NCBI GenBank assembly: GCA_051884805.1
Contig: JBJEWA010000110.1
Span: 11,204 to 75,203, forward strand
Reading direction: 5' to 3'
Length of the DNA stretch: 64,000 bases
Source of the DNA: Kiritimatiellia bacterium
GTDB taxonomy: Bacteria > Verrucomicrobiota > Kiritimatiellia > RFP12 > UBA1067
The notes below the pieces were generated by a model. The model was not told the origin of the DNA, searched no databases, and was given only the letters and a program-made list of their open reading frames with translations. This document shows positions 1 through 64,000 of this stretch, in pieces (the stretch's first letter is position 1; each line of letters begins with the position of its first letter). The position numbers were made by a program, and so were the translations under genes.

Positions 1-282
1 CCCTCTGCCCGGCGGGGCGCTCGCCCCTTGACCTCGCTGGTCGAGTGCCGCATCGAGACGGGGCGCACGCACCAGATTCGCGTGCACATGGCCGCGCTCG
101 GCTGCCCGGTCGTCGGCGACAGGACCTACGGCAAGCCGGCGCTGGACAAGCGGCTGTCGCCCGTGCCTGCGCGACAGCTGCTGCACGCCTGGAAACTGCG
201 GCTGTGGCATCCGGTAAAAGGCGTTGAAATGCGCTTCGAGGCTCCGCTTCCGGCCGATTTCCGGGCTTATCTCGCGAATTGA
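1..282 (+). CDS. RluA/RluD-family pseudouridine synthase, C-terminal fragment (5' end outside the window)
   Basis: Frame-1 ORF open to the window edge. It contains GRTHQIRVH followed by GDRTYG, typical of this family. Stop TGA at 280-282. Confidence 0.8.
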   Translation, partial: PSARRGARPLTSLVECRIETGRTHQIRVHMAALGCPVVGDRTYGKPALDKRLSPVPARQLLHAWKLRLWHPVKGVEMRFEAPLPADFRAYLAN

Positions 283-309
283 CGAACAGTCTCCGTTTTT
301 TGATATAAT
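279..309 (+). promoter_or_regulatory. Putative sigma70-type promoter of carB (near-leaderless)
   Basis: TTGACG 279-284, 19-nt spacer, extended -10 TGaTATAAT 301-309. Predicted TSS is near 316, about 5 nt before the carB ATG, with no Shine-Dalgarno. Confidence 0.5.
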
Positions 310-320
310 ACCTGCCCGGT

Positions 321-3518
<3,198 letters not shown>

Positions 3519-3533
<15 letters not shown>

Positions 3534-3688
3534 CCGGCGGCGCGGTCGCGGTCCGGCTTGCGCCGTCCGAGCGGCTTGGCCAGCTGAGTACCCGCAGCGC
3601 CGCCGCCATCGCCTGACCGGCGGGCGGCGCGGTCGCGGCCCGGCTTGCGCCGTCCGAGCGGCTTGGCCAGCTGAGTACCCGCAGCGCC
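3519..3688. repeat. Tandem duplication (83 nt + 87 nt) that includes the last 12 nt and the stop codon of carB
   Basis: Unit 1 is 3519-3601 and unit 2 is 3602-3688. They differ by 1 substitution and a 4-nt indel. Both begin gccgccatcgccTGA and end in cccgcagcgcc. Confidence 0.9.
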
Positions 3689-3758
3689 CTCGCTGCGGGG
3701 CGTGGTAACCGCCAACGGGGGTGCGCCGGGTCCGGCCCCGGCGTGAGGTCACGCCGGG
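3678..3758. repeat. REP-like palindromic elements (type A 3678-3699, type B 3737-3758), opposite orientation to the copies at 30.2-30.6 kb
   Basis: CCCGCAGCG-CCCT-CGCTGCGGG and CCCGGCGTG-aggt-CACGCCGGG. With their flanks, both are reverse complements of elements repeated at 30160-30645. Confidence 0.85.
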
Positions 3759-3903
3759 TACTATGCAGGACGGCTTCCGAGGGAGCCTTCAGGCAAGCGG
3801 TGCGTCAGCCGCAGCGGTAGCGGAGTCCCTTGGCCAACCATCGGGGTGGCTACACCCCGCCGTTCAGTGACCCATTACCGCACGGTAGGCTTTTCCTCCA
3901 GTT

Positions 3904-3938
3904 GGGTAGTTGCAGTCCGGCTTCGGGTTTGGTAGGAT
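3904..3938 (+). promoter_or_regulatory. Conserved GGGTAGTTG-box promoter (leaderless type), copy 1
   Basis: GGGTAGTTG 3904-3912 (TTGCAG 3910-3915) and TAGGAT 3933-3938. The GTG start at 3946 is exactly 42 nt from the first G of the box, as in copies 2-4. Confidence 0.5.
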
Positions 3939-3945
3939 TGAACCC

Positions 3946-6900
3946 GTGAAGACGGAAAAGCTCGCGGTGGCCGCGCTGGCGGCCGGGTATCTGTTCGTGT
4001 CCGCTGCCGACGACCGGGGGCTGCCCGTGTTCGGCGACTCCTTCGACGCGGTCGGCACCTTCGCCGAGAACTGGGTGGCGAAGAACTGTATGCCGACCGG
4101 CGGCGTCGTCCGGATCCAGAACGGCGGCAGAATGCGCATGCGCCGCGCGACGCCGCTCGAGTTCGTCGCCGAGCTGGACGCGACGGTGACGGTCGCGAAG
4201 AGCCAGGAGCGGCGCGGTCAGAACTGGGGCGGCTTCTCCATCGAGGGCTTCCACTTCGAGGTGCAGCCGAGCGGGTACGGCTTCTGCGTGTGGCGCCTGC
4301 CCGAGGATCGGCATTCGAGCGGCAAGTACGCGAAGATTCCCGATTTCACGCCCGGCCGGAGCGTCCGTCTGCGTCTCGTGCGCAAGGCGGTGCCGGGCGG
4401 CGTCAAGTACACCTACCACCTGAACGGCGCTCTGGCGGGCGAGTTCATCTCGCCGGTGCCCAAGCCGGAGAAGGTCGTGAACGGCGTCGAGGAGTATTCC
4501 CCGCTCAGCATCGGCGCAACCTGCGTCGACATCGTCGCCGACAACTTCCTCCTCTCCACCGTACGCCATGACGACGATTCGCCGAACATGGTCTTCAACT
4601 CGGGCTTCGAGCACGGCGAGGACGGCGTGCCGACCTACTACGGGCTCTACGGCGCCTTCAACTACGCCGAGCGTCCCGCCGGCGAATACGAGACGCGCTA
4701 CCTGCAGCGCTTCGCCCAGGACGCGACCGAGCGGCACTCCGGCAAATACTCGCTGCGCGTCGCCGTCAACAACGCGTCTTCGGATCTCGTGATCGCGCCG
4801 TGGCAGACGGGTACGGTGAAGGGGCGTCCTGGCGTCTTCTCCGTCTGGATGAAGGCGTCGACAAACGGGCTGCCGGTCGAGATTGCGTTTTCGTCGAAGG
4901 GGGATGACGGCCGCAAGGTCGTGCAGGTGACGACGGAATGGGCGCGCTACGAGGTGACGCGCATGGAGCTCTCCGGCAAGGGCGTCTACTCGCCGGTGCG
5001 CATTCGGCCGCTCAGACCGCGCCAGCAGGACGCGGTGCTCTGGCTCGACGACCTGCAGGCCGAGATCGTCGCGCTGTCGCCGGAAGGCAAGTTCGATCCG
5101 GCGCAGACGTATGCGACGCCCTATAAGCCGAGCGAACTCGACCGGGACCGCTTAGGCGCGAAGCCCGTGCCCGAGCCGCCCGCGACGCTCGTCGCGAAGA
5201 AGCTCCCGCAGGGCGTGAAGCCGACGGCCGACCTCGATGCGTGGAAGCGGTACGCCTTCGCGGTGACCGACTTCTGGATGGACGCGAAGACGCCGCGGAT
5301 CCCGACTGCGGCCTATCTCGCGTGCGACGACGACCACCTCTATCTCGGCTTCCGCAACTTCCGCGAGAATCCCGCCTCGCTGACGCGCGCCCGCCAGCCG
5401 CACGATGCGATGATCGACCGTTTCGACGGGCTTGAACTCTTCTTCAAGCCGGATCCGGACGCGGGGCACTATCATCTCATGGCGGCGGCGAACGGCGACC
5501 GCTTCGACTGCTTCGCGAACGACATCAAGTGGAACGGCGAGTGGACGACGTCCGCGCGCGAGAACCGGGACAAGGGGGCGGTCGACTACCTCGTCACGAT
5601 TCCCTTCGCCGACTTTGCGCCGAACGGCTGCTCCGGACGCTGGCGCGTGAACCTCTGCCGCAACGACTGGTCGCGGCCGGGCGAGGCGGTGAACGCCTCG
5701 ACGGCGAAGCACCGCAAGGTCAACTACCGGCTGGAGGACCGGTGGCCGTACATCGAGCTTCCCTCCGGCGTCGCGGCGAAGTGGACGGGGAAAGCCGTCC
5801 GCCGCGCCGCGTCCGGTGCGGATGCCGTGCTCGGGCGCCTCGACTTCTACATGAACGAGCCGGAGGCCGCCTGGCGCGTCACCGGCGCGGACGGGCGGGT
5901 TGCCGTCGTGACGAAGCCGCTGGCCGAGATTCCGCTGGGAACGAACGCGGTCGTTTTCACGGCGAACGGCAAGACCTACTCCGACACGGTCGTGAAGCTG
6001 CCCTTCCGGCGGGGCGCGACGCAGGTGAACCGGTGGGTGCGCTGCGTCGTCAAGGACGGCGAGAAGGTGCTGTTCACCGGTCCCGGCATCGGCTCCACCG
6101 GATTCCTCGGTCGGAGGCCGGGCAAGCGGAAGTACGAGACGCTGATGGACATCGTCGCGCTGGGCGGTTTCGGACATTGCCTGGGCAACGTCCAGCCGCA
6201 CGGTCCGCTTGTGGACGAGCTGCGCATGCTGCTGGACGTCGTCCGTTCGCACCACATCCGCTACGCGAACTGGTGCGACTACGGCATGGCGCTCTGGGAG
6301 GGCTATCCGGCCGACCGGAAGCGGGACCCGAGCGCCACGGTGAAGCCCGCCGAGGTGGTGGCGCTGCTGCGTCCCTACGAGGACATCATCGTCACCAACC
6401 TTGCGATCGACGAGCCCGAGCTCTACAACACGAGCGAGTGGACCCGCAGCTGGCTCGAGTACGTAAAGTCGTTCTATCCCTACCTGCCCGTCCAGATGAA
6501 CAACTCCGTGCTGGGCATTCCGAGCCGGTTCGCGGACCTCAAGACCGACATTCTGATGCTCGACGACTACCTGACGAACCAGGAGGGCAGGACGGTTGAG
6601 TCGGTCGTCCGGCAGGTCGACGTGATGCAGGCGGTGCCAGGCGGCAAGCCCTGCTGGTTCTTCATCGTCGCGAACAACCCGACGCTGCATTACCGGCTCC
6701 CGACCTATGCCGAGCAGCTCGCCCAGAGCTGGGGCTGCATCTGCGCCGGCTGTTCGGGGCTCGCGTGGTACTGGGAGCTGCCGGTCGCGGAGGGCAGCTG
6801 GCGGGCGATGAAGCAGGTCAACCGCGAGGCGCAGGCGCTCAAGGAAGTCATCCTCTCCGAGGAGCTCTGCGACGCGGCGAAGGCCGACCAGCCCAAGTCG

Positions 6901-7149
6901 AAGCTCCGCCACCTGACGCGCACCCTGAACGGAGAGTGGTACGTCCTTTCCTGCAACCTCGACGCCGCGCCGCTGTCGGCCTCGTTCGCGTTGCCGGCGG
7001 CCGCGCCGAAGGACGGCACGGTCGAAGTGCTCTTCGAGCACCGGACGCTGCCCTTGAAGGACGGCGCCTTCCGCGACGACTACGCGGGGCACTCGCGTCA
7101 CCTCTACAAGCTCCGGCCGGCGACCGGGGCGGCGGAGCCGGGACGCTAA
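3946..7149 (+). CDS. Secreted multidomain carbohydrate-active protein (LamG/DUF1080-like, CBM4_9-like, CBM9-like, C-terminal TIM-barrel-like region)
   Basis: The ORF track calls 3910-7149. The signal peptide VKTEKLAVAALAAGYLFVSA begins at GTG 3946. CBM9-like stretch: HLYLGFRNF...LELFFKPD...WRVNLCRNDW. Confidence 0.8.
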   Translation: MKTEKLAVAALAAGYLFVSAADDRGLPVFGDSFDAVGTFAENWVAKNCMPTGGVVRIQNGGRMRMRRATPLEFVAELDATVTVAKSQERRGQNWGGFSIEGFHFEVQPSGYGFCVWRLPEDRHSSGKYAKIPDFTPGRSVRLRLVRKAVPGGVKYTYHLNGALAGEFISPVPKPEKVVNGVEEYSPLSIGATCVDIVADNFLLSTVRHDDDSPNMVFNSGFEHGEDGVPTYYGLYGAFNYAERPAGEYETRYLQRFAQDATERHSGKYSLRVAVNNASSDLVIAPWQTGTVKGRPGVFSVWMKASTNGLPVEIAFSSKGDDGRKVVQVTTEWARYEVTRMELSGKGVYSPVRIRPLRPRQQDAVLWLDDLQAEIVALSPEGKFDPAQTYATPYKPSELDRDRLGAKPVPEPPATLVAKKLPQGVKPTADLDAWKRYAFAVTDFWMDAKTPRIPTAAYLACDDDHLYLGFRNFRENPASLTRARQPHDAMIDRFDGLELFFKPDPDAGHYHLMAAANGDRFDCFANDIKWNGEWTTSARENRDKGAVDYLVTIPFADFAPNGCSGRWRVNLCRNDWSRPGEAVNASTAKHRKVNYRLEDRWPYIELPSGVAAKWTGKAVRRAASGADAVLGRLDFYMNEPEAAWRVTGADGRVAVVTKPLAEIPLGTNAVVFTANGKTYSDTVVKLPFRRGATQVNRWVRCVVKDGEKVLFTGPGIGSTGFLGRRPGKRKYETLMDIVALGGFGHCLGNVQPHGPLVDELRMLLDVVRSHHIRYANWCDYGMALWEGYPADRKRDPSATVKPAEVVALLRPYEDIIVTNLAIDEPELYNTSEWTRSWLEYVKSFYPYLPVQMNNSVLGIPSRFADLKTDILMLDDYLTNQEGRTVESVVRQVDVMQAVPGGKPCWFFIVANNPTLHYRLPTYAEQLAQSWGCICAGCSGLAWYWELPVAEGSWRAMKQVNREAQALKEVILSEELCDAAKADQPKSKLRHLTRTLNGEWYVLSCNLDAAPLSASFALPAAAPKDGTVEVLFEHRTLPLKDGAFRDDYAGHSRHLYKLRPATGAAEPGR

Positions 7150-7252
7150 CGCGACCCTAACGTACTTTTATTCCAATCGCAATCCGAATCTGACGGCGGG
7201 CTAACGCAAGCGGTGCATAATAATCGGCGGAATTTCTACTGGGGAACGGAGG

Positions 7253-7282
7253 CTTGCGCTTTCTGCCGGATTATGGGATAAT
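7253..7282 (+). promoter_or_regulatory. Putative promoter of the 7321 gene (leadered, SD-containing mRNA)
   Basis: TTGCGC 7253-7258, 18-nt spacer, TGgGATAAT 7274-7282. GAGGAG at 7306-7311 precedes ATG 7321. Confidence 0.4.
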
Positions 7283-7320
7283 GGCATAGGCGTAGGCGCT
7301 GACACGAGGAGAAGACCGGA

Positions 7321-7800
7321 ATGAAAAAGTTTGGCGCGTTGCTGGTTGCGGCCTTTGCGGCTGTTGCAGGGTTTCCGTATGTGTCGGAAACCCTGCCCAA
7401 TGGCGATACGCTCCTCAAGTTCACCACGGTCGGCGACGAGGTCTGGACGCCGATACGCGATTACGAGCGCGTGACGGTGCTCATTGTCGGCGGCGGTGGC
7501 GGCGGCGGCTACGGTTGCGCGGCCGGTGGTGGCGGCGGCGGCGAGGTCGTCGTCCTTTCCAACCAGACCTGTCTGGCCGGAAAGGAGTATGCGGCGGTGA
7601 ACGGCGACTATACGTTGAGGCGCAGGAGTCCGTGCCGCGACCAGGGCCTCCGGCTCGGCTGGATGACCGAAGCGGCGACCGACCTCGCCGGGAATCCGCG
7701 CGTCCTGAAGGACGGCAAGCCTGCGGTTGACGCGCTCCCCGACCTCGGCTGCTACGAGAACTGCATGGCCGTGCCGGGGGCGTGGCTCCTCCTGCGGTGA
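7321..7800 (+). CDS. Mini-paralog of the glycine-rich / beta-helix surface protein family (signal peptide + Gly-run N-module + conserved C-terminal module only)
   Basis: Signal peptide MKKFGALLVAAFAAVAG. VLIVGGGGGGG matches LLVVGGGGGGG of the next gene. The C-terminus DLAGNPRV...LPDLGCYEN...GAWLLLR matches the end of the 10439-12031 ORF. Confidence 0.75.
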   Translation: MKKFGALLVAAFAAVAGFPYVSETLPNGDTLLKFTTVGDEVWTPIRDYERVTVLIVGGGGGGGYGCAAGGGGGGEVVVLSNQTCLAGKEYAAVNGDYTLRRRSPCRDQGLRLGWMTEAATDLAGNPRVLKDGKPAVDALPDLGCYENCMAVPGAWLLLR

Positions 7801-7865
7801 GCCGGCAGGCCCATTTCGTTGTGTTGCGTCGGCAAGTCATGTACGGAAAACCAAAGACAGTCATC

Positions 7866-10640
7866 ATGATGAAGCGTCTGGCATTGGCGGGGTTGGCGGC
7901 GGCAGGTGCGGCGGTTGCCTGCGCGAACGAAACCAGGGTGCTTGCGAACGGCGAGATCGTCGAGATTTTCGACACGGTCGGGGATTTCGCCTGGACGGCG
8001 CCGTTCGATGCGAACGTCGAACTGCTCGTAGTGGGCGGCGGCGGTGGCGGCGGCTGCGGCGGTGGCGGCGGCGGTGGCGGCGGCGGGCAGGTCTATCACA
8101 CGACGGCCTTTCCCGTGCGGCAGGGCACGACGTATTTCGGCTCGGTCGGCGAAGGCGGCCGGGGCGGAACGAACGGCGGCGCCTCGGTCGGCCGCTGGCA
8201 GGGCGCCAACGGCGAGGATTCGGTCTTCGCCTCCATCACCTGCCCTGGCGGCGGCGGTGGCGGCGGTCATGCCGGGTCCGCCGTCATGACCGGCGTCGCC
8301 GGCGGCAACTCGGGCGGCGCGTCGTCGCCCGGCGGCACGAAGACTTCGCCCGACGCGACCGGCACGGACGATGCGGCAAACGGCTGGTACGGCGGGCACA
8401 AGGGTGGCGATTCCGTTCGTCTGGCTTATGCCGGCGGCGGTGGCGGCGCGATGGGCGAGGGCGGCTATGGCTTTGCGGACGCGGAGGGCCTCAACCATTC
8501 CGGCAACGGCGCCGACGGCTTCGAGTGCGCCATCACCGGCACGGCGGCCTTCTACGGCTGCGGTGGCGGCGGCGGCTGCAACGGCGACATCACCTCGCCC
8601 TATGCGCTGACGATCGCCGGCGGCGATGCGGGCAGCGGCAACGCCTCGGGCGGCGCCGGCGCGAAGGAGCACCGGGCGGCGGGTTCCGCCGCGACGGACG
8701 GCACCGGGTCGGGCGGCGGTGGCGGCGGCTGGCTGATGTCGTCGCCGACGGAAGGCGGCAAGGGCGGCAGCGGCATCGTCGTCATCCGCTATGTCGCGAC
8801 GGGGCCAGTCGTCAGGCTGACGGCCTACGACGGCTTTGCCGACGGGCAGGCGCACAGCGTGGCGGTCGAAGTCCTTTGGCCGGCTTCGGGAGCGCAGGTC
8901 GAGCATTCGACGGACGGCGAGACTTGGGGCGAACGCCCCGCGGCGTTCGCCACCTTCGGCAATCACGCCGGCTGGGTGCGCGTGACGGCGCCGGGAACGG
9001 AACTCGAGCCGTGCGTGCTGACGTATTCGATTCGCATCAAGGACCCGTCCGCCGAAAACGACGGCACCTTCCGCTTCGTGGCGCCCGCAGGCGAGTCGAC
9101 GCCGGAGGCGCCGTATGCGACCTGGGCGACCGCCGCGAACGACCTGGCGACGGCGCTGGCCGCCGCGGACGCCGCCGGCGATACCGTCCTCGTCGCGCCC
9201 GGCACGTATGCGCCGGACGCGGCGCTGCTCGTCCCCGCGGACGACGTCACCATCCGCAGCTGCCGTCCGGCGGACGGCGCGACGGACACGGCGAACACGA
9301 TTCTCGACGGTTCGCGGCTGACCGGCGTCTCGCTGCTCGGGAACGACGCGAAGCTTCGCCCGGTCGTCGCGGGCCTGACCTTCCGGAACTGCGCGACTGG
9401 TGCGGAGAAGGGCGGCGCGATCAACTTCAGCTCGGCCGGCGCCTACCGGATCCGCGACTGCGTCTTCGCGGACAACACCGTGACCGCGTCGGGCGGCGCG
9501 ATCTGCAGCACCAGTTCGAACGGGGGCCTGATCTCCGGCTGCGTGTTCTGCGGCAATTCCGCGACGAACACGGCCAACGACGCGAGCGGTGGCGGTGCGC
9601 TTTTCGCGTCGCAGAGCGCAAGCTCGTCGTCGAACTTCATCACGCTCCAGAACTGCACGTTCTCCAACAACTTCGCCGCCGGCGCCGGGCCGTACGGCGG
9701 CGCCGTCCAGGCCAGGCATTGCATCCGCATCTTCGACTGCCTCTTTGCGACGAACGGCCTGACGGTCCGGGCCAACACCGGACACGGCGGGTCGGCGAAC
9801 GTCGGGCAGTATTCGCTCGTTTCCAACACGACGTTTGTCGGCTGGCACAGCGCCACCTACGGCGTGGTGCTGCGGGTGGGCGAAATGAGCCATGTCGTCG
9901 ACTGCCGTTTCGAGCGCCTGTGGGGGTCGGGGTCCTACGGCGTCGTCCACCTGGGCGCGAAGACGGTCGCCGAGCGCTGCCGCTTCACGGGCTGCGAGCG
10001 CTTTGACATGTTCATGACCGAGGCTTCGGGTTCGGTGGTCCGCAACTGCCTGATGGGCGGCTGCACGGGCGGCAACTTCCTGCGCGCACACGGCAAGGCG
10101 ACGCTGCGCAGCGAGCACTGCACCTTTGCCGGCAACGCCAGCGGCTGCCGGATCTTCAACAATTCGGGCAGCGGCACGACCAACGTCGTCGTCAACTGCA
10201 TTTACGTGGGCAATGGCGGTCCGGGCAATTCCGCGAGCCATACCTGCTTCGTCACCAATTCGGCCGTTTCCCTGGCGCCGGCGGGGACGGCGGACAGCGG
10301 CGTCATCGTGACCACCGATCCCGGATTCCGCTCGGTGGCGCGCCAGGACTACCGGCTGAAGGCCGATTCCGTCGGCGTGGACGCTGGTCTGGCGCTCGAC
10401 TGGTCGGCGCAGGGCCGCGACCTGGTGCACGACGCGCGGTGGACGGGGGCGGCGCCGGACCTCGGCTGCTATGTGAACGCCAGCCCGGCGAGACCGATCC
10501 GTTCTACGGCGTCAGGGTCGTCGCGACGGAGGCCGAGAAGGCGGGCGAATGGGCGGATGCGACGACGGACGTCGCCGCGGCGATCGCGTCCTGCCTCGAC
10601 GGCGAGACGGTGCTCTTCAAGTCCGGGACCTATGCGCTGA
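7866..10640 (+). CDS. Glycine-rich + Pmp-like (GGA[ILV]/FxxN) parallel beta-helix surface protein; the reading frame probably leaves the true frame near 10480
   Basis: Start MMKRLALAGLAAAGAAVA at 7866. Long Gly-rich region ends in GSGIVVIRYV. Beta-helix repeats GGAINFSS, GGAICSTS, FADN, FCGN, FSNN. After PDLGCYV the frame reads Arg-rich nonsense. Confidence 0.7.
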   Translation: MMKRLALAGLAAAGAAVACANETRVLANGEIVEIFDTVGDFAWTAPFDANVELLVVGGGGGGGCGGGGGGGGGGQVYHTTAFPVRQGTTYFGSVGEGGRGGTNGGASVGRWQGANGEDSVFASITCPGGGGGGGHAGSAVMTGVAGGNSGGASSPGGTKTSPDATGTDDAANGWYGGHKGGDSVRLAYAGGGGGAMGEGGYGFADAEGLNHSGNGADGFECAITGTAAFYGCGGGGGCNGDITSPYALTIAGGDAGSGNASGGAGAKEHRAAGSAATDGTGSGGGGGGWLMSSPTEGGKGGSGIVVIRYVATGPVVRLTAYDGFADGQAHSVAVEVLWPASGAQVEHSTDGETWGERPAAFATFGNHAGWVRVTAPGTELEPCVLTYSIRIKDPSAENDGTFRFVAPAGESTPEAPYATWATAANDLATALAAADAAGDTVLVAPGTYAPDAALLVPADDVTIRSCRPADGATDTANTILDGSRLTGVSLLGNDAKLRPVVAGLTFRNCATGAEKGGAINFSSAGAYRIRDCVFADNTVTASGGAICSTSSNGGLISGCVFCGNSATNTANDASGGGALFASQSASSSSNFITLQNCTFSNNFAAGAGPYGGAVQARHCIRIFDCLFATNGLTVRANTGHGGSANVGQYSLVSNTTFVGWHSATYGVVLRVGEMSHVVDCRFERLWGSGSYGVVHLGAKTVAERCRFTGCERFDMFMTEASGSVVRNCLMGGCTGGNFLRAHGKATLRSEHCTFAGNASGCRIFNNSGSGTTNVVVNCIYVGNGGPGNSASHTCFVTNSAVSLAPAGTADSGVIVTTDPGFRSVARQDYRLKADSVGVDAGLALDWSAQGRDLVHDARWTGAAPDLGCYVNASPARPIRSTASGSSRRRPRRRANGRMRRRTSPRRSRPASTARRCSSSPGPMR

Positions 10641-12031
10641 CGGCGCCGCTCGCGCTCGACGACCGCTCGCTGCTGCTGCGGGCGGACGTCCCCGGCGCGG
10701 TCGTCTTCGACGCCCGGGACGCCGGACGTTGCGTGGACGCGACGCTTGCGGGCGGCAACCTCACGCTGACCCTCGACGGGTTCGTCTTCCGGAACGGCTT
10801 CTCGGGGCTTGACTATTCGGACGCCAACCATCAGGCCTGCGGCGGCGGGCTCTATCTCAAGTGCCCGGACCAGACGAGCCGCATCGTCTGCCGGAACTGT
10901 CGCGTCGAGCGCTGCCGCACGGTCTACGACTGGTCGAACGGGCTGTCGCAGAATTATGCCCGCGGCGCCGGCGCGTACGCCTACGGCAGCTGCACCTTCG
11001 AGAACTGCACCTTCGACTCGTGCGTGGCGACGAACGGCATTGGCGGCGGCGTCTGCACCGGCGCCGGCATCACGACGTCGGAACGGGGCTTGGGTCCAGT
11101 CTTCGCGGGCTGCACGATCACCAACTGCCAGTCCGTCGGAATGGGCGGCGTGAGCGGCCCCGGTGCGCATGCCGCGGGCATGCACAACGACAACCACTGC
11201 TGGATCGAGAACTGCGTGTTTGCCGACAACGCCGCGATCGTCACGAACGGTTCGGGCTATGCGGGCGGACTTCAGCTCGGCACCGGCGGGGTGGTCGTCA
11301 ATTCGGCCTTTGTCGGCAACAAGACGGCCCATTACGGCGGCGCCGTCTATCTGCCCGTCGGCGGCATGATCTCGAACTGCACGTTCCGCGGGAACTCGGG
11401 CAACTTCGGTGCCCTTTTCGGCGGCTCCGAGACGACGAAGATCCGCAATTGCGCGTTCGTGGACGAAGGCAGCACGGTCTACTTCACGACCGGGGCCGCT
11501 CCGGAGTTCCGGAACTGTCTCTTTGCCAGCCCGGGTCGCGTGGCGTTGGCCCTGCATCAGAATGCGGGCGTCGCCCTCGCCGAGAACTGCACCTTCGCCG
11601 ACTGCGGCACGGCGGTCTACCTCGGGTCGTCGGATCAGCGGGCCACGCTCGTCAACTGCCTTTTCGCGAACAACGCGGAGGACTTCGCCACGGCCAAGCT
11701 GACGTTTGCGGCGCCTCCCCTTGCGCTGACGAACTGCTTCTTCGCGGCGTATCCTGCGGTCGGCTACACCGCCGAGGGCTGCGTGCTCGGCGCCAACGCG
11801 CGTTTCCGCGCTGCGGCGCGCGGCGACTATTCGCTCCGGCACGGTTCGCGCTGCCGCGACCGGGCGAAGCTCCTGGACTGGATGACGTCCGCCGGCGCGA
11901 TCGACCTCGCGGGCAATCCGCGGGTCGTGACCGAAGCCAAGCCGCTCGCGGAGAATCCCGCCGCCCTGCCCGACATCGGCTGCTACGAGAACCTCGACGT
12001 CGCTCAGGGCTTCCTGCTGCTGGTGCGGTAG
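10439..12031 (+). CDS. Pmp-like beta-helix segment with the family C-terminal tail; no signal peptide of its own, probably a continuation of the upstream ORF across a -1 frame change
   Basis: FYGVRVVATEAEKAGEWADATTDVAAAIASCLDGETVLFKSGTYAL parallels the start of the mid-domain of the upstream ORF. Motifs GGGLYL, GGAVYL, FRNG, FADN, FVGN, FRGN, FANN. Ends LPDIGCYENLDVAQGFLLLVR. Confidence 0.6.
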   Translation: MDGGGAGPRLLCERQPGETDPFYGVRVVATEAEKAGEWADATTDVAAAIASCLDGETVLFKSGTYALTAPLALDDRSLLLRADVPGAVVFDARDAGRCVDATLAGGNLTLTLDGFVFRNGFSGLDYSDANHQACGGGLYLKCPDQTSRIVCRNCRVERCRTVYDWSNGLSQNYARGAGAYAYGSCTFENCTFDSCVATNGIGGGVCTGAGITTSERGLGPVFAGCTITNCQSVGMGGVSGPGAHAAGMHNDNHCWIENCVFADNAAIVTNGSGYAGGLQLGTGGVVVNSAFVGNKTAHYGGAVYLPVGGMISNCTFRGNSGNFGALFGGSETTKIRNCAFVDEGSTVYFTTGAAPEFRNCLFASPGRVALALHQNAGVALAENCTFADCGTAVYLGSSDQRATLVNCLFANNAEDFATAKLTFAAPPLALTNCFFAAYPAVGYTAEGCVLGANARFRAAARGDYSLRHGSRCRDRAKLLDWMTSAGAIDLAGNPRVVTEAKPLAENPAALPDIGCYENLDVAQGFLLLVR

Positions 12032-12044
12032 CCGTCCGCCGCCC

Positions 12045-12080
12045 GGGTAGTTGCCGCGTCGCGAGCCGATTCGGTATAAT
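12045..12080 (+). promoter_or_regulatory. Conserved GGGTAGTTG-box promoter (leaderless type), copy 2
   Basis: GGGTAGTTG 12045-12053 (TTGCCG 12051-12056), 18-nt spacer, TATAAT 12075-12080. ATG 12087 is 7 nt after the last T of the -10, so the predicted TSS falls on the start codon. Confidence 0.6.
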
Positions 12081-12086
12081 ACGGCC

Positions 12087-15000
12087 ATGCGATCGATTGC
12101 CTTCATGGCGGCGGCGCTGGCCTTGTCGGCCGCGGCTGCGCCGCAGGAACCGGCCGACCGGAACCTGGTCCCGAACGCCGGGTTCGAGCTCGGCGCGGTC
12201 GGCTGGCATGTGCGGACGACGCGGCAGCGGACGGATCCGTGGACGTGCGCGGCGGTTTCGTTTCCGGCGGAAGGGGCGTGGCGCGGGCGTTCGCTGCGGG
12301 TTGACGTGCCGGAACGGAGCAGCGTCCGCATCGCGTCCGAATGCCTTCGCCTCGAACCGGGCGTCACCTATTTCGTGAGCGCGCGCGTGAAGGCCGCGAC
12401 GCCCGGCCGCACCAGTCTCGTGCTCGCCAGCCCCATGCTGAACCGCTGGTGGTCGGCGGGCACGAAGGGGACGGAGGTCTCGAACGCCTGGCAGCGCCTG
12501 TCGGGCGCGATCACGGTCGCCGAGGGGCATCACGAGGCGCTGCTGACCGTCGAGTGGAAGCAACCGGGCGCATTCTGGGTGGACGAGGTGCAGGTCTGCC
12601 GGGCGGCGAACGCCGGCTTCGCGCCGCGCGACCGGTTCGAGGCGGGCTTCGACCTGGACGACACCTATGGCTCGCCGGGTCCCCGCCGGCTGCGCTTCCG
12701 CGCGTTCCGCTGCGACGGGGACGGGGCGCGCGACATCGTGCTCCGGGCCGAGCATCCCGCGACCGGATGGCGGCAGACGCGGACGATGCGGATGAGTCTC
12801 GTGCGCGGCGTCGCGGCCGAGCAGGAGGTCGAGTTCGACTGCTCGCACTGCGGCGAACTGCTGCTTTCCTCCGACGTGCCCGGCGACGTCCCCGTCCGCT
12901 TCGCCGTCCTGCCGACAATCGCCGGACCGCTGCCGAAGCTCGGCGACGAGTTCTCGGTGGGCGTCAACGAGACGGGCGTCTTCCCGCCGATCGGCAGCTG
13001 GGAGCAGTGCTACCAGGGCGCCGGACGCAGCTTCGCCGAACACCTGGCGCTGCTGCGCGCGTGCGGCGTCCAGCACGTCCGCGCGTTCGGCGAGGACTAC
13101 CTGCAGCTGCCGGTCTTCAATCCCGACCGCGGCGTCTACGACGATTCGCGCCTGCAGCCGTGGCTGGACGCGATGGAGGCGTCCGGCCTGCCGTTTTACC
13201 TCGTGCTCGGCTTCGACCTGCACCGCCGCAAGGATTACGCCGGCTGGAACCACTGGAGCGCCGCGCGCAAGAAGGCGTGGTACCTGTTTCGCGAGAGCCG
13301 GCCGACGGGGCGGGACAGCCCGACGTGGCCGGACCAGTGCATCGAGTGCCTGCCGGACGTCGCCGACGTCGCGGCGGTGTGCGGCGAGCTCGCGAAGCGG
13401 TGCCGGGGACGGGTGGCCTGGTACGAGCTGTTCAACGAGCCGAACCTGAGCCTGTGCGACCCGCAGGACTGCGTCCGCTACCAGCAGGCGGTCTGCGCGG
13501 CGATGAAGCGGGCCGATCCGGCCTGCCGCCTCGCCGGCGTCTGCACGACGCAGGACTTCGGGGTGACCGGCGCGGCGGACTTCGCCGGCGGCTGCTTCCG
13601 GAACGGCATCGCACCCTATCTGGACGCGCTCTCGTTCCATCCCTATTCGGCGGCGCTCGACAACGGCCTCCAGCCGGCGGCGCCATTCCTGCGCGCGCTG
13701 GGGGAGCTCGTGCGTCCGTATCCGCACGTCGCGCTCTGGAACACCGAGTGCTTCTATCTCCTCAATCGCCGCGACGTGTCCGTCTGGCGCAAGCGGGACC
13801 CGATGTTCCTCCGGCCGCAGAACCTCGTGCGGCGCGCGCTCATTGACCTCACGGAAGGCGTCCGGGTCTCCTCGTCGATTCACGTGATGCAGCTGTTCCG
13901 CCCCCACTTCGCCGAGCTGACGCAACATACGGGCGAGCACTCGGGCTATCGGCTGACGCCGACGGATGCGGCGGTGGGGCTTGCGGCGTTTGCGCGGCTG
14001 ATGACGCGCGCGACGCCGGTCCGCTCGCTCGCGACCTCGCTGCCGGACGGCCTGTGCGGTTCGCTCTTCCGGCTGGCGGACGGGCGTCCCGCCGCCGTCC
14101 TGTGGGCATACGAGGACCGGCGCAAGTTCGTCGTGCGGACGGAGGGAGTCGCGTACGACATGTACGGAAACCGGTGCGGGCCGGAGGTCCTGATCGACGA
14201 GCGCCCCGTCTACCTCGTCGGCACGGGCGATCCGGAGCCGTTCTTCCGCTCGCTTGCGTTCCGGCACGAGCAGCCGGTCGTCGAAAACGGCCGTCGCCGC
14301 CTGGATGCGGACACTGTCGCGGTCGAGATCCTCGACCTGGTCGCGAAGACGGCCCGGACCGAGTTCCGCCGTCCGGTCGCGGGCGATCCGGAGCGCTTCG
14401 GGAAGACGCTGCGGTCGGGCGAGCGGGCTCAGGTCGGGCCGCTCGGCTTTTCGGTGTCGCTGGCGGAGGAGGGCGTCGTCGTCGAGGCGCACACGGTGGA
14501 CACGAACCGGTTTGTCGGCACCTGGCAGCAGCCGTGGACGGGCGACACGATCGAGCTCTTCTTCGACGCGAATCCCCATTCCGGGTTCGACCGGACGCGC
14601 GATGCGCCGGGGACGTTCCGGCTGTTCGTGCTGCCGCCGACGCCCGATCCGGCGGATGCGCCGGGACATCGCGCGCGGGGCCTCGCGACGAACACGCGCA
14701 AGCTCGACGTCCGCGGCATTGCGCAGCGCATCGACGCGGACGAGCAGGGCTTCGGCTGCCGGCTGACGATCCCGTGGTCGTATTTTGGCGGCAAGCGGCT
14801 GGACGCGATCGGCTTCGACATCATCGCCGACGACTTCGATCCCGTGACCCGGCGGCGGACGGCGGCCCACGTCTGGAGCGGCGACGACGCCAACTACGAG
14901 TCGCGCTTCAAGTGGGGCCGCGTCCTCGCGGACCGGCAGCCCGGCGCGGGCGCAAAGGCGGCGGACTGGCCCGTGCTGAAGACGTATGCGGGGGCGGCGC

Positions 15001-17252
15001 TCCGGCAGGTGAAGTTGCCGCTCGGGGGCATCGGCACGGGGACGGTTTCGCTGTCGGGGCGCGGCGGGCTCGTCGACTGGGAGGTGCAGAACCGGCCGGC
15101 GAAGGGCTACACGCCCAGGAGTTCCCCCTGGGCGCCCAGCTTCAATCCGTCCTTCGTGCTGCGGACGGAGACGGCGGACGGCCGGCAGTCGGCGCGGCTC
15201 CTGGAAGGTCCGCTTTATCCGGACGAGTACGAGGGCGACATGGGCTGCCGCGCGCCGAATCAGGGGTTTCCGCGTTTCGCCAAGACGGTCTTCAAGGCGG
15301 CGTATCCGCTGGGAATCGTCGAGTTCGACGACCCGAAGGTGCCGCTTGCGGTGAAGCTGGAGGCGATGAATCCGCTGATTCCCGGGGACGCGGACGCCAG
15401 CGGCATCCCCGCCGTCCTCCTGCGGTGGCGGCTCCGGAATCCGACGGACCGCGCCGTGCGGGCCTCGATCGCGGCGACGGTGGTCAATTTCGCGGGGATC
15501 AGCCCGGGGCGCAACCCGCGCGCCGGGCTGGCGGACCTCCGGGAGCTGGTCTGCCGCACGAACGGGCTTGCCGGCGTGGTGCTGGCGGGCAAGAATCGGC
15601 AGAGCGCGGTGCATCCGTCGGATGGCGAATGCGCCATCTTCGCGCCCGAGGCGGCGGGGTCGGTGACGGTGGCGGCCGACCTCCGCGAGCCGGGCTGGGG
15701 CGTGGCGATGGACCGCGCCTGGTCGCGTCTGGTCGCGCGGGGCGACGTCGGCGACACGGCGCAGGACGACACGACGGCGACGCAGCCGACGCATCTCGCG
15801 CAGCTGTGCGTCGCGGTCGGGCTGAATCCCGGCGAGGAGAAGGAAGTGCCGTTTGTCCTCGCCTGGCGTTTCCCGAACCGCATGAAATGGCACTGGGACG
15901 AAGCGAATCCGCGGCCGGAGGACTGCGTCGGCAATTGGTATGCGACGCGCTATCCGACGGCGGCGTCCGCCGCCGTGCGCCTGTGGTCCGCGCTGCCGGC
16001 GCTGGAGGCCGGGACGGTCGCCTTCGTGAAGGCGGTGCTGGCGCGGGCGGCGCCCGACGTCGTGAAGGAAGCGGCGCTCTTCAACCTCTCGACCCTGCGC
16101 ACCGAAACCTGCTTCCGGACGCCGGACGGGCATTTCTTCGGCTGGGAGGGCTGCGCGGACCGTTTCGGCAGCTGCTTCGGCAACTGCTCGCACGTGTGGG
16201 GCTACGAGCATTGCCTCGTCGATCTGTGGCCGGATCTCGCGCGCTCGATGCTCGACAACGCCTTCGGTCCGCAGCTCAAGCCGAACGGCCATATGCGCTT
16301 CCGCGTCCTGCTGCCGCTCGCGGCGAACACGAACGACCTCGGGGTCGCGTGCGCGGACGGGCAGATGCAGACGATCGTCAAGGCCTACGAGTACTGGCGG
16401 AAGTCCGGCGACGACGGCTGGCTGCGGCGCACGGGCCCGGCGATTCGCCGCGCGCTCGCCTTCGCCTGGATCGACGGCGGGTGGGACGCCGACCGCGACG
16501 GTGTGATGGAAGGCTGCCAGCACAACACGATGGACGTCGAGTACTACGGGCCGAATCCGCAGATGGAGTTCCTCTACCTTGCGGCGTTGAAGGCGTCCGC
16601 CGCGATGGCGGACGCCTGTGGCGAGACGGCCTTTGCCGCCGACTGCCGGGCGCTGGCGGCGCAGGGATCGGCGTGGACGGAGCGGAACCTCTTCAACGGC
16701 AGCTACTACGAACACCGCATCGTGCCGCCGCAGGGGAAGGTCGCGGACGGCCTGCGGCACCGCTCCATGGGCGCGAAAGACCTTGCCGACCCCGACTTCC
16801 AGCTCGGGGCGGGCTGTCTCGTCGATCAGCTCGTCGGCGACTACGCATCGCGGGCGGTCGGCCTCGGGCCGGTCGCCGACGAGGACCATGCGCGGACGAC
16901 CCTCCGGACGATTCTCGGGCAATGCCGCCGGGCGCCGGACGACGAGTCGTTCAACCCGATGCGCTCCTACGCGCTCGCGGGCGAGACCTCGCTCCGGATG
17001 GCGTGGTATCCGCCCGGGCGTTTCCCGCGTTCGCCGTTCCCGTACTACCGGGAGACGATGACGGGCTTCGAGTACGTGGTCGCGGCGAATCTCGCCCAGC
17101 GCGGACAGTTCGCGGCGGCGGAGCGGGTGGTCCGCGACATCCGCGACCGTTACGACGGCCGCAAGCGCAACCCGTTCGACGAGGCCGAGTGCGGGCACCA
17201 CTATGCCCGCGCCCTCGACGCCTGGAGCGTCCTGCAGGCCTGGCGGAAGTAG
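12087..17252 (+). CDS. Giant secreted glycoside hydrolase: CBM-like N-terminus, clan GH-A-like TIM barrel, CBM9-like module, C-terminal GH116 (GBA2-type beta-glucosidase) region
   Basis: Signal peptide MRSIAFMAAALALSAAAA at 12087. WYELFNEPN (clan GH-A NEP motif). TIELFFDANP (CBM9-like). LPLGGIGTGTVSLSGRGGLVDWEVQNRP (GH116 N-terminal signature). Confidence 0.85.
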   Translation: MRSIAFMAAALALSAAAAPQEPADRNLVPNAGFELGAVGWHVRTTRQRTDPWTCAAVSFPAEGAWRGRSLRVDVPERSSVRIASECLRLEPGVTYFVSARVKAATPGRTSLVLASPMLNRWWSAGTKGTEVSNAWQRLSGAITVAEGHHEALLTVEWKQPGAFWVDEVQVCRAANAGFAPRDRFEAGFDLDDTYGSPGPRRLRFRAFRCDGDGARDIVLRAEHPATGWRQTRTMRMSLVRGVAAEQEVEFDCSHCGELLLSSDVPGDVPVRFAVLPTIAGPLPKLGDEFSVGVNETGVFPPIGSWEQCYQGAGRSFAEHLALLRACGVQHVRAFGEDYLQLPVFNPDRGVYDDSRLQPWLDAMEASGLPFYLVLGFDLHRRKDYAGWNHWSAARKKAWYLFRESRPTGRDSPTWPDQCIECLPDVADVAAVCGELAKRCRGRVAWYELFNEPNLSLCDPQDCVRYQQAVCAAMKRADPACRLAGVCTTQDFGVTGAADFAGGCFRNGIAPYLDALSFHPYSAALDNGLQPAAPFLRALGELVRPYPHVALWNTECFYLLNRRDVSVWRKRDPMFLRPQNLVRRALIDLTEGVRVSSSIHVMQLFRPHFAELTQHTGEHSGYRLTPTDAAVGLAAFARLMTRATPVRSLATSLPDGLCGSLFRLADGRPAAVLWAYEDRRKFVVRTEGVAYDMYGNRCGPEVLIDERPVYLVGTGDPEPFFRSLAFRHEQPVVENGRRRLDADTVAVEILDLVAKTARTEFRRPVAGDPERFGKTLRSGERAQVGPLGFSVSLAEEGVVVEAHTVDTNRFVGTWQQPWTGDTIELFFDANPHSGFDRTRDAPGTFRLFVLPPTPDPADAPGHRARGLATNTRKLDVRGIAQRIDADEQGFGCRLTIPWSYFGGKRLDAIGFDIIADDFDPVTRRRTAAHVWSGDDANYESRFKWGRVLADRQPGAGAKAADWPVLKTYAGAALRQVKLPLGGIGTGTVSLSGRGGLVDWEVQNRPAKGYTPRSSPWAPSFNPSFVLRTETADGRQSARLLEGPLYPDEYEGDMGCRAPNQGFPRFAKTVFKAAYPLGIVEFDDPKVPLAVKLEAMNPLIPGDADASGIPAVLLRWRLRNPTDRAVRASIAATVVNFAGISPGRNPRAGLADLRELVCRTNGLAGVVLAGKNRQSAVHPSDGECAIFAPEAAGSVTVAADLREPGWGVAMDRAWSRLVARGDVGDTAQDDTTATQPTHLAQLCVAVGLNPGEEKEVPFVLAWRFPNRMKWHWDEANPRPEDCVGNWYATRYPTAASAAVRLWSALPALEAGTVAFVKAVLARAAPDVVKEAALFNLSTLRTETCFRTPDGHFFGWEGCADRFGSCFGNCSHVWGYEHCLVDLWPDLARSMLDNAFGPQLKPNGHMRFRVLLPLAANTNDLGVACADGQMQTIVKAYEYWRKSGDDGWLRRTGPAIRRALAFAWIDGGWDADRDGVMEGCQHNTMDVEYYGPNPQMEFLYLAALKASAAMADACGETAFAADCRALAAQGSAWTERNLFNGSYYEHRIVPPQGKVADGLRHRSMGAKDLADPDFQLGAGCLVDQLVGDYASRAVGLGPVADEDHARTTLRTILGQCRRAPDDESFNPMRSYALAGETSLRMAWYPPGRFPRSPFPYYRETMTGFEYVVAANLAQRGQFAAAERVVRDIRDRYDGRKRNPFDEAECGHHYARALDAWSVLQAWRK

Positions 17253-17282
17253 CGGTGCGCGCGCTCCGTCCCGCCGCCGGTC

Positions 17283-17318
17283 GGGTAGTTGCCGCGGTTG
17301 TCTCCATTTCGGTATAAT
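17283..17318 (+). promoter_or_regulatory. Conserved GGGTAGTTG-box promoter (leaderless type), copy 3
   Basis: GGGTAGTTG 17283-17291 (TTGCCG 17289-17294), 18-nt spacer, TATAAT 17313-17318, ATG 17325. Geometry is identical to copy 2. Confidence 0.6.
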
Positions 17319-17324
17319 CCCGGC

Positions 17325-19670
17325 ATGCGCGCGAAGTCATTGTCGGTTTTCTGCCTGTTTCTCGCCGGAACGGCGCAGGCGTCGTTCATTTCGGTTCCAG
17401 GGGGGCGGAACGCGGCGTTCGAGACGGCGTGCTTCGTCCGGACGGTGACGAACCGCGCGGCGGTCGTGCGGGCGGTCTGGCGCACGACGGGGCTGGGCGT
17501 CTACGAGGCGTTCGTGAACGGTGCGCGGAGCGGGACGGACGTGCTCAAGCCCGGCTTCACCTCGCGCACGAAATGCCGGCAGGTGACGACCGAGGACGTG
17601 ACGGCGCTCGTGAAGCGCGAGGCGGGGGCGGTCAACGTCCTCTCGGCCTGGGTGACCTCCGGCTGGTGGCGCGACGCCATCATGGCGACGCAGGACCGGA
17701 CGAGCGCCTTCTGGGGCGAACTTGAACTCGCCTTTGCGGACGGCTCGTCCGCGACCGTCGTGACGGACGCCGCATGGCGCGCGGCATACGCGGGACCGGT
17801 GACGGAGGCGTCGATCTACACCGGCGAGGACTACGACGCGCGCGCGGACGTCGCCTGGATGACGACGGGCGCGGTCAGTTGGCCGGCCGCCGTCACCAAC
17901 GGGGAGTTTCGCGGCGAACTGCGCCCGATGGGCAAGGCGCGGGTCGTAGCGCGCGAGGACCTGGCGCTCGCGCCGCAGCGGGCGTACGTCTGGCTGGGAA
18001 CGCAGCACGAGGCGACGGACCGCTTCGGCGCGGTGTTCGTCCGCCGCGAATGTGCGGACGGGGAGGCCGTCTGGCTCAAGGGGTCCCCGGCGATGCGCGA
18101 AACGCTGGTCGTCGATTTCGGGCAGAACCACGCGGGCGTCCCCGAGTTCGAGTTCGAGGCGGAGCGCGGCGTGACGCTCACGTGCCTGCCGGGCGAGATG
18201 CTGAACGACGGCGAGGGCATCCGCAGCCGTGGCAACGACGGCCCGGGCGGATCGGTCTATCGTGCGAACGTCTGCCGTCAGGGCGGCGGGCGCATCGCCG
18301 AGATCCGCTATCGCTTCGCGGGCGGCGGTGTCGAGACGTACCGTCCGCGGTTCAGCTTCTTCGGCTACCGCTACCTGCAGCTTTCGGCGACGGGTCCGGT
18401 GAAGATTCGCCGCGTGCGCTCGATTCCGCTGTCGTCAATCGCGCAGGCGGACGAGACCCTGACCATCGAGACCGGCAATCCGGCGGTGAACCGCCTCGTC
18501 CGGAACGCCCGCTGGGGGATGCTCTCCAACTACCTCTCCGTTCCGACCGACTGTCCCCAGCGCAACGAGCGGCTGGGCTGGACGGCCGACACGCAGGTCT
18601 TTTCCGGCGCCGGGGCCTACCTTGCCGACACCTGCGGCTTCCTGCGCAAGTGGATGCGGGACGTCGCCGACTCGCAGCGGAAGGACGGCGCCATTCCCTC
18701 CGTCGCTCCGGAGGGGATGGGCGGCGGCTCGACCGGGCGCGTCGGCTGGGGCGACGCGGCGGTGATCGTGCCGTACCGGATGTGGCGGCACTTCGGACGC
18801 ACGGCGATCGTCGAGGAGTCGTGGCCGATGATGGAACGCTATCTCCAGTGGGTGTCGGCCCGCGAATACCGGACGTTCGAGAACGAGGGCCAGTTCGCGG
18901 ACTGGCTGTCCTTCGAGGACTACATGACGATTGACCTGCCGGCGGACTGGATGAATCAGCCCGAGATCAAGGCGAATGTCTTCGCCTACTGGAACTACCT
19001 CGGCGGCTGCTACTGGCTGTGGGACGCGCGGATGATGCGGGAGATGGCCGCCGCGATCGGGAAGGACGCGGCGAAGTACGCGGCGGAGGAGACGCGTGCG
19101 CTCGCGTACCTGCGCGGCAACTTCCTCGCCGACGGCGACCTGCTGCCGTTCATGCGCAAGATGCAGACGCCGCAGCTCTTTGCGATGAAGCTCGGGCTCT
19201 TCGCCGACGCGGCGAAGCGCCGAAACTGCCGCGACCGGCTGCTCAGGAACTTTGCGGACAACGGCAACCGGCTCAAGACCGGCTTTCTCGGCACCTCGAT
19301 TCTGCTGGAGACGCTTTCGGAGGAGATGGACGCGCCCGAAATGGCGTACAGCCTCCTGCTGCAGCGCGACTTCCCGGGCTGGCTCTATTCTGTCGACCAG
19401 GGGGCGACGACGATCTGGGAGCGGTGGAACAGCTACACCCGGGAGCAGGGCTTCGGCCCGGTCGGGATGAACAGCTTCAACCACTACGCCTACGGGGCGG
19501 TCGTCGAGTGGATCGCCTCGACCGTCGCGGGATTCCGCCGCGATCCGGAGCGTCCGGGGAAGTTTCTCGTGAAGCCGGTGAAGGACCGGCGCCTCGGCTG
19601 GGTCAAGGCAACGTACCGGACGCCGTCCGGCGAGGTGCTGGTCAGCGAATGGCGGGAACCGGCGCGGTGA
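17325..19670 (+). CDS. Alpha-L-rhamnosidase-like glycoside hydrolase (GH78)
   Basis: Signal peptide MRAKSLSVFCLFLAGTAQA. PTDCPQRNERLGWTADTQVF matches the GH78 DCPQR(D/N)ERLGWTGD signature. Confidence 0.88.
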   Translation: MRAKSLSVFCLFLAGTAQASFISVPGGRNAAFETACFVRTVTNRAAVVRAVWRTTGLGVYEAFVNGARSGTDVLKPGFTSRTKCRQVTTEDVTALVKREAGAVNVLSAWVTSGWWRDAIMATQDRTSAFWGELELAFADGSSATVVTDAAWRAAYAGPVTEASIYTGEDYDARADVAWMTTGAVSWPAAVTNGEFRGELRPMGKARVVAREDLALAPQRAYVWLGTQHEATDRFGAVFVRRECADGEAVWLKGSPAMRETLVVDFGQNHAGVPEFEFEAERGVTLTCLPGEMLNDGEGIRSRGNDGPGGSVYRANVCRQGGGRIAEIRYRFAGGGVETYRPRFSFFGYRYLQLSATGPVKIRRVRSIPLSSIAQADETLTIETGNPAVNRLVRNARWGMLSNYLSVPTDCPQRNERLGWTADTQVFSGAGAYLADTCGFLRKWMRDVADSQRKDGAIPSVAPEGMGGGSTGRVGWGDAAVIVPYRMWRHFGRTAIVEESWPMMERYLQWVSAREYRTFENEGQFADWLSFEDYMTIDLPADWMNQPEIKANVFAYWNYLGGCYWLWDARMMREMAAAIGKDAAKYAAEETRALAYLRGNFLADGDLLPFMRKMQTPQLFAMKLGLFADAAKRRNCRDRLLRNFADNGNRLKTGFLGTSILLETLSEEMDAPEMAYSLLLQRDFPGWLYSVDQGATTIWERWNSYTREQGFGPVGMNSFNHYAYGAVVEWIASTVAGFRRDPERPGKFLVKPVKDRRLGWVKATYRTPSGEVLVSEWREPAR

Positions 19671-21403
19671 TTGCGGGGCTGCTCCTCGCGGTGGCGACCG
19701 TCGCCACCGCGCCCCAGATCAACTCGGGCGAGCTGGTGGACCGAGGCGTCGTGCGCTTCACGGGCGTCGTGTCGTCCGTCATGCGCGACGACACCGACGA
19801 GAACTACAATTGGATGATCGTCCGCACGCCGCAGGGCAAGGCCTGCGCGGCGGTGGCGGAGCGCATCTGGCCGATCGTCCGCCTCCGGGAGCTGTGCGAC
19901 GCGGAAGTCGAGCTGACCGGGTACGTGTGCCCGATGGTCAGCTGGCGCAAGTTCCTCGGCTGCCTCCTGGTCCTCGGCAGTGCGGACGCGCTGCGCGTGA
20001 TCAGGCCGGCGCCGGACGATCCGTTTGCGGGCGCGGCGCTGAAGACGGCTGCGGAGCCGCACCGGCAGACGGCCGTGGGGGCGGTGCTCGCGCGGACGTC
20101 GCGGCGCTTCTTCCTCCGCCGCACCGACGGCGAGTTCCTGCCGGTGACGCCGCTGGCGGGCGTGCCGATGCCGGCGGTCGGCACGGGCATCGCCGTGGCC
20201 GGGTTCGCCGACCGCGACAACCGCAACCTGCAGCTCGTCGAGGCCGTGTGGAAGCCGGCGCCGGAGGCCGCCGAGCCGCTTGAGCCCTGTGCGGCCGTGG
20301 GCATGGGGACGCTCTTCTGGGAGCACGGGCACCGGATGGCGAACACCAGCGCCTACGGACAGGCGATCTGCGTCGAGGGCAAGGTCGTCCGGACGGAGGC
20401 GGGCGGCCGGGTGTTCCGCCTGGCCGACGGCCGGGAAACCGTCGACGTCGATCTGTCAGGCTTCGGCGACGAGGTCCGGATGCCGGCGATCGGCGCGCGC
20501 GTCGAGGTTCAGGGCGTCTGCTACGCCGACTTCGAGAGCGACAAGTCGACCATCGTCTTTCCCCGCTTCCGCGGCTTCATCGTCATCCCCCGCGTCGCGG
20601 ATGACCTCCGCATCGTCGCGTCCGCGCCGTGGTGGACCGCCGAACGGCTGCTGGTTGTCGCCGCCGTGCTGCTTTTTCTCGTCGTCTTCTTCGTCGTCTG
20701 GTCCGTCCTGCTCCGGCGTCTCGCGGCGAAGCGCGCCCGCGAGCTCGCGGACGAGCGGATCGTGAGCGCCCGGGCCGAACTGCGGGTCGCGGAGCGCACG
20801 CGGCTCGCGGTCGAGCTGCACGATTCGCTCTCGCAGACCCTGACCGGCGTCGCGCTGCAGATCGATGCCGCGGAAAGCGCCCAGTCCGGGGGCGCGGCGC
20901 CGGACGCCTTCCTCGCGCGGGCGCGGCGGTTGCTCGACGCCTGCCGTCAGGAGCTGCGCGGCTGTCTCTGGGACTTGCGGGTCCGGACCTTCGACGAGCA
21001 GGATCTGACGGAGGCCATCGTCCGGAGCGTTTCGCCGCAGGTCGGCACGGCCGCGCTGACGGTCCGGTTCAACGTGCCGCGGGCGGAGCTCTCCGAGGAG
21101 AAGGTGCACGCGATCCTCAAGATCGTCCGCGAGCTGACGTCCAACGCGATGACCCACGGAAGGGCGACGCACGTGCGCGTGGCGGGCGAACGGCATGGCG
21201 ACGTCGTGACCTTCGCGGTGACGGACGACGGCGACGGATTCGATCCGGCGACGGCGCCGGGCCCGCAGGACGGGCATTTCGGGCTGCAGTGCGTCCGCGA
21301 GCGTCTCGGGGACTTCGACGGCGCGCTGTCCGTCGAGAGCGCTCCGGGCCGCGGAACGCGGGTCGTGGCGAAACTCAGGGTGAAGGATGCGGTGACGGAA
21401 TGA
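19649..21403 (+). CDS. Sensor histidine kinase (HisKA_3 / NarX-type) with periplasmic OB-fold-like repeats
   Basis: The start overlaps the GH78 stop (ATG 19649; alternative GTG 19667). TM segments AVIAGLLLAVATVA and LLVVAAVLLFLVVFFVVWSVLL. H-box LAVELHDSLSQTL. HATPase_c with DDGDGF and GLQCVRERL. Confidence 0.85.
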   Translation: MAGTGAVIAGLLLAVATVATAPQINSGELVDRGVVRFTGVVSSVMRDDTDENYNWMIVRTPQGKACAAVAERIWPIVRLRELCDAEVELTGYVCPMVSWRKFLGCLLVLGSADALRVIRPAPDDPFAGAALKTAAEPHRQTAVGAVLARTSRRFFLRRTDGEFLPVTPLAGVPMPAVGTGIAVAGFADRDNRNLQLVEAVWKPAPEAAEPLEPCAAVGMGTLFWEHGHRMANTSAYGQAICVEGKVVRTEAGGRVFRLADGRETVDVDLSGFGDEVRMPAIGARVEVQGVCYADFESDKSTIVFPRFRGFIVIPRVADDLRIVASAPWWTAERLLVVAAVLLFLVVFFVVWSVLLRRLAAKRARELADERIVSARAELRVAERTRLAVELHDSLSQTLTGVALQIDAAESAQSGGAAPDAFLARARRLLDACRQELRGCLWDLRVRTFDEQDLTEAIVRSVSPQVGTAALTVRFNVPRAELSEEKVHAILKIVRELTSNAMTHGRATHVRVAGERHGDVVTFAVTDDGDGFDPATAPGPQDGHFGLQCVRERLGDFDGALSVESAPGRGTRVVAKLRVKDAVTE

Positions 21404-22026
21404 AAAGCGGCAGAAAGATTCGGGTATTGCTGGCGGACGACCATCTGGTCGTGCGGATCGGGCTTTCGGACATCCTCTCCTTCGAGCCGGACATCGAGGT
21501 CGTCGGCGAGGCGTCGGACGGTGCGGAGGCGGTCCGGAAGGCGATGGCGCTCAAGCCGGACGTGGTCGTCATGGACCTCATGATGCCGAAGCTGGACGGG
21601 GCGGCGGCGACGGAGCAGATCCGCGCGGTCAACCCGGCGACGCGGATTCTCGTGCTGACGACGTTCGGCGGTTCCGAAGAGATGCGCCGGGCGCTGGCGG
21701 TCGGGGCGGCGGGCGCGCTCGTGAAGGGGGCTTCGAAGCCGGAGCTTCTCGGGGCGATCCGGCGGCTGGCCTCCGGCGGGACGGTGATCAGCCCGGAAAT
21801 CGCCCGTTCGCTCGAACTGCAGCCGGCGGCGGCGCTCTCGGACCGGCAGCTTGAGGTGCTGGGCTTGGCGGCGAAGGGCCTCAGCAACCGGGAGATCGCC
21901 GGACTGCTCGGCGTCTCGCTCGACTGCGTCAAGGAGCATCTGAAGCTCGTCTTCTCCCGCCTGGACGCCACGACGCGCACCGAGGCCGTGGCCATTGCCG
22001 TCGCCCGCGGGCTCATCCGGCTCTGA
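21400..22026 (+). CDS. NarL/LuxR-family response regulator
   Basis: ATGA overlap with the kinase stop. Receiver domain (LLADDH, VVVMDLMMPKLDG) plus a LuxR HTH (LSDRQLEVLGLAAKGLSNREIAGLLGVS). Confidence 0.93.
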   Translation: MKSGRKIRVLLADDHLVVRIGLSDILSFEPDIEVVGEASDGAEAVRKAMALKPDVVVMDLMMPKLDGAAATEQIRAVNPATRILVLTTFGGSEEMRRALAVGAAGALVKGASKPELLGAIRRLASGGTVISPEIARSLELQPAAALSDRQLEVLGLAAKGLSNREIAGLLGVSLDCVKEHLKLVFSRLDATTRTEAVAIAVARGLIRL

Positions 22027-22037
22027 TTCCGCCACCT

Positions 22038-22073
22038 GGGTAGTTGTCCGGGTCGGGACGCATGCGCTATAAT
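22038..22073 (+). promoter_or_regulatory. Conserved GGGTAGTTG-box promoter (leaderless type), copy 4
   Basis: GGGTAGTTG 22038-22046 (TTGTCC 22044-22049), 18-nt spacer, TATAAT 22068-22073, ATG 22080. Confidence 0.6.
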
Positions 22074-22079
22074 GGGCGC

Positions 22080-25000
22080 ATGAACACGGGACTTTTCTGC
22101 AGGCGGGTGGTCGCGGCGGTGGCCGCAGCGTGGATGACGGGCGCCTTTGCCGCGGCGACGCGCGGCGAGGTCAGGCGCGGGACGGCGCAGGACCGGCTCG
22201 TCTCCTTCCGCGAATCCGGTTCCGTCGGCTACACGGTGACCGACCCGGCGGGGCCGTGCGAAATCTCCTATCGGTTCAGGGTGCTGGAGCGCAACCAGTC
22301 CAAGCAGGGCTATGCCTTCATGCTGCACCTCTACGGCGGCGACGCGTCCGCGCTCGTCAGCATGCGCGACGCGAAGACGCTCGAGTCCTACTTCTACCGC
22401 AACGGCAAGAAATGCGGCTACATCCGGCATACGGGCGACGCGGCGCATCCGGACGGCGCCTGGCACGAGGTCAGGGTCTCCGTGCGGGCGAAGACGATCG
22501 TCGTGACGCTGGACGGGCACGAGATCGGCAACGGCCAGCATTCCGGCTTCTGCCCCGTCGAGAGGTTCGACTTCTGGTCGTACGGACTCAAGACGGAGCT
22601 CGCGGACGTCACGCACCGTACGCTGGCGGTCGAAAAGCCCGTCCTGGTCGAGCGGCCGACTTACGCGCTCGAGCGCCTGCCGGACGACCTGACGGCGGCG
22701 AAGCTCGACCGGCCCTTTGACGCGAAGGTCGGCGGCATCATGTTCTGGGCGCGCTTCACCGGCGCGCACGGCAGGCTCTTTTCGCTTTGCCGCGGCAAGG
22801 AGACGGTCGTCCGCGCCGACGTCGGCGGCGAGGCGGGGAACCGCGCGAACGTCTGGGTGCGGCGGACGGACGACGAGAAAGGCCTCGTCTACACGCGTTC
22901 CTACCCGAACCGGAAGGGCGACTGGGTGCTGGTGACGCTGACCTGGAACGAGGACGGCGAGGCGAAGTACTTCATCAACACGCTGCCCTATCTCGTCTGC
23001 TTTAATCCCGGCCAGCGCATGCCCGACTTCCTCCACGCCGACGTGGACGGCGTCGACGGCATCGTCTTCCCCGAGCTCGGAAAGCGCGGCGCCGAGATCC
23101 GCCGGCTCAAGCTCTTCCACCGTCCGATCGCCAACACCGAGGTCTGGAACGAGTACCGTGCGTTCGTGCCGGTTGACATGGTCATGAACGAGACGATCGT
23201 GCCGGAAAACGAGCTGGCGTCCGTCACGCTGCAGGTCGGCCCGGCGGGGCTATACACCCGTCCCTGCCCCGTGCAGCTCGACGGTTTCCGCCCGGCCGAC
23301 AAGGTCGCGTTCGCTCTCGTCGTGCGCGACGGGCGCGGCGAGGTCCTCGCGACCGACCGCCAGGAGGTCGAGGTGGACGGCGCGGTCGATCTCAGGTTCC
23401 CCGCACGCGCGTACGCGAAGGGCAACTACACGCTTGAGGTGACGGTGAACGGCTTCTACCGCCGCACCTTCGGCTTCGCGGCCTTCACCTCCGACTACCG
23501 CCCCGACTGCTCGGCGGAGGACCGCGTGCGCGGCGAGCTCCTCTACCTGCGCGAGCCGCAGGCGGACGACGGGGATCTCCTGCGCCAGGGCGCGGTCTCG
23601 ATGCGCACGACGCCGCTTGGCCGTTATCTCGAATGCGGCGACGACCAGACCGACCGCATCTCGTTCGAGATCGGATTCCCGCCGGATGTCTGCGGCCAGC
23701 CCGTCGAGCTCGAGATCGAGTGGCCGGACGACAAGCCGCGCCTGGCGGGCTTCTACATGTACGCGCCGCAGGGCGCCAACCGCGACTACCTGCAGCAGGC
23801 GGTTTCGAGCGGCTATGAGATTCCGCTTTCGCGGCAGCTGCAGCGGTCGGTCTTCCTATTCTTCCCGGGCGTCACCAACTACCTCTTCGAGGCCCGCACG
23901 CTGGCGCCGCATATGCCTGCGGCGGTGAAGGCGGTCCGCGTCTACCGCGTGAAGGACGGGCTCCTGCCGGCCAACCGCATCGAGACGCCGCAGGGGATGC
24001 CGGGACGGCACTTCGGCTTCTACGACGAGGACCAGACGTTCCACAACAACCTCAACGCCCAGGCGATGGCCAGGAACGCGCCGTGCCGCGAGGCCTACCG
24101 GGCCAAGTATCCGACCGCCATCACCTGGGCGACGGACGAGCTTTACCGCTACTTCGACTACATCGGCATGGACACCGTCTCCGAACCGACCTGGCGCTAC
24201 CACGTCTCCTACTTCCCCCTTGAGGGGCAGACTGGCGCCGGCCTCTGGCCGGGACGCGACCTCGCGTGGATCTGGCGGGACTTCCCGAAGCACGGCAAGC
24301 GCTTCATCGCCTCGCTCAACTTCGGCAACCTGCCCGACGTCAAGTGGGCGGAAAAGATCGACGGCGACTACCTGGAGCGCGGCATGGAGATGCTCGACCG
24401 GTCGGGCGACCCGATTCCCGGCTATCTCGAAGGCCCGCGCACGGCGAATCCGTGCCATCCGAAGTGCGTGGAGCTCTTCCTGAACTACCTGCGCGATCCC
24501 GTGCGCCGCTACGCGAAGTCGGGCCTCGCAGGCATCCAGTACGAGATCGTGACCTGGGGCACGTGGGGCAAGCTCGAAAACGGCTACGACGACTACACGA
24601 CCGGCAAGTTCGCGAAGGAGACGGGGATCCGCGTCCCGGAGCAGCTCAGGGAGCGCTACGCCTATCTCACCGGCGAGCAGCGCGAGGCGTGGCTCAAGTG
24701 GCGCGCCGGGCAGGTCACGAACCTCGTGCGGGCGATGCGCACGATGCTGGACGAAATCAACCCCGAACTCGTCCTCGAACTGATCGTCCCGGCCTCCGGC
24801 CGCTACGTCGAGCGCGGAATCGACGTCGACGCGATCAAGCGGATTCCGAACGTCGTCTTCTGCGTGACGCGCAACGCCACGCACTACCGCCACGACATGC
24901 ACTGGTCGAAGCCGGAATCGACGCTCAACGAGGACCTCTACGACTTCGCCAAGGCCGACGCGGCGGATCTCGCCGTCAACGGCGCGGTCGCCTCGGTGCG

Positions 25001-26204
25001 GAGCGCCTACAGCTACTTCGAGACGTTCGTGAAGCCGCTCCGGCCGCAGCCGTACAACTGCTACTTCGAGAATGCGGACGCGAAGCCGTGGGGACGCCAC
25101 TTCCTGCGCGAGGCGGCCTACTCGCTCGCCGCCTACGACATGCTCGAGTACACCGCCGGCGGACAGCCGCTGCCGTCCGTCGGCTTCGAGTCCGAGAGCC
25201 GCGAGTTCGCGCGCGCGTTCCGCTTCCTGCCGGCGCAGCCGTTCAAGGACGTGGGCGGCATCCGCGATCCGGCGGTCGCACGCAGCCTGAAGACGGCGAA
25301 CGGGACCTACTGGTACGTCGTCAACGTCTTCCACGCGCCGATCACCGTGCGGCTCGATCTCGGCGGACCGCAGCCGGAGCGGCTGACGCTCAAGGCCTAC
25401 GAGGTCCGCAGCGGACTCGTCGCGGACAGGCAGGTCGATGTCCGGAACCTCGAGCTCGTTGCGGTCGATCCGGCGGCGGAGGCGCTCTACGCGGAGCGCC
25501 TCGCCGAGCTGGCGGCGTCCGTCGCCGAACTCGAGCGCGCCGGCGTCGAGGTGCGGGACGAGCAGGCCTGCGTCGGGACGCTCGCGCGGCTCCAGGCGCA
25601 GCGGCGCTGGGCGGAGCTCCACCGCGTCGCGTTCTCGCGGCTCATGAACCGGCTGGTCGCGAAGCGGGCGAACGTGCAGGACGTCCTCGCCGAACAGCGG
25701 ATGGCGAAGACCGGCGCCTGGAAGGTGAACTGCGGCTCGAACGGCTACTACCACGCGCCGAACGGGGCGCTTTTCCTGCCCGACGTCGCGTTCAACGGCA
25801 GCTACGGCCATCTCGGCGGCGACCATCACTGCGCGTCGCGCGAAGTGACCGGCATCCACGGCACGGACCTTCCCGAAATCTACAAGTCCGAGGCGTACTG
25901 GCTCGGCGCCTACCGGTTCAAGGTGCCGAACGGCCGGTATCGCGTGACGCTGCACATGAAGTACGGCTTCGAACGCGGCTTCACCGGCACGCAGCCGCTT
26001 GCCTCGACGGTCCAGGTGAACGGCGCGGCCGTCTGGGACAACGTCGACTTCTATACGGCGCAGGACAAGGACTTCCGCAAGGCGCTCCAGTGCGTGTCCG
26101 AAACAGAGGCGAAGGACGGCGAAATCGTCATCCGGCTGCGTCCAGAACGCAAGACCCATCCCTCCGTGCCGCTCTTGAACGGCATCGAAATCGAACCCCT
26201 CTGA
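22080..26204 (+). CDS. Large secreted carbohydrate-active protein with LamG-like N-terminal region and C-terminal malectin-like domain
   Basis: Signal peptide MNTGLFCRRVVAAVAAAWMTGAFAAA. The C-terminus WKVNCGSNGYYHAPNGALFLPD...IYKSEAYW...YRVTLHMKY...PLLNGIEIEP resembles malectin domains. Confidence 0.8.
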   Translation: MNTGLFCRRVVAAVAAAWMTGAFAAATRGEVRRGTAQDRLVSFRESGSVGYTVTDPAGPCEISYRFRVLERNQSKQGYAFMLHLYGGDASALVSMRDAKTLESYFYRNGKKCGYIRHTGDAAHPDGAWHEVRVSVRAKTIVVTLDGHEIGNGQHSGFCPVERFDFWSYGLKTELADVTHRTLAVEKPVLVERPTYALERLPDDLTAAKLDRPFDAKVGGIMFWARFTGAHGRLFSLCRGKETVVRADVGGEAGNRANVWVRRTDDEKGLVYTRSYPNRKGDWVLVTLTWNEDGEAKYFINTLPYLVCFNPGQRMPDFLHADVDGVDGIVFPELGKRGAEIRRLKLFHRPIANTEVWNEYRAFVPVDMVMNETIVPENELASVTLQVGPAGLYTRPCPVQLDGFRPADKVAFALVVRDGRGEVLATDRQEVEVDGAVDLRFPARAYAKGNYTLEVTVNGFYRRTFGFAAFTSDYRPDCSAEDRVRGELLYLREPQADDGDLLRQGAVSMRTTPLGRYLECGDDQTDRISFEIGFPPDVCGQPVELEIEWPDDKPRLAGFYMYAPQGANRDYLQQAVSSGYEIPLSRQLQRSVFLFFPGVTNYLFEARTLAPHMPAAVKAVRVYRVKDGLLPANRIETPQGMPGRHFGFYDEDQTFHNNLNAQAMARNAPCREAYRAKYPTAITWATDELYRYFDYIGMDTVSEPTWRYHVSYFPLEGQTGAGLWPGRDLAWIWRDFPKHGKRFIASLNFGNLPDVKWAEKIDGDYLERGMEMLDRSGDPIPGYLEGPRTANPCHPKCVELFLNYLRDPVRRYAKSGLAGIQYEIVTWGTWGKLENGYDDYTTGKFAKETGIRVPEQLRERYAYLTGEQREAWLKWRAGQVTNLVRAMRTMLDEINPELVLELIVPASGRYVERGIDVDAIKRIPNVVFCVTRNATHYRHDMHWSKPESTLNEDLYDFAKADAADLAVNGAVASVRSAYSYFETFVKPLRPQPYNCYFENADAKPWGRHFLREAAYSLAAYDMLEYTAGGQPLPSVGFESESREFARAFRFLPAQPFKDVGGIRDPAVARSLKTANGTYWYVVNVFHAPITVRLDLGGPQPERLTLKAYEVRSGLVADRQVDVRNLELVAVDPAAEALYAERLAELAASVAELERAGVEVRDEQACVGTLARLQAQRRWAELHRVAFSRLMNRLVAKRANVQDVLAEQRMAKTGAWKVNCGSNGYYHAPNGALFLPDVAFNGSYGHLGGDHHCASREVTGIHGTDLPEIYKSEAYWLGAYRFKVPNGRYRVTLHMKYGFERGFTGTQPLASTVQVNGAAVWDNVDFYTAQDKDFRKALQCVSETEAKDGEIVIRLRPERKTHPSVPLLNGIEIEPL

Positions 26205-26217
26205 GGATCCAGTCACC

Positions 26218-29200
26218 ATGACTTTCCCGCTCCTGCTGGCCGTCGCCGCGTTCGAAACCTGCCGCGTCTCCGCCTTTCCCTTCAACCGCGAGTGGCCCGG
26301 ACACGAGCGCGAGCTGGCGCAGACGCGCGAGGCGAAGTTCGTGCGCGTCGAGGCGGACGGACGCGAACAGGAACTCGACGTCGGCCCTGCGGCGCTGCCG
26401 GCGACGCTCCTGCCGATGTCCGCGGCGAATCGCCTGACCGCACGGGACGGCCGCTGGCGTCTCCGGCTCGACGCGCCCGCCGACTACGTGGTCGATTTCG
26501 GCGAGGCGGCGCCGGCCGTGCACGTCTTCGGCCAGCCGCCGTGGTCGTACGCGCCGCAGGCGGGCGACCTCTACTTCGGCCCGGGCGAGCACGACGTCGG
26601 GACGCTCGCGATCTCCAACTCGAACTGCCGCGTGGTGATCGACCGCGGGGCGGTCTTCTTCGGGACGCTCCGCGTGACCGGCGCGACGAACGTGACGGTG
26701 TGCGGACGCGGCACGGTCGACGGGTCGCGCTGCCGGCGGCGCAACGGCGGACTGCTCCGCTTCGCGAAGTGCCGCGGCGCGCGGATCGAGGGCCTGGTGC
26801 TCAGGGATTCGGGCGGCTTCAACCTGACGCTGGACGACTGCGACGACACGGTCGTCGACGGCGTCAAGATCATCGGCGCGTGGCGGTACAACTCGGACGG
26901 CATCGACGTCTGCGCCAGCCGCGACACGGTCGTGCGGAACTGCTTCGTCCGCAGCTACGACGACTGCGTGGTCGCGCGCGGGGCGTGTCCCTGGGTGGCG
27001 GACGCGCCGCTGTCGCGGATGATGGTCTCGAACAACGTCCTCTGGTGCGACTGGGGCAAGAACTGCGAGGTCTGGGCGGGCTCGCGCCCGGGCGTCGTCG
27101 AGGACGTCACGTACTGCGGCAACCGGCTCGTGCGGACGGCCGGCGTCGCGATGGACGTGACGACGTGGTTCGGCTCCTCGAACACGGTCGTCCGCAACAT
27201 CCGCTTCGAGGACCAGGAGCTCGACCTCGAGAACGACCGCTGGGCGCTCAAGCTGCAGGCCTTCGACGGCGAGGAATTCGTCCGCACGCGGCAACCCGAA
27301 TGCGTCTTCGGCAACGTCGACTGCACGGGAATCGGCCCCGAGGGCGGCAACGAGATCGACGGCGATTCGGATGCCGACTGTTCAAACTACCGCCTCGTCT
27401 ATTCGAATGTCGTCTATTCGAACATCCGCGCCTACAACGTGCGCGAGCCGCTGGTCCTGCGCGTCGTCGCGGATCCGCGCTATCACCTCCTCGAAGGCTT
27501 CTCGGCCGAGGGCCTGCCGGAGGGGACGGTCATCCGGCGCCAGGGGCCGGCGAGCAACAATCCGGTCTTCCAGACGGACCGGGTGCGCTCCCTGGCGGGA
27601 CGCTGGCGGCTGACGCTGGACGGCAATGACGCCGGCTTCATCCACCTGCCCTCGACGACGGACATCGCCGGGAAGGGGGACGGCCTGGTCGGCGGGCAGC
27701 CGGTGGAGCGCATCCATCCGCAGCTCCTCGGGGCGAAGATGACGCAGGCGCTGACGATGCGCCTGACGCGGCGCCATCCGTTCGTCGGGGTCGCGGCATA
27801 CGAGAAGGAGGTCGTCATCCCCGCGTCCTGGACGAACCGTCACGTCACGCTGACGCTCGAACGCACCAAGATCGTGCGCGCCTTTGTCGACGGCATTGCG
27901 CTCGGCCGCCGCGAGACGCTGACGACGCCGGCGGTCTTCGCGTTGCCGGCGGAAATCGGCCACGGGCGGCACGTGATCCGCCTGGAGGTGGACAACCGCC
28001 TCGACGCGCTTCCGGTCTCGGGACACCAGGTCTCGGACGACACCCAGACGAACTGGAACGGCGTAATGGGGCGGATCGAGCTCCGGGCGGAGGATGCGCG
28101 GGCGATTGCGCGCGTCGACGCCTATCCGGACGCCGCGACGGGGCGCGTCCGCTTCCGCGCGATCGTGCGCGACGGCGGGACGGTGCGGACGAACTGGACG
28201 GAGAAGTCCTATCCGCCGTCCGCGCCGCGCTGGAGCGAGTTTTCGCCGACGCTGATCGCGGACGAGATCGAGGTTGACGGACTGAAGGCGAAGGTGCGGT
28301 TCGGATTCCGCGATTTCGCGACGAAGGGGACGCAGTTCACGGTCAACGGGCGGGTGACGTTCCTGCGCGGACGCCATGACGCCTGCGTGTGGCCGCTGAC
28401 GGGCGCCGCGCCGATGGACCTCGACACCTGGCGCGGCTATTTCCGGACGCTCCGCGAATACGGGCTCAATCATGTGCGCTGCCATTCCTGGTGCCCGCCC
28501 GAGGCGGCGTTCGCCGCGGCCGACGAGGCGGGTTTCTATCTCCAGCCGGAGTTCCCGTGCTTCGGCGGCGATTTCGAAAACGATGCGCGGCTGCGCGACT
28601 ACTGCCTGGCGGAGTCGAAGCGCATCCTCGACGCCTACGGCAACCATCCCTCCTTCGTGATGTACACGCTCGCCAACGAGCCGCTGAAGGGCCGCGAGGC
28701 GCGGCGGCGGATCGTGCGCGAGCTCAAGGCCTACGACTCGCGCCACCTTTACGCCCAGGGCTCGAACGGGGACTTCATCCGGCCTTCCTTTTGTGCGGGC
28801 GACGGATTCTGGAGCACCTTCCGGAGCGTCGCCGGCGAAGCGGGCAACGTGCGCGGCTCCTACGCCCATGCCAATTGTCCGCTCGGGGGCGTCCAGCTGC
28901 CCGGCGGCGGAACGCTGCGCGACTTCTCCGCCGCGCTCCGGCATTCGCCGGTGCCGCTTGTCGGGCATGAGGTCGGCCAGTATCAGGCCTATCCGGACTT
29001 CGACGAAATGGCCAAGTACACGGGCGTGCTCAAGCCGGTCAATTATGCGATCTTCCGCTCGCGGCTCGCGCAGGCGGGGATGCTCGGACTGGCCAAGGAC
29101 TTCTTCCGCGCGTCCGGTGCGCTGATGGCGATCAACTACCGCGAAGACATCGAGGAGGCGCTGCGCACGCCGGGCTTCGGCGGTTTTCAGCTCCTGGACC

Positions 29201-30135
29201 TGCAGGACTTTCCGGGGCAGGGCACGGCGCTCGTCGGCATCCTCGACGCCTTCATGGAGTCGAAGGGCTTCGTCACGCCCGAAGCCTGGCGCGGCTTCTG
29301 CGCGCCGACCGTGCTGCTGGCGCGCTTCCCGAGCCACACCCTCTTCGAGGGCGGGCGGCTGCAGGCGCAGCTCCAGCTCGCGCATTACGGCCGCGAAGAC
29401 GTCTTGGAGGGTACGCTCGTCTGGCGGCTGGCGGACGGCGAAACGACGGTCGAAACCGGCTCCTGCCCGGTCGCGGCCCGCGTCGGCGCGGTGACGGATC
29501 TGGCGCAGGTTGACATCGCTCTCCGGCAAACGGGCCGGGCGCGAAAGCTGTCGCTGGAACTCGCGCTGGCCGGAACGGCAGTCCGCAACCGCTATCCGAT
29601 TTGGGTGTACCCGCAGGTGGGCGACGAAATCCCGGCGGGGGTCGAGGTGGTGCGCGACCTGAGCTCCGCCGAGCGGCTGCTGGACGAAGGCCGGCGCGTC
29701 CTCTGCGTTCTCGATGCGGCGCAGGCGCCGGCTGGTTCGGTGCCGGGGGCTTTCGCGTCCGACTTCTGGAACTGGGAGATGTTCTGCCACATCTGCAAGT
29801 CGGGCGGGAAGCCGCCCGCGCCGGGGACGCTCGGACTGCTCGTCCGGAACGGACATCCCGCGCTGGCCGGGTTCCCGTCCTCCTTCCATTCCGATTGGCA
29901 GTGGCGCGAACTGATCCTGAACGGCGTCAACGTCGTCCTGGACGACGATCCCGAGGCGGACATCATCGTGCAGGGAATCGACAACGTGAGCCGCAACCAT
30001 CGTCTCGGCGTCATCTGGGAGAAGCGCCGCGGCGCGGGACGGCTGCTGGTCTCGGCCATCGACTTCGAGCGCTGTGCGGGACGTCCGGAAGCCGCTGCGC
30101 TCCGGCGCTCGCTGCTCGACTGCCTGGGCCAGTGA
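26218..30135 (+). CDS. Fusion glycoside hydrolase: GH28-like beta-helix N-terminal part + GH2-like (sugar-binding + TIM barrel) C-terminal part
   Basis: GH28-like: YNSDGIDVCASRDTVVRNCFVRSYDDCVV. GH2-like: GLNHVRCHSWCPPEAAFAAADEAGFYLQPEF and HPSFVMYTLANEP. It starts 14 nt after the upstream stop. Confidence 0.8.
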   Translation: MTFPLLLAVAAFETCRVSAFPFNREWPGHERELAQTREAKFVRVEADGREQELDVGPAALPATLLPMSAANRLTARDGRWRLRLDAPADYVVDFGEAAPAVHVFGQPPWSYAPQAGDLYFGPGEHDVGTLAISNSNCRVVIDRGAVFFGTLRVTGATNVTVCGRGTVDGSRCRRRNGGLLRFAKCRGARIEGLVLRDSGGFNLTLDDCDDTVVDGVKIIGAWRYNSDGIDVCASRDTVVRNCFVRSYDDCVVARGACPWVADAPLSRMMVSNNVLWCDWGKNCEVWAGSRPGVVEDVTYCGNRLVRTAGVAMDVTTWFGSSNTVVRNIRFEDQELDLENDRWALKLQAFDGEEFVRTRQPECVFGNVDCTGIGPEGGNEIDGDSDADCSNYRLVYSNVVYSNIRAYNVREPLVLRVVADPRYHLLEGFSAEGLPEGTVIRRQGPASNNPVFQTDRVRSLAGRWRLTLDGNDAGFIHLPSTTDIAGKGDGLVGGQPVERIHPQLLGAKMTQALTMRLTRRHPFVGVAAYEKEVVIPASWTNRHVTLTLERTKIVRAFVDGIALGRRETLTTPAVFALPAEIGHGRHVIRLEVDNRLDALPVSGHQVSDDTQTNWNGVMGRIELRAEDARAIARVDAYPDAATGRVRFRAIVRDGGTVRTNWTEKSYPPSAPRWSEFSPTLIADEIEVDGLKAKVRFGFRDFATKGTQFTVNGRVTFLRGRHDACVWPLTGAAPMDLDTWRGYFRTLREYGLNHVRCHSWCPPEAAFAAADEAGFYLQPEFPCFGGDFENDARLRDYCLAESKRILDAYGNHPSFVMYTLANEPLKGREARRRIVRELKAYDSRHLYAQGSNGDFIRPSFCAGDGFWSTFRSVAGEAGNVRGSYAHANCPLGGVQLPGGGTLRDFSAALRHSPVPLVGHEVGQYQAYPDFDEMAKYTGVLKPVNYAIFRSRLAQAGMLGLAKDFFRASGALMAINYREDIEEALRTPGFGGFQLLDLQDFPGQGTALVGILDAFMESKGFVTPEAWRGFCAPTVLLARFPSHTLFEGGRLQAQLQLAHYGREDVLEGTLVWRLADGETTVETGSCPVAARVGAVTDLAQVDIALRQTGRARKLSLELALAGTAVRNRYPIWVYPQVGDEIPAGVEVVRDLSSAERLLDEGRRVLCVLDAAQAPAGSVPGAFASDFWNWEMFCHICKSGGKPPAPGTLGLLVRNGHPALAGFPSSFHSDWQWRELILNGVNVVLDDDPEADIIVQGIDNVSRNHRLGVIWEKRRGAGRLLVSAIDFERCAGRPEAAALRRSLLDCLGQ

Positions 30136-30159
30136 ACCCGACCTGGCGCTTGCCCAGCC

Positions 30160-30645
30160 CCAGTACCCGGGCGACCGTTGCCACGCCCCGCAGCGAGGGC
30201 GCTGCGGGTACTCTGCCGCCCAGAACCACCCCCACCCCCATTAGTACCCGGCGTGCCCCCACGCCGTGGCGCTGACCAGTCCATCCCCACCCCCGCTACC
30301 CGGCGACCATTACCTCGCCCCGCAGCGAGGGCGCTGCGGGTACTCTGCTGCCCATCCCCAACCCCCAGCCCAAGTACCCGGCGTGCCCAGCCCAAGTACC
30401 CGGCGTGCCCTCACGCCGTGGCGCTGACCAGCCCAATCCCAGCCCAACCCCATTAGGGGCCATCGGGGTCTGTCCCCACGATTCTTTGCGTCCTTTGCGT
30501 TCTTTGCGGCTAAGAACTTCTCTGTGACCCTGCGCCTCGGCGCGGGTCATGCGGGGTCTGTCCCCACAATTCGTCATCCCAGCCCCACTAACCAGCGACC
30601 ATTACCTCGCCCCGCAGCGAGGGCGCTGCGGGTACTCTGCTGGCC
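30160..30645. repeat. Cluster of REP-like palindromic elements (types A, B, C) upstream of tRNA-Leu
   Basis: Type A (CCCGCAGCG-AGGG-CGCTGCGGG with ~48-nt conserved flanks) at 30187-30208, 30319-30340 and 30611-30632. Type B (CGGCGTG-n4/5-CACGCCG) at 30249-30266 and 30401-30418. Type C (GGGGTCTGTCCCC) at 30465-30477 and 30553-30565. Additional hairpin at 30526-30548. Confidence 0.85.
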
Positions 30646-30680
30646 AGCCCGATCTGCCCGGCGCAAGACGCCGCTTGATT

Positions 30681-30689
30681 TGTTATAAT
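30681..30689 (+). promoter_or_regulatory. Extended -10 promoter element for tRNA-Leu
   Basis: TGtTATAAT at 30681-30689. Predicted TSS is near 30696, 6 nt before the mature tRNA 5' end. No clear -35. Confidence 0.45.
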
Positions 30690-30701
30690 ACGCCTCGCTC
30701 C

Positions 30702-30789
30702 GCCGGAGTGGTGGAATGGCAGACACCAGGGACTTAAAATCCCTTGTCAAGTATTTGACGTACGGGTTCGAGTCCCGTCTCCGGCACCA
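30702..30789 (+). tRNA. tRNA-Leu (anticodon UAA), type II with long variable arm, CCA encoded
   Basis: Manual fold. Acceptor GCCGGAG/CTCCGGC. D stem GTG/CAC. Anticodon stem AGGGA/TCCCT with loop CT-TAA-AA. Variable arm GTCAA-gtat-TTGAC. T arm ACGGG-TTCGAGT-CCCGT. Discriminator A plus CCA. Confidence 0.97.
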
Positions 30790-30817
30790 GTATTGCCTGC
30801 GGGCGTGAGGAGGTTGC

Positions 30818-31375
30818 GTGAGATTGTCGGCGGCCATGGGTTCGGCGGTGATCGCCTTGTGCGGATGCGGCGGTGTGCGGACTGCCGCACCGACCGGCGG
30901 CTTGGCAGAGTACGTCGACTTCGTGCGGGAACTGGCCGCGAAGCCGGACGATCCGTGCTTTCCCGTCGAAAGTTTGGTCGGCTCGGGATTTGCGACGCGG
31001 GAATGCAAGTGCGAATACCGGCTCGTCTTCGCCGACAGCCGGTACGTGAGCTTCTACGCCAGGGAGTACCGGTATGCCGGCGGCGCGCACGGCAATACGA
31101 CGATAACGGTCGGAACGTTCGACCGCCGGACGGGCAGGCGGGTGGCGCTTGACGATGCGTTCCCGGCGGAAGCCCGGCCCGGCCTGGCGGCGCAGTTGCG
31201 CCAGCTGGTGGTCGAGAAGCTCGGCGGCGAGGAGCATTTGCAGGCGGAAGTCGTCCCGACGGAGAACTTCTGCCTGATGTCGGACGGCTGGCATTTCGTC
31301 TACAACGAGTATGAGGTCGCCTGTTATGCCGATGGTGCGGTCGAGGTCGTGATCGGCAGGGAGCGGAGCCGGTGA
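30818..31375 (+). CDS. DUF3298 (RsiV/PdaC C-terminal-like) lipoprotein
   Basis: GAGGAGG at 30807-30813 before GTG 30818. Lipobox-like IALCGCGG. YRYAGGAHG and SDGWHFVYNEYEVACYADG are typical of DUF3298. Confidence 0.75.
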   Translation: MRLSAAMGSAVIALCGCGGVRTAAPTGGLAEYVDFVRELAAKPDDPCFPVESLVGSGFATRECKCEYRLVFADSRYVSFYAREYRYAGGAHGNTTITVGTFDRRTGRRVALDDAFPAEARPGLAAQLRQLVVEKLGGEEHLQAEVVPTENFCLMSDGWHFVYNEYEVACYADGAVEVVIGRERSR

Positions 31376-32367
31376 CGAGACTTGCCCGTCGCTTCGTGGT
31401 GCGGCTTTGTCCGCTGCTCGTCTGCGCGCACGTGTTGCTGCCGCTGCCCCTCGCCGCCGAGGGAACGGTTGCCGTCGATCCGCAGGCGGTGATGTAGCTG
31501 CTGCCGCTGGCGCTGCGCGCGGCGGAGATCTTCGAGCGAGCGTCCGCGCGCGAAGCGAGGCACCGGGCCGAACTGCAGCGGCGTGGCATCGCCGAAGTGC
31601 CGCCCAGCTGGAGCGAACGCCATGCAATTGATCTCGCCGGGCTGGGTCCGCTGGCCTTTGACGACTGGGGCGAGCTGTATGTCGATCGGCGTTTCGTCAC
31701 GGATGAGGAGCTGGCGACGGTTCGGGCCATCGAACGCTGGATCGCCAAGTGGTTTCCGTCGGAGGTCCGGCGCAGGGAAACGCCGCGAAAGGCGGCCGGA
31801 CGCTCGGGCCTGCCCGTGTTTCGCGGGTTCGAGTCCCCTCGCTATCAGCAGCATGACGAACTCATCGCCAGACTGACGGCGGCGTTCAATGCGGACAAGG
31901 CGGCGTGGTGCGGCGGCACGGCCGAACAGGCGGCGCAGATCGCCGACATCACTCCGGCCATGGTCAAGTCGCACATGATCGAAGAGTCGGGCGGCAACGA
32001 CCCCCGCTCCCTGGCGGCGTGGGCGGTCGATCCGCTGCAGGTCAACGTTCCCGGCGACTGGGGGGCGGAAAAGGAACTGGTCGGACTTGCGCGTCCGCGG
32101 CAACGCAACGAGGGCACGGCGGAGCAGAACGTGCGCGCGGCGATCAGCTATCTGTCGCGCAAGGGCTTCTCGGCCTCCGCCCGGCCGGCGCGGGAGCGTC
32201 CCAACGGCTGCTTCGACGGCTGGCCCAAGGCATACCGCCGCTACAACGGCCGCCGCGACCGTACCGACACCGACCGCTACTATTCCGACGAGTACGCCGA
32301 CAAGATTCTCCGTCGCGCCTCCAACCCCGACGAGTTCGTCCCCATCGAGATCCGCCTCGCCAAGTGA
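31372..32367 (+). pseudogene. Lytic transglycosylase (SLT)-like gene interrupted by an in-frame TAG (31495-31497) right after its signal peptide
   Basis: GTG 31372 (GTGA overlap with the upstream stop) encodes VTRLARRFVVRLCPLLVCAHVLLPLPLAAEG..., then TAG. The same frame continues into the track ORF 31597-32367, which contains MIEESGGNDP (SLT-like E-S motif). Confidence 0.6.
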
Positions 32368-32416
32368 CGGCTCGGCGGGTTCACCGGAAAAGGGGAGGGC
32401 GGGCCGGTTCGCATTT

Positions 32417-32425
32417 TGCTATAAT
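32417..32425 (+). promoter_or_regulatory. Extended -10 promoter (leaderless type) of the GH97-like gene
   Basis: TGcTATAAT at 32417-32425. ATG 32432 is exactly 7 nt after the -10. No SD. Confidence 0.5.
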
Positions 32426-32431
32426 CACGAC

Positions 32432-34231
32432 ATGAAAACATCGCTTTGCTTTTGCTGTCTGGCCTTGGCCGGCTCCTCCCTGGCGTTCACCCTCTCGTCG
32501 CCGGACGGGCGACTTTCGGCGGATCTGGCGACCGACGGCGGTTCGCTGCGGATTTCGCTCGACGGCCAGCCGGTCGTGTCCGTCACCGGCCTGCCCGCAG
32601 TCGCCGGCGAGGCCGCCCGGAGCCGGATCGACCGCACCTGGGAGAATCCGCTGGGCGAGCGGCGTACGGTGCGCGACCATGCGAACCTTGCGTCATGGCG
32701 CGGGCTGGAGCTGCGGGTGTATGACGCCGGCGTCGCCTGGAAGGCGGCGGACGACCGGGGCGAGTACGTCTTTGCCTTCGCGGAGGACGCGCGCTGCTGG
32801 CCGGTCTCCCACGCGCAGGGCAAGTACGAGCCGTTCCCGCTCTCGCGCCTCGGCGAGCAGCGCGAGATGCCCGGCTGGGCGCCCGTGGCCGCGGGCTTCG
32901 GCAAGATGTTCAACTACGATCAGCGCTACATCGTGGCGGGCAGCTGCGAGTCGCCGCTGGTCGTCGAGCCTGCGGGCGCGGTCGTCGCGCTCGGCGATGC
33001 GGCCGTCTACGGCGGCGCCCGGCTCCGTTTCGTGAAGGGCGACGCCCCGCATGCGGTGAAGAGCTATCTGGAAGGTCCGCGCGCCGGCGACGCGTCGAGC
33101 TGGAAGTACGTGCGCGTCGCGAAGACGCCCGCCGAGCTGTACGCGGGCAACGACCTGCCGCTGAACCTGTCGCAGCCCGCCGACGCGACGACCTTGGCGC
33201 GGCTGCGGCATGGCCCGGGCAAGGTCCTCCGCCTCGCGAAGCTCGACACGCAGGTCGGGCACGAGGCCGTCGATTTCATCGTGTCGCACGGGATGCAGTA
33301 CCTGGAGATCGACTGCGGCTGGTACGGTCAGGAGCATACGGGCGATCCGCTCCGGCCCGGGCTGGCGCCCGAACGGGTCGCGCGGGGCGAGCAGTTCGAT
33401 CTGCTCGACATCCTCGCGTACGCGAAGTCGAAGCGCGTGCCGGTCATTCTCTACGTGAACCGTGCGCCGCTCATGAAGAACCACGTGGCGATTCTCGACC
33501 AGCTCGCGGCCTGGGGGGTCGCGGGCGTGAAGTACGGCTTTCTCCACGTCGGCAGCGCCGAGGCGCGCGAGTGGGCGTTTACGCTCGTCCGGGCGGCGGC
33601 GGAGCGCGGGCTGCTCGTTGACATCCACGACGAGATGCGCTGCACCGGCGAGCAGCGCACCTATCCGAACCTGATGACGGTCGAGGGCATCTGCGGCAAC
33701 GAGGAGATGCCGACGGCGGACCATGACGCCGCGCTCGTCTTCACGCGTTATCTGACCGGTCCCGGCGACTACACCCCGTGCTGGCGTGTCAACCGCGTCA
33801 AGAACACCTACGCGCATCAGCTCGCGCTGCCGATCGCGTATTTCAGCCCCTGGCAGTTCCTCTACTGGTACTCGAAGCCGTCGGACATTCCGGACGATCC
33901 GGCGCTGCAGGTCTGGCGGGAGATTCCGACCGTGTGGGACGAGACGAAGGCGCTTGCGGGCGAGATCGGCCGGTATGCCGTCGTCGCGCGGCGGAGCGGC
34001 CGGCTGTGGTACGTCGGCGGCGTGAACGGCCTCGACCGCCGGACGCTTGCGGTCGATCCCGCCTTCCTCGGCGGCGGCGAATGGAAGGCGCGGATCTTTG
34101 CCGATGCCGATGCGACGCTTGCGCAGGGGCTGGGCGCGGTGGCGATTCGCGAGGTGGATGTCGCCGGACCGCTGACGATCGACTGCGCCGCCCGCGGCGG
34201 TTTCGTCATCCGCTTCGAGCCGGTTCGGTAG
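32432..34231 (+). CDS. GH97-like glycoside hydrolase
   Basis: Signal peptide MKTSLCFCCLALAGSSLA at 32432. MQYLEIDCGWYG, GVAGVKYGF and RTYPNLMTVEGICGNEE resemble GH97 (RTYPN..EG..G.E). The last 47 nt plus the stop are part of the 50-nt direct repeat. Confidence 0.8.
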   Translation: MKTSLCFCCLALAGSSLAFTLSSPDGRLSADLATDGGSLRISLDGQPVVSVTGLPAVAGEAARSRIDRTWENPLGERRTVRDHANLASWRGLELRVYDAGVAWKAADDRGEYVFAFAEDARCWPVSHAQGKYEPFPLSRLGEQREMPGWAPVAAGFGKMFNYDQRYIVAGSCESPLVVEPAGAVVALGDAAVYGGARLRFVKGDAPHAVKSYLEGPRAGDASSWKYVRVAKTPAELYAGNDLPLNLSQPADATTLARLRHGPGKVLRLAKLDTQVGHEAVDFIVSHGMQYLEIDCGWYGQEHTGDPLRPGLAPERVARGEQFDLLDILAYAKSKRVPVILYVNRAPLMKNHVAILDQLAAWGVAGVKYGFLHVGSAEAREWAFTLVRAAAERGLLVDIHDEMRCTGEQRTYPNLMTVEGICGNEEMPTADHDAALVFTRYLTGPGDYTPCWRVNRVKNTYAHQLALPIAYFSPWQFLYWYSKPSDIPDDPALQVWREIPTVWDETKALAGEIGRYAVVARRSGRLWYVGGVNGLDRRTLAVDPAFLGGGEWKARIFADADATLAQGLGAVAIREVDVAGPLTIDCAARGGFVIRFEPVR

Positions 34232-34233
34232 GG
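34184..34233. repeat. Left copy of a perfect 50-nt direct repeat (putative attL)
   Basis: tgcgccgcccgcggcggtttcgtcatccgcttcgagccggttcggtaggg is identical base-for-base to 62592-62641. Confidence 0.95.
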
Positions 34234-34272
34234 AGGAGCGCGCAACCGTCGTGCCCTCCCTCATGCGTTGGG

Positions 34273-34302
34273 TTGACAGGGTTTCCCGTTTTATGCTACA
34301 AT
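34273..34302 (+). promoter_or_regulatory. Strong sigma70-type promoter at the island's left end, reading inward
   Basis: Consensus TTGACA 34273-34278, 18-nt spacer, extended -10 TGcTACAAT 34294-34302. Predicted TSS is near 34309. Confidence 0.6.
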
Positions 34303-34330
34303 GAGGGCAAAGCGAATACGAGGATTTGGA

Positions 34331-34639
34331 ATGACGATAGCAGCTGAATATTGCAAGTCCAGCTCTACCCCCCGGGGGGGGGGGGGGGGGTATCAGCCTA
34401 AGCGCCTTTTAGACGCGCTGAAGGCTGACAGGTTTGAGTCGTCGGCGCAGGATGCTGGCGAAAGCTGCTGGTTAACGTTTTCTGATTCTGACCGGGGAAA
34501 CCGGTGGCAACGGCAAGGGGGCTGTTGGAATAAGGACGCCCGCCTTGGCGCGATTGCCTTTGCTTTTTATGTCATGGACGGGTTTCGCCATGGCATTTCC
34601 GGCGTCGGCGATTTTCATGCCGGCGATGTGCGAAGCTGA
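34331..34639 (+). CDS. Hypothetical 102-aa ORF containing the G17 tract (possible phase-variable small ORF; may be non-coding)
   Basis: GAGGA 34320-34324, then 6 nt, then ATG 34331. The G17 tract spans codons 15-20 (RGGGGG). Adding or removing 1 G gives a stop within 3-7 codons. No recognisable domain, and the composition is atypical. Confidence 0.3.
   Translation: MTIAAEYCKSSSTPRGGGGGYQPKRLLDALKADRFESSAQDAGESCWLTFSDSDRGNRWQRQGGCWNKDARLGAIAFAFYVMDGFRHGISGVGDFHAGDVRS
34368..34390. repeat. Homopolymer C6 immediately followed by G17
   Basis: Counted directly: C at 34368-34373 and G at 34374-34390. Confidence 0.95.
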
Positions 34640-34819
34640 CCCAACGCTCCCGTATGTCCGATGGCGGCAAGCGGCGGCACTCGATTTGCGGGCGCGACTG
34701 TTGCCCGGCGAACGGGTCCTCGACATCCGCCGCAAGGCCGTCACCCTGGACTGTCCGTGTTGATTACCGATTCAAACCACGACGAATAATCTCGGCGTAA
34801 GCTGCAGCAGAGGAGGAAA

Positions 34820-35506
34820 ATGAAGGTCAAAGCGACAAAAGCCCTGGGTGTTTTCACGGTTGCAACCATGTCACTCTTGTGTCTCTCGGCACAGGAAGTG
34901 CAGGTCCGCACCTACTCTGCGGCCGGCTCGGGCTCGCCGACTGGGAATCGGGTTGAGTCCAGGTTGATCGTTCCGCCGGATTCGCCGGCATTCGTCGGCG
35001 AACAGCCGTTTGCCTTTGCCGTGATGCCGATGCTGGAGGCGCCGGATCGTTCGATGGACTCGGTTCTGTTTCGGTTCAACCTTTTTGTCGGCGCCCACCG
35101 TTGCACCTACATTTTCGACCTGGGGTTGATCGGCGGCATTACGGATTACGAGATGAACGGCCTCGCGATTTCCGGCATCTTCAATCGGATTGGCACCTCT
35201 GGGGGCGCGTTTCAATTTGCCGGCATCTGCAACTGTTCGAGCCTGGACATGAACGGATGCCAGCTTGCGGCGGCCTGGAACTGGACGGGCGGTCGGTTTG
35301 CCGGGCTTCAGCTCGGGCTCATGAACAGGGGCGGGAGCCTGGACGGGCTTCAGCTCGGCGGACTCAATCTGGCCGAGCAGGGGTCTGGCGTGCAAATTGG
35401 CGTCGTCAACGTTTCCGAACGTCTTGAGGGGCTGCAGATCGGCGCTTTGAACGTCAATCGCGATTCTGCCGTGCCGGTGATGCCCGTGCTCAACTTTGCG
35501 TTCTAA
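34820..35506 (+). CDS. Secreted repeat protein with G(L/V)Q(L/I)G-x-(L/V)N repeats and aromatic C-terminus (possible outer-membrane/surface protein)
   Basis: AGGAGG at 34811-34816. Signal peptide MKVKATKALGVFTVATMSLLCLSAQE. Repeats GLQLGLMN, GLQLGGLN, GVQIGVVN, GLQIGALN. Ends VLNFAF. Confidence 0.75.
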   Translation: MKVKATKALGVFTVATMSLLCLSAQEVQVRTYSAAGSGSPTGNRVESRLIVPPDSPAFVGEQPFAFAVMPMLEAPDRSMDSVLFRFNLFVGAHRCTYIFDLGLIGGITDYEMNGLAISGIFNRIGTSGGAFQFAGICNCSSLDMNGCQLAAAWNWTGGRFAGLQLGLMNRGGSLDGLQLGGLNLAEQGSGVQIGVVNVSERLEGLQIGALNVNRDSAVPVMPVLNFAF

Positions 35507-35518
35507 AGGGGAGGTAAA

Positions 35519-35911
35519 ATGAAGTTGCGATTGCTGATGTGCGTCGCCGCATCATGTCTTGCGGGCGGATGTCTTTCGCCGAAGACGAGCGGCATGGTGG
35601 TCGAGAAGGGCAGGCTGTTCGTGCACGACCCTTCCTTCGCGCTCAATCTCGAAACCGTGCAGGACGTCCGCGAACGCACGCCGGAGGGCTTCTTGCACGT
35701 TCAGGTCACGGTCCGCAACACGAATCAGACCGATTTCCGGTGCCAGTATCGTTTCGAGTGGAAGACGAAGCAGGGGCTTGCGCAGACGCAGGCCATGACG
35801 CCGTGGCGTCCGACGGTCCTGCACGGCAAGGACGAAACCGTATTTGAGGCAACCTCGACGTTGCAGGGGGCGGAGGATTTTCGCCTGGCCATTCGCAGGG
35901 CCGCACCCTGA
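35519..35911 (+). CDS. YcfL-like (DUF1425) lipoprotein
   Basis: GGGGAGG RBS. Lipobox LAGGC. HVQVTVRNTN...QYRFEWKTKQGL parallels the YcfL core (YRFYWYD..GL). Confidence 0.7.
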   Translation: MKLRLLMCVAASCLAGGCLSPKTSGMVVEKGRLFVHDPSFALNLETVQDVRERTPEGFLHVQVTVRNTNQTDFRCQYRFEWKTKQGLAQTQAMTPWRPTVLHGKDETVFEATSTLQGAEDFRLAIRRAAP

Positions 35912-35944
35912 ACGCGGGTAAGGAAAAGCTGAAAGCAGGTCAAA

Positions 35945-37024
35945 ATGAAAAAGTCCCCAATTGCTCTCGCTGCTGTTCTCGTGGCCTTGTCGGCTTTTGC
36001 CGATCCGGTCAAGGCATTGCTGGTAGTTCAGAATCACACCGGCGCCGAATGCCTGCTCAAGCTGCCGAATCTTGCCACGCGCCTGTCGGCGGCTTTGAGC
36101 GGTGATGTCCTTGAAGTCATAGATCCGAACGATGTCATCGGTGAAGATCAGAACCGCAGTGTCAAGGGCGAGAACATGCCGCTCTCGTCCGCGACGCGAC
36201 TGGCGGAAAACCTCGGTGCGGCGGCGCTCGTTACGGCTTCGATCGACGACATTTCCGAGGTGACCGTCGGTTCGCCGGCGATTGCCCGGCAACTGACGGT
36301 CACCATGACGTTGCAGGCGAAGCGCGTCCCGTCGGGAGGCGGCACCGGCGGCGTCGAGGTGATGGCGCTCTCGCGCAAGTACACGCCGGACGACATGCGG
36401 CAGAATCAGCGCGCGATTTACGCCCAGCTCATGTCGCAGATCTGCAAGAATGCGGCGCAGCAGCTTTTGCCGCAGGTTGCGAAGGTCTCGTGGACGGCGC
36501 CGGCCCAGAAGGTCATGGTCGCTTTCGGCTGCAACTATCCCGGTGCGGACGTTTCGATTGACGGCGTGTCGTACGGCACGGCGGGCACGATCGGCGAGGC
36601 CCCGCTCCAGGTTCCCGTCTCGCCGGGGATCCACAATCTGACGGTCTCCTATCCCTTTGCGGAGCCCTATCGGGTGCAGGCGCACTTCATGCCGAACTCG
36701 ACCTATGTGATTTCCCTGCAGCCGACGGAAGAAGGCCGCCGCCGCCGCAAGGACGACGCCTACTTCGCGCAGCTTCTCGACCGCGCCGCGAAGAGCGGAG
36801 CGACGGACGATTTTTGCCGCACGGAGCGGGCCAAGGGCTACGCCAGGTATCTTGCGAGCTCGCATACGCGCATCGAAGGCATGCCCCAGGTGCTTGCGAA
36901 GTGGAATTGGGGCAATGCGAACCAGTCGCCGGAGCTTGGCCTTAAGCCGGAGCAGGGCGACGAGCAGGTCGAATCGACGGAAACGGTCCTGAAGAAGGCG
37001 GCCGAACAGGTTGAGAGGAAGTGA
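35945..37024 (+). CDS. Secreted PEGA-domain protein with LpoB/CsgG-like N-terminal region
   Basis: Signal peptide MKKSPIALAAVLVALSAFA. N-terminus ALLVVQNHTG. PEGA-like GADVSIDGVSYGTAG...GIHNLTVSYPFAEPY. Confidence 0.7.
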   Translation: MKKSPIALAAVLVALSAFADPVKALLVVQNHTGAECLLKLPNLATRLSAALSGDVLEVIDPNDVIGEDQNRSVKGENMPLSSATRLAENLGAAALVTASIDDISEVTVGSPAIARQLTVTMTLQAKRVPSGGGTGGVEVMALSRKYTPDDMRQNQRAIYAQLMSQICKNAAQQLLPQVAKVSWTAPAQKVMVAFGCNYPGADVSIDGVSYGTAGTIGEAPLQVPVSPGIHNLTVSYPFAEPYRVQAHFMPNSTYVISLQPTEEGRRRRKDDAYFAQLLDRAAKSGATDDFCRTERAKGYARYLASSHTRIEGMPQVLAKWNWGNANQSPELGLKPEQGDEQVESTETVLKKAAEQVERK

Positions 37025-37034
37025 AAGGATCAAA

Positions 37035-37652
37035 ATGAAAAAACTGCTGTTTGTCGCTGTTGCCGCCGCGCTTGCGGGGTGTGCGACGGGTCCGGGGCGC
37101 GGCTACCTCGACACTGAGGAGGACGTGTACGGCAAGTCGTCCAGGATGGAGTATTCGCAGAAGCACCGCAAGGTCGCGGAGTCGGTCGAACGGCTCCTGA
37201 CCGATCCGATGTTCACGACGAACTACGATAAGGCGCGGAAACGGGCTGCCGATGCCGGACGTGCGCTGCCGACGATATCCATCAATCCGATCGAGAACAA
37301 CACGGGTGATGGCCGTTCGGATTCGGAGGCTGCCGGTCAGCTCTATCGTGAACTGCTGACGGCCATCCGCAAGACGGGCAAGTTCGCGATGATCGACAGG
37401 ATGCGGCGCAAGCAGATGACCGCCGCCACGATTGCGGGAAACAATGCCGGGGAGGATGCCTCGGCGCTGCAGAGCGCCGGCAACTACGTCTCTGCCGATT
37501 TTGTCATGACCGGCGAGCTTCGCCGCGAGGCGACGGACGACGGACGCCGCCAGGTGTTTCATCATTTCCTCAATCTCGAGCTGATAGACTCTGCTTCCGG
37601 CGTCGTGTTCTGGAGCGATTCGATGCCGGTCGCGAAGTTTGACGCTCGCTAA
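37035..37652 (+). CDS. LpoB-like (COG3417-type) lipoprotein
   Basis: Lipobox LAGC. ISINPIENNTGDG...LLTAIRKTGKFAMIDR...SADFVMTGEL...ELIDSASGVVFW follows the LpoB/CsgG-fold pattern. Confidence 0.7.
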   Translation: MKKLLFVAVAAALAGCATGPGRGYLDTEEDVYGKSSRMEYSQKHRKVAESVERLLTDPMFTTNYDKARKRAADAGRALPTISINPIENNTGDGRSDSEAAGQLYRELLTAIRKTGKFAMIDRMRRKQMTAATIAGNNAGEDASALQSAGNYVSADFVMTGELRREATDDGRRQVFHHFLNLELIDSASGVVFWSDSMPVAKFDAR

Positions 37653-37672
37653 CCATTCCTTGGAGAACGACA

Positions 37673-38836
37673 GTGAAAATGACGGCAAAACTGCGTGCGG
37701 TGGGCGTTGTGACTCTCGGAGCCGCCCTTTGCGGATGCGAAAGCATGAAGCCCGAGGGCTTCACCTGGGAGGGCACGGGCTTCTCGTTTGACAGCAAGCG
37801 GCAGTTGAGCGAGCCGGTGCGTGCGGGCGAATTCGCAACCTTCTCGTTCCCGGAGTTGCGCCGCATCGAGGAGGTGCCCGCCCAGATCGTGTTTTCGGAC
37901 GACATTGAGAACGTCTTCATCAACAAGCGCATGCTGTGGGGCACGTCCGAGACGGTCGCGTCGGTTCCGGTGTCGACGCTGGTGCGCCGGCAGTTCACGC
38001 AGGCGGTTTCCGAGCACTTCCATCCGCTTGTCGGCGATCAGCAGCCGGCCATCCGCGTCTTTGTCGACATCCTCGGCATCATCCTGACGAGGGAAGAGGG
38101 CACGGTCAAGAGCCAGGCCACGATGCGCATCACGATTCGGGACGTGGCCAAGGACGCGATTTGCCACGAGAAGATCTACCGCGGCAAGTCGGAAATGCCG
38201 TGGGACGGAGGGGCCCTGATTCCCGACTCCGTGTACAGGTGCATTCAGGAAGTCGCGGCGGAGTTCCTGCGGGATATTGCGAAGGACCGGACGCTGATTG
38301 CGCGACTGGAGGGCGTGACCCCCGATGCGAAGACGATCCGGAAGCCCTCCTTCCGGCGGCTGGACATCAAGCCGAAGAACGACGCCGGAGTCATTCAGGG
38401 CGCCTGCGTTCTCGCCTGTAACGATTGGGACGAGTGCCGTGCGGCGAACTGGATGCGCGCGCAGCTCGAACGCCGTTCCGAGAACCAGCTGGGCATAGAG
38501 GCGTCGCGGGTGCGGGTAATCTACGAGTCCAGTTCGTACGACGGCGAAAAGAAGGAGTGGAGCGTTTCCTTCTCGGCGTTCGCGCGTTCGGAAATGGTGC
38601 TTGATTACGACGCGACGACCAAATCCGGCACGTGCATCGTGGACTTCGGGCTGATGGGCACGACTGCGGAGAAGGCGGCCGAGGCGCTTAAGAATTATGT
38701 GATGCAGGAGATGGACAAGCGGGCGGGCGCCCAGCAGACCGGGACGGAGGGCGCCAAGGCACAGGTGCGCTTCGACGACTTCAAGACCGATCAGCGCTAT
38801 TCGCTGTCCTACTGCGCGTTCCATGCCGTTTACTGA
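37673..38836 (+). CDS. Lipoprotein of unknown function
   Basis: GGAG at 37662-37665 before GTG 37673 (alternative ATG 37679). Lipobox GAALCGC. 387 aa with no recognisable domain. Confidence 0.7.
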   Translation: MKMTAKLRAVGVVTLGAALCGCESMKPEGFTWEGTGFSFDSKRQLSEPVRAGEFATFSFPELRRIEEVPAQIVFSDDIENVFINKRMLWGTSETVASVPVSTLVRRQFTQAVSEHFHPLVGDQQPAIRVFVDILGIILTREEGTVKSQATMRITIRDVAKDAICHEKIYRGKSEMPWDGGALIPDSVYRCIQEVAAEFLRDIAKDRTLIARLEGVTPDAKTIRKPSFRRLDIKPKNDAGVIQGACVLACNDWDECRAANWMRAQLERRSENQLGIEASRVRVIYESSSYDGEKKEWSVSFSAFARSEMVLDYDATTKSGTCIVDFGLMGTTAEKAAEALKNYVMQEMDKRAGAQQTGTEGAKAQVRFDDFKTDQRYSLSYCAFHAVY

Positions 38837-38877
38837 TTTCTCCCGATTTGGCGGGAGAACACAAAAGGAGACACAAA

Positions 38878-39228
38878 ATGAAGAAAATCATTGGCTTCGC
38901 GGCGGTTGCCGCAGCCGCGATGGTAATGACAGGCTGCACGACGTCACCTCAGAACTTTTCTGAAGCATCGTTGCCCGTTGAACAAGGGAAATACACTGTG
39001 GTTGGCGAGGAGGTTGAGGGCACTGATTCGCAGCTGATGGTCTTGGGTTATGGTGTTGGTCTGCCGGGTTCGCCGCAGCGTCGCGCACTCAAGAATGCGT
39101 TGGACAAGGCATCAGGAGCCGATGGCTTGGTCAGCATGGCCGTCGATTATCAGTTGCTCAACCTGTATATCGTACAGGTTTTGACTACGCGCATCACGGG
39201 CACGCCCATCAAGACGAACAACAAGTGA
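38878..39228 (+). CDS. Small lipoprotein (possibly TRL-like)
   Basis: AAGGAG at 38864-38869. MKKIIGFAAVAAAAMVMTGC lipobox. 116 aa. Confidence 0.7.
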   Translation: MKKIIGFAAVAAAAMVMTGCTTSPQNFSEASLPVEQGKYTVVGEEVEGTDSQLMVLGYGVGLPGSPQRRALKNALDKASGADGLVSMAVDYQLLNLYIVQVLTTRITGTPIKTNNK

Positions 39229-39238
39229 TGTGCGTTAA

Positions 39239-39272
39239 GCCCCGCCGGATCGATTTCCTCATCTGGCGGGGC
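39239..39272 (+). terminator. Hairpin after the small lipoprotein gene (possible intrinsic terminator/attenuator, no U-tract)
   Basis: GCCCCGCC 39239-39246 pairs with GGCGGGGC 39265-39272, with inner GAT/ATC pairing. Confidence 0.35.
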
Positions 39273-39310
39273 GTGCCTGCACGGACAATGATCGAGGGGA
39301 GAAAAGCAGC

Positions 39311-40789
39311 ATGGACAAAATTCGCGGATGCCTCTTGTTGATTATGATGACGGGAACCTTCCCCGCCTTGGCTGCGGATGTCGCGGAAGCGTCGACAGCT
39401 GGGAATCGTCCGCGTATTTACGTCCATGCGTTTAAGACGTCCGAGTCTTTTGTTCTTCCGGAGAAGCGTCAGTCCGCTTCCGACTCGCGTTCGGTGGCCC
39501 TCGGAAAATCCTATCTGACCGGCAGGCTCGTCAAGCCGGGACGTCCTTTCTCGGTCGTGGACGACGAGAAGGCCGCGACCCATGATCTCGTTCCCGTAGT
39601 TTCGTTCCTGCGTTCCCGTGAAAACTCCTTCAGGGGGGCGACATACGGCGTGGAGACCAAGACGACGAAATGGCTCTTGGATGTGATCCTTACGCTGAAG
39701 CAGCGCGCGACCGGCGAAATCGTCTGGGCGAAGACCGTGTGCGGCACGTGCGACGAACAGCGACCGATCAGCGCCTCGCAGTTTGACGACAATGTTTTCC
39801 ATTCGCTGATGATTTCCGCCGTCGAGGAGGCAGCCGATGCCTTGGTCGAGCACTTCGAACCGCAGCCGGACGAATCCGGACCGGCGGGCGGCGGCGTTGT
39901 CCCGCATTCTGCCGGGCCGGTCGGCAGGGCGGCGGGCTCCTGCGCCTCCATGGCGGCGCCTGTCAAGCCGTCGTTGGCGATTCTTCGTCCTGATTTCCGG
40001 GATGGCGTGACGGAGAACGAGGCCGTGATGCTTTGGGGCTACATGGAGAGCTGTGTGGACGGTTCGGCCTACCGGGTGATTTCCCGCGCCGACGTGGTGC
40101 GGATGATGGAAGAGGTTGCGATCACTACCTCTTCCTATCTCACCGATCCGGCCTGCCGGGAGAAGGCCCGCGTGGGCAAGCTCGCGACGGTCTCGAAACT
40201 CCTGGCCGCGTCCGTCGGCCGCGTGGGGACGAAATACGTCATGACCTTCAAGGTCTTTGACGCTTCGACCGGCGAAATCGAAGCGGCGCGCACGGACAGC
40301 GCGACCTCCGATGCGATCGAGGATCTTCTGCCCGTCATCAGGGGGAAGGTGGCGAAGGCGCTCGCCCCCGCGCCGTCGGGAACGGTGCTGGCGCCTGTCG
40401 TCATGCGGGTGGGAAATCCGCCGAAATACCTGGCGAACGAGTTCGGTGCGCGGCTTGAGGCGGCTCTTGCCGGGGCTGGCGTCGCCTTCAAGACCAACGG
40501 CGAGGGCTCCCGCCGGCTGACGCCGTGCGTCACGGCGTTTTCCGTCCGCGCCGTGCAGGACGGCGACGGCTGCGTCTATCGCGGCACTATCGCCTTTTCG
40601 CTCGTTCTCGCCGATGCGGCCGGGACGCCTGTCGCCGCGCCCGTCACGGTGTCGCTCGATGACGTCGAACTCGGTCGCGAAACCGGAGCCGCGCCGTCGT
40701 GGCTGACGGAGCGATACGGGAAGAAGCTCATCGACGCCGCATTCGGGAAGGTGTCGCTCGCCGCCCTGTCGGCGGCTTCGGACAAATAA
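39311..40789 (+). CDS. Secreted protein with two LpoB/CsgG-fold-like halves, unknown function
   Basis: Signal peptide MDKIRGCLLLIMMTGTFPALA. RPRIYVHAFKTSE and SLAILRPDFRDGVTENEA...YRVISRADV...SKLLAASVGRVGTKYVMTFKVFDASTGEI. Confidence 0.65.
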   Translation: MDKIRGCLLLIMMTGTFPALAADVAEASTAGNRPRIYVHAFKTSESFVLPEKRQSASDSRSVALGKSYLTGRLVKPGRPFSVVDDEKAATHDLVPVVSFLRSRENSFRGATYGVETKTTKWLLDVILTLKQRATGEIVWAKTVCGTCDEQRPISASQFDDNVFHSLMISAVEEAADALVEHFEPQPDESGPAGGGVVPHSAGPVGRAAGSCASMAAPVKPSLAILRPDFRDGVTENEAVMLWGYMESCVDGSAYRVISRADVVRMMEEVAITTSSYLTDPACREKARVGKLATVSKLLAASVGRVGTKYVMTFKVFDASTGEIEAARTDSATSDAIEDLLPVIRGKVAKALAPAPSGTVLAPVVMRVGNPPKYLANEFGARLEAALAGAGVAFKTNGEGSRRLTPCVTAFSVRAVQDGDGCVYRGTIAFSLVLADAAGTPVAAPVTVSLDDVELGRETGAAPSWLTERYGKKLIDAAFGKVSLAALSAASDK

Positions 40790-40799
40790 GGGTACAGAT

Positions 40800-41561
40800 A
40801 TGAAAAACGTCATACCACTCATAGTCGCTGTCGTTCTGGGTCTGGTCGCTGTTCTTGCCGTCAACCGGACGCTGGCCAAGTCGGACAAGGGGCATTCCGG
40901 GAACAAGATCGTGGTCTTGGTGGCGAACGGAAACCTGAAGAGCGGGCATGTCGTCGGCAAGGAGAGCTTTCGCAGTGTCGAGGTTCCGCTGGCATATGCC
41001 CCGAAGCAGCACGTCCTCGGCGACCAGCGGATGTCCATCGTCGGGCAGATGCTCACACGGGACGTCGCCGCCGGCGACTACATCCAGTGGAATGACCTCG
41101 GTCAGTCCCGCGGAACCGGCGAATCGGTCGGCGAAGGCGAGTGGGCGGTCTCGGTCGGCTTTCAGAATGCGGATCTGGTCAAGATGCTCAAGCCCGGGGA
41201 CGAGATCGCCATCGTCGGGATGTTTGATGTCGCCGTCGAGAAGGCGGCGAAGTCGGCGGACGTCGACGCGGAGAAGACGATCGAGCACAAGAAGGTTACG
41301 ACCGTGCTGTTCCCGCAGATGCGCATCATGGAGCTGACCGATGCGGGCACCGTGCTCTTTTCCGTCCCGCCGCAGCAGGCCATGACGCTGCTGGCGGCGC
41401 AAGAGCAGGCGACGCTTTATGCGGCGTTGCGCCGTCCGCATGACGAAAAGGCGACGAATCGCAAGGACAGTGGCGTGTTCGACGGCACGGCGTTTGCGAA
41501 AATGCTTTCCGGGTGTCCGGAGATTACGATACCTGACAAGCCGTTTAACAAGATCAAGTGA
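40800..41561 (+). CDS. cpaB: Flp pilus assembly protein CpaB/RcpC
   Basis: N-terminal TM IPLIVAVVLGLVAVLAV. SAF-like KIVVLVANGNLKSGHVV...MLTRDVAAGDYI. Positioned directly before the secretin gene. Confidence 0.85.
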   Translation: MKNVIPLIVAVVLGLVAVLAVNRTLAKSDKGHSGNKIVVLVANGNLKSGHVVGKESFRSVEVPLAYAPKQHVLGDQRMSIVGQMLTRDVAAGDYIQWNDLGQSRGTGESVGEGEWAVSVGFQNADLVKMLKPGDEIAIVGMFDVAVEKAAKSADVDAEKTIEHKKVTTVLFPQMRIMELTDAGTVLFSVPPQQAMTLLAAQEQATLYAALRRPHDEKATNRKDSGVFDGTAFAKMLSGCPEITIPDKPFNKIK

Positions 41562-41571
41562 GGGGGGAGAG

Positions 41572-43131
41572 ATGAGGAACTTGCTTGCCGTTCTGCTTGC
41601 CTTGTCTGCCGGAGTGCTGTCTGCCGTGCAGAGGGTGACCATCGAAAAAGGCGGTGCCAAGGTGTTGGACCCGGGGTTCCGGGTCACGGCCTACAAGACC
41701 GGAATGAAGGGGATTGTGGGCGTGGAGGAGCTCGAGGGCGGCTCGCTCCGGGTGACGGGGCTGGGTGAGGGCGTGTGCAGTCTCAAGCTGATGGGCGACG
41801 GATCGATGGAGGAGACGTATGAAATCGACGTCGGCAGCGACCTGGCCCAGATTCAACGCAATCTGCAGGCCGAATTGGAGGATGTCGGGGGCATTGAGGT
41901 CGTGCGCATCGGGCGATCGCTTGTCCTGCGAGGGGAGATCAACGATCCCCGCGGGTGGCAGTTGCTGAAGACGACGGTGAAGGGCGCGGAGTACCGTGAG
42001 ATCGTCAGGGATCAGACGGTCTTTCGCGTGCAGGCTGACACTTTGAAGGACTTCCGCCAGCAGCTGAAGGATGCCGGATTCGTCATTACGGACAAGGTCG
42101 ATGACGCCAGTGCGGGCAAGCTCTTTGTCAAGTACGAGGGCAATCTGCTTATCGTCGCGGGCGTGGTTCACTCCCCGGGGGAGAAGGACCGGCTTGAGCG
42201 CATCGTCAGGTCCCAGGGAACCTGGCTCCGGATCGAGGGCGCGTCGTCGTCTGGACAGGAGGACTGGAAGACGGTTTGCCGGATGGACATCTCGGTGGAC
42301 AATTCGCAATTGCGGATGGATGTCGTATTGATCGGCTATGCCGAGACGGACGTCTCGAAATACGGTTCGTCCGACACTTTGCAGCTCGGCGGAGTGTTCC
42401 AGGGGCTGATCGACCTGTATTCCGGCCGGACGCGCCATGATAATTTCACCGTCAACGCCAGTTTGAACAGCACGTTGGGGTTTCTCAAGGAGAACGGAAT
42501 CGCCCGACACTCCATCGGGGGCCACATCTTCTTCAAGAACAACGATCCGGAGGTCCGCAAGCTCAAAATCGGGGGCACGCTGAAGGTCAAGATGCAGGGT
42601 GCGACTGCGGAAGGTGCGCCGACTCAGGATTTCGAGGACATCGAATACGGTTTCTTCATCGACAAGAAGCGGGCGGTCTTGATCGACGGGAAAAGCGTGG
42701 ACGTGGACCTGACAATCAAGCAGAAGACGCCGGAGGCGATGCCGGGAGGCTACGAAGAGGGATACGAGATCCACGAAAACGAGTACAATCCGTCCGTTGT
42801 CTGCCCGTTGGGCAAGACCGTCGTTCTCGCGGGTTACAGGAGCATGCTCGAGGAGAGCTCTCCGCCCTCTGGATTTCCGATTCTCCGGCATATTCCGATC
42901 GTCAACTGGTTCGTGTCTCAAGAGGGGAACCGGATTGAAAACATGAAGCTGATGATGCTGGTGAGCGTCAGGATCGCCGCCGGCGACGAGCCGGAGGCGC
43001 AGCAGGCCGTCTTGCCCTACGAAGATACGAAGAATCTGCCCGCAGAGGTCGAAATACCGAACGACAGACGTTTGGAAGGCCGCCGGAAGTGGCACGGCAT
43101 CATGTATTTCATGAACTGGTTTACCCCCTGA
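41572..43131 (+). CDS. cpaC: Tad-type secretin CpaC/RcpA
   Basis: Signal peptide MRNLLAVLLALSAGVLSA. BON/N-domains. C-terminal secretin motif GFPILRHIPIVNWFVSQ...KLMMLVSVRI. Confidence 0.88.
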   Translation: MRNLLAVLLALSAGVLSAVQRVTIEKGGAKVLDPGFRVTAYKTGMKGIVGVEELEGGSLRVTGLGEGVCSLKLMGDGSMEETYEIDVGSDLAQIQRNLQAELEDVGGIEVVRIGRSLVLRGEINDPRGWQLLKTTVKGAEYREIVRDQTVFRVQADTLKDFRQQLKDAGFVITDKVDDASAGKLFVKYEGNLLIVAGVVHSPGEKDRLERIVRSQGTWLRIEGASSSGQEDWKTVCRMDISVDNSQLRMDVVLIGYAETDVSKYGSSDTLQLGGVFQGLIDLYSGRTRHDNFTVNASLNSTLGFLKENGIARHSIGGHIFFKNNDPEVRKLKIGGTLKVKMQGATAEGAPTQDFEDIEYGFFIDKKRAVLIDGKSVDVDLTIKQKTPEAMPGGYEEGYEIHENEYNPSVVCPLGKTVVLAGYRSMLEESSPPSGFPILRHIPIVNWFVSQEGNRIENMKLMMLVSVRIAAGDEPEAQQAVLPYEDTKNLPAEVEIPNDRRLEGRRKWHGIMYFMNWFTP

Positions 43132-44804
43132 TGATGACGCTGGTTCTGCAGTTTCCGGACGGGCGGACTGAATGTCGCGAACTGCCGGATTCGGACTTCG
43201 CCTGGAACCTCGGCCGGGCCGACGGCTCCGATCTCGTGCTGGCCGCCGGAGACGTATCGCGCCGTCATGCGACGCTGTCGCGAATGTCCGGCACGCTCGT
43301 GCTGGCGGATGCGGAAAGCCGCGGCGGCACGTGGATGAACGGCGAACGCCTCGTCGCCCCGCAGGTGCTCGCTGCGGGTGATGAGTTTCGCGTGGGATCG
43401 TTCCGGCTGAGAATTGAGTCGCGGGTGTCGGCGGCGCATCCCGAACCCCCTCCGCCGGCCCCCTCCCCCGCCCCCGTTCCCGATTCCGTTCCCGACGACG
43501 ACTTCTCCGCCGCCGACATTCTCTACACGGACGAGTGCATGGTGCTGAAGCGCCGTCTGCACGAGCATATCCTTGGCGAGATGAACCTGACCGAGGACGC
43601 CCTCAAGGAGTTCGCCGACGAAACGACGCGCGCCAAGCTGGACGCGTGCGTGGACAGCGCCTTGCGGCAGTTTCGCCACGAATTGCCGGCACAGGTGACG
43701 TTGCCGGACTTCCGGCAGGCGCTGATGGACGAACTGGTCGGCTATGGCCCGCTTTCGCCGATTCTCCGGGACAAGGGCGTTTCGGAGATCATGGTCAACG
43801 GTCCCGAACGCATATTCATCGAGCGCAAGGGCCGTCTTAGGGAAACGGGCGTCCGATTCTACAACGAGCGTCATCTTATTCAGATCATCCAGCGGATTGT
43901 CGAGCCGCTCGGCCGTCACGTCGACGAGGCGAGCCCGATGGTGGACGCTCGCCTGCCTGACGGCAGCCGCGTCAACGCCGTCATCCCGCCGCTGGCCCTG
44001 GACGGCGCGTCGATGACGATCAGAAAGTTCGCCGACAAGAAACTGACGACGGAAGACCTCGTCGGCTTCGGATCGATGACGGAAGAGATGGCGGCGTTCC
44101 TTAAGGAGGCCGTGCGCGTCCGCAAGAACATTCTGGTCTCCGGCGGCACCGGCTCGGGCAAGACGACCCTGCTGAACGTTCTTTCCCAGTTCATTCCGGG
44201 TGGCGAGCGTGTCGTCACGGTCGAGGATTCGGCCGAATTGAAGCTCTCGCACCGGAATATAGTCCGGCTTGAGGCGCGCCCGGCGAACATCGAGGGCAAA
44301 GGGCGAATCGCCATTCGCGATCTCGTGATCAACTGCCTCCGCATGCGTCCGGACCGCATCATCGTCGGCGAATGCCGCGGCGCAGAGGCGCTTGACATGC
44401 TCCAGGCCATGAACACGGGGCATGACGGTTCGCTTACGACGGCGCACGCCAACAATCCGCGAGACGCGCTCTCGCGTCTCGAGAACATGGTGATGATGGC
44501 CGGTTTCGAGCTGCCGAGCTCGGCCATCCGCGAACAGATCGCTTCGGCCATTGACCTGATCGTGCAGCAGACGCGGCTCCCCGACGGATCGCGCAAGATC
44601 GTGAAGATAACGGAGGTGACGGGGCGTGAAGCGGACATGATTCTCCTGCAGGACATCTTCGTTTTCGAACAGGACGGATTCGATTCCGCCGGCAAGGTCC
44701 GGGGACGTCACACGGCTACGGGCAACATTCCCTGTTTCGTCGACGAACTGCGGAAAAGCGGCGACCTTCGCCTTGACATGTCGGTGTTCGTTCCGAAAAC
44801 ATGA
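43131..44804 (+). CDS. cpaF: CpaF/TadA secretion ATPase with N-terminal FHA domain
   Basis: TGATG overlap with the secretin stop. FHA: WNLGRADGSDLVLAAGDVSRRHATL...GGTWMNGERL. Pro-rich linker. Walker A GGTGSGKTT. VEDSAEL. TGHDGSLTTAHAN. Confidence 0.92.
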   Translation: MMTLVLQFPDGRTECRELPDSDFAWNLGRADGSDLVLAAGDVSRRHATLSRMSGTLVLADAESRGGTWMNGERLVAPQVLAAGDEFRVGSFRLRIESRVSAAHPEPPPPAPSPAPVPDSVPDDDFSAADILYTDECMVLKRRLHEHILGEMNLTEDALKEFADETTRAKLDACVDSALRQFRHELPAQVTLPDFRQALMDELVGYGPLSPILRDKGVSEIMVNGPERIFIERKGRLRETGVRFYNERHLIQIIQRIVEPLGRHVDEASPMVDARLPDGSRVNAVIPPLALDGASMTIRKFADKKLTTEDLVGFGSMTEEMAAFLKEAVRVRKNILVSGGTGSGKTTLLNVLSQFIPGGERVVTVEDSAELKLSHRNIVRLEARPANIEGKGRIAIRDLVINCLRMRPDRIIVGECRGAEALDMLQAMNTGHDGSLTTAHANNPRDALSRLENMVMMAGFELPSSAIREQIASAIDLIVQQTRLPDGSRKIVKITEVTGREADMILLQDIFVFEQDGFDSAGKVRGRHTATGNIPCFVDELRKSGDLRLDMSVFVPKT

Positions 44805-44817
44805 GGTGGCGGAAAAC

Positions 44818-45687
44818 ATGAGCGTATCCCTCACGGCACTGGTCTTTGCGGCGACATTCCTGGCGGCTTTCGTCTTCCTCGTCTCGGTGTATCGGACGCT
44901 GATCGGCCGGGCTTTGGCGGAACGGTCGGACTTCCAGGTCCTGACGCCGCTTCGGCGGCTGGTTTCGCCGGTGGCGCTGGTCCGTATCCGGTTCGCGACC
45001 GCCGGCGTCTTGGCCTGTACGGCCGTTCTGGCGCTGCTTTGGGGGCGGGTCGTGTCTCCCTGGGCCGTTGTCGCGCTGGGTGGCGTCGGCGCGGCTGTCG
45101 GTTATCGGCTGCCCATGGTTTGGTTCGCCTGGAAGCTCAAGAAGCGCCGGGAGGCGTTTGACGGGCAGGTGCTGAACCTGACGATGGGGCTTTTCGGCGG
45201 ACTGCGCTCCGGGCAGGCGTTGCCGCAGGCCCTGGCCGCCGTGGCCCAGCGCGTACCCGATCCGATGCGGGAAGAACTCGCCGTCGTCCTGCGCGAGAAC
45301 AAGCTCGGGCTCGAACTGTCCGAGTCGCTCGAACGGCTTCACGCGCGCATGCCCGGCGAGGACCTGCGGCTTCTGGTCACTTCGGTCCGGCTCACGCTGC
45401 AGACGGGCGGCAGCCTGTCGGAGGTGCTGGAACGCATGGTGGAAATGATCCGCTCGCGGACGGAATTCTACGAGAAGCTGAAGACGATGACGGCCCAGGG
45501 ACGCTTCGAGGCGATTGCGATGTCCCTTGCGCCGCTTGTCGTCTACGCGCTCCTGAGGGTTATCGATCCGGAGTTGATGAAGCCGCTGACGTCGACGGCT
45601 GCCGGCTGGTGCGCGATCGGCGGCATCGTCCTGCTCGTTTCCATCGGCTTCTTCATAATCAACAAGATTGTGACGATCGAGGTGTGA
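44818..45687 (+). CDS. tadB: Tad inner-membrane platform protein TadB (T2SSF family)
   Basis: GAGGTGG RBS. Multi-TM T2SSF-like protein directly after cpaF. Confidence 0.85.
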   Translation: MSVSLTALVFAATFLAAFVFLVSVYRTLIGRALAERSDFQVLTPLRRLVSPVALVRIRFATAGVLACTAVLALLWGRVVSPWAVVALGGVGAAVGYRLPMVWFAWKLKKRREAFDGQVLNLTMGLFGGLRSGQALPQALAAVAQRVPDPMREELAVVLRENKLGLELSESLERLHARMPGEDLRLLVTSVRLTLQTGGSLSEVLERMVEMIRSRTEFYEKLKTMTAQGRFEAIAMSLAPLVVYALLRVIDPELMKPLTSTAAGWCAIGGIVLLVSIGFFIINKIVTIEV

Positions 45688-45688
45688 C

Positions 45689-46582
45689 ATGGACGAGATG
45701 TCGTTCTGGACCTATCCGCTCGTTTTCCTGACGGTGTTCGCCTCGTATCTGATGGTGTCCGGCGCGCTGTCCGTGCCGCGTGCGCTGCGCGGTCCGGGCT
45801 GGGAGCGACTGCCGCTTTTCTACCGTCTCTTCCACCGCTATTTCGAGGCCGCGGCATTCGGAATCGGCGCGACCTTGGAGCAGGGCGATCCGGCGCAGGC
45901 CAGGCGCATTCAGGCGACGATTCTCAGAAGCGGCCTGCCCCTGACCGCAGCCAAGGTGCTGGGGGCGCGGGTGGTGGCGGCTCTCTCGGGCGGCATCGTC
46001 GCCTGTCTCGCCGTGTTTCTGCTGAGCGGAGCCGCCGACGTCGCCGTCGGCATCGGGCTGCTGGCCGCATTCCTCGGCTGGGTCTATCCGACGATGGTCG
46101 TCGAGCAGGTCGCCCAGGCGCGCCAGGTCGAGATCATCCGGTCGCTGCCGTTCGCCATCGATCTCATCGTCTCGGCCATGCGCGCTGGCCTTGATTTCGT
46201 GGCGGCCATACGCTACTACGTCTCCCTTGGCGAGCGCGGGGCGCTGTCGGTCGAGTTCGGCCTGATGCTGCGGCAGATGGAGCTCGGGAAGAGCCGCGTC
46301 GAGGCGCTGTCGGAAATGGCGACGCATGTGCAGACCGACGAGTTCACGGCCTTCGTCGGATCGGTTGCGCACGGCACCGAAATCGGCGCTTCGCTCATCG
46401 ACACGCTGAAGATCCAGGGCGAGGACATGCGCCGGGCAAGGTTCAATCTGGCCGAGCGCAAGGCCGCACGGGCGCCCTCGATCATGATCTTTCCCATTGC
46501 GCTCTTCATCCTGCCGGCCGTCGGCATCGTCGTCCTTGTGCCGGTGCTGATGCGTTTCAAGGCGGCGAAGGGGGGTGCGTAA
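45689..46582 (+). CDS. tadC: Tad inner-membrane platform protein TadC (T2SSF family)
   Basis: Starts 1 nt after the tadB stop. T2SSF-like LPFAIDLIVSAMRAGLDF with TM segments. Confidence 0.85.
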   Translation: MDEMSFWTYPLVFLTVFASYLMVSGALSVPRALRGPGWERLPLFYRLFHRYFEAAAFGIGATLEQGDPAQARRIQATILRSGLPLTAAKVLGARVVAALSGGIVACLAVFLLSGAADVAVGIGLLAAFLGWVYPTMVVEQVAQARQVEIIRSLPFAIDLIVSAMRAGLDFVAAIRYYVSLGERGALSVEFGLMLRQMELGKSRVEALSEMATHVQTDEFTAFVGSVAHGTEIGASLIDTLKIQGEDMRRARFNLAERKAARAPSIMIFPIALFILPAVGIVVLVPVLMRFKAAKGGA

Positions 46583-46583
46583 G

Positions 46584-48101
46584 ATGTCCTTTTCCCTCGT
46601 CTTCGCGGTCGGCGGGCCGACGGACGCCCCCGTGCCGGTTGTCGGCGAGCTCTCCGTGCTCGGGCGTTCGCGCAGCTGCGACATCAGGACGGCGCCTGAC
46701 AATCTTTCCATATCCGGTCGCCACCTGTCATTTGCCGCCGTCGCGGACGGCTTGGAGATGACGAATCTCAGTGCGCATCGCACGCTGGCGGACGGACATC
46801 CCCTCGCGCAGGGGGCGAAGGTCGTCTTGCGGGGCGGGGAACGCGTCGAGATCGGCAACGGCTGCGTTTTCGTGGTTCGGGTCGATGGTCTCGCCCCTGC
46901 TCAGGCTGTGCCGGAAGCGCAGGGCGACGAGACCGTGTTGCCGGAGGCGGAACCTCCGGCTGCGGCGCCGGCGGACGAGCCCGGACGCAACAGCCCGCCA
47001 GCGTCCGCAGGAGGGGCTTCCGCGGTCTCCGAGACGGTTTGGCAGCAGACGCAACTGGCGGGCTCCGAGGAAATCGAAAAGCTCAAGGAGCAGCATGCCA
47101 GGGCGCGGACGCGCAGGATGATGATGAAGGTCATGGGCGCGGCGCTGGTCTTCCTCGGCGTGGCGGCTTCGTATTATTTCTTCGTCCGCAAGATACCCGA
47201 GCGGGTCCTCTCGTGGCCATGCAAGGCGGACGGACAGTACGATCGGCAGCGGCAGCTCTTTGACGTCCCGTTCGGCAAGGGTGCGGTCGGCCTGGAATAT
47301 CCTGGCGATCCGTCCTGCCGCGTCGACCGCCAGACGAACGGCACGACGACGGTGACCACGCGTCTCGGCAAGTATCGGGACGTTCCCTATCGGCTGACGT
47401 TCTCCTGCCGTCAGGACGCGGACTTCCTGCACAAGGACCGTGCGCGGCTCTTCGCAGAGCTTCGCGAGCGCCTGGAGGAGCGCGGCGGGTGGAATTTTCA
47501 GGCCGTTTCTCCGGTCCAGTTCCTGGGTCCGGACAACGGCATACCGGCGATGGACGTCCAGTACTACCGGGCGGAACGCCAGGTGGATGACACGCAGCAG
47601 TGGTTTGGGCATCTCCTTTTCGTCGTGCATGGCGACTGCGCCATCACGGTCGCCCGTGAGATTCCTGCCGCGGAGGAATGGCGCGGAGGGCCGTTGCTCG
47701 CAGCCAACGTGCCGCTGCTCTTCACGAGCGCCGTCGTTAGCGGGCACTGGGAAGGGTCGCCCGCGGTCCGGGTCGAGTCGCCGACGCGGCTTCTTGCCGA
47801 GGCGGAGGGCCTGATGTCGGGCAAGGCCGTGTTCCAGTGGCAGGAGATCTCGTTTCTCATCCAGAGTGCGCTTGTCTCCAGTTCGGGACGCGGGCACGAT
47901 GGCGAAAGGGCGCTGGCGCTTCTGCGCCAGTTGCGGCTGCGCCAATCCCGCGAGTTCACGCGCCTGCGCATTCTCTGGGAGCAGCACCGCCGGCTGGGCG
48001 AGTCCGATGCCTGCAAGCGGACGATTGCCGAGGCGTTGAAGATCTTTTCGTCGCCGGACGACCATCGCAACCTGCTTCTGCGGAAAGGAGTCTGGGAATG
48101 A
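46584..48101 (+). CDS. FHA-domain membrane protein (N-terminal FHA, one TM, ~300-aa uncharacterised C-terminal domain)
   Basis: FHA: LSVLGRSRSCDIRTAPDNLSISGRHLSF...GCVFVV. TM: VMGAALVFLGVAASYYFFV. Starts 1 nt after the tadC stop. Confidence 0.85.
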   Translation: MSFSLVFAVGGPTDAPVPVVGELSVLGRSRSCDIRTAPDNLSISGRHLSFAAVADGLEMTNLSAHRTLADGHPLAQGAKVVLRGGERVEIGNGCVFVVRVDGLAPAQAVPEAQGDETVLPEAEPPAAAPADEPGRNSPPASAGGASAVSETVWQQTQLAGSEEIEKLKEQHARARTRRMMMKVMGAALVFLGVAASYYFFVRKIPERVLSWPCKADGQYDRQRQLFDVPFGKGAVGLEYPGDPSCRVDRQTNGTTTVTTRLGKYRDVPYRLTFSCRQDADFLHKDRARLFAELRERLEERGGWNFQAVSPVQFLGPDNGIPAMDVQYYRAERQVDDTQQWFGHLLFVVHGDCAITVAREIPAAEEWRGGPLLAANVPLLFTSAVVSGHWEGSPAVRVESPTRLLAEAEGLMSGKAVFQWQEISFLIQSALVSSSGRGHDGERALALLRQLRLRQSREFTRLRILWEQHRRLGESDACKRTIAEALKIFSSPDDHRNLLLRKGVWE

Positions 48102-50536
48102 GCCTTCTGTCGCGAAAGGCGACGGCGGACGAGCTTTCGATTCGCCTGGAGCGCGATGGCGTCGTCCTCTACGAGTCGACGTCTTCGGCCTTGCCGCTGC
48201 CGCTGAAGATCGGACGGGGAGCGGACTGCGCCTGGCGCGTGCCGGACGACGAGCGGTCGGTGAGTTCGCGCCACGCGGAGATCTTTCTCCGGCGCAAGGG
48301 CCTTTTCGTCAAGGATCTCGGCAGTCGCAACGGACTTTACGTGATGGGCGCACGCGTCGTCGAACGGCGGCTTGCGAGCGGCCTTCAGGTGAGCCTCGGG
48401 TCCTGCCGCCTGCTGGTCGAGAAAAGCCGCGCCGGCACCGGCGCGCGTGCGCGGCCCTTTCATCGGCTCGAACGGCTCAACGGCGAATCGGCAGGCGTCT
48501 TCTACGACCTCGTGAAGGCATCGACGGTCATCGGGTCCGGTGTGACGGATGGAATCCTGTGCTCGGACCTGCTCGTCTCCAAACGTCATGCGGAGATCGT
48601 CCGCAAGAGTGACGACACCTGCTGGATCCGGGACCTTGGCAGCCGCAACGGCACGCAGGTGAACAAGGTCGCGCTCAAGGACGCCGACCGCATGCTCCGG
48701 GACGGCGACGTGGTCTCGGTGGCGGACGTGGAGTTCAAGTTCAGGGACCGGCATTTCGAGCATGCGGGCGGACATCTCCTCGCCAAGCTTTGCGTGGCGC
48801 TTGTGACGGCGGCCGTCTGCGGCTCGGCGTACTTCGTGTGGCAGACGCTCTCGCCTTCGGCGACGTCGGTCATCCGGAACGCCACGCGCTGCGAAAGCGC
48901 GGGTTTGTTCGACGAGGCGCTGAAGATTCTCGAAACGGCGTCCGTTGCCCGCGGCGGCGAGTACTACCGTGACGAGGTCGCCCGCAAGCGCGGGGAAATC
49001 GAAATCTGGAAGAACACGGTCGACACCTGGCGGAAAGTGCGCCAACAGGTCGCGGGACGCGCCTGGGTTTCCGCAAGCAAGAATCTCGGTGCGCTCCTGA
49101 ACGCCAGCACCGAACGCTGGGGCTGGAATACGATGGACGCCCAGCAGGAGAAGCTCAAGGCCCGCAAGCTCAAGGAGCTGGTCGATGTCTTTCTGGCGGC
49201 GCGAACGGCGCTTGGCGGCACGTTCGCCGAAGACGAGGAGGGCGATGAACGGGCCGCGCTGAATCGGCTTCTGGTCGAAATGGACCGCGCGTTGCGCGAC
49301 CCGGCCTGGACGGATGCCATTCCCGCGGGTCCCTTGCGCGGCGACATGGCCGAACAGGCGGATGCCGTTCGCGAGGTGATTGCCGATCTTGACAGGATCG
49401 CCCGGACGCTCGTTCAGGTGCGGGTGAGCGGCCGGCAGGACCTGGACGGACTGCTCAAGCTCAATGAGAGCCTGCCGGTGCGCATCGGCGAGCTGGAGGC
49501 CGTCATCAGGCGCAATTCGGCCCGGGACGCGGAGCGGCGTGCGGCGGCCGAAAGGTCGGGACGCGTGTTCGTGACTTCTCCGATCGTCAGCCGGAACTGC
49601 GAGAAGTACCTGCCGACGCTCCGCGCCTTCCTCGTCTCCGGAGAAACGCTGGCGGAGAACGTCCGCCGGCTGGCGTCCGGGAGCTACGGTCTGACGCGCG
49701 AGATGCCCCTGCCGTCCGAAGGGCAGTGCGCCATTCATCCGGAGTTCGGTGAGATCCGGCGCAGCTACCAGATCGTCAACGCGCGGCTGTGCGGCGAGGT
49801 CGAGTCGTCCGTACGCGACCAGCTGTCCCGTCTCAGGGACGTCGGCCTGGACGCGAACGGACCGCTGCCGGCGTGCCTTGCCGACTTCCTTGACGAGGGC
49901 TTCCGCAATGCGGCGCTCGACTGCGACGCGTTCTCGCATCCTCGTCCGCATCTCCCCCGCACCGAACCGTGCGGACGATATGACGCCCTGCTCGGACTCG
50001 AGACTTTTGCCGACTATCTGCGGGAAATCGACGGCTCGCGGGAACTGCGCTGTGCGATGGACGGGTCGAGGCCCGTGCCGTCCGTCGTCCGCGCGACCGC
50101 GCTCCTGCGGCAGGCGGAGCGCTTCTCCCGTTTCGCGGCCTCCTCCTATGTCCGCCGGCTGATCGCCGAACCGACGGCAACGAACGTCCTGCGGGAGGCG
50201 GCCCGCATGACCTCCGACATCGACTCGAAACGCGCGTTGCTCGTCGAACTCCTCTGGAACGACGATTCCCCGGCGCTGCGGCGTCGGATTGTCGCCCGCG
50301 CACTGGCGATGGCGTTTGACGACAAGGGCTCGCTTGGCGACGATGCGCCGCTCGGCGTGCTCGACGACCTGCGGGCGCTCGGCCGCTCGGTCGCTGCGCT
50401 TAGGCGCAAGATCGAGCAGGATCCGGACCGCGTGGACGAATACCGGGCCGAAATTCTCAAAATCGCCATTCCAGGCCTGAACGGGGCGAACGCCATCTGG
50501 GAACAGGTGTCGAAAAAACGGGGGGGCTCGCGTTGA
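48098..50536 (+). CDS. Tandem-FHA membrane protein (two FHA domains, one TM, ~560-aa helical C-terminal region)
   Basis: ATGA overlap. FHA1: LKIGRGADCAWRVPDDERSVSSRHAEIF...GSRNGLYV. FHA2: TVIGSGVTDGILCSDLLVSKRHAEIV...GSRNGTQVN. TM: LCVALVTAAVCGSAYFVW. Confidence 0.85.
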   Translation: MSLLSRKATADELSIRLERDGVVLYESTSSALPLPLKIGRGADCAWRVPDDERSVSSRHAEIFLRRKGLFVKDLGSRNGLYVMGARVVERRLASGLQVSLGSCRLLVEKSRAGTGARARPFHRLERLNGESAGVFYDLVKASTVIGSGVTDGILCSDLLVSKRHAEIVRKSDDTCWIRDLGSRNGTQVNKVALKDADRMLRDGDVVSVADVEFKFRDRHFEHAGGHLLAKLCVALVTAAVCGSAYFVWQTLSPSATSVIRNATRCESAGLFDEALKILETASVARGGEYYRDEVARKRGEIEIWKNTVDTWRKVRQQVAGRAWVSASKNLGALLNASTERWGWNTMDAQQEKLKARKLKELVDVFLAARTALGGTFAEDEEGDERAALNRLLVEMDRALRDPAWTDAIPAGPLRGDMAEQADAVREVIADLDRIARTLVQVRVSGRQDLDGLLKLNESLPVRIGELEAVIRRNSARDAERRAAAERSGRVFVTSPIVSRNCEKYLPTLRAFLVSGETLAENVRRLASGSYGLTREMPLPSEGQCAIHPEFGEIRRSYQIVNARLCGEVESSVRDQLSRLRDVGLDANGPLPACLADFLDEGFRNAALDCDAFSHPRPHLPRTEPCGRYDALLGLETFADYLREIDGSRELRCAMDGSRPVPSVVRATALLRQAERFSRFAASSYVRRLIAEPTATNVLREAARMTSDIDSKRALLVELLWNDDSPALRRRIVARALAMAFDDKGSLGDDAPLGVLDDLRALGRSVAALRRKIEQDPDRVDEYRAEILKIAIPGLNGANAIWEQVSKKRGGSR

Positions 50537-50736
50537 AGGACGACGGTCGCAACGAAGGCGGATCCGTGCTCATGGAGTACCTCGTCGTCACGATGGCGGT
50601 GGCGCTTCCGCTTGTCGTCCTCTGGCATACGCAGATTTACGACTCGACGGAGGGTTGCTACCGCGGCGAGATAGGATTGGGGTTGCAGGCGATGTTTCAG
50701 CGGGTGCTGGCACACGTCGCCCTGCCGATTCCGTAA
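50533..50736 (+). CDS. Small Flp/TadE-like prepilin (67 aa)
   Basis: TTG start overlapping the upstream stop (TTGA). The leader, then G-SVLM-EY-LVVTMAVAL, fits the Flp G/xxxxEY processing motif. Confidence 0.6.
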   Translation: MKDDGRNEGGSVLMEYLVVTMAVALPLVVLWHTQIYDSTEGCYRGEIGLGLQAMFQRVLAHVALPIP

Positions 50737-50752
50737 ACAAGAAGGGAAACCG

Positions 50753-51106
50753 ATGAAAAAAGACCGCAAGATGAAATGTCGAATTCAACGGGCCAAGCGT
50801 TCCGCGCTCGGCCGTGTCCTCTGTCGCCTGGCGGGCGACGCGGCCGGCGCCGTGATGATGGAGTACATCGTTCTCGCCGTGCTGCTCGTCGCCGCGACCG
50901 TCGGCATCGTCGTCCTCTTCGGGCGCTACATGCGCGCCGAATGGTACACGGCCATGCTCGCGATGATGGGCAAGACCGACTCCGCCGCCGCGAACCAGGA
51001 GACGATGCAGGGCAATGTCAAGCAGAATGCCGAAACTGTCAACAACCAGGGCAACACGATTGACGGCGGCAGCAATTCGGGCACGCAGCATACGATGGCC
51101 GAATGA
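50753..51106 (+). CDS. flp: Flp-family pilin with long leader and Asn/Gln/Thr-rich C-terminal tail (117 aa)
   Basis: AG-AVMM-EY-IVLAVLLVAATVGIVVLFG matches the Flp motif. Tail: NQETMQGNVKQNAETVNNQGNTIDGGSNSGTQ. Confidence 0.8.
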   Translation: MKKDRKMKCRIQRAKRSALGRVLCRLAGDAAGAVMMEYIVLAVLLVAATVGIVVLFGRYMRAEWYTAMLAMMGKTDSAAANQETMQGNVKQNAETVNNQGNTIDGGSNSGTQHTMAE

Positions 51107-51636
51107 AGCCCGCCGTTCTTCTCCTCTGCCTGCTCGTGCCGTGGCTTGCGCTGCTGGCCTGGCGGGACTGCCGTGACCGTTGCCTGCCGAACGTCCTGAC
51201 GCTCGGCGGCGCGACGGCCGCGCTGGTCTGCCGCTACGCCTTCGGAGGGGGAGCGGTCGGGAATGCCGGCTTGCTGGGAGGCGTGTTCTGCGGACTGTTC
51301 CTCCTGTTGCCGTTCATCCTTCGTGCGGCTGGCGGCGGCGACGTCAAGATGCTCTTTGCCGTCGGTTGCGCGACGGGCGTGACGCGGACGATGGACGTCA
51401 TCCTCTTCACCTCGCTGGCCGGACTTGGACTGATGGCGTTCATGCTTTTCTGGGGAGCGGCGGACGGACGGCGCCTGAAGCATTTTCTGCGTTCGCTCTT
51501 CGACTGGCGCTACGACCGTGCCGCCGGACGGGCCGCCTTGCCGCCGAAGGATCACGAGCGGAGCCGAGTCCCGTTCGGCGTGGCAATCGCCGCCGGAACG
51601 GTCTTTGCTCTGGCATGGGAGGCGTCGGTCGGATGA
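51103..51636 (+). CDS. cpaA: Prepilin peptidase TadV/CpaA (A24 family)
   Basis: ATGA overlap. Multi-TM protein. Catalytic-type Asp contexts WRDCRDRCLPN and AAGGGDVKML. Confidence 0.85.
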   Translation: MKPAVLLLCLLVPWLALLAWRDCRDRCLPNVLTLGGATAALVCRYAFGGGAVGNAGLLGGVFCGLFLLLPFILRAAGGGDVKMLFAVGCATGVTRTMDVILFTSLAGLGLMAFMLFWGAADGRRLKHFLRSLFDWRYDRAAGRAALPPKDHERSRVPFGVAIAAGTVFALAWEASVG

Positions 51637-52388
51637 GTCGCCGCGGAACCGTGCTGATGGAAACGCTGCTGACGCTGCCGCTTCTGGCGGCGTTGGCCTT
51701 CGCCATTGTGCAGTTCTCGCTGGTCTGGTATGCGCAGCTGATGACGCATTACGCCGCCTTCAACGCCGCGCGTGCCGCGCTCGTCTACAACCCGTCGGAA
51801 TACCGGACCAACGTCAACGGCGTGGTCGTCTTCAAGACCTCCTCCGGACCCTGCTGGCAGGCGGCCGTACGGACGCTTGCCCCCGTGAGCTTCAGTCCTG
51901 CCGGCGGCAGCTCGAAGCTGACGGCCGGAGGCTGGTTCTTCCCGGATGCGGACGGAAACCCAACCCACCTTTTGCCGTACGCCTCGCACATTGGCGCGCA
52001 AGTGCGCCTGCTCGCGCACGACACGGACGCGTCCTACGGGGAAGACGGCGACACGCAATCGCTGGCCTGCGAGGAGGGAGGAGGGTATGTGAAGGTCTGC
52101 GTCGAGTTCGACTTTCCGCTCGTCGTGCCCGTAATCGGCAAGATGCTTGCCTATTTCCAGCACGTGGGCGATCCGGGCTATGGCGGAGCGACGCCAGCCG
52201 ACGACTGGCAGGTCACGGGCTGGCACGCGCCGTCGACGGGGAATGAAAAGCTCGCCGAAATCCGGTCGGCACATCGGCTCGGCACGGACTACCTGACGCT
52301 GCACGCATTCTGCGTCCTGCCGAAGCCCTACTTGACGAATGGCTTTGCCGTCCGCGACACCAAGGCCGACGAGGAGGCGCTCCAATGA
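51633..52388 (+). CDS. tadE: TadE-like pseudopilin
   Basis: ATGA overlap. N-terminus RRGTVLMETLLTLPLLAALAFAIVQF is the TadE-type motif. Confidence 0.75.
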   Translation: MSRRGTVLMETLLTLPLLAALAFAIVQFSLVWYAQLMTHYAAFNAARAALVYNPSEYRTNVNGVVVFKTSSGPCWQAAVRTLAPVSFSPAGGSSKLTAGGWFFPDADGNPTHLLPYASHIGAQVRLLAHDTDASYGEDGDTQSLACEEGGGYVKVCVEFDFPLVVPVIGKMLAYFQHVGDPGYGGATPADDWQVTGWHAPSTGNEKLAEIRSAHRLGTDYLTLHAFCVLPKPYLTNGFAVRDTKADEEALQ

Positions 52389-54865
52389 ACGGAATCCTGC
52401 GCGAATTCGTTCGGACGGTCGTGCGGCTCCGCCGCGACGAAAGCGGCGTCGTGCTCATGTTTACGCTTTCCGTGATCCTCATCCTGTATGTGCTCTGCTC
52501 CGGCGTCTATGCCGTCGGGGAAACCATTCGTGAGAAGATCGAGCTTCAGGCGGCCTGCGATTCCGCCGCCTATTCCGCTGCGCTCGCCCAGGCCGACGGC
52601 CTCTCCCGCATGGCGATGATCAACCGTGCCCTGTCATGGGTCTACGTCCAGCTGTCCAACATGGAGATGGACTACATCACGCACAAGTGGCTGAAGCTGA
52701 CGCTGAAGAGATTTGACGAAGACCGGGCGGCTTGCAGGAAATGGGCTGATCCGGTTACGGTGTGTATTGGCTGCAGCGACTGCGATGGCTATTTCAAGTC
52801 AGCGGGAAAAGGGTGGTTCTGCGGCTCCCACAACGGGGTGACGTTCCAGGACAATTACATCAAGATCAACGGCGCTTCGATTTCCACCAACGACATTAGT
52901 GACGCCGTCGCCGCGACGGAGAGCATGATCGCGGCTTACGAGCAGGCGATTCCCAGGATGAAGGCCCTGATCGAAACCCTGAACGGGATGCTGGCGGTCG
53001 TCAACGGACAGATGCATAATGCCATTGGCGGCACGGCCCAAGCCGTGCTTTATGCCAATCTGCCGCGGCGGATCAGTCCAACCGTTCCCGGCGTGACCGA
53101 AGTCGATGTCGACGTGGCGCGCGACTTCATCTGGCGAATCTGGCGAACGACGCCGCCCAATCCCTATCCCGAAGACGATGCGGACGAGGTGAGCGGCTAT
53201 TTCAGCGCCCTGCAGAACACCGAGAAGGACGAACGAATGTTCCTCGCCATGGGCGATGGTGCGGCGCATGCGGACCTGTTTTCGTTCTTCCGGGCAAAGG
53301 GGCAGGACAAGAACGGCGGACTGGATCAGTGGTACGTGAGGGGCAATCCTAAGGAAATCGAGCGGGATGAGCCGGAGATTGATTATGACTATTCGGCTCA
53401 GATCATGCGCGGAATCTGCCGCGTCTACAAGAACGCCAATCATAAAGGCATCAACAAGAAGTCGAAGGTGATGCGGGGGCGGCATACGGGCGTAATCTTT
53501 GATACGGCGCCTTCCTGCATCAACACCCAGGATTTCAACCCGGAGAAATGCCGGAGCATCGGCGACTCCGTTGCGCTGTACGCCGATTACGAATGGCGTT
53601 CGACGAAGCACTTGTGCGTCTGCCATCCGAAGTCGTGGGGGCGTGTCAGGCATAACAGTATCAATCTTCCAATGCCGAGCTTCGAAGGGCGCCACATAGG
53701 GGAGCATGGATATGGGATTGATGGAATTGCCTATTCGGCAAAGTCCAATTCGCGCAGTGCTTATGGCGCTGACAGTTGCTATTTCGATCAGGCCAAGTTT
53801 GCGCTCCACAGTCTGCTCCTGACAACGCCGTGCGATGAGATCAAGTCTTGGCTGCTCTTGCCGCCCTTTTCTTATCCCTATGGCTTCGGGCGCATCTATG
53901 GCGATGACCGGGAGATCTGCAACGAAACGACGTATCAGTATTATGCCGGCGAGGTCGCCAAGCCGTGGGTGCTGAATGAGCGTTTCTACGGGCAGGACGG
54001 ATCGATCGTCGTCGGTCTGGCGCGCAAGCAGCGCAACCCCTGGGCGGTGCTTTTGCGCCGTGCGGCGAATGCCGTGGGGATGGACGGTGTCATGAGCGCT
54101 TTCAATCCGACATCATATCGGGAAAAGACGTATGCGTCGGGCAATCCGGGTGCGGCCCCGATGACGGAGAACTACATAACGGCGTTTTCGGCGGCACGGG
54201 CGGCGCACCGCTACCATCCGTCTCCCGAGGCGGCGGAACTGATCGGCGGCGAGCATCCCGGCTGGGACGACGTGCGCTATTACGAGACGCGACACGATGC
54301 CGTCTGCAAGCATGTGGTCGTGCACGAATCGCCTGAGTTTTCCGACACCGGCGTCGGTTGCGTGTGCGATGCGGCGAGTGGCGCGACCAAGGACAACAGC
54401 AAGCGCTACGCCCGCTGCTGGAATCTGTGCGAAACGGACTGGGATGCGACACTGCTGCCGTTGCGTTTCGCCGCCTCAAGCGCTGGGGATTACGACAGTT
54501 TCGTCCGCAAGCAGGTCAAGTACTCCAGTGCCGTGAAGGACGACGACACCTTCCGGTCGGCGCTGGTTTCGACGAACGCTTACAATGCCGCGCTGGGTTG
54601 GTTGCCGTTCTATGATTCCGACGGGAGACTGCTCATGGACATGTCCGTCGACCTGTCGGATTATGTGCTGCAGTCGCCGGAAAGCAGGTTTCTCGCGATG
54701 CCGCAGCCGTTGCTCGTGCTGACAGCCCAGTCGCAGCCGGGCGCCCAGACGGACAGGCGCGGCTTCCTATGGTCATTTGACGTCAAGTCCCGCTCCTCTG
54801 AACAGCGTCAGCCGGGAAGGTGGCTGGACGAGTCGAAAGAAAACATCCGGCAACGGATACTTTGA
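52385..54865 (+). CDS. tadG: Giant Cys-rich TadG-like protein (826 aa)
   Basis: ATGA overlap. N-terminus DESGVVLMFTLSVILILYVLCSGVYAVGE...LQAACDSAAYSAALAQA resembles the TadG/Tad N-terminal domain. No MIDAS/vWA motif seen. Locally low GC. Confidence 0.65.
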   Translation: MNGILREFVRTVVRLRRDESGVVLMFTLSVILILYVLCSGVYAVGETIREKIELQAACDSAAYSAALAQADGLSRMAMINRALSWVYVQLSNMEMDYITHKWLKLTLKRFDEDRAACRKWADPVTVCIGCSDCDGYFKSAGKGWFCGSHNGVTFQDNYIKINGASISTNDISDAVAATESMIAAYEQAIPRMKALIETLNGMLAVVNGQMHNAIGGTAQAVLYANLPRRISPTVPGVTEVDVDVARDFIWRIWRTTPPNPYPEDDADEVSGYFSALQNTEKDERMFLAMGDGAAHADLFSFFRAKGQDKNGGLDQWYVRGNPKEIERDEPEIDYDYSAQIMRGICRVYKNANHKGINKKSKVMRGRHTGVIFDTAPSCINTQDFNPEKCRSIGDSVALYADYEWRSTKHLCVCHPKSWGRVRHNSINLPMPSFEGRHIGEHGYGIDGIAYSAKSNSRSAYGADSCYFDQAKFALHSLLLTTPCDEIKSWLLLPPFSYPYGFGRIYGDDREICNETTYQYYAGEVAKPWVLNERFYGQDGSIVVGLARKQRNPWAVLLRRAANAVGMDGVMSAFNPTSYREKTYASGNPGAAPMTENYITAFSAARAAHRYHPSPEAAELIGGEHPGWDDVRYYETRHDAVCKHVVVHESPEFSDTGVGCVCDAASGATKDNSKRYARCWNLCETDWDATLLPLRFAASSAGDYDSFVRKQVKYSSAVKDDDTFRSALVSTNAYNAALGWLPFYDSDGRLLMDMSVDLSDYVLQSPESRFLAMPQPLLVLTAQSQPGAQTDRRGFLWSFDVKSRSSEQRQPGRWLDESKENIRQRIL

Positions 54866-54886
54866 GGTTACAGCGAAAGGAATGAC

Positions 54887-55951
54887 ATGCGAAAGACAGT
54901 CAGGTGGAGTTGGGCCGTGGCGGCGGTGAGCGCCTGTGTGGCGGGCGCGGCGTTTGCGGCGAGCGAGCCGACGGGCGTCAGACCGTCGTTCAGACAGGAT
55001 CTCGGCGATGCCGACGGGCGCATGGCGGCCTACCTGTGCGCGTTGGGCGATTTCCGAAATGCCGCCGTCGAGAAGGCGTCGGCCGTAGTCGCCCGGCAGT
55101 TCGTCCCCGCCGCACAGACGAAGTGGAACGCCGACGTGGCGGCTGAGATGGACGATCGGCTGCTGGCGGACTTTTTCCGTGGCGCCATCGCGATGACCGG
55201 CCCCCAGACACCGGACGGCGGCATCGGAGGCCTGTACAACCCCTGGTGGGATGCGCTGCTGGTGATGCGTCTCAAGCCCAAGGAGAACGGTCCGGAAGCG
55301 TCCTTTGCGGTGACGGAGTTCCATTTCCTGAGCGGCGAGACCTTCCGCGGCGAACCCGTAGAGCGCGATCCGAAGGAGATTTCCTGCCGGACGGTCGTGC
55401 CGGAGGGCGATCCGCTTTCGGTCGAGCTGTGGCGCGTCGTCGCGGCAACGCGGCGGAAGTTCGAGCAGGCGTTTCCGATGGACGGAAAGGTCGGTTGGGG
55501 CGGATTTGCGTCCAAGCTGCTGGCGCTGGACCGCGTCCGCGAACATCAGCGCATCGTGGCGAGGGCGGCCTTGCGTCTCAAGCTCCGCCAGACGATTCTG
55601 CGCGATCCTGCGGCGCTGGGCAAGTCCAAGGTGTTCGAGAATCTCGTCAGGACTGGCAATCACTATCAGCTCTTCACCTACTTTCGCGATCCGAACTGTT
55701 TCGGCGTCATGCGGACGCTTTCGGAGCTGCCGGCGGTCTTCCGCCAGGATTTCACGCTTTATGGCTACGTGCCGACGACGGAGGGCGCCCAGTATCTTTA
55801 TGTGAACGCCAAGGTGCCGCGGCTTTACGCAACGATTGCGGTTCCGAAGGACGTCGGGAAAAGGCCGGCGTCGCTGGAATGGTTCGACCTGGCCCAGGCC
55901 GACGACCTGCTGCGCGTTTGGAATGCCCGTGACGACAAGGAGGCGAAATGA
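54887..55951 (+). CDS. Secreted protein of unknown function within the Tad operon
   Basis: Signal peptide MRKTVRWSWAVAAVSACVAGAAFA. 354 aa with no recognisable domain. Confidence 0.7.
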   Translation: MRKTVRWSWAVAAVSACVAGAAFAASEPTGVRPSFRQDLGDADGRMAAYLCALGDFRNAAVEKASAVVARQFVPAAQTKWNADVAAEMDDRLLADFFRGAIAMTGPQTPDGGIGGLYNPWWDALLVMRLKPKENGPEASFAVTEFHFLSGETFRGEPVERDPKEISCRTVVPEGDPLSVELWRVVAATRRKFEQAFPMDGKVGWGGFASKLLALDRVREHQRIVARAALRLKLRQTILRDPAALGKSKVFENLVRTGNHYQLFTYFRDPNCFGVMRTLSELPAVFRQDFTLYGYVPTTEGAQYLYVNAKVPRLYATIAVPKDVGKRPASLEWFDLAQADDLLRVWNARDDKEAK

Positions 55952-57714
55952 AAATGCAGAACTTGCGGTCTTCGGCCGTATCGGTCGTCCTGCTGTCGCT
56001 GTCCGTGTTTTCGCACGCTCCGGCACTGGCGCTGGAAGGCGGGAACTCGGGCGCTTCCTCGACGGGGTCCGGTTCCCTGTCGGCGGACGTCGCGACCCTG
56101 GTGACGGACAAGTTCGGGGAGGTCGTCGGCAGGACCGTCGCCGACGAGGGCCTGGCGCAGATGGTGACGGAAGCCGTCAAGACGAAAATCGACGAGGCGC
56201 TCCAAAAGGGCGAGAAGTGGGTTGAGGATGGCGGCATCCGCAAGACCGTCCAGGAGCAGTTGGAGAAGCAGCTTGACGGCAAGGTTTCCGACGCGGACAA
56301 GCAGCGCATCCTCAATCTTGCGGACACGCTCTGCAACGTCGGCGCCGACGGCGGCGTGAGCTTCGTCCAGACGCTTGGAAGCGACGGCAAGGACCTGGCC
56401 GTCTCGCTCGCGGTGAAGGAAATCGAGCGGCAGATCTCCTCCGCGCTGCCCAAAGACGTCGCGGACAACGTCAACGCCATGGTCGAGGTGCTGGCCGCTA
56501 CGGGGAACGTCAACGATCCGTCCGTCAGGGCGGAGATGATCAACGCGATCCAGTCGGCCGTCTCCGAATACGTGCCGTATGCGAATTCCGCCACGACGAT
56601 CAACGATCTCGTCCGGCAGATTGCGGACGGCCAGGCCGTGGACGTGATGACTGCGGCCAAGGACCTCGGCAAGAGCATCGGCGTGGACGCGCTCAAGGAG
56701 GCCGTTTCGGCGAATCTGGACAAGGCGGCTGCCGAGCGGGTGAACGCGCTGATCGACGCCTATACGAAGGATGGCGTTGGGGGCCTGACGGACGCCGCGA
56801 TCGCGGAGATCGTCGCGGCCATCGACAAGTATGCGCCCGGGACGGATTCCTCCAATGCGCTCAAGGACGTCGTCGGCAAGCTGAAGGACGGCACGATCCA
56901 GGCGTCCGACCTGAAGAAAGCCGCCACCGCACTCGGCGTGGACGGCACGAAGAAGCTGATCGATTCGAGCAATCTCACGGACGAGCAGAAGAATGCGGCC
57001 AAGGAGGCGGTTGATGCGATCGCTGAGAACGGCTGGTCCGGACTTACCGACTGCGTTCAGGAATACATCCGGCAGAATGTCACGGACAGGTTGGGTCAGG
57101 AGGCTGGCGATGCCGTCGCCAACATCTTTGAAGCCGTCGTCAATCCGGGCGTGGACGTCTGGGACGCGCTGAACACGAATGCGCCGATTATCGGCAAGGC
57201 GCTGGTCGATACGGCGCTGGTGAGAGTGGAGCAGTGGACGGCCGATCAGCTCGACCGGCTGATCGCCAAGAATCCCTTTATCGCCGAATTGTTCGGCAGA
57301 TTGGGCATCGACGGCAGTGGCATCGTCGCGGGCGTGAAGAACATCTGGAACGTTCTCAGCACCAAGGACATGGCGGAGGCCTTCGCCGAACTGTCGCAGA
57401 TGGCGGTTGATTTCCTGAAGGACATCGCCGCCAAGCTGATTGACTGGGGGGTCGAGGCGCTTATGAACTGGGCCAATTCGATCATCGGCAAGGTCATCGA
57501 TTGGCTTGCCCAGATGATCGGCAATGCCGCACAGGCGGTTGGCGACGTGCCGGCGATACGAAGCGCCTTGCAGAAGCTGCAGTGCGCGTTGTGCGCCGCC
57601 AAGACGAACGGCACGCTGACGGTGTCCGCCTGTGGCGTAGGTTCGAATGTCGTCAACTGGATCGAGGGCAAGGTCAATTCGAAAAAGAAGACGGAAGGCA
57701 AGATCGACAAGTGA
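55948..57714 (+). CDS. Secreted Ala/Asp/Lys-rich, predicted all-helical protein of unknown function (588 aa)
   Basis: ATGA overlap (alternative ATG 55954). Signal peptide LRSSAVSVVLLSLSVFSHAPALA. Low-complexity helical sequence throughout. Confidence 0.7.
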   Translation: MKMQNLRSSAVSVVLLSLSVFSHAPALALEGGNSGASSTGSGSLSADVATLVTDKFGEVVGRTVADEGLAQMVTEAVKTKIDEALQKGEKWVEDGGIRKTVQEQLEKQLDGKVSDADKQRILNLADTLCNVGADGGVSFVQTLGSDGKDLAVSLAVKEIERQISSALPKDVADNVNAMVEVLAATGNVNDPSVRAEMINAIQSAVSEYVPYANSATTINDLVRQIADGQAVDVMTAAKDLGKSIGVDALKEAVSANLDKAAAERVNALIDAYTKDGVGGLTDAAIAEIVAAIDKYAPGTDSSNALKDVVGKLKDGTIQASDLKKAATALGVDGTKKLIDSSNLTDEQKNAAKEAVDAIAENGWSGLTDCVQEYIRQNVTDRLGQEAGDAVANIFEAVVNPGVDVWDALNTNAPIIGKALVDTALVRVEQWTADQLDRLIAKNPFIAELFGRLGIDGSGIVAGVKNIWNVLSTKDMAEAFAELSQMAVDFLKDIAAKLIDWGVEALMNWANSIIGKVIDWLAQMIGNAAQAVGDVPAIRSALQKLQCALCAAKTNGTLTVSACGVGSNVVNWIEGKVNSKKKTEGKIDK

Positions 57715-58496
57715 AGTCGGTGCGGACAGGCGTATCGCAGGGCAGCGTGCTCATGGAGTGCATAGTTGTCCTGCCGCTTTACCTGGCGCTGTTCGGCGGC
57801 CTGTTCTTTCTCGGGGAGGTTGCGGTCAACCGCCTGCGGATGAAGGTCGGCGACTTCTCCGTGACGTGGATGGGCGGTGACCGGCACGGCGTCGAAGTGT
57901 CGGGCGATGACCGATTCGGGATGGAGTACCTCTTCCAGGAGCGTTTCGACTCCAAGGGCTCGTACAGCGTCTGGGAGGCGCAGTATGCGAACGGCAGCGG
58001 CACGGCCGTCAACAAGATCAACTACCACTCCGCACTCTATCAGGGATGCGTCGATTTCACCGTCGGCATCCCCGATTGGATTCGCGGCCTGCTCTTTGCC
58101 CAGACCGCCATGACGGGCGCGGAAGACGGGTTGCCGGATGTGGACGGACCGCCCGGCGTTCGTGAGTGGGATGCCGTGAATGAGGTCGCGATCTTCGGGG
58201 GCGATTCCTATCCGCGTTCCGTCTCGATACACCGCATCCGCCCGGCGACGCTCCAGGATCCGTCCTTTGCCGCGGTGCTGAGGACAAACTACAACCGCGC
58301 CCGCACGGGAGGGGATGCGGAAATGGACTGGCCGGCCAAACGCGCACAGGTCATGCTGGCGGACAACACGCTGCTCAATGTCATTGCCGACAGTTGGATC
58401 GTGTCGGTCCAAGACGTAGGTGCGAACAACGTGCAGGCGATCAGCCAGGTGACTGCCGCCGATGTTCCGCGGGCGCTCGCACAGTTTGGAGAGTAG
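57711..58496 (+). CDS. Second TadE-like pseudopilin
   Basis: GTGA overlap. N-terminus SQGSVLMECIVVLPLYLALFGGLFF is the TadE-type motif. Confidence 0.7.
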   Translation: MKSVRTGVSQGSVLMECIVVLPLYLALFGGLFFLGEVAVNRLRMKVGDFSVTWMGGDRHGVEVSGDDRFGMEYLFQERFDSKGSYSVWEAQYANGSGTAVNKINYHSALYQGCVDFTVGIPDWIRGLLFAQTAMTGAEDGLPDVDGPPGVREWDAVNEVAIFGGDSYPRSVSIHRIRPATLQDPSFAAVLRTNYNRARTGGDAEMDWPAKRAQVMLADNTLLNVIADSWIVSVQDVGANNVQAISQVTAADVPRALAQFGE

Positions 58497-58500
58497 GGAT

Positions 58501-58968
58501 ATGAAAGCGACGATTATGCTGGTTCTGGCGCCGAGCCTCGTCCTCGGCGTGGCGATGGCCGAGACGGGGGGAGCGGCGGGAAACGAGCCACCGCGTTCGT
58601 GCGGGTGCGCACGCCCTGCTCCGTCCGAAGCGGACACCGGGGTGACGGCGGAGCAGCTGGATGCGGCGATTGCCGAACTGCAGCTGCTCAAGACGCGGAT
58701 TCCGCCGGGCGGATCGCTCAAGCCGCCGACCCCGAAGGAAATCGTCGCGCAGCTGGAGGCGTTCAGAAGCGAACCGGAATTTGCGCAGCTGCCGGAGGAG
58801 CAGCGACGGAAGTTCGAGGAGGGGGTGGCGCAGTTGCGCCGAGAATTGTTGCACAAGCCGGCGGCCGCCCGTCCTGCGCACGGCTGGACGTCAGCCAGTC
58901 CTTCGCCCTATGTCGTTCGCGAAAACGGACGGAGCGTTTACTTCATTCCGAAAGGACGCCGGCGGTGA
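58501..58968 (+). CDS. Small secreted protein of unknown function
   Basis: Signal peptide MKATIMLVLAPSLVLGVAMA. Helical middle region AEQLDAAIAELQLLK. Confidence 0.65.
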   Translation: MKATIMLVLAPSLVLGVAMAETGGAAGNEPPRSCGCARPAPSEADTGVTAEQLDAAIAELQLLKTRIPPGGSLKPPTPKEIVAQLEAFRSEPEFAQLPEEQRRKFEEGVAQLRRELLHKPAAARPAHGWTSASPSPYVVRENGRSVYFIPKGRRR

Positions 58969-59792
58969 GCGGGCGTTTCGAACACGTTTCGTTCGCGGCG
59001 AAAAGCGACCCCGGCCTGCAGCGCACCCGGAACGAGGACGCCTTCGGCGCGTTTCCCGCCTACGGCGTCTGGTGTGTCGCGGACGGCATGGGCGGCGGCC
59101 AGGACGGGGCTCTCGCTTCTGCGACGGCAGTCCGGTTCGTTGAGAACTATCTCCGGTCGTTTCCGCCGCTCGACCGCGCGAGCTATGCCATCGACGACGT
59201 CCTGGACAATGTGCGGGATGCGGTCAACGAAGCGTCGGAGTTCCTTTTTGATCACACGAAAAGGCTCGGACTCAAGGGGTGCGCCACGACGTTTGCCTGC
59301 ATTTGCCTGGACGGGGCCCGTCCGACGGCGGCGTTCGTCCTGCATGCGGGAGACAGCCGCGTTTATCGCCTGCGGGACGGCGTGTTGCGGCAGGTCACCA
59401 AGGACCATTCGCTCTCCGAGGCGATGGGGGTGGACGAGTCGCGCCTCAGCTGCGATCTGCGGTCGATTATCACGCGCGGCGTTGGCGTGGAAAGCGAAGT
59501 CGTGCTTGAAACGTCGCCTGTCGATCTGGCCGAAGGGGATTCGATTCTCCTCTGTACCGACGGATTGACGCGGATGGTTCCCGCTGACACGATACGGGCC
59601 GTCCTGTCGTCGGATGGGGCCTGCGACGAACAGGTGGCCTCGCTCGTTGCCGCGGCCAACGGGGCCGGGGGCGTGGACAACGTGACGGTGGAGGTGCTGA
59701 AGCTCGGGAAGCTGCCGCCGGAAAGCGACACGGTGGAAATGCGGGACGAAGATAGAATGAATACCGTCCATGTGTCGGATCGCGTCCGATGA
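58965..59792 (+). CDS. PP2C-family Ser/Thr phosphatase
   Basis: GTGA overlap. RTRNEDAF, CVADGMGG, CTDGLTRMV and GGVDNVTV are the PP2C metal-binding motifs. Confidence 0.9.
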   Translation: MSGRFEHVSFAAKSDPGLQRTRNEDAFGAFPAYGVWCVADGMGGGQDGALASATAVRFVENYLRSFPPLDRASYAIDDVLDNVRDAVNEASEFLFDHTKRLGLKGCATTFACICLDGARPTAAFVLHAGDSRVYRLRDGVLRQVTKDHSLSEAMGVDESRLSCDLRSIITRGVGVESEVVLETSPVDLAEGDSILLCTDGLTRMVPADTIRAVLSSDGACDEQVASLVAAANGAGGVDNVTVEVLKLGKLPPESDTVEMRDEDRMNTVHVSDRVR

Positions 59793-59852
59793 GGGATCCA
59801 GTGTGGCTGTCTCGTGTAACCCTAACTCCAACTAAGATCAATCAGAACTGAC

Positions 59853-60914
59853 ATGCAGGACAACAATTCGTTTCTGACGCTGTTCCTTCAACCGGTGGCG
59901 GAATATCTCGGTGACGACACCGTCAGCGAGATCCTGATCAACGGGCCCGCATGCGTGTACGTCGAACGCAAAGGCAAGCTGGAGGAGGCGCCGGCGAAGT
60001 TCGTGAGCGAACCGGCCCTGAAGGCGGCGGCCGCGAACATCGCCAAGTCGGTCGGACGAATCCTCGACGAGATGCATCCGCAGCTTGACGCTCGTCTCCC
60101 GGATGGCAGCCGCGTTCATGCGGTAATTCCGCCGCTCTCGCGGGTCGGAACGGTCATTGCGATCCGCAAATTCAAGAAGGATACGCTCACCGTCGACAAG
60201 ATGCTGGCTTTCGGCAGCATGGACGAAAAGCTGCGGCGGCTCGTCCGCGCCCTGGTTCTCCTGCACAAGAACGTGATCGTGTCGGGGGCGACTAGCTCCG
60301 GCAAGACCTCCGTTCTCAATGCCTTGAGCTCCTTCATTCCCGGGAACGAGCGCGTGCTGGTCATCGAGGACGCCAGCGAGCTTCAGCTTCAGCAACGGCA
60401 CGTCGTGCCGTTCGAGACGCGCAAGGCGGACAAGAACGGACAGGGCGAGGTGACGATTCGCGATCTCATCCGTTCGGCGTTGCGGCTCCGCCCCGACCGT
60501 ATTGTCATCGGCGAGATTCGCGGCGGCGAAGCGCTCGATCTGCTGCAGGCGCTCAATACGGGCCACGCCGGCTCGATGAGCACGATTCACGCGAACTCGC
60601 CGCTGGATGCCTTGAGCCGCATTGAGACCTGCGCGCTCCTGAGCGGCATCGACATCCCCCTGGCGGCCCTTCGCGCTCAGGTCGCGAGCGCCATCGGCGC
60701 GGTCGTCCATACGGCGCGGCTTGCCGACGGTTCGCGCAAGGTCGTGTCGGTTTCCGAAGTGCTTCCGCTCGACGGCGGCGACTATCGCGTCCGGGAGCTG
60801 CGCCGTTGGAAAACGGAGTCCATTTCGCCTGACGGCACCGTCTGCGGCGTTTTTGCAACCGGCGACGCGCCCTCGTTCGCCGAAGATGCCCGCATTGCCG
60901 GCATCGAACTGTAA
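59853..60914 (+). CDS. Second, short CpaF/VirB11-like secretion ATPase (no FHA domain)
   Basis: ILINGPACVYVERKGKL. Walker A GATSSGKTS. VIEDASEL. DRIVIGEIRGGEALDLLQALNTGHAGSMSTIHAN. Confidence 0.88.
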   Translation: MQDNNSFLTLFLQPVAEYLGDDTVSEILINGPACVYVERKGKLEEAPAKFVSEPALKAAAANIAKSVGRILDEMHPQLDARLPDGSRVHAVIPPLSRVGTVIAIRKFKKDTLTVDKMLAFGSMDEKLRRLVRALVLLHKNVIVSGATSSGKTSVLNALSSFIPGNERVLVIEDASELQLQQRHVVPFETRKADKNGQGEVTIRDLIRSALRLRPDRIVIGEIRGGEALDLLQALNTGHAGSMSTIHANSPLDALSRIETCALLSGIDIPLAALRAQVASAIGAVVHTARLADGSRKVVSVSEVLPLDGGDYRVRELRRWKTESISPDGTVCGVFATGDAPSFAEDARIAGIEL

Positions 60915-60925
60915 GGTTGCCGGTT

Positions 60926-62548
60926 ATGGACGTTTCTCGTATGCCCAAGGAGGGCGACCGGTTCGGCAACTGGATTATCGAGCGTACGCTTGATAAGGGC
61001 GGGATGGGACAGGTTTATCTCGCTTATAATCCCGATCTCGGGAAATCCGAGAAGGTTGCGCTGAAAGTCCTTGATCCGACCGTGGCCGAACGGGATGCTG
61101 ATTTTGTCAAGCGATTCTACCAAGAGGCATCCATTGTATTCAAGACGCATTGTCCGCACCTTGTGTCGATTCACGATGCGGGACGTGATGCTTCTTCGGG
61201 TTGCTACTATATCGTCATGGAGCATCTTGGCGGCGGTACGCTGCGCGACCGGATTCGGAGCCGGGGCCGCATTCCGTGGCGGGAGGCGCTGTCCGTCGTC
61301 CGGTCGGTCGCCGTGGCCCTTGCGGCCGTCGCCAAGCGGAACTCCGTCCATCGCGACATCAAGCCGGAGAACATCATGTTCACGGCGGACGGGGTTGTCA
61401 AGCTGGCGGACTTTGGCATCGCCAAGGCGGCGCAGGATGACGTGCCGGACAATGCCGATCCGTTGAAGACCCGCGCCTTGCAGATATTCGGCACGCCGTC
61501 CTATATGTCGCCGGAGCAGATGTCCGACGCTTCCAATGTCGATGCCCGCGCCGACATCTGGAGTTTGGGCGTCGTCCTCTTCGAGATGCTCGCCGGCGCA
61601 AGGCCCTATCCCGCGCAGGATCTCGTTCAGGCCGGGGCGTTTCTGCTCTCGCCGCAGCCTTTCCCCGACATCCGCACGTTTAAGGCCCCCGTCATGGTCG
61701 GTGCGCCGCTACCGGCGGAAGAAGCCATGCAGACTCAGGCTACGGTGGCAACGCTGGCGATGTGCGCGGATGCCGTGGAGGTTCCCGACGAAGTGGCCGA
61801 CCTGTTGGCCCGAATGTGCGACAAGGATCTTGGCCAGCGCATCGCCACGAGCGAAGCGGTGATCGAGGTCATCGACCGACTGCTGAAGGATTCCGATTCG
61901 ACCTCGGCTGAGGCTCCCGCTGCGGCACGGCTCGCGTCCGCGACGCGGCACGCATCCGTTTCGAGGCAGCCGCACACGGGGCGGAAAAGATGGTTGCTCC
62001 GGATTGCCTGTGCCGCTCTTGCCGTGATTTTGGGCGTACTTGGCGCTTTTGTGCTTCGGCAGCCGCATCCGCCTGCCACCTCGGCCCCCGTGTCGCCCAA
62101 TCCGACCAATCGGCCTGCGTCTAAGGTCCAGGGGACGGCGGCAAACGCGAAAACGGCCGTCTCGGGTAATGTCATGGCGAAGCCCCCGCAGCCGCTCCCG
62201 CCGGTCGCACCGACCGTCTCTCCCGCTCCTCCGTCAGGCCCGACGACGGCGGTTCTCCGGACGGTGTCGCAAGTTTCGGTATTCCAGCCGCAGCGCGGAA
62301 GCATCGCTTCGGTCCTTTCGCAGTTGGATGCGGAGATTGGCAAAAAGCCCGTCCGTCTCAAGGTGTCGCTGTCGGCCTTGGCGCAGCTAAAGGACTTGTC
62401 GGTCGAGCGCTACGAACAGCAGCTGCTGGTTCCGGCGATAGAACGTTTGCAGATGTCCGGAGTGAGCTTTTCTCTCGTGCCTGGTCCGGGGAAATATGGC
62501 TCGGTTGTCCGAGAGCTGGCCAGACGATTCGGTTGTGACCTTGATTGA
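60926..62548 (+). CDS. Hanks-type Ser/Thr protein kinase, single TM, Pro-rich linker and small extracytoplasmic C-terminal domain
   Basis: GGMGQVY, ALKVL, HRDIKPENIMF, DFGIAK, GTPSYMSPEQ. TM: LLRIACAALAVILGVLGAFVL. Confidence 0.92.
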   Translation: MDVSRMPKEGDRFGNWIIERTLDKGGMGQVYLAYNPDLGKSEKVALKVLDPTVAERDADFVKRFYQEASIVFKTHCPHLVSIHDAGRDASSGCYYIVMEHLGGGTLRDRIRSRGRIPWREALSVVRSVAVALAAVAKRNSVHRDIKPENIMFTADGVVKLADFGIAKAAQDDVPDNADPLKTRALQIFGTPSYMSPEQMSDASNVDARADIWSLGVVLFEMLAGARPYPAQDLVQAGAFLLSPQPFPDIRTFKAPVMVGAPLPAEEAMQTQATVATLAMCADAVEVPDEVADLLARMCDKDLGQRIATSEAVIEVIDRLLKDSDSTSAEAPAAARLASATRHASVSRQPHTGRKRWLLRIACAALAVILGVLGAFVLRQPHPPATSAPVSPNPTNRPASKVQGTAANAKTAVSGNVMAKPPQPLPPVAPTVSPAPPSGPTTAVLRTVSQVSVFQPQRGSIASVLSQLDAEIGKKPVRLKVSLSALAQLKDLSVERYEQQLLVPAIERLQMSGVSFSLVPGPGKYGSVVRELARRFGCDLD

Positions 62549-62549
62549 C

Positions 62550-62565
62550 AGTGACCGCCGTCACT
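62550..62565 (+). terminator. Short hairpin directly after the kinase stop (weak terminator candidate)
   Basis: AGTGAC-cgcc-GTCACT: a 6-bp stem with no clear U-tract. Confidence 0.25.
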
Positions 62566-62591
62566 CGGTCTTCCTGCCGTGCGGACCGATG

Positions 62592-62641
62592 TGCGCCGCC
62601 CGCGGCGGTTTCGTCATCCGCTTCGAGCCGGTTCGGTAGGG
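62592..62641. repeat. Right copy of the perfect 50-nt direct repeat (putative attR)
   Basis: Identical to 34184-34233. It lies 43 nt after the kinase stop and 82 nt before the GH39-like start. Confidence 0.95.
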
Positions 62642-62708
62642 CCTGCGTCCACCGGCCGTTCGGCGTCCGCCCTCCCCTGATGAAGGGATTGGGGGAAGCG
62701 CATTCCTG

Positions 62709-62717
62709 TGATAGGAT
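62709..62717 (+). promoter_or_regulatory. Extended -10 promoter (leaderless type) of the GH39-like gene
   Basis: TGaTAGGAT at 62709-62717. ATG 62724 is exactly 7 nt after the -10. No SD. Confidence 0.45.
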
Positions 62718-62723
62718 ATGGGC

Positions 62724-64000
62724 ATGAAAACCACTGTCCTTTTCCTGTCGGTTCTGGCGCTGATGCCGGTCGGGGCCGTTTCGGTTGACGTGACGGCGTC
62801 GGGTACGCCTTTCCGGCACTACTGGAGCTTTGGCGTCGGCGCCGGTCGGGTCAACGAGGGCCTTCGCGCCGCGTGGCACGAACAGCTTGTCCGCGCCCGG
62901 AAGGAGTGCGGCTTCCGCTATGTGCGCATGCACGACACCTTCAACGACGATATGTTCGTCTACCTGCAGGACGCGAAGTCGGGCAAGGTCACGCTCAACT
63001 TCCAGTACGTCGACGAGGTCTACGACCGCATGCTGGCCGAGGGCGTGCGCCCGTTCGTCGAGCTCTCGTTCTTCCCGAGCGCGCTGGCGAAGGCTGGCGG
63101 TGCGCGTCGCCAGATGTGGTATCGCAACTGCGTCGAGCCGGATCGCGCGCATTATCCCGAGTGGGGACGCCTCTGCGAGGAGTTCGCCCGTCACCTCGTC
63201 GGCCGCTACGGCATCGAGGAGATCGCGACGTGGTACTTCGAGGTCTGGAACGAGCCCAATCTCTACCATGGCTTTTTTCACGGCACGAAGAGCGATTATT
63301 TCGAGCTCTATCGGGTCTCGGCCACCGCCTTGAAGCGCGTGGATGCGCGGCTCCGGGTGGGCGGGCCGGCGACTTCGAACTTCATTCCCGATGCGCGCCA
63401 TGACGGCGAGATCCAGGACAACACGATGAGCCGTTTCTATCCGCAGGCGACGATCAACCGGCAGCAGTGGAAGGGCGTGTGGATCGAGGAGTTCCTCGCC
63501 TGGTGCGCCCGGGAGCGGCTTCCGGTCGATTTCGTCAGCTGCCATCCGTATCCGACGGACTACGCGCTCGATCCCGAGTCGGGTCGCTCCAAGGATGCGA
63601 TTCGCCATGTCCACTCGCTCCGCGACGACCTGGACTGGCTCCGGGCCGCGCTTGCGCGGAGCGCGTATCCGCAGGCGGAGATTCATCTGACGGAATGGTC
63701 CACCTCGCCGAACTCCCGCGACCCGATGCACGACCGCCTGCCGCCGTGCGCGTACCTCGCGAAGGCGATCTTCGCGAACCTCAACAAGGTCGATTCGCTC
63801 ATGTACTGGACCTTCTCCGACATCTTCGAGGAGAAGGGCGGCGGCGGCGAAATCTTCCACGGCTCGTTCGGACTGCTCAACTTCCAGGGCATCCCGAAGC
63901 CGACGTATCATGCCTTCCGCATGTTCCATCAGCTCGGCGACGTGGCGATCTGCAATGCGGACCCCGTCTTGGTGACGCGCAACTCCAAGACCGGCAAGAC
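62724..64000 (+). CDS. GH39-like glycoside hydrolase (beta-xylosidase / alpha-L-iduronidase family), 3' end outside the window
   Basis: Not in the ORF track because it runs off the window. My translation from ATG 62724 gives MKTTVLFLSVLALMPVGA..., WYFEVWNEPN (acid/base motif), IHLTEWSTSPN (nucleophile region) and FGLLNFQGIPKPTYHAF. Confidence 0.85.
   Translation, partial: MKTTVLFLSVLALMPVGAVSVDVTASGTPFRHYWSFGVGAGRVNEGLRAAWHEQLVRARKECGFRYVRMHDTFNDDMFVYLQDAKSGKVTLNFQYVDEVYDRMLAEGVRPFVELSFFPSALAKAGGARRQMWYRNCVEPDRAHYPEWGRLCEEFARHLVGRYGIEEIATWYFEVWNEPNLYHGFFHGTKSDYFELYRVSATALKRVDARLRVGGPATSNFIPDARHDGEIQDNTMSRFYPQATINRQQWKGVWIEEFLAWCARERLPVDFVSCHPYPTDYALDPESGRSKDAIRHVHSLRDDLDWLRAALARSAYPQAEIHLTEWSTSPNSRDPMHDRLPPCAYLAKAIFANLNKVDSLMYWTFSDIFEEKGGGGEIFHGSFGLLNFQGIPKPTYHAFRMFHQLGDVAICNADPVLVTRNSKTGK

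Follow-up and report, generated by a model that had tools for sequence, protein, structure and literature searches.

The nine-nucleotide box GGGTAGTTG, which stands ahead of four genes for secreted proteins in the window (the whole stretch of 64,000 nucleotides that was analysed), is most likely a shared regulator site defining a small regulon of secreted rhamnose- and pectin-type glycan enzymes of a gut-dwelling, uncultured Kiritimatiellia bacterium. Judged by its sequence, GGGTAG appears to form the promoter-proximal half of a palindrome of 16 bp (CTACCC-N4-GGGTAG) whose centre lies near –44.5. The reading that we favour, with a probability of roughly 0.65, is an autoregulated, activator-dependent regulon, in which this palindrome would be read by a dimer of a NarL-family regulator with a D-C-V-K recognition helix.

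The window was found to contain four copies of GGGTAGTTG, each on the forward strand (3904, 12045, 17283 and 22038); 0.04 copies were expected from dinucleotide-preserving shuffles, and none of 100 shuffles reached four. The start codon always followed 42 nt after the first G of the box (GTG at 3946, ATG at 12087, 17325 and 22080), and the gap between the box and the –10 hexamer was 20–21 nt at all four copies. Copies 2, 3 and 4 had TATAAT, each 21 nt past the box, with an 18-nt spacer from TTGCCG, TTGCCG and TTGTCC, respectively, and an independent sigma-70 scan of positions 3000–22900 recovered precisely these three promoters. The –10 of copy 1 was TAGGAT, 20 nt past the box and 7 nt ahead of the GTG, and was the only TG-extended one (tttGGTAGGAT) among the four. 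Because only 6–7 nt lay between the –10 and the start codon, there was no room for a Shine-Dalgarno (SD) sequence. All four downstream proteins had signal-peptide-like N-termini, for example MRSIAFMAAALALSAAAAPQ and MRAKSLSVFCLFLAGTAQA. The preliminary description had given the same box and start positions, the same hexamers and spacing without an SD, and signal peptides at each start, all of which were recovered here. The cassettes, on the forward strand, were composed as follows.

3894..3948, + strand: cassette 1, with a degenerate distal half-site TCCTCC (3894–3899), the GGGTAG half-site and TTG (3904–3912), the TG-extended –10 TAGGAT (3933–3938) and the GTG start (3946)
12035..12089, + strand: cassette 2, with TCCGCC (12035–12040), GGGTAGTTG (12045–12053), the weak –35 TTGCCG (12051–12056), TATAAT without TG (12075–12080) and ATG (12087)
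17273..17327, + strand: cassette 3, heading the GH78-kinase-regulator operon, with GCCGCC (17273–17278), GGGTAGTTG (17283–17291), TATAAT (17313–17318) and ATG (17325)
22028..22082, + strand: cassette 4, with TCCGCC (22028–22033), GGGTAGTTG (22038–22046), TATAAT (22068–22073) and ATG (22080)

The genes around them were assigned as below.

3946..12031, + strand: predicted transcription unit 1, four genes
3946–7149, + strand: secreted 1067-aa protein without a family match (unit 1)
7321–7800, + strand: small glycine-rich-domain protein (unit 1)
7782–10640, + strand: Gly_rich_2 and beta-helix protein (unit 1)
10439–12031, + strand: frame of a beta-helix (pectate-lyase fold) protein, start not fixed (unit 1)
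12087..17252, + strand: secreted 1721-aa protein with matches to CBM4_9 and GH116-type domains
17325..19670, + strand: secreted GH78 alpha-L-rhamnosidase (Bac_rhamnosid6H, E = 6.7e-96), first gene of the operon
19667..21403, + strand: membrane histidine kinase, HisKA_3 and HATPase_c after a periplasmic domain of ~330 aa
21400..22026, + strand: NarL/FixJ-family response regulator, receiver and GerE helix-turn-helix, recognition helix GVSLDCVKEHLKLVF
22080..30135, + strand: predicted transcription unit 4, two genes
22080–26204, + strand: secreted 1374-aa GHL10-like protein (unit 4)
26218–30135, + strand: 1305-aa protein with GH28-like and GH2-like domains (unit 4)

A scan found no promoter and no credible terminator inside unit 1, and the periplasmic domain of the kinase gave no family match. 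The earlier proposal that one copy drives the two-component operon agreed with the gene order: copy 3 headed the GH78, kinase and regulator genes, which overlapped by 4 nt each (GTGA for GH78/kinase, ATGA for kinase/regulator), and cassette 4 began 2 nt past the regulator stop codon. When the four downstream proteins were compared with one another, no similarity was detectable, which argues that the cassettes were not copies that travelled with duplicated genes.

When the 2.86-Mb assembly was scanned with a 28-nt matrix, eight sites scoring 25–32 were obtained, and the next best scored 19.6. Four lay in the window (contig C110), two on C57, one on C13 and one on C32; four of the eight were inside 18 kb around the regulator gene. 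Their targets included two different alpha-L-rhamnosidases and GH116-like, GH127-like and GH28-like enzymes, together with several proteins without a family match. When GGGTA[GAT] followed by TAnA[AC]T was counted over the genome, peaks were observed at spacings of 24 nt (six sites) and 22–23 nt (five sites), and most other spacings gave 0–1 pairs. A genome-wide motif search had been suggested before; the exact 9-mer occurred 12 times, six of them with promoter geometry, and in the other six a –10 hexamer at the proper spacing was lacking. The earlier idea of a CAZyme regulon with the box at –42 was supported as to the eight rare sites before glycan-enzyme genes, but not as to a fixed distance from box to ATG. 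The C32 site had a leader of ~110 nt, and at C57:25360 the ATG at +42 opened a frame of only 30 codons, the enzyme gene beginning 96 nt further. These two sites were thus not leaderless, indicating that the invariant was the distance from the box to the –10 rather than to the ATG.

The operator ended 23–24 nt ahead of the –10 at all eight sites, and its centre lay near –44.5. The C13 site was a complete palindrome (CTACCC-ATTC-GGGTAG) and the C32 site a near-complete one (CTACTC-AGAT-GGGTAG); in the six sites of C110 and C57 only the GGGTAG half was kept, and the distal half was non-palindromic with a conserved (T/G)CC(G/T)CC. In relatives, (C/T/A)TACCC-N4-GGGTA(G/A/T) sat 22–24 nt ahead of the –10 in ~25 promoters, and the palindrome was far more frequent than its backwards-read control (16 vs 2 in genome G014, 14 vs 0 in G016, 11 vs 0 in G012 and 6 vs 0 in G035). 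One palindrome served both promoters of a divergent pair at G027:C309, and at G028:C37 it was found one helical turn farther upstream, 34 nt from the –10. The palindrome promoters of relatives mostly retained a TG-extended –10, so that activator dependence was less evident there. Of the earlier wording, "extended –35 or regulator box", the second part suits a palindromic operator of regulator type, but the first has to be given up, GGGTAG being apparently a half-site and TTG a weak –35.

The leaderless architecture appears to be the norm in this genome and not a property of the box family. TAnAAT was followed by the ATG of a long frame at 6–9 nt in 184 cases genome-wide (50, 60, 33 and 41 at 6, 7, 8 and 9 nt), against ~5 per position elsewhere and ~1–6 at other close spacings. 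This layout was seen in 156 of 1332 coding frames, or about 150–200 genes overall, and SD-led genes were present too. The leaderless family of the preliminary description is therefore predicted by the geometry, but the layout is common genome-wide. Transcripts of the box promoters are predicted to start at or beside the start codon; the candidates in the window began with GTG at 3946 and with ATG at the other three sites, and a GTG start is a weaker case for leaderless translation. What set the box family apart from ordinary promoters was the missing TG-extended –10, which was found in 88% of the TAnAAT promoters of the genome, whereas TG was missing at six or seven of the eight box promoters (cggTATAAT vs the consensus tGgTATAAT).

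The regulator at 21400–22026 is the most probable candidate for the reader of the box. It contained Response_reg and GerE domains, and its partner kinase HisKA_3 and HATPase_c; its best solved relatives were VraR, DesR and NarL, and it scored 121 bits against the NarL equivalog (cut-off of 250). Within the genus, single genomes contained up to 19 members of the kinase family. In four relatives the nearest homologues of the window's regulator shared the D-C-V-K helix, and TACCC-N4-GGGTA was found before their own kinase operon at all four informative loci (G016:C43, G022:C378, G027:C309 and G028:C37, 51–60% identical to the window's system); among 23 paralogous systems whose helix differed, none had it (Fisher p = 6e-4, for a table of 29 loci picked from similarity hits in which paralogues are non-independent samples). 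Systems with other helices showed different palindromes at the same place (CCCTGT/ACAGGG, GTCCT/AGGAC and CCCCC/GGGGG). There were two D-C-V-K regulators in this genome, the one in the window and a paralogue on C67, whose own promoter region was cut off by the contig end and which is a second candidate reader. No D-C-V-K regulator was detected in G012, G014 and G035, though these were richest in complete palindromes (spacing of 22 nt); the gene may be absent from these 59–88% complete assemblies, or a different regulator may read the palindrome in them.

In the proposed mechanism, the partner kinase (19667–21403) would sense a signal in the periplasm, probably a piece of a pectin-like glycan that contains rhamnose, and a rhamnose-containing glycan is also the best reading of the regulon substrate. 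The phosphorylated dimeric regulator would dock beside the weak –35 (TTGCCG, 18-nt spacer) and bring RNA polymerase to promoters without the TG-extended –10 that ordinary promoters rely on. Transcription would then begin at or no more than 1 nt from the start codon, and the mRNAs would be leaderless, as is predicted for many other genes here. We infer activation rather than repression from the lack of TG at most of the box promoters; because the regulator's own operon was among the eight sites, positive autoregulation is proposed.

It is unlikely that the box is read by some other protein, such as a one-component regulator elsewhere, the closeness of the two-component genes being incidental. 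The 6–16 full palindromes in each of the three genomes without a detected D-C-V-K regulator would fit such a reader, as would the four sites on other contigs without a regulator nearby. Against it stand the helix-operator association (4/4 vs 0/23), the fact that in the four relatives it is the kinase operon that the palindrome precedes, and the window site that heads the regulator's operon. NarL-family regulators are also able to repress, and a regulator at –52 to –34 might keep RNA polymerase out as long as the glycan signal is absent; most palindrome promoters of relatives, with their TG-extended –10, could fire alone. Nevertheless, a repression operator is regarded as quite improbable, since the box promoters here, without TG and with only the TTG of a –35, look intrinsically weak, the palindrome of G028:C37 could not occlude the polymerase at 34 nt from the –10, and a centre at –44.5 is where an activator site typically lies (PMC9314961).

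That the box might be an extended –35 or upstream element read by RNA polymerase itself (housekeeping or alternative sigma, or alpha subunit), with no regulator, was suggested by the plausible –35 position of its TTG, the 18-nt spacer and the housekeeping type of the –10. We consider this most improbable. At 24 nt from the –10, GGGTAG is too distant to be a –35; the element is palindromic at C13, at C32 and in relatives, and works both ways at the divergent pair. There were just eight sites in the genome, and of 36 genomes from this genus 34 lacked the exact box with a –10, a poor fit to a polymerase-level signal. For an ECF or other alternative-sigma promoter, sigma-specific boxes spaced by 16–19 nt and a –10 that differs from the housekeeping type would be expected; the ordinary TATAAT with GGGTAG 24 nt away and the palindromic, bidirectional element in relatives speak against it. 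There is hardly any likelihood that a single promoter segment was recently copied and that the cassettes are its remnants, with no shared regulation. Several copies did have in common (T/G)CCGCC on the upstream side of the box as well as a cgg preceding the –10, and a 23-nt stretch was common to site 1 and C57:32975 in permuted order; but the 20–21-nt spacers between box and –10 were unrelated in sequence, the downstream proteins were unrelated, and the same operator recurred at the same distance in other species.

For the activator-dependent regulon, the promoter design is well known and the host group little studied. Kiritimatiellia degrade glycans in guts, rumen and anoxic sediments, where they are abundant, and almost none have been cultured; for their choice among hundreds of secreted enzymes the operator, the candidate regulator and the eight promoters constitute a testable regulon. 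Family-less proteins would thereby be tied to the response to a single substrate, probably a pectic glycan rich in rhamnose, and the helix-operator pairing across paralogues suggests that regulons of sister systems might be readable from genomes alone. In-silico support was also added for common leaderless expression from TG-extended –10 promoters in Kiritimatiellia. A broader and only tentative idea is that gut and rumen Kiritimatiellia possess many classical two-component systems with private palindromic operators in one fixed register, 22–24 nt from the –10, a small number of recognition-helix residues setting the operator sequence. If true, a fast-diversifying two-component family (up to 19 kinase paralogues per genome) would run glycan-enzyme blocks from promoters otherwise uniform and mostly leaderless, and a readable "regulator code" would assign enzymes to signals from sequence alone. 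Operators with one half-site only, like those of the window, would, if true, represent another mode of binding, with the polymerase or a partner that reads CCGCC keeping one of the subunits in place.

Leaderless genes are known in Actinomycetota and Deinococcota, where, as here, the –10 lies 6–9 nt from the start, no SD is present and many genes per genome are concerned; the present case differs in its phylum, its TG-extended –10 and in being leaderless by prediction. In Bacteroidota, polysaccharide utilisation loci are regulated by hybrid two-component systems, SusR and ECF sigma/anti-sigma pairs. Many paralogous sensor-regulator pairs, each by a secreted glycan-enzyme block and presumably for one glycan each, are a common trait; however, two-protein HisKA_3 and NarL-type systems are found here instead of hybrid kinases with AraC outputs, and SusC/SusD genes are absent. 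Two-component genes beside CAZyme clusters were noted in Kiritimatiellia (bioRxiv 10.64898/2026.10.06.756941), and no operators had been defined for Kiritimatiellia systems in the literature that could be searched. Compared by geometry, the ComA box of Bacillus subtilis (TTGCGG-N4-CCGCAA; PMC4797271) is a 6-N4-6 inverted repeat like the palindrome of C13. ComA is an activating NarL-family (tetrahelical HTH) regulator and tolerates half-sites in non-palindromic arrangements, but its half-site sequence is unrelated, its signal is quorum and it uses an extra third element. The NarL heptamer is TACYYMT. As at the NarL promoters of E. coli, a NarL/FixJ-family regulator with a HisKA_3 kinase is combined here with a proposed inverted-repeat operator whose half-site begins TACCC, centred at about –44.5 and ~32 bp upstream of the –10. 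In E. coli one NarL site with its centre at –44.5, 32 bp ahead of the –10, is enough for NarL-dependent activation, and the ogt1052 derivative is a NarL-dependent promoter with a single 7-2-7 site at –44.5 (PMC9314961). In contrast to E. coli, the regulator here is no NarL equivalog, the repeat is TACCC-N4-GGGTA and not the TACCC-N6-GGGTA of 7-2-7, most sites keep the proximal half only, the signal is probably a glycan and not nitrate, and the transcripts are predicted to be leaderless.

The 9-mer GGGTAGTTG, hereafter the box (GGGTAG followed by TTG), was found four times in the 64-kb window on contig C110, on the + strand only (3904, 12045, 17283 and 22038), against 0.04 expected from shuffled sequences. 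Reading of the sequence at all four places bore out the rigid spacing given in the preliminary description. Counted from the first G of the box, the distance to the start codon (GTG 3946, ATG 12087, 17325 and 22080) is exactly 42 nt in each case. Copies 2–4 have TATAAT, which starts 21 nt past the box and leaves 6 nt to the ATG; in copy 1 the hexamer is TAGGAT, 20 nt past the box, with 7 nt between its end and the GTG. Over 3000–22900, a generic scan for sigma-70 promoters returned copies 2–4 only (TTGCCG or TTGTCC, 18-nt spacer, TATAAT, no TG), and no credible terminators between genes. When the whole assembly (2.86 Mb, 65.8% G+C, 142 contigs) was scanned with a box-based 28-nt matrix, eight sites scored 25–32, and the runner-up scored 19.6.

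Box sites in the assembly
3904, + strand: site 1, ahead of a secreted 1067-aa protein without family match
12045, + strand: site 2, ahead of a CBM4_9 + GH116-type protein
17283, + strand: site 3, ahead of a GH78 alpha-L-rhamnosidase, then a HisKA_3 histidine kinase (19667–21403), then a NarL/GerE response regulator (21400–22026), with 4-nt overlaps
22038, + strand: site 4, ahead of a GHL10-like protein
C57:25360: GGGTGGTTG
C57:28658: GGGTAGTAG
C13:4673: box site
C32, reverse strand: box site

No similarity was found among the four downstream proteins of the window, and the spacers between box and –10 were unrelated in sequence between copies. This argued for short elements under constraint and not for copied DNA, and the reading of the cassettes as duplication relics was rejected. 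It was also observed that ATTACCGCAC and GGTAGGCTTTTCC occur as a pair at 3874–3896 and at C57:32975–33000, with their order swapped, immediately ahead of box 1 at the first place and of a degenerate C57 box (GGGTGGTGG-N20-TATAAT) at the second. The pair was not found elsewhere in the genome, and may be a promoter-copying remnant or a second binding site.

The short distance from –10 hexamer to start codon was found to be widespread in this genome. TAnAAT followed by an ATG opening a frame of at least 100 codons occurred in 50, 60, 33 and 41 cases at 6, 7, 8 and 9 nt, respectively, and in about 1–6 cases at each of the other close spacings. Such a promoter stands 6–9 nt ahead of the start codon in 156 of 1332 confidently coding frames. 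Shine-Dalgarno-like words peak likewise 6–9 nt ahead of other starts in these frames, and hence leaderless-type and Shine-Dalgarno-led modes exist side by side. Alignment of the leaderless-type promoters on the –10 gave T in 78% at –5, T in 89% at –3 and G in 88% at –2 of the hexamer, which amounts to TnTGnTATAAT; a –35 signal was absent. Thus the layout makes the earlier proposal of leaderless mRNAs reasonable, but as a trait of the organism, not of this gene family. Our literature search found no report of leaderless expression for Kiritimatiellia; one paper tabulates the class under anti-SD types only.

The box promoters differ from this common form. The TG of the extended –10 is absent at 6 or 7 of the eight box sites, which have cggTATAAT or gcgcTATAAT instead, whereas only 26 of 187 clean leaderless TAnAAT promoters lack it, most of those having a TTGAC –35. 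In this they resemble standard promoters stripped of a key contact, as would be expected of activator-dependent promoters. A k-mer enrichment among promoters without TG was uninformative, loose TAnnnT matches being mostly noise. Two of the eight sites are not leaderless: at the C32 site the leader is about 110 nt long, and the ATG at +42 of C57:25360 opens 30 codons only, the GH106 gene starting 96 nt downstream. What is conserved is therefore the spacing between box and –10, and the 42 nt from box to start follows from the leaderless habit of the genome. The 30-codon frame at C57:25402–25494, upstream of this GH106 rhamnosidase, stops at TAG in the same frame as the enzyme's ATG; it represents either an upstream mini-ORF, leaderless in type, or a longer signal sequence recently interrupted by a stop mutation.

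About 40 contig ends start with a 53-nt sequence that exists in two versions, each of them ending ...CCGCCGCCACTGCCCACTTACTTCTTCAATCGAC, and genomic sequence follows directly (for example C110:1–53, outside the window, and C32, C67 and C122). It looks like leftover adapter or linker and not biology, and it cuts short what lies upstream of the C32 box site and of the kinase operon on C67.

The preliminary description had read the box as a shared extended –35 or regulator box. The regulator reading was supported and the –35 reading was not. GGGTAG is one half of a palindrome, CTACCC-ATTC-GGGTAG at the C13 site and CTACTC-AGAT-GGGTAG at the C32 site. At the other six sites the distal half is a conserved (T/G)CC(G/T)CC, not CTACCC. 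The palindrome was also seen in relatives within the genus, where TACCC-N4-GGGTA exceeded its backwards-read control (16 versus 2 in G014, 14 versus 0 in G016, 11 versus 0 in G012 and 6 versus 0 in G035). In the lower-GC relatives promoters were called with relaxed GC3 thresholds, as those fitted to this genome missed most. At roughly 25 sites in relatives, the end of the palindrome lies 22 nt from the –10 hexamer in G012, G014 and G035, and 23–24 nt in G016, G022 and G027; in this genome the distance from GGGTAG is 24 nt, or 23 nt at site 1 and C13. One palindrome is common to both promoters of a divergent pair on G027:C309. If the A of ATG is taken as the transcription start, the centre of the palindrome falls at –44.5. 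In E. coli, NarL-dependent activation is reported to need no more than one NarL site at this position, 32 bp ahead of the –10 (PMC9314961). An ECF-sigma reading of the box promoters was rejected.

Among 60 relatives, the exact box with a –10 occurred only in G018:C194, adjoining a kinase paralogue, and G027:C71; the latter was ruled out as an ordinary TTGACA promoter. The exact 9-mer is thus species-specific, and the tie to relatives is visible with the palindrome search only. Besides, TACCCC(TA/CG)GGGGTA occurs 13 times in G016, probably as another regulator's operator or a repeat family, and TACCCTTGCGGGTA has one copy in each of at least 14 genus genomes, probably within a conserved gene or RNA.

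The kinase/regulator family is greatly expanded in the genus: the kinase paralogues number as many as 19 in a genome, and 8 in the present one, each adjoined by a regulator gene. The comparison of recognition helices and operators covered 24 loci of relatives and five loci of this genome. The helix motif D-C-V-K of the window's regulator is shared by those on C67, G016:C43, G022:C378, G027:C309 and G028:C37. All four D-C-V-K loci in relatives have TACCC-N4-GGGTA ahead of their own kinase operon, versus 0 of 23 loci with other helices having the exact motif (Fisher p = 6 × 10–4, the loci not being independent samples). At the same promoter position the latter have CCCTGT-TT-ACAGGG, GTCCT-AA-AGGAC or CACCCCC...GGGGGGTG, and in this genome the register is occupied at other paralogue loci by different G-rich boxes, GGGT(T/G)AT on C40 and GGGGGATG on C74. 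G-rich boxes at this register before the –10 of paralogous two-component loci were noted at C40:876–906, 3198–3228 and 14948–14989 (CGGGTGATT, CGGGTTATG, TGGGTTATT) and at C74:26817–26847 and 35002–35032 (TGGGGGATG, GGGGGGATG). Such a pattern would be expected if paralogous two-component systems regulate their own expression and have diverged in the operators that they recognise. The putative binder of the box is accordingly the window's regulator, with Asp58 as predicted acceptor residue, or its paralogue on C67, whose operon has its own upstream region cut by the contig end.

No D-C-V-K regulator was detected in G012, G014 and G035, which are richest in full palindromes and incompletely assembled; either another regulator reads the same palindrome there, or the gene is missing from the assemblies. 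C40-type regulators (helix ETVKIH/ESVKIH) as readers of the 22-nt-class palindromes of G012 and G014 were unsupported, the orthologous kinase operons having no such palindrome. At C40:12185–12230, CTACCCGAACGGGTTA lies 24 nt ahead of TAGAAT, before a two-component operon with an ETVKIH regulator helix; it could be a ninth site, one that links paralogous systems in a regulatory cascade.

The periplasmic sensor domain of the window's kinase had no match among Pfam, NCBIfam and PDB sequences, and a search of genome contigs with the kinase gave generic kinase motif matches only, in Streptomyces and other unrelated taxa, and no orthologues. In relatives, the frames of its homologues open 330–470 nt further upstream, suggesting about 110–130 extra N-terminal residues. 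The window kinase starts at a signal-like segment that overlaps the stop codon of GH78, and a shortened sensor domain is therefore possible.

The idea that the box defines a regulon was supported, with eight sites in the assembly and glycan-enzyme targets. The predicted targets include two unrelated alpha-L-rhamnosidases, GH78 (window) and GH106 (C57), along with GH116-like, GH127-like, GHL10-like, GH28-like and GH2-like proteins, beta-helix proteins, one DUF4886/DUF6259 protein and two proteins without family match. Judged by family names, these enzymes point to a rhamnose-containing, pectin-like glycan. In the C138:77000 region, on the reverse strand, a box-like site (rc 4980; CGGTAGTGG-N21-TATAAT-N7-ATG, with a TG-extended –10) precedes a predicted FGGY-type sugar kinase, rhamnulokinase-like to judge by its sequence; it is a weak, unscored candidate member of this rhamnose-related regulon.

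For this regulon we infer that the regulator binds and activates, which signal it answers to, and where the transcripts start. A 2026 preprint that surveys 898 Kiritimatiellia genomes describes two-component genes adjoining CAZyme clusters in Kiritimatiellia, with operators and promoters undefined there (bioRxiv 10.64898/2026.10.06.756941). The mechanism proposed here is of a known kind, a response-regulator operator with a weak promoter, and its leaderless output is generic for the genome. Like the NarL-type activator site of E. coli and the ComA-type site of 6-N4-6 form (PMC4797271), the box would be an activator-type site overlapping the –35 region. Sensor-regulator control is likewise found in the polysaccharide utilisation loci of Bacteroidota; unlike those loci, the systems here are classical two-protein ones.

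Follow-up and report, generated by a model that had tools for sequence, protein, structure and literature searches.

Gene organisation of the locus

The window, that is the whole 64-kb stretch of DNA analysed, comes from an uncultured Kiritimatiellia bacterium and contains a 28.4-kb block of 24 genes located directly 3' of a GH97 glycoside hydrolase gene. All features described below lie on the + strand. The GH97 gene (32432..34231, 599 aa), the putative target of the block, was assigned with the Pfam families GH97_N, Glyco_hydro_97 and GH97_C and is leaderless (TATAAT-N6-ATG). Its product is 100% identical to P0001, a protein of a Kiritimatiellia MAG. The C-terminal motif AARGGF..E, conserved among orthologues, is intact, and the full GH97_C domain is retained in this gene whose end overlaps the left repeat described below. 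On the other side of the block, the right flank (62642..64000) comprises a promoter-like element (TTGGGG-17-TAGGAT) followed by a leaderless GH39 gene, which starts at 62724 with the architecture TAGGAT-N6-ATG and runs off the window (Pfam Glyco_hydro_39, E = 1.9e-86). The preliminary description of this DNA had placed CAZyme genes on both outer flanks, and the Pfam assignments agree with it on each side.

The block opens with a non-coding left end (34234..34819), characterised by GC3, Rfam and Pfam scans, which carries a predicted promoter, a homopolymer tract and a leader some 520 nt long. The predicted promoter (34273-34302) is sigma-70-like, TTGACA-18-TACAAT (11/12), with an extended -10 TG. 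The homopolymer tract is C6G17, its G17 part (34374-34390) sitting 140 nt inside the left junction. An ORF at 34301 has a GC3 of 0.58 and was considered non-coding; the 586 nt of the left end gave no Rfam match and no Pfam match in any of the six frames.

The first genes form a lipoprotein or envelope module of 7 genes (34820..40789), in which Pfam and NCBIfam identified an LA_2272-repeat protein (34820-35506), a DUF1425 protein (35519-35911), a PEGA protein (35945-37024) and an LpoB-like protein (37035-37652), followed by three proteins of unknown function (37673-38836, 38878-39228 and 39311-40789). The gene order of this module is identical in the relative L082, with 62-80% identity.

A Tad/Flp pilus core of 11 genes comes next (40800..54865), established from Pfam, the Flp motif and the gene calls of the Logan contig L090. 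Pfam recognised CpaB/RcpC (40800-41561), the secretin (41572-43131), a CpaF ATPase with FHA and T2SSE domains fused in one protein (43131-44804), TadB (44818-45687), TadC (45689-46582), an FHA protein (46584-48101), a double-FHA protein (48098-50536), the prepilin peptidase (51103-51636), TadE (51633-52388) and TadG (52385-54865). The Flp pilin (50753-51106) has no Pfam match and was identified by its motif G/AVMMEY (G/xxxxEY), so that all parts of a Tad/Flp (type IVc) system are present, every one but the pilin with a Pfam match. The gene order of the core is conserved in L082, L083, L087 and L088. Four accessory genes (54887..58968) were delimited by sequence inspection and by the gene calls of L090, which is identical to the window: two secreted proteins of unknown function (54887-55951 and 55948-57714), a TadE-like pseudopilin recognised by inspection (57711-58496) and a 155-aa protein of unknown function (58501-58968).

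Finally, Pfam and NCBIfam delineated a regulatory and second-motor module (58965..62548) composed of a PP2C phosphatase (58965-59792), a second CpaF/VirB11-type ATPase devoid of FHA (59853-60914) and a Ser/Thr protein kinase (60926-62548). The pair formed by this ATPase and the kinase is conserved in L084-L086, the ATPase with 88-91% identity. The lipoprotein, Tad, FHA and kinase genes announced in the preliminary description were thus recovered by the profile searches, together with the PP2C phosphatase. The phosphatase, kinase and second ATPase probably gate pilus assembly via phosphorylation sensed by the FHA domains.

The block genes start behind AGGAGG, GGAGG or AAGGA motifs, downstream of the single predicted promoter and its leader. 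The whole block is predicted to form a single long operon under a promoter of its own. TATAAT-N6-ATG starts occur at 4 host CAZyme genes against 0.7 expected by chance. Along the window, the style of the gene starts passes from leaderless monocistronic host genes to the Shine-Dalgarno-led operon with one promoter, and becomes leaderless again at GH39; the motif scan of gene starts thereby upheld the earlier claim of Shine-Dalgarno-led block genes between leaderless flanking genes.

Comparison with known Tad systems

Frequent transfer has been reported for Tad systems whose genes share one locus (Denise et al. 2019, PMC6668835), and the Widespread Colonization Island is presented, in the work of Planet et al. 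2003 as cited in PMC6668835, as a tad locus forming a horizontally transferred unit. The block shares with it a complete Tad/Flp machine in one locus with an atypical composition, and differs from it by its discrete 50-nt boundaries and by the addition of FHA, kinase, phosphatase and lipoprotein modules. To our knowledge, the Widespread Colonization Island was defined from phylogeny and composition, with no att sites.

Myxococcus xanthus kills prey on contact by means of the Kil system, a Tad-like apparatus (PMC8460266). Kil and the block have in common a central ATPase with an N-terminal FHA fusion, several further FHA proteins (two in the block), predicted outer-membrane lipoproteins and a Tad core made of CpaB, secretin, TadB/C, Flp pilin and pseudopilins. 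The genes of Kil occupy two loci, with one ATPase and no TadG, whereas the block is a single locus with TadG, a second ATPase, a PP2C phosphatase and a Ser/Thr kinase. Judged on genes and domains, the Tad system of the block would be Kil-like in its architecture, with its FHA-ATPase, two more FHA proteins and lipoprotein module.

A 50-nt direct repeat at both ends of the block

Comparison of the 64-kb window with itself revealed a direct repeat of exactly 50 nt, with 100% identity between 34184-34233 and 62592-62641 and a start-to-start spacing of 28,408 nt. The identity has zero extension at either edge and the flanking homology is not significant. The estimated chance expectation of any perfect 50-nt repeat in 64 kb is ~1e-21, and the only other long perfect repeats of the window belong to a REP-like intergenic family. 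The left copy (34184..34233), a putative attL core, consists of the last 47 nt of GH97 plus TAG (and GG). The right copy (62592..62641), a putative attR core, is intergenic: 43 nt separate it from the kinase stop codon (62546-62548) on one side and 82 nt from the GH39 start on the other. The repeat, the nature of its left copy as the 3' end of the GH97 gene and the intergenic position of its right copy are thus as the preliminary description had given them. It had also pointed to a further match, "ggaccg", upstream of the right copy (in-frame "GP"); the match is present and does not rise above chance. Finally, it had envisaged that the right copy could be what remains of the end of a decayed, longer GH97 paralog. 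We rejected this explanation, since the similarity of the flanks did not exceed that of shuffled sequence. Perfect, sharply bounded direct repeats therefore bracket the block, and one of them is the 3' end of an intact gene.

A direct repeat as long as the shared homology would equally be produced by a RecA-dependent single crossover with a circularised fragment carrying the GH97 3' end, in which case no dedicated integrase would ever have been involved. The least homology that recombines efficiently is close to 50 nt, and no integrase was found among the ORFs scanned in the block (see below). We nevertheless hold this scenario to be quite unlikely: the ad hoc circle must hold exactly the last 50 nt of GH97 and no more, and site-specific elements that preserve their target gene typically give an identity block of this kind, here ending 2 nt past the stop codon.

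Composition of the block and its flanks

The GC content is 68.7% over positions 1-34183, 62.9% inside the block and 63.9% in the 1.36 kb to its right. When the whole 64 kb was searched without bias for a single change in GC, the best position was 34,200 (range 34,100-34,300), within 100 nt of the left repeat copy. This is the only strong compositional break of the window, and the tetranucleotide profile switches at the same point; the windowed GC and tetranucleotide analysis suggested in the preliminary description thus located a break at the left repeat copy. Host genes (n = 12) have a mean GC3 of 0.882, block genes (n = 24) one of 0.778 (Mann-Whitney p = 9e-6). The GC3 of GH39, 0.861, is above that of all 24 block genes and inside the host range, so that composition changes at both repeats, the return to host values on the right being visible in GC3 only while raw GC is still low there. 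Hence the lower GC announced for the block holds at the left break, and on the right it holds for GC3 without any rise of raw GC.

Part of the deficit is also seen in relatives. In L083, the Tad genes have a GC3 of 0.82 versus 0.87 in their housekeeping neighbours (~0.05 lower), and therefore about half of the GC3 deficit of the block may be intrinsic to the Tad cluster. The deficit in the window (0.10) is twice that of L083.

These observations bear on the explanation of the block as a Tad locus native to the genome and inherited vertically, with an intrinsically low GC (amino-acid content, weak codon bias) and a 50-nt duplicate arising from an unrelated local rearrangement or repair. Tad cores with an FHA-CpaF are near-ubiquitous in Kiritimatiellia and Lentisphaeria, where FHA-CpaF homologues with 64-76% identity are abundant, and the cargo is typical of this lineage. 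Its best non-self match (76%) is as distant as that of the flanking GH97. In addition, synteny is poor at such divergence, so that differing contexts in relatives carry little weight, and no mobility genes were found in the block genes, the 4 longest antisense ORFs and the leader. Against a native locus stand the doubled GC3 deficit, the proximity of the change point to the repeat (100 nt at most), and the clean duplicate of a gene end that brackets a 28-kb operon exactly, for which we know of no mechanism without a circular intermediate. Moreover, the intergenic copy, free of constraint, is still identical at 50/50 positions, which points either to a recent event or to a site with a function. 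Taken together, we find vertical inheritance rather unlikely.

Related loci and independent assemblies

No second conspecific genome, empty site or circular junction was found in the collections searched. Among related loci, the best non-self GH97 proteins are 76-77% identical, with unrelated neighbours and no shared synteny; GH39 was found beside GH97 in 0/80 loci. The GH97 C-terminus pattern was absent from the JGI metagenome contigs and IMG/VR, and no GH97 tail was found at related Tad loci. Similarly, none of the 78 other GH97 loci examined has a duplicated GH97 3' end within 10 kb, and there is therefore no sign of recurrent use of the site.

Two independent Logan assemblies (SRR30616837 and SRR30616835) match the window at 100% identity and reproduce the right junction, which is thus real in independent read sets. 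The contigs of both runs stop at 62621, 30 nt into the right repeat copy. A k = 31 graph is expected to break 30 nt (k-1) into a true repeat, and hence the 50-mer is a real repeat present in at least two contexts. On the left, the contigs begin only at 34434 and 34554, and the left junction lies outside their span.

The window belongs to a MAG contig, and one may ask whether the chromosome carries an empty GH97-GH39 site, the Tad block lying elsewhere or on a circle and having been threaded by the assembler through the shared 50-mer. The G17 tract inside the left junction, where the Logan contigs do not cross, would fit such an artefact, and a graph with k <= 50 is the same for the integrated state and for an empty site plus a circle. 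However, two other read sets contain the junction between the block and the right repeat, identical at 100% up to the k-1 limit, every scenario of this sort still places the block beside a copy of the GH97 end, that is an attP-like site, and a 28-kb circle devoid of replication genes is unlikely to persist. We regard an assembly artefact as highly improbable.

Search for recombination functions and comparison with integrative elements

HMM searches covered the block genes, the 4 longest antisense ORFs and the leader in all six frames, and detected no recombinase, transposase or relaxase domain. No integrase was found in the ORFs scanned (annotated + strand genes, 4 longest antisense ORFs and leader), the four accessory genes had no recombinase match in Pfam or NCBIfam, and the six-frame Pfam search of the leader detected no mobility-gene remnants. 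Over this same set, the absence of integrase, recombinase and relaxase reported in the preliminary description is borne out, and neither repeat copy has beside it the recombinase gene that adjoins one att site of integrative islands.

Elements keeping their att sites after the loss of integration genes are a described class: the CIMEs of streptococci are decayed ICE or IME derivatives in which attL and attR persist at the 3' end of genes such as fda, rpsI and rpmG (PMC5704250, PMC7563491). The block resembles them by its direct-repeat flanks, one of them provided by the 3' end of a protein-coding gene that stays intact, and by its adaptive cargo combined with the absence of integrase, relaxase and transfer genes. 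It differs from CIMEs in several respects. A cognate ICE or IME of equal specificity is neither known nor found; the block is single, not tandem, within the window; and its size is 28.4 kb versus 1.2-13 kb for S. salivarius CIMEs. It also belongs to the phylum Kiritimatiellota, and its origin by decay would be an inference. Its 50-nt identity is longer than most att cores in protein-coding genes.

The block could alternatively be one half of a composite element formed by accretion, with the integrase and perhaps a third copy of the 50-mer outside the window in the rest of the contig, or else a still mobile element served by a cognate integrase encoded elsewhere in the genome. The window covers 64 kb of a source contig of 95,322 bp, of which 31 kb remain, raw GC does not recover beyond the right copy, and tandem CIME-ICE or CIME-IME arrays are common at gene 3' ends (PMC7563491, PMC5704250). 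The adjoining GH39 gene, however, has a host-type GC3 and the leaderless promoter architecture of the host, and we judge this reading, in either form, unlikely.

IMEX such as the gonococcal genetic island are integrase-less and integrate at dif via the host XerCD. The block would likewise be an island lacking its own integrase and flanked by direct repeats, dependent on a recombinase encoded elsewhere; its repeat is the coding end of GH97 and not a dif site. Moreover, the GC skew is positive across the whole window, its cumulative curve rising monotonically with no sign change, and the locus is therefore not a replication terminus. An Xer/dif-dependent island was rejected on these grounds.

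Origin of the block

With somewhat better than even confidence, we explain the block as a genomic island that arose by Campbell-type site-specific recombination at the GH97 3' end and is now devoid of integrase. A site on a circular element would have recombined with the end of the gene, most likely by a recombination of the tyrosine-recombinase type. The 50-nt segment includes the stop codon, and GH97 would therefore have been regenerated on insertion, a second copy then separating the island from the DNA that originally followed the gene and holds the GH39 promoter. The absence of recombinase and transfer genes would then make the present island either a decayed element with kept att sites, similar to a CIME, or one dependent on an integrase encoded elsewhere. 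We infer the insertion event, its mechanism and the integrase loss; as an att-flanked island without integrase, the block would represent a kind of element that is already known. Horizontal acquisition, as claimed in the preliminary description, is favoured by the repeat, the left break and the return of GC3 at GH39, and is tempered by the missing integrase, by the empty-site search, which found none, and by two features that weaken the reading as foreign DNA, namely the lineage-typical cargo and the lower GC3 of the L083 Tad genes.

There is also a small chance that the block is an active mobile cassette, in which a complete, Kil-like and contact-dependent Tad machine is moved among Kiritimatiellia, with no recombinase of its own, via host-encoded or unrecognised recombination at a conserved CAZyme 3' end. 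If so, it would constitute a new route for the spread of a 28-kb envelope nanomachine, and the C6G17 tract of the leader might phase-vary its expression.

Delimitation of the 50-nt repeat

The preliminary description had placed a perfect direct repeat at 34184-34233 and 62592-62641, on either side of a 28.4-kb block of lower GC content. The two 50-mers (28,408 nt from start to start) were indeed identical with exactly these bounds, zero bases of additional identity being found at either edge. The chance expectation of a perfect 50-nt repeat anywhere in 64 kb was estimated at about 1e-21 and, besides an REP-like intergenic family, the 50-mer is the only long perfect repeat of the window. The left copy had been assigned to the end of a GH97 gene and corresponds to the last 47 nt plus the TAG codon of a 599-aa gene (32432-34231) matching all three GH97 Pfam domains. 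Since the encoded C-terminus (...CAARGGFVIRFEPVR) contains an AARGGF..E motif that is conserved among GH97 orthologues, the left copy is a genuine gene end. In L001, which carries the closest relative of this gene (77% identity), the GH97 frame runs on into a 1,269-aa ORF (9977-13786), so that the C-terminus forming the repeat in the window is no gene end in that locus.

The right copy lies in intergenic DNA as described, starting 43 nt past the stop codon of a Ser/Thr kinase gene and ending 82 nt before a GH39 gene. We aligned locally the 150 nt upstream and the 150 nt downstream of both copies, and the scores were no better than those of shuffled sequence. The additional upstream match proposed for the right copy (ggaccg, or GP in translation) is thus not significant, and the reading of this copy as the tail of a longer decayed GH97 paralogue was rejected on the same ground. 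An ATG immediately preceding the right copy opens a 16-codon mini-ORF (62589-62639; MCAARGGFVIRFEPVR followed by a stop codon), which is probably meaningless. Shared or inverted 9-11-mers were also compared between the two ends of the island as possible arm-type sites, with nothing convincing being recovered.

A gene 3' end duplicated perfectly, with sharp bounds and with its stop codon, on either side of a compositionally distinct block is the classic product of Campbell-type integration. By such an event a circular element would integrate at the GH97 3' end, the left and right copies being the putative attL and attR cores. That a single crossover mediated by RecA produced the arrangement appears distinctly improbable. 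An IMEX/dif island was excluded by position and by the monotonic GC skew.

Compositional analysis of the block and its boundaries

The GC content is 68.7% over positions 1-34183, 62.9% between the repeats and 63.9% over 62642-64000. A search for a single change point across all 64 kb, made without reference to the repeat, located the break at 34,200 (34,100-34,300 being near-equivalent), that is on the left copy, and the tetranucleotide profiles change at this position too. At third codon positions, the mean GC3 was 0.882 in 12 host genes (carB, one of them, reaching 0.927) versus 0.778 in 24 genes of the block (Mann-Whitney p = 9e-6). The GH39 gene, in a right flank covering only 1.36 kb of the window, has a GC3 of 0.861, within the host range and higher than that of every block gene, while its raw GC content is low because of codon positions 1 and 2. 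The right boundary is therefore visible at synonymous sites only. The compositional break announced in the preliminary description thus holds at the left copy, but on the right side raw GC stays at 63.9% and only GC3 returns.

In L083, a related Tad locus, the homologous Tad genes have a GC3 of 0.82 versus 0.87 in the adjacent housekeeping genes, from which about half of the 0.10 GC3 deficit of the block may be intrinsic to the Tad cluster itself. With 54-67% GC, the loci of the relatives resemble the block more closely than the host flank (69%). A Tad locus native to this genome, with an unexplained local duplication, is an unlikely alternative to an insertion.

Gene content of the block

A near-consensus promoter (TTGACA-18-TACAAT, 11/12) was predicted at 34273-34302, 40 nt past the left copy. 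It is followed by a non-coding leader of about 520 nt, for which neither an Rfam match (gathering threshold and E ≤ 1) nor a protein-domain match in six-frame translation was obtained. Within this leader, some 70 nt past the predicted promoter, a C6 run directly precedes a G17 homopolymer (34368-34390), the sole homopolymer of at least 9 nt in the window. This C6G17 tract could be phase-variable or form a G-quadruplex, or it could mark a site of unreliable sequencing or assembly.

The block comprises about 27 genes, all on the + strand, most of them preceded by an SD site. They are organised into a lipoprotein module (an LA_2272-repeat protein, DUF1425, PEGA and LpoB-like proteins and three unknowns), a complete Tad/Flp core (CpaB, secretin, FHA-fused CpaF, TadB, TadC, an FHA protein, a double-FHA protein, Flp pilin, prepilin peptidase, TadE and TadG), accessory genes (two secreted unknowns, a TadE-like pseudopilin and a small unknown) and a set of regulatory and second-ATPase genes (a PP2C phosphatase, a second CpaF/VirB11-type ATPase at 59853-60914, hereafter ATPase2, and the Ser/Thr kinase). 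An FHA-fused ATPase, further FHA proteins and outer-membrane lipoproteins have been described as the signature of the Myxococcus Tad-like apparatus Kil (PMC8460266), and the same combination is present in the block.

The repeats had been reported to enclose no integrase, recombinase or relaxase gene. Consistent with this claim, no recombinase, transposase or relaxase domain was detected when every gene of the island, the four longest antisense ORFs and the leader in six frames were scanned with Pfam and NCBIfam. Cis-mobilizable elements (CIMEs) are a described class that retains attL and attR after loss of the recombination and transfer genes (PMC5704250, PMC7563491), and a block devoid of integrase fits this class. 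We regard the block, somewhat more probably than otherwise, as an inserted att-flanked island that is either CIME-like or served by an integrase encoded elsewhere. A composite element, or one whose integrase lies outside the window, seems rather unlikely, and that the cassette is actively mobile, using host activity in place of a recombinase of its own, is very doubtful.

Junctions in independent assemblies

Logan contigs from SRR30616837 and SRR30616835, two independent sequencing runs, encode the exact kinase protein. They match the window at 100% identity over 11,696 and 1,995 nt, and both stop at position 62621, having entered the right copy by exactly 30 nt. In Logan assemblies, which use k = 31, a contig that breaks off k-1 bases into a sequence is the expected outcome of a true repeat preceded by two different contexts. 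The junction between the kinase gene and the 50-mer is thus real in the raw data of both runs, in which the 50-mer is likewise a true repeat. That the arrangement is an assembly artefact is accordingly highly improbable. On the left side, the contigs carrying the first gene of the block start at 34434 (100% identical) and at 34554 (run SRR30616820, 2 mismatches in 4,417 nt), both past the G17 tract, and neither reaches the left junction.

Search for an empty site and comparison with related loci

An exact-protein look-up of GH97 returned no record and, among 5.8 billion proteins, the source MAG was found at 100% and the next best match at 76%. The FHA-ATPase and the kinase are likewise 100% identical to proteins of this one NCBI MAG, which is annotated as a Kiritimatiellia bacterium and has them on a 95,322-bp contig. 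We also compared 80 GH97 loci from GTDB species genomes, in which the best identity was 77% and the neighbours of the window did not recur. The best GH97 matches outside the source genome (L001 and L081, 76-77%) have no neighbours in common with the window, and the collections searched held no second genome of the same species. GH39 was found near GH97 in 0 of the 80 loci, and duplication of the GH97 3' end within 10 kb in 0 of 78. A degenerate DNA pattern for GFVIRFEPVR plus the stop codon was absent from JGI metagenome contigs and IMG/VR, and a GH97-like tail after the kinase was absent from the related Tad loci L084-L086. The horizontally acquired island of the preliminary description is thus partly supported, by the repeat, the left break and the return of GC3 past the right copy, but neither an integrase nor an empty site was found and the right break appears in GC3 only.

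The order of the Tad core, from CpaB to TadG, is kept in four related loci (L082, L083, L087 and L088), with 72-76% identity for the ATPase. The core is flanked by an RHH gene and then the lipoprotein module and PP2C in L082, by thioredoxin, PFK and MazG in L083, by an acyl carrier protein in L087, and by PP2C and a giant kinase (a 1,781-aa double kinase) in L088. The accessory modules upstream of CpaB are shuffled among these loci, the position of PP2C varies, and the lipoprotein module is shared by the window and L082 only. The RHH gene (L082 1-151, - strand), divergent from the lipoprotein/Tad cluster, has sub-threshold Pfam matches to a NikA-like mobilisation protein (E = 2e-4) and to the RelB antitoxin (E = 1e-3).

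The ATPase2-kinase pair was also detected in three distant relatives with 54-64% GC (ATPase2 at L084 8907-9971, L085 8925-9986 and L086 1282-2343), the kinase always being directly downstream. ATPase2, which has no FHA domain, is 88-91% identical in these loci, far above the FHA-ATPase (76%), the kinase (57-80%) and GH97 (76%). In L085 and L086, paralogues of the island genes orf37673 and orf38848 precede ATPase2.

According to these comparisons, the Tad cluster is modular, characteristic of the lineage, and set in different surroundings from one relative to the next. Tad systems encoded at a single locus are known for frequent transfer (PMC6668835). Since gene order around GH97 is conserved no better at this distance, the different Tad settings do not separate mobility from ordinary rearrangement. 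Kiritimatiellia, Victivallales and Lentisphaeria contain abundant homologues of FHA-CpaF (64-76% identity), so that any donor probably belonged to this group as well.

Significance of the putative island

The block reveals no new mechanism: an att-flanked island lacking an integrase is a known type, of which this would be a case in Kiritimatiellota with a Kil-like Tad system and its kinase/phosphatase control, which is tidy rather than surprising. If the insertion is true, a whole Tad/Kil-like nanomachine would have arrived together with its Ser/Thr-phosphorylation control as one insertable unit, in a cleanly delimited example from a poorly studied phylum, the targeted polysaccharide-degradation gene being preserved. 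The chief value of the block lies in its exact boundaries, which the idea of a "widespread colonization island" usually lacks for the transfer unit, and in a concrete candidate attB/attP sequence by which further genomes can be screened. Repeats together with composition can reveal single integrase-less islands that are missed by signature-gene pipelines.

Flanking host genes

In the left flank, carB is followed by a series of CAZyme genes, encoding beta-helix proteins, GH116, an alpha-L-rhamnosidase, a GHL10-like protein and a protein that combines GH28 and GH2 domains, and then by a tRNA-Leu gene and GH97. The motif TATAAT-N6-ATG occurs 4 times in the window (12075, 17313, 22068 and 32420) versus 0.7 expected, always at the ORF start of a host CAZyme gene, and the GH39 gene starts with TAGGAT-N6-ATG (62712). 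The contrast drawn earlier between leaderless flanking genes and SD-led island genes is therefore confirmed. Such spacing suggests that the polysaccharide-degradation genes of this genome are systematically expressed as leaderless, monocistronic units. Upstream of carB, TATAAT lies further away (309).

The REP-like palindromic intergenic family, with the core CCGCAGCGAGGGCGCTGCGGGTAC, has 4 exact copies versus 0 expected and no copy of the core inside the island. Its copies are located at 3569-3763 (- orientation), after carB, and at 30154-30677 (+), just upstream of the tRNA-Leu (30702-30789). Finally, a 1,079-aa ORF of high GC3 (3910-7149) has zero Pfam matches, and the gene at 7782-10640, rich in GGCGGCGGTGGCGGC repeats, encodes a 952-aa protein with a glycine-rich domain and a beta-helix.

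Follow-up and report, generated by a model that had tools for sequence, protein, structure and literature searches.

How is a Tad-type pilus machine operated when its gene cluster encodes FHA proteins, a Hanks kinase, and a PP2C phosphatase, and no recognizable TadZ/CpaE or TadD? The question is raised by a locus in a Kiritimatiellia MAG, analyzed here within a window of 64,000 nucleotides. All features described below lie on the forward (+) strand; related loci are designated L001–L009.

Extent and conservation of the locus

At positions 40800–62548, 19 ORFs were counted on one strand, one fewer than the 20 of the preliminary description. Its nine junction overlaps of 1–4 nt (TGATG; ATGA, five times; TTGA; GTGA, twice) are all present when proximal start codons are assumed. 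The gene block itself is real; its start had probably been set too late, because a lipoprotein set (DUF1425, PEGA, LpoB-like, and others) is also cluster-linked in relatives. The system thus probably begins near 35.5 kb rather than at 40800, giving a total of 25–26 ORFs, and the stretch of ~35.5–62.5 kb is most likely a single transcription unit for a type IVc (Tad/Flp) pilus machine. A sigma-70-like promoter match (34273..34302; TTGACA-18-TACAAT with TG; 11/12 matches), shortly past the stop codon of the GH97 gene (34231), gives a hint of a possible transcription-unit start, the number of such sites not being above shuffle expectation. The surrounding genes are those of a polysaccharide degrader (GH97, GH39, GH116, and rhamnosidase).

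The upstream set opens with a lipoprotein of the DUF1425 (YcfL-like) family that may be an outer-membrane accessory (35519..35911; Pfam E 1.3e-15); in L006, too, a DUF1425 gene adjoins cpaB, with a weak tblastn match. It is followed by a PEGA-domain secreted protein (35945..37024; Pfam PEGA E 1.2e-5), with a PEGA protein likewise encoded upstream of cpaB in L006, and by an LpoB-like lipoprotein (37011..37652; Pfam LpoB E 7e-17), whose family also has a member encoded immediately before cpaB in L006 and L007, and one beside ATPase2 and the kinase in L009. Two predicted lipoproteins are tentatively assigned to the system, by position only: one of 387 aa (37673..38836; signal peptide and Cys lipobox in the sequence), with no match in Pfam or NCBIfam searches, and one of 126 aa (38848..39228; lipobox VMTGC), with no significant family. 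A secreted 492-aa protein (39311..40789), with no relative in Pfam or PDB, is conserved upstream of cpaB in L006 and L007 (tblastn, 31–47% identity).

The block cpaB-cpaC-FHA::cpaF-tadB-tadC-FHA-TM-2xFHA-TM-flp-flp-tadV-tadE-tadG-unk13 recurs in divergent contigs of Kiritimatiellota and Lentisphaerota. Because the gene order is repeated in nine independent contigs from two phyla (25–75% protein identity), the locus is not a chance assembly; as judged from sequence, it is a real, conserved Tad-type pilus gene cluster, common to both phyla.

Tad core, pilins, and secreted proteins

A complete Tad core is indicated by homology: CpaB, secretin, CpaF motor, TadB/TadC, two Flp-like pilins, TadV, and TadE/TadG/TadF-like proteins. 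The CpaB/RcpC alignment protein (40800..41561) has SAF and RcpC domains and a TIGR03177 match (E 2.7e-18) that falls below the curated cut-off; it is kept in L001–L007, as is the CpaC/RcpA secretin (41572..43131; Secretin E 6e-9; 24–52% identity). The motor ATPase, FHA::CpaF (43131..44804; FHA E 1e-13; T2SSE E 2e-66), has the class III architecture. The platform proteins TadB (44806..45687; T2SSF E 1e-14) and TadC (45689..46582; T2SSF E 3e-15) follow, and the TadV/CpaA prepilin peptidase is encoded further on (51103..51636; Peptidase_A24 E 1.8e-12).

Five pilin-like ORFs have in common the class-III signal motif G/x-V-[LM]-M-[EF]: Flp-like prepilin 1 (50533..50736; G/SVLMEY), kept in L001–L009; Flp-like prepilin 2 (50753..51106; G/AVMMEY), with homologues in L006 and L007 that have Flp_Fap; the TadE minor pilin (51633..52388; TadE E 2e-7; G/TVLME); a large TadG-like minor pilin (52385..54865; Tad, PF13400, E 6e-6), conserved at 25–39% identity and a candidate tip backbone by analogy with KilN/TadG tips (PMC12075869); and TadE/TadF-like minor pilin 2 (57711..58496; G/SVLME), with an L009 homologue at 30% identity. 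In the window, neither the two flp ORFs nor this last, tadE-like ORF has a significant Pfam match (TadE, E 1.1, for the latter). The domain calls of the preliminary description were each borne out by Pfam and NCBIfam profile searches, those for the flp and tadE-like ORFs on weaker evidence.

Three secreted proteins are encoded among the minor pilin genes and directly after them. Unk13 (54887..55951; signal peptide), conserved and with no assigned function, has no Pfam or PDB match; homologues occupy the same position in L001, L004, L005, and L009 (34–42% identical). Unk14 (55948..57714) is Ala/Val/Asp-rich and sits in a variable slot, which holds homologues in L001 and L009 (26–36% identity) and an RHS/YD-shell protein in L004. 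The small secreted protein unk16 (58501..58968; signal peptide) has no Pfam match.

Profile searches of all window ORFs, in the cluster and beyond it, found no ParA/MinD-like (TadZ/CpaE) or TPR (TadD) family, as had been supposed; either protein could have its gene outside this stretch of the genome.

FHA proteins

Of the four FHA domains present, the motor carries one, and the other three are divided between two bitopic inner-membrane proteins. In FHA::CpaF, residues G28, R29, S43, and H46 are the same in all 28 sequences compared, and the Arg and Ser that bind phosphate do not vary among PVC and Myxococcus sequences. FHA-TM (46584..48101; FHA E 1.6e-5), encoded after tadC in all loci, consists of a cytoplasmic FHA domain, a juxtamembrane linker with a conserved E-T-x3-Q-T motif, one hydrophobic segment (residues 179–197), and a periplasmic domain of ~300 aa; the profile of its family hits FHA domains in PDB (2e-10). 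The KilD-like 2xFHA-TM (48098..50536; two Pfam FHA stretches, E 9e-29; 532 representatives at E<=1e-30) has two cytoplasmic FHA domains, a TM at about residues 223–251, and a 560-aa all-alpha domain (AF2 model, pLDDT 88.8). Topology was derived from TM segments and positive-inside flanks, and from the AF2 model.

Phospho-reading by these domains is supported by the invariant phosphate-binding Arg and Ser in the motor's FHA domain and by FHA1 of 2xFHA-TM, in which G39, R40, S56, H59, and N78 are invariant. It is weakened by FHA2, in which Ser replaces the phosphate-binding Arg (S147, nearly invariant), and by the FHA domains of CpaF and FHA-TM, from which the canonical Asn is missing.

Kinase, phosphatase, and second ATPase

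Profile searches upheld the claim that four FHA domains, two CpaF-family ATPases, a PP2C, and a Hanks kinase are combined in one unit. The cytoplasmic PP2C (PPM) phosphatase (58965..59792; PP2C_2 E 6e-14; motifs DGMGG, GDSR, DG, and DN visible) is encoded by a gene that shares 4 nt with the one before it; homologues 38% (L002) and 46% (L008) identical adjoin the core. The second CpaF-family ATPase, ATPase2 (59853..60914; T2SSE E 4e-54; TIGR03819 E 2e-89), aligns to CpaF residues 206–544 at 45% identity and is devoid of the FHA domain, disordered region, and three-helix bundle; it forms its own clade (100% bootstrap), with relatives 83–92% identical in >100 clusters. The receptor-type Hanks Ser/Thr kinase (60917..62548; Pkinase E 2e-44; motifs VALK, HRD, DFG, and SPE intact) starts 2 nt after ATPase2 and is composed of a kinase domain, a TM (residues 357–375), and ~170 aa outside the membrane. 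Orthologues are found in L009 (full-length, 49% identity) and L003 (42%).

Kinases, PP2C, and ATPase2 remain linked to the core in differing gene orders: the 2xFHA gene immediately followed by PP2C and three kinases (L002); kinase, then ATPase2 (L003); kinase upstream of cpaB (L005); PP2C, dual kinase, then ATPase2 (L008); ATPase2, LpoB, then the kinase orthologue (L009). L003 and L009 showed no PP2C, and the 10 kb retrieved for L001, L004, L006, and L007 showed no kinase, the flanks there stopping before the equivalent position. Given how common Hanks kinases are in PVC genomes, part of the kinase adjacency could be coincidental. The conserved linkage across rearranged loci is the strongest evidence at hand that kinase and phosphatase are functionally coupled to the FHA-Tad core.

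Proposed mechanism and alternatives

The best explanation, which we hold to be rather more probable than its negation, is a phospho-gated type IVc Tad pilus, controlled by the FHA-TM proteins together with the kinase and PP2C, and with an adhesive or contact output. Gating of the machine by phosphorylation is plausible, and we infer control by threonine phosphorylation rather than by TadZ positioning. In place of a CpaE ring, the two FHA-TM proteins would surround the motor, which their periplasmic domains would tie to CpaB and the secretin. The extracytoplasmic tail of the kinase may sense an envelope or surface cue, upon which the kinase would phosphorylate threonines in cytoplasmic linkers of machine components, the E-T-x3-Q-T motif of FHA-TM being a candidate site. 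These marks would be read by FHA domains, so that FHA::CpaF is docked on or activated at TadBC; PP2C would reset the system. ATPase2, having no FHA domain, would escape phospho-control and may, as a guess, be an alternative motor, e.g., for retraction. The output is most likely an adhesive or contact pilus with a tip of TadE, TadG, and the TadF-like protein.

An adhesive Tad pilus of the ordinary kind, in which the FHA proteins are a phospho-independent scaffold and the kinase, PP2C, and ATPase2 serve other pathways, has a small but appreciable probability. FHA folds of the T3SS inner ring (PrgH/YscD) can act without phosphothreonine, and Yop-YscD_cpl matches were seen in this cluster by Pfam search; several FHA domains have degenerate residues, and some loci are without PP2C. 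Against this scaffold reading stand the invariant phosphate-contacting residues of the CpaF FHA domain and FHA1, the persistence of kinase, PP2C, and ATPase2 beside Tad genes despite their changing order and position, and the tight spacing of the PP2C and kinase genes.

Improbable, in our judgment, is Kil-type contact-dependent killing or antagonism, in which the pilus holds a target and toxins, possibly cargo of the variable post-tadG slot, are delivered. The hallmarks common with Myxococcus Kil (FHA::CpaF, a KilD-like 2xFHA protein, no TadZ/TadD), a TadE/TadG/TadF-like set resembling Kil tips, the RHS/YD-shell protein in L004, and a two-partner secretion pair after the ATPase2 module in L008 would fit such a role. 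However, the RHS protein occurs in only one of nine loci, the needleless T3SS partner is absent from the window, the genomic surroundings are those of a polysaccharide degrader, and the motor is not sister to KilF in the NJ tree; the case for killing is circumstantial and weak. Export of unk13, unk14, and unk16 by a Tad-derived, T2SS-like pseudopilus secretion system with no external fibre is very improbable: three to four signal-peptide proteins without assigned function do lie between minor pilin genes, and unk13 is conserved, but two Flp-type pilins with a full TadE/TadG set are what Tad systems that build fibres have, the Sec signals of the secreted proteins are ordinary ones, no Tad system is known to work as a secretion system, and nothing specific speaks for this reading.

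Comparison with known systems

In Caulobacter, CpaF is encircled by a ring of CpaE dimers (PMC13170226), whereas in the present locus that position is without an occupant. The phospho-gated pilus proposed here has a precedent in PpkA/PppA/Fha1, cited by the Kil authors (PMC8460266). The system had been called other than textbook, which overstates its novelty: FHA::CpaF is already described as "class III" CpaF (PMC12019362), and an FHA-rich, TadZ-less Tad machine is a named subtype, Kil. A kinase and phosphatase dedicated to the system, its short second paralogue of CpaF, and the PVC distribution look undescribed, no account of them having been found in the literature. The suggested link to Myxococcus proved right: KilF is an FHA::CpaF, and Kil, which has several FHA proteins, includes neither a second (TadZ-type) ATPase nor TadD (PMC8460266). 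Comparisons at the protein level cover KilF and KilD: FHA::CpaF is 44% identical to KilF over its full length, the PVC motor ATPases forming their own clade in a rough NJ tree, and 2xFHA-TM matches the KilD family profile-to-profile (hhalign probability 99.9%, E 8e-35) from FHA1 through FHA2 and the TM to the first helices. The cluster is most like the prey-killing Kil machine of Myxococcus.

Experimental Procedures

Open reading frames (ORFs) were called with guidance from GC3 and their start codons were inspected; families were assigned with Pfam and NCBIfam. The search for TadZ and TadD covered every ORF of the Tad cluster, the six ORFs upstream of it and the nine large remaining ORFs of the window, some of them at E-values up to 5. 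Nine related contigs carrying homologues of the cluster (L001–L009) were compared by tblastn. Comparison with Kil, the Tad-like prey-killing machine of Myxococcus xanthus, was based on 80 Myxococcales loci of its motor KilF. A neighbor-joining (NJ) tree was calculated from 235 CpaF columns with 300 bootstraps, using the published Kil supermatrix; it is a single-protein tree obtained with a rough method.

Results

Gene content and Tad identity of the cluster

Between 40800 and 62548, 19 genes were called, all in the same direction on the + strand; the preliminary description had counted 20 ORFs. The nine junction overlaps of 1–4 nt that it had reported are present, given proximal starts, and its domain calls for cpaB through the kinase agree with profile annotation in Pfam and NCBIfam. 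The cluster opens with CpaB (40800–41561, +; SAF/RcpC, TIGR03177 at E 2.7e-18, under the cut-off); the CpaC/RcpA secretin (41572–43131, +; 519 aa, with Secretin at E 6e-9 as the sole domain detected by Pfam); the motor, an FHA::CpaF fusion (43131–44804); TadB and TadC (44806–45687 and 45689–46582, +; a single T2SSF domain each, E 1e-14 and 3e-15); and two further FHA proteins, each of which has a single hydrophobic segment: FHA/TM, whose FHA domain is single too (46584–48101, +), and 2xFHA/TM, which has two (48098–50536, +). Downstream lie a 177-aa prepilin peptidase-type protein (51103–51636, +; Peptidase_A24 alone, no methyltransferase domain); TadE (51633–52388, +; TadE in Pfam); an 826-aa TadG-like protein with Tad at its N-terminus (52385–54865, +); two secreted proteins, here termed unk13 (54887–55951) and unk14 (55948–57714); PP2C (58965–59792, +; PP2C in Pfam); a second CpaF-family ATPase, ATPase2 (59853–60914); and a TM-containing Hanks kinase (60917–62548, +).

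Pfam returned no significant match for either flp ORF of the window, nor did it for the second of the tadE-like ORFs; these calls rest on a shared signal motif. All five pilin-like ORFs start with the class-III signal G/x-V-[LM]-M-[EF], the flp ORFs having the processing motifs G/SVLMEY and G/AVMMEY, and the flp2 homologues in L006 and L007 are annotated as Flp_Fap. Of the components by which a Tad/type IVc system is recognized, the following were found: a CpaF/TadA ATPase, TadB with TadC, a Flp pilin with a short A24 peptidase, and CpaB with a secretin. An anti-phage defense system was also considered and rejected, as PADLOC gave generic kinase matches only (PD-T4-6, mad6) and none for the other proteins.

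The 2xFHA protein, the motor, and ATPase2 each match a protein of a Kiritimatiellia MAG at 100% identity. The rest of the window encodes a carbamoyl-phosphate synthase and many glycoside hydrolases, and a wealth of the latter is expected for the phylum of Kiritimatiellia. Secreted Gly_rich_2 and right-handed beta-helix proteins are found at 7321–12031, where ORF calls overlap in frame at 10439–10640; at 19019–22035, long ORFs conflict (19019–21403 on the + strand; 19490–20332 and 20947–22035 on the – strand) and GC3 is atypical.

The motor and the FHA scaffold proteins

The motor combines an FHA domain with T2SSE (E 2e-66); it matches TIGR03819 at E 8e-100 and 334 bits, under the 373-bit cut-off, and the NJ tree places it inside the CpaF radiation. 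CpaF orthologues have been divided into three architectures, of which class III, mostly from betaproteobacteria, has an N-terminal FHA domain and the order FHA-IDR-3HB-NTD-CAD; the three-helix bundle is counted in the minimal CpaF architecture (PMC12019362). Judged by its domain matches and by how it aligns with KilF and with the sequences of the supermatrix, the motor is assignable to class III.

Residues G28, R29, S43, and H46 of the motor FHA domain are invariant across the PVC and KilF sequences. In FHA2 of the 2xFHA protein, Ser replaces the phosphate-binding Arg, and the canonical Asn is missing from two other FHA domains; FHA folds in T3SS rings work without phosphothreonine. FHA/TM, 2xFHA/TM, and the kinase are predicted to be bitopic inner-membrane proteins with cytoplasmic N-termini. 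The AF2 model of the 2xFHA protein has a pLDDT of 88.8, and the best 50 Foldseek/PDB matches listed for the fold of its C-terminal domain were all FHA domains. For the periplasmic domain of FHA/TM, single-sequence AF2 gave a pLDDT of 41.6, too low for interpretation; the FHA/TM profile matched PDB sequences with its FHA part alone and with none for the periplasmic domain. Just before the TM segment, at cytoplasmic residues ~150–165, FHA/TM carries E-T-x3-Q-T-x2-[AV]-S-x-[ED]-E-[LI]. This motif is kept in six of seven homologues within a linker that is otherwise variable and unalignable, and is a candidate phospho-acceptor site.

TadZ and TadD

The preliminary description recognized neither TadZ/CpaE nor TadD, and an explicit profile search leads to the same result: no ParA, MinD, CbiA, or TadZ family was detected in any window ORF (Pfam/NCBIfam), no TPR family, as expected of TadD, was found in the window, and TadZ-type families were likewise lacking among the called genes of L001–L009. 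In L008 and L009, two proteins encoded close to ATPase2 have weak or faint TPR matches. That a TadZ or TadD is hidden in a divergent ORF of the window was rejected on the empty Pfam/NCBIfam scan. Within the locus, and as far as HMM profiles can tell, the absence of both is real. The absence of TadZ matters because CpaE of Caulobacter forms a ring of six dimers round the CpaF hexamer, and TadZ/CpaE has been called ubiquitous in Tad systems (PMC13170226).

Upstream genes and the start of the system

At about 34 kb, G+C falls by ~6 points, from 0.68–0.72 to 0.60–0.66, and a strong sigma-70-like promoter match (11/12, extended -10) is located at 34273–34302. A 228-aa ORF with a signal peptide and GLQ[IL]G-type repeats (34820–35506) has no family match. 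Between the promoter match and cpaB there are six genes for secreted proteins or lipoproteins, namely DUF1425, PEGA, and LpoB-like proteins and three without family. Homologues of the LpoB-family, DUF1425, and PEGA proteins and of a 492-aa protein (39311–40789; no PDB sequence relatives) are encoded directly 5' of cpaB in two Lentisphaerota loci, and L009 has an LpoB-family gene between ATPase2 and the kinase. This linkage to Tad genes in relatives speaks against the six being an unrelated cluster. We think that the system begins near 35.5 kb, since relatives keep the lipoprotein genes beside the Tad genes; the start at 40800 in the preliminary description is therefore likely too late. Accessory functions at the outer membrane, which TadD and RcpB have elsewhere, would most plausibly fall to the products of these six upstream genes.

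Conservation across loci

A block of cpaB, secretin, FHA::cpaF, tadB, tadC, FHA/TM, 2xFHA/TM, flp, flp, tadV, tadE, tadG, and unk13 is found in both Kiritimatiellota and Lentisphaerota, its order being retained at protein identities from 42–75% down to 24–30%; L007 is a Lentisphaeria MAG, and the other named matches are Victivallales or Lentisphaeria. The 2xFHA profile retrieved 532 representatives at E<=1e-30 from a library clustered at 50% identity (nearly all of the best 150 being full length), so the system is common in metagenomes and no singleton. No PDB sequence relatives were found for unk13. In L004, a 1210-aa RHS/YD-shell repeat protein (18370–22002) follows unk13 in the position of unk14. 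The comparison suggests that the unk14 position of the Tad loci is a slot of variable content, taken by a cargo protein, an adhesin, or a toxin.

The second ATPase

ATPase2 (353 aa) aligns with motor residues 206–544 at 45% identity and, because the alignment spans only these residues, has neither FHA domain nor linker nor three-helix bundle. The Walker A, Walker B, and His boxes of ATPase2 are intact. It forms its own clade in the CpaF radiation with 100% bootstrap support in the NJ tree and has not arisen by recent duplication of the main motor. Its identification as a retraction ATPase of the PilT type or as VirB11 was rejected on its place in the CpaF radiation and on NCBIfam scores (TadA family, the best model, 300 bits; pilT_fam, 56; VirB11, 214). 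By sequence, ATPase2 is classed as a CpaF paralogue. Its relatives share 83–92% identity in >100 clusters. The idea that it is more conserved than the motor was discarded, the CpaF core reaching 88.6% and ATPase2 89.5% in the same related contig; within CpaF, the FHA/linker part alone is fast-evolving. In all four loci in which ATPase2 was seen (the window, L003, L008, and L009), a kinase lies beside it.

Kinase, phosphatase, and their linkage

The window kinase and PP2C have intact catalytic residues. Linkage of the kinase or PP2C with the Tad genes is kept in L002, L003, L005, L008, and L009, in differing arrangements. In L002, PP2C and three kinases come straight after the 2xFHA gene; in L003, a kinase and then ATPase2 stand at the end; in L005, the kinase is 5' of cpaB; in L008, PP2C and a double kinase precede ATPase2; and in L009, ATPase2 is followed by two genes, LpoB, and a kinase that is orthologous to that of the window over its full length (49% identity). 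The signaling genes are thus linked to the Tad core yet mobile within the locus. The strongest argument that kinase, phosphatase, and ATPase2 belong to the machine is that their linkage outlasts rearrangement. A membrane Hanks kinase, a PP2C, and an FHA protein within the operon of the machine make up the combination of the PpkA/PppA/Fha type.

Of the three kinases in L002 (13232–18977), a distant relative, one is an FHA::kinase fusion; another, 1092 aa long, combines Sel1 repeats with carboxypeptidase-regulatory-like domains. In L008 (11159–18171), the module of PP2C, dual kinase, and ATPase2 is followed by a two-partner secretion pair, consisting of a ShlB-type transporter and a TpsA of >1700 aa.

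Relation to Kil proteins

The motor and KilF are 44% identical over full length, FHA included. Profiles of KilD, the two-FHA protein of Kil, and of the PVC 2xFHA families match with an hhalign probability of 99.9% (E 8e-35) over 295 aligned columns, which comprise both FHA domains, a hydrophobic segment resembling a TM helix, and the initial helices of the next domain; because the profiles match through those parts, the two share an FHA-FHA-TM-helical architecture. In KilD of the Myxococcus locus L012 (11244–13466), the two FHA domains are followed by a hydrophobic stretch of ~20 residues, which can be aligned with the TM helix of the PVC 2xFHA protein; KilD was listed as cytoplasmic in the original Kil paper. 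Among the 80 Myxococcales KilF loci, two had a kinase match in their flanks and none had tadB/tadC; by tblastn, the secretin and the other window proteins were too divergent for comparison with these KilF loci.

In the NJ tree, the PVC FHA::CpaF sequences form their own clade (100%) and are not part of the group in which KilF and beta/gamma TadA come together (74%). Identity of PVC motors to KilF is 44–45%, below the 49–52% to beta/gamma TadA.

Discussion

Proposed mechanism

The FHA/TM proteins may form a cytoplasmic and periplasmic scaffold round the motor and so replace CpaE. The kinase would phosphorylate linkers of machine components, the FHA domains would read these marks, by which CpaF would be docked or activated, and PP2C would remove them. 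A single bifunctional motor, usually positioned by TadZ, is regarded as a hallmark of Tad pili. In ATPase2, short and conserved, a Tad system has a concrete candidate for a second, dedicated motor, and this motor may work outside FHA control. A bolder and, in our estimate, rather improbable reading is that of a two-motor, phospho-switched Tad machine in a PVC lineage with an FHA scaffold instead of a TadZ ring. Here, the membrane-anchored FHA scaffold would bear marks that a dedicated receptor kinase sets and PP2C erases, and its phospho-state would pick the motor: FHA-CpaF would dock only on phosphorylated scaffold, the alternative motor being the minimal CpaF paralogue without FHA or three-helix bundle. 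If true, it could supply the missing kinase logic of Kil-type contact sensing.

Function of the fiber

By default, we read the fiber as serving adhesion to particles, hosts, or other cells. The case for a contact-killing apparatus is circumstantial. Kil assembles at prey contact sites and kills prey (Seef et al. 2021, PMC8460266), and the Kil-like parts, the RHS/YD-shell protein that fills the variable slot in L004, and the two-partner secretion pair beside the ATPase2 module of L008 point in the same direction; the Kil host is a predator, whereas the window host is a PVC polysaccharide degrader and no known predator. The system may govern attachment of abundant gut and sediment Kiritimatiellota and Lentisphaerota to particles, hosts, and cells.

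Significance

In a literature search that covered part of the journals, no paper was found on Tad pili in Kiritimatiellota and none in which CpaF and FHA come together with a threonine kinase and a phosphatase. Kil and the FHA-rich subclass it represents have been reported only in predatory deltaproteobacteria, that is, in Myxococcales, Bdellovibrionales, and Bradymonadales (Seef et al. 2021, PMC8460266). The design of FHA-motor and KilD-like scaffold occurs here in two PVC phyla whose members degrade polysaccharides anaerobically. As representatives of the scaffold family number in the hundreds, the design is no oddity peculiar to predators. The Kil authors proposed that the FHA proteins act as a signaling cascade like PpkA/Fha1 of T6SS (PMC8460266), and kinase or phosphatase is unmentioned in both Kil papers (PMC8460266, PMC12075869). 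Signaling enzymes merely postulated in that literature are operon-encoded here, so the question of which kinase feeds the Tad FHA domains is directly testable. The main interest of the system lies in these explicit, testable enzymes for the postulated phospho-control of FHA-bearing Tad machines.

Comparison with known systems

With canonical Tad systems (Aggregatibacter flp-tadV-rcpCAB-tadZABCDEFG; Caulobacter cpa), the window cluster shares CpaB/RcpC, CpaC/RcpA, CpaF/TadA, TadB/TadC, Flp pilins of G/xxxxEY type, the short A24 peptidase, and TadE/TadG pseudopilins. It differs in lacking TadZ/CpaE, the TPR pilotin TadD, and RcpB, and in having the FHA/TM proteins, kinase, phosphatase, ATPase2, and the DUF1425, PEGA, and LpoB-like lipoproteins. 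The Tad system of Bdellovibrio has a TadZ::TadA fusion, TadZ binding the polarity hub RomR (bioRxiv 10.64898/2026.07.08.737194); it likewise has an N-terminal regulatory or positioning module on its motor and a second tadA copy in the genome, but the fused module is a ParA/MinD-like TadZ there and FHA in the window motor. Class III CpaF has the same N-terminal FHA, Pro-rich linker, helical region, and ATPase core as the motor; it is mostly betaproteobacterial in PMC12019362, whereas the sequences described here are from PVC phyla, and it possesses the three-helix bundle that ATPase2 is without.

The H1-T6SS of Pseudomonas aeruginosa (PpkA/PppA/Fha1) has the same signaling parts, a membrane Hanks kinase with extracytoplasmic domain, a PP2C, and an FHA protein in the operon, and shares with the cluster operon-encoded signaling in an envelope-spanning machine. 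The machine gated there differs from Tad, and Fha1 is soluble, whereas here FHA is fused to motor and membrane scaffold proteins; the homology established is that of the shared domains, and the parallel in function is a putative one.

Kil comes closest in parts. The link between Kil and FHA proteins, drawn in the preliminary description, is confirmed by the literature: KilF, the sole ATPase, is an FHA fusion, and MXAN_3104, KilD, MXAN_4648, and MXAN_4649 are FHA proteins (PMC8460266). Both systems have an FHA::CpaF motor and further FHA proteins (two besides the motor in the window cluster, one of them KilD-like), both have a TadE/TadG/TadF-like minor pilin set, and both are without a TadZ-type second ATPase and TadD; TadD, TadG, and RcpB have been reported missing from Kil (PMC8460266). 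The Kil secretin is short and has no N0 domain (Seef et al. 2021, PMC8460266). KilD and the 2xFHA protein align in their C-terminal domain over the first ~90 residues only; the Kil genes are in two clusters, those of the window in one; and the window locus, unlike Kil as described, contains a dedicated Hanks kinase, PP2C, and a second CpaF paralogue. The KilF/G/H/B core branches with the clade of Myxococcales, Bdellovibrionales, and Bradymonadales (Seef et al. 2021, PMC8460266), and the PVC motor did not branch with it in the one-protein NJ tree. On present sequences the parts list is Kil-like, and membership of the Kil clade is not supported by this one phylogenetic test. The preliminary view that the cluster is no textbook system thus holds in part: FHA::CpaF and an FHA-rich, TadZ-less Kil had already been described, and no description was found of the kinase/PP2C pair or of ATPase2. 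The cluster encodes a real and widespread form of the Tad pilus in PVC bacteria. It has the FHA-motor and KilD-like design, to which it adds a receptor kinase and PP2C encoded in the operon, along with a second CpaF of minimal size.
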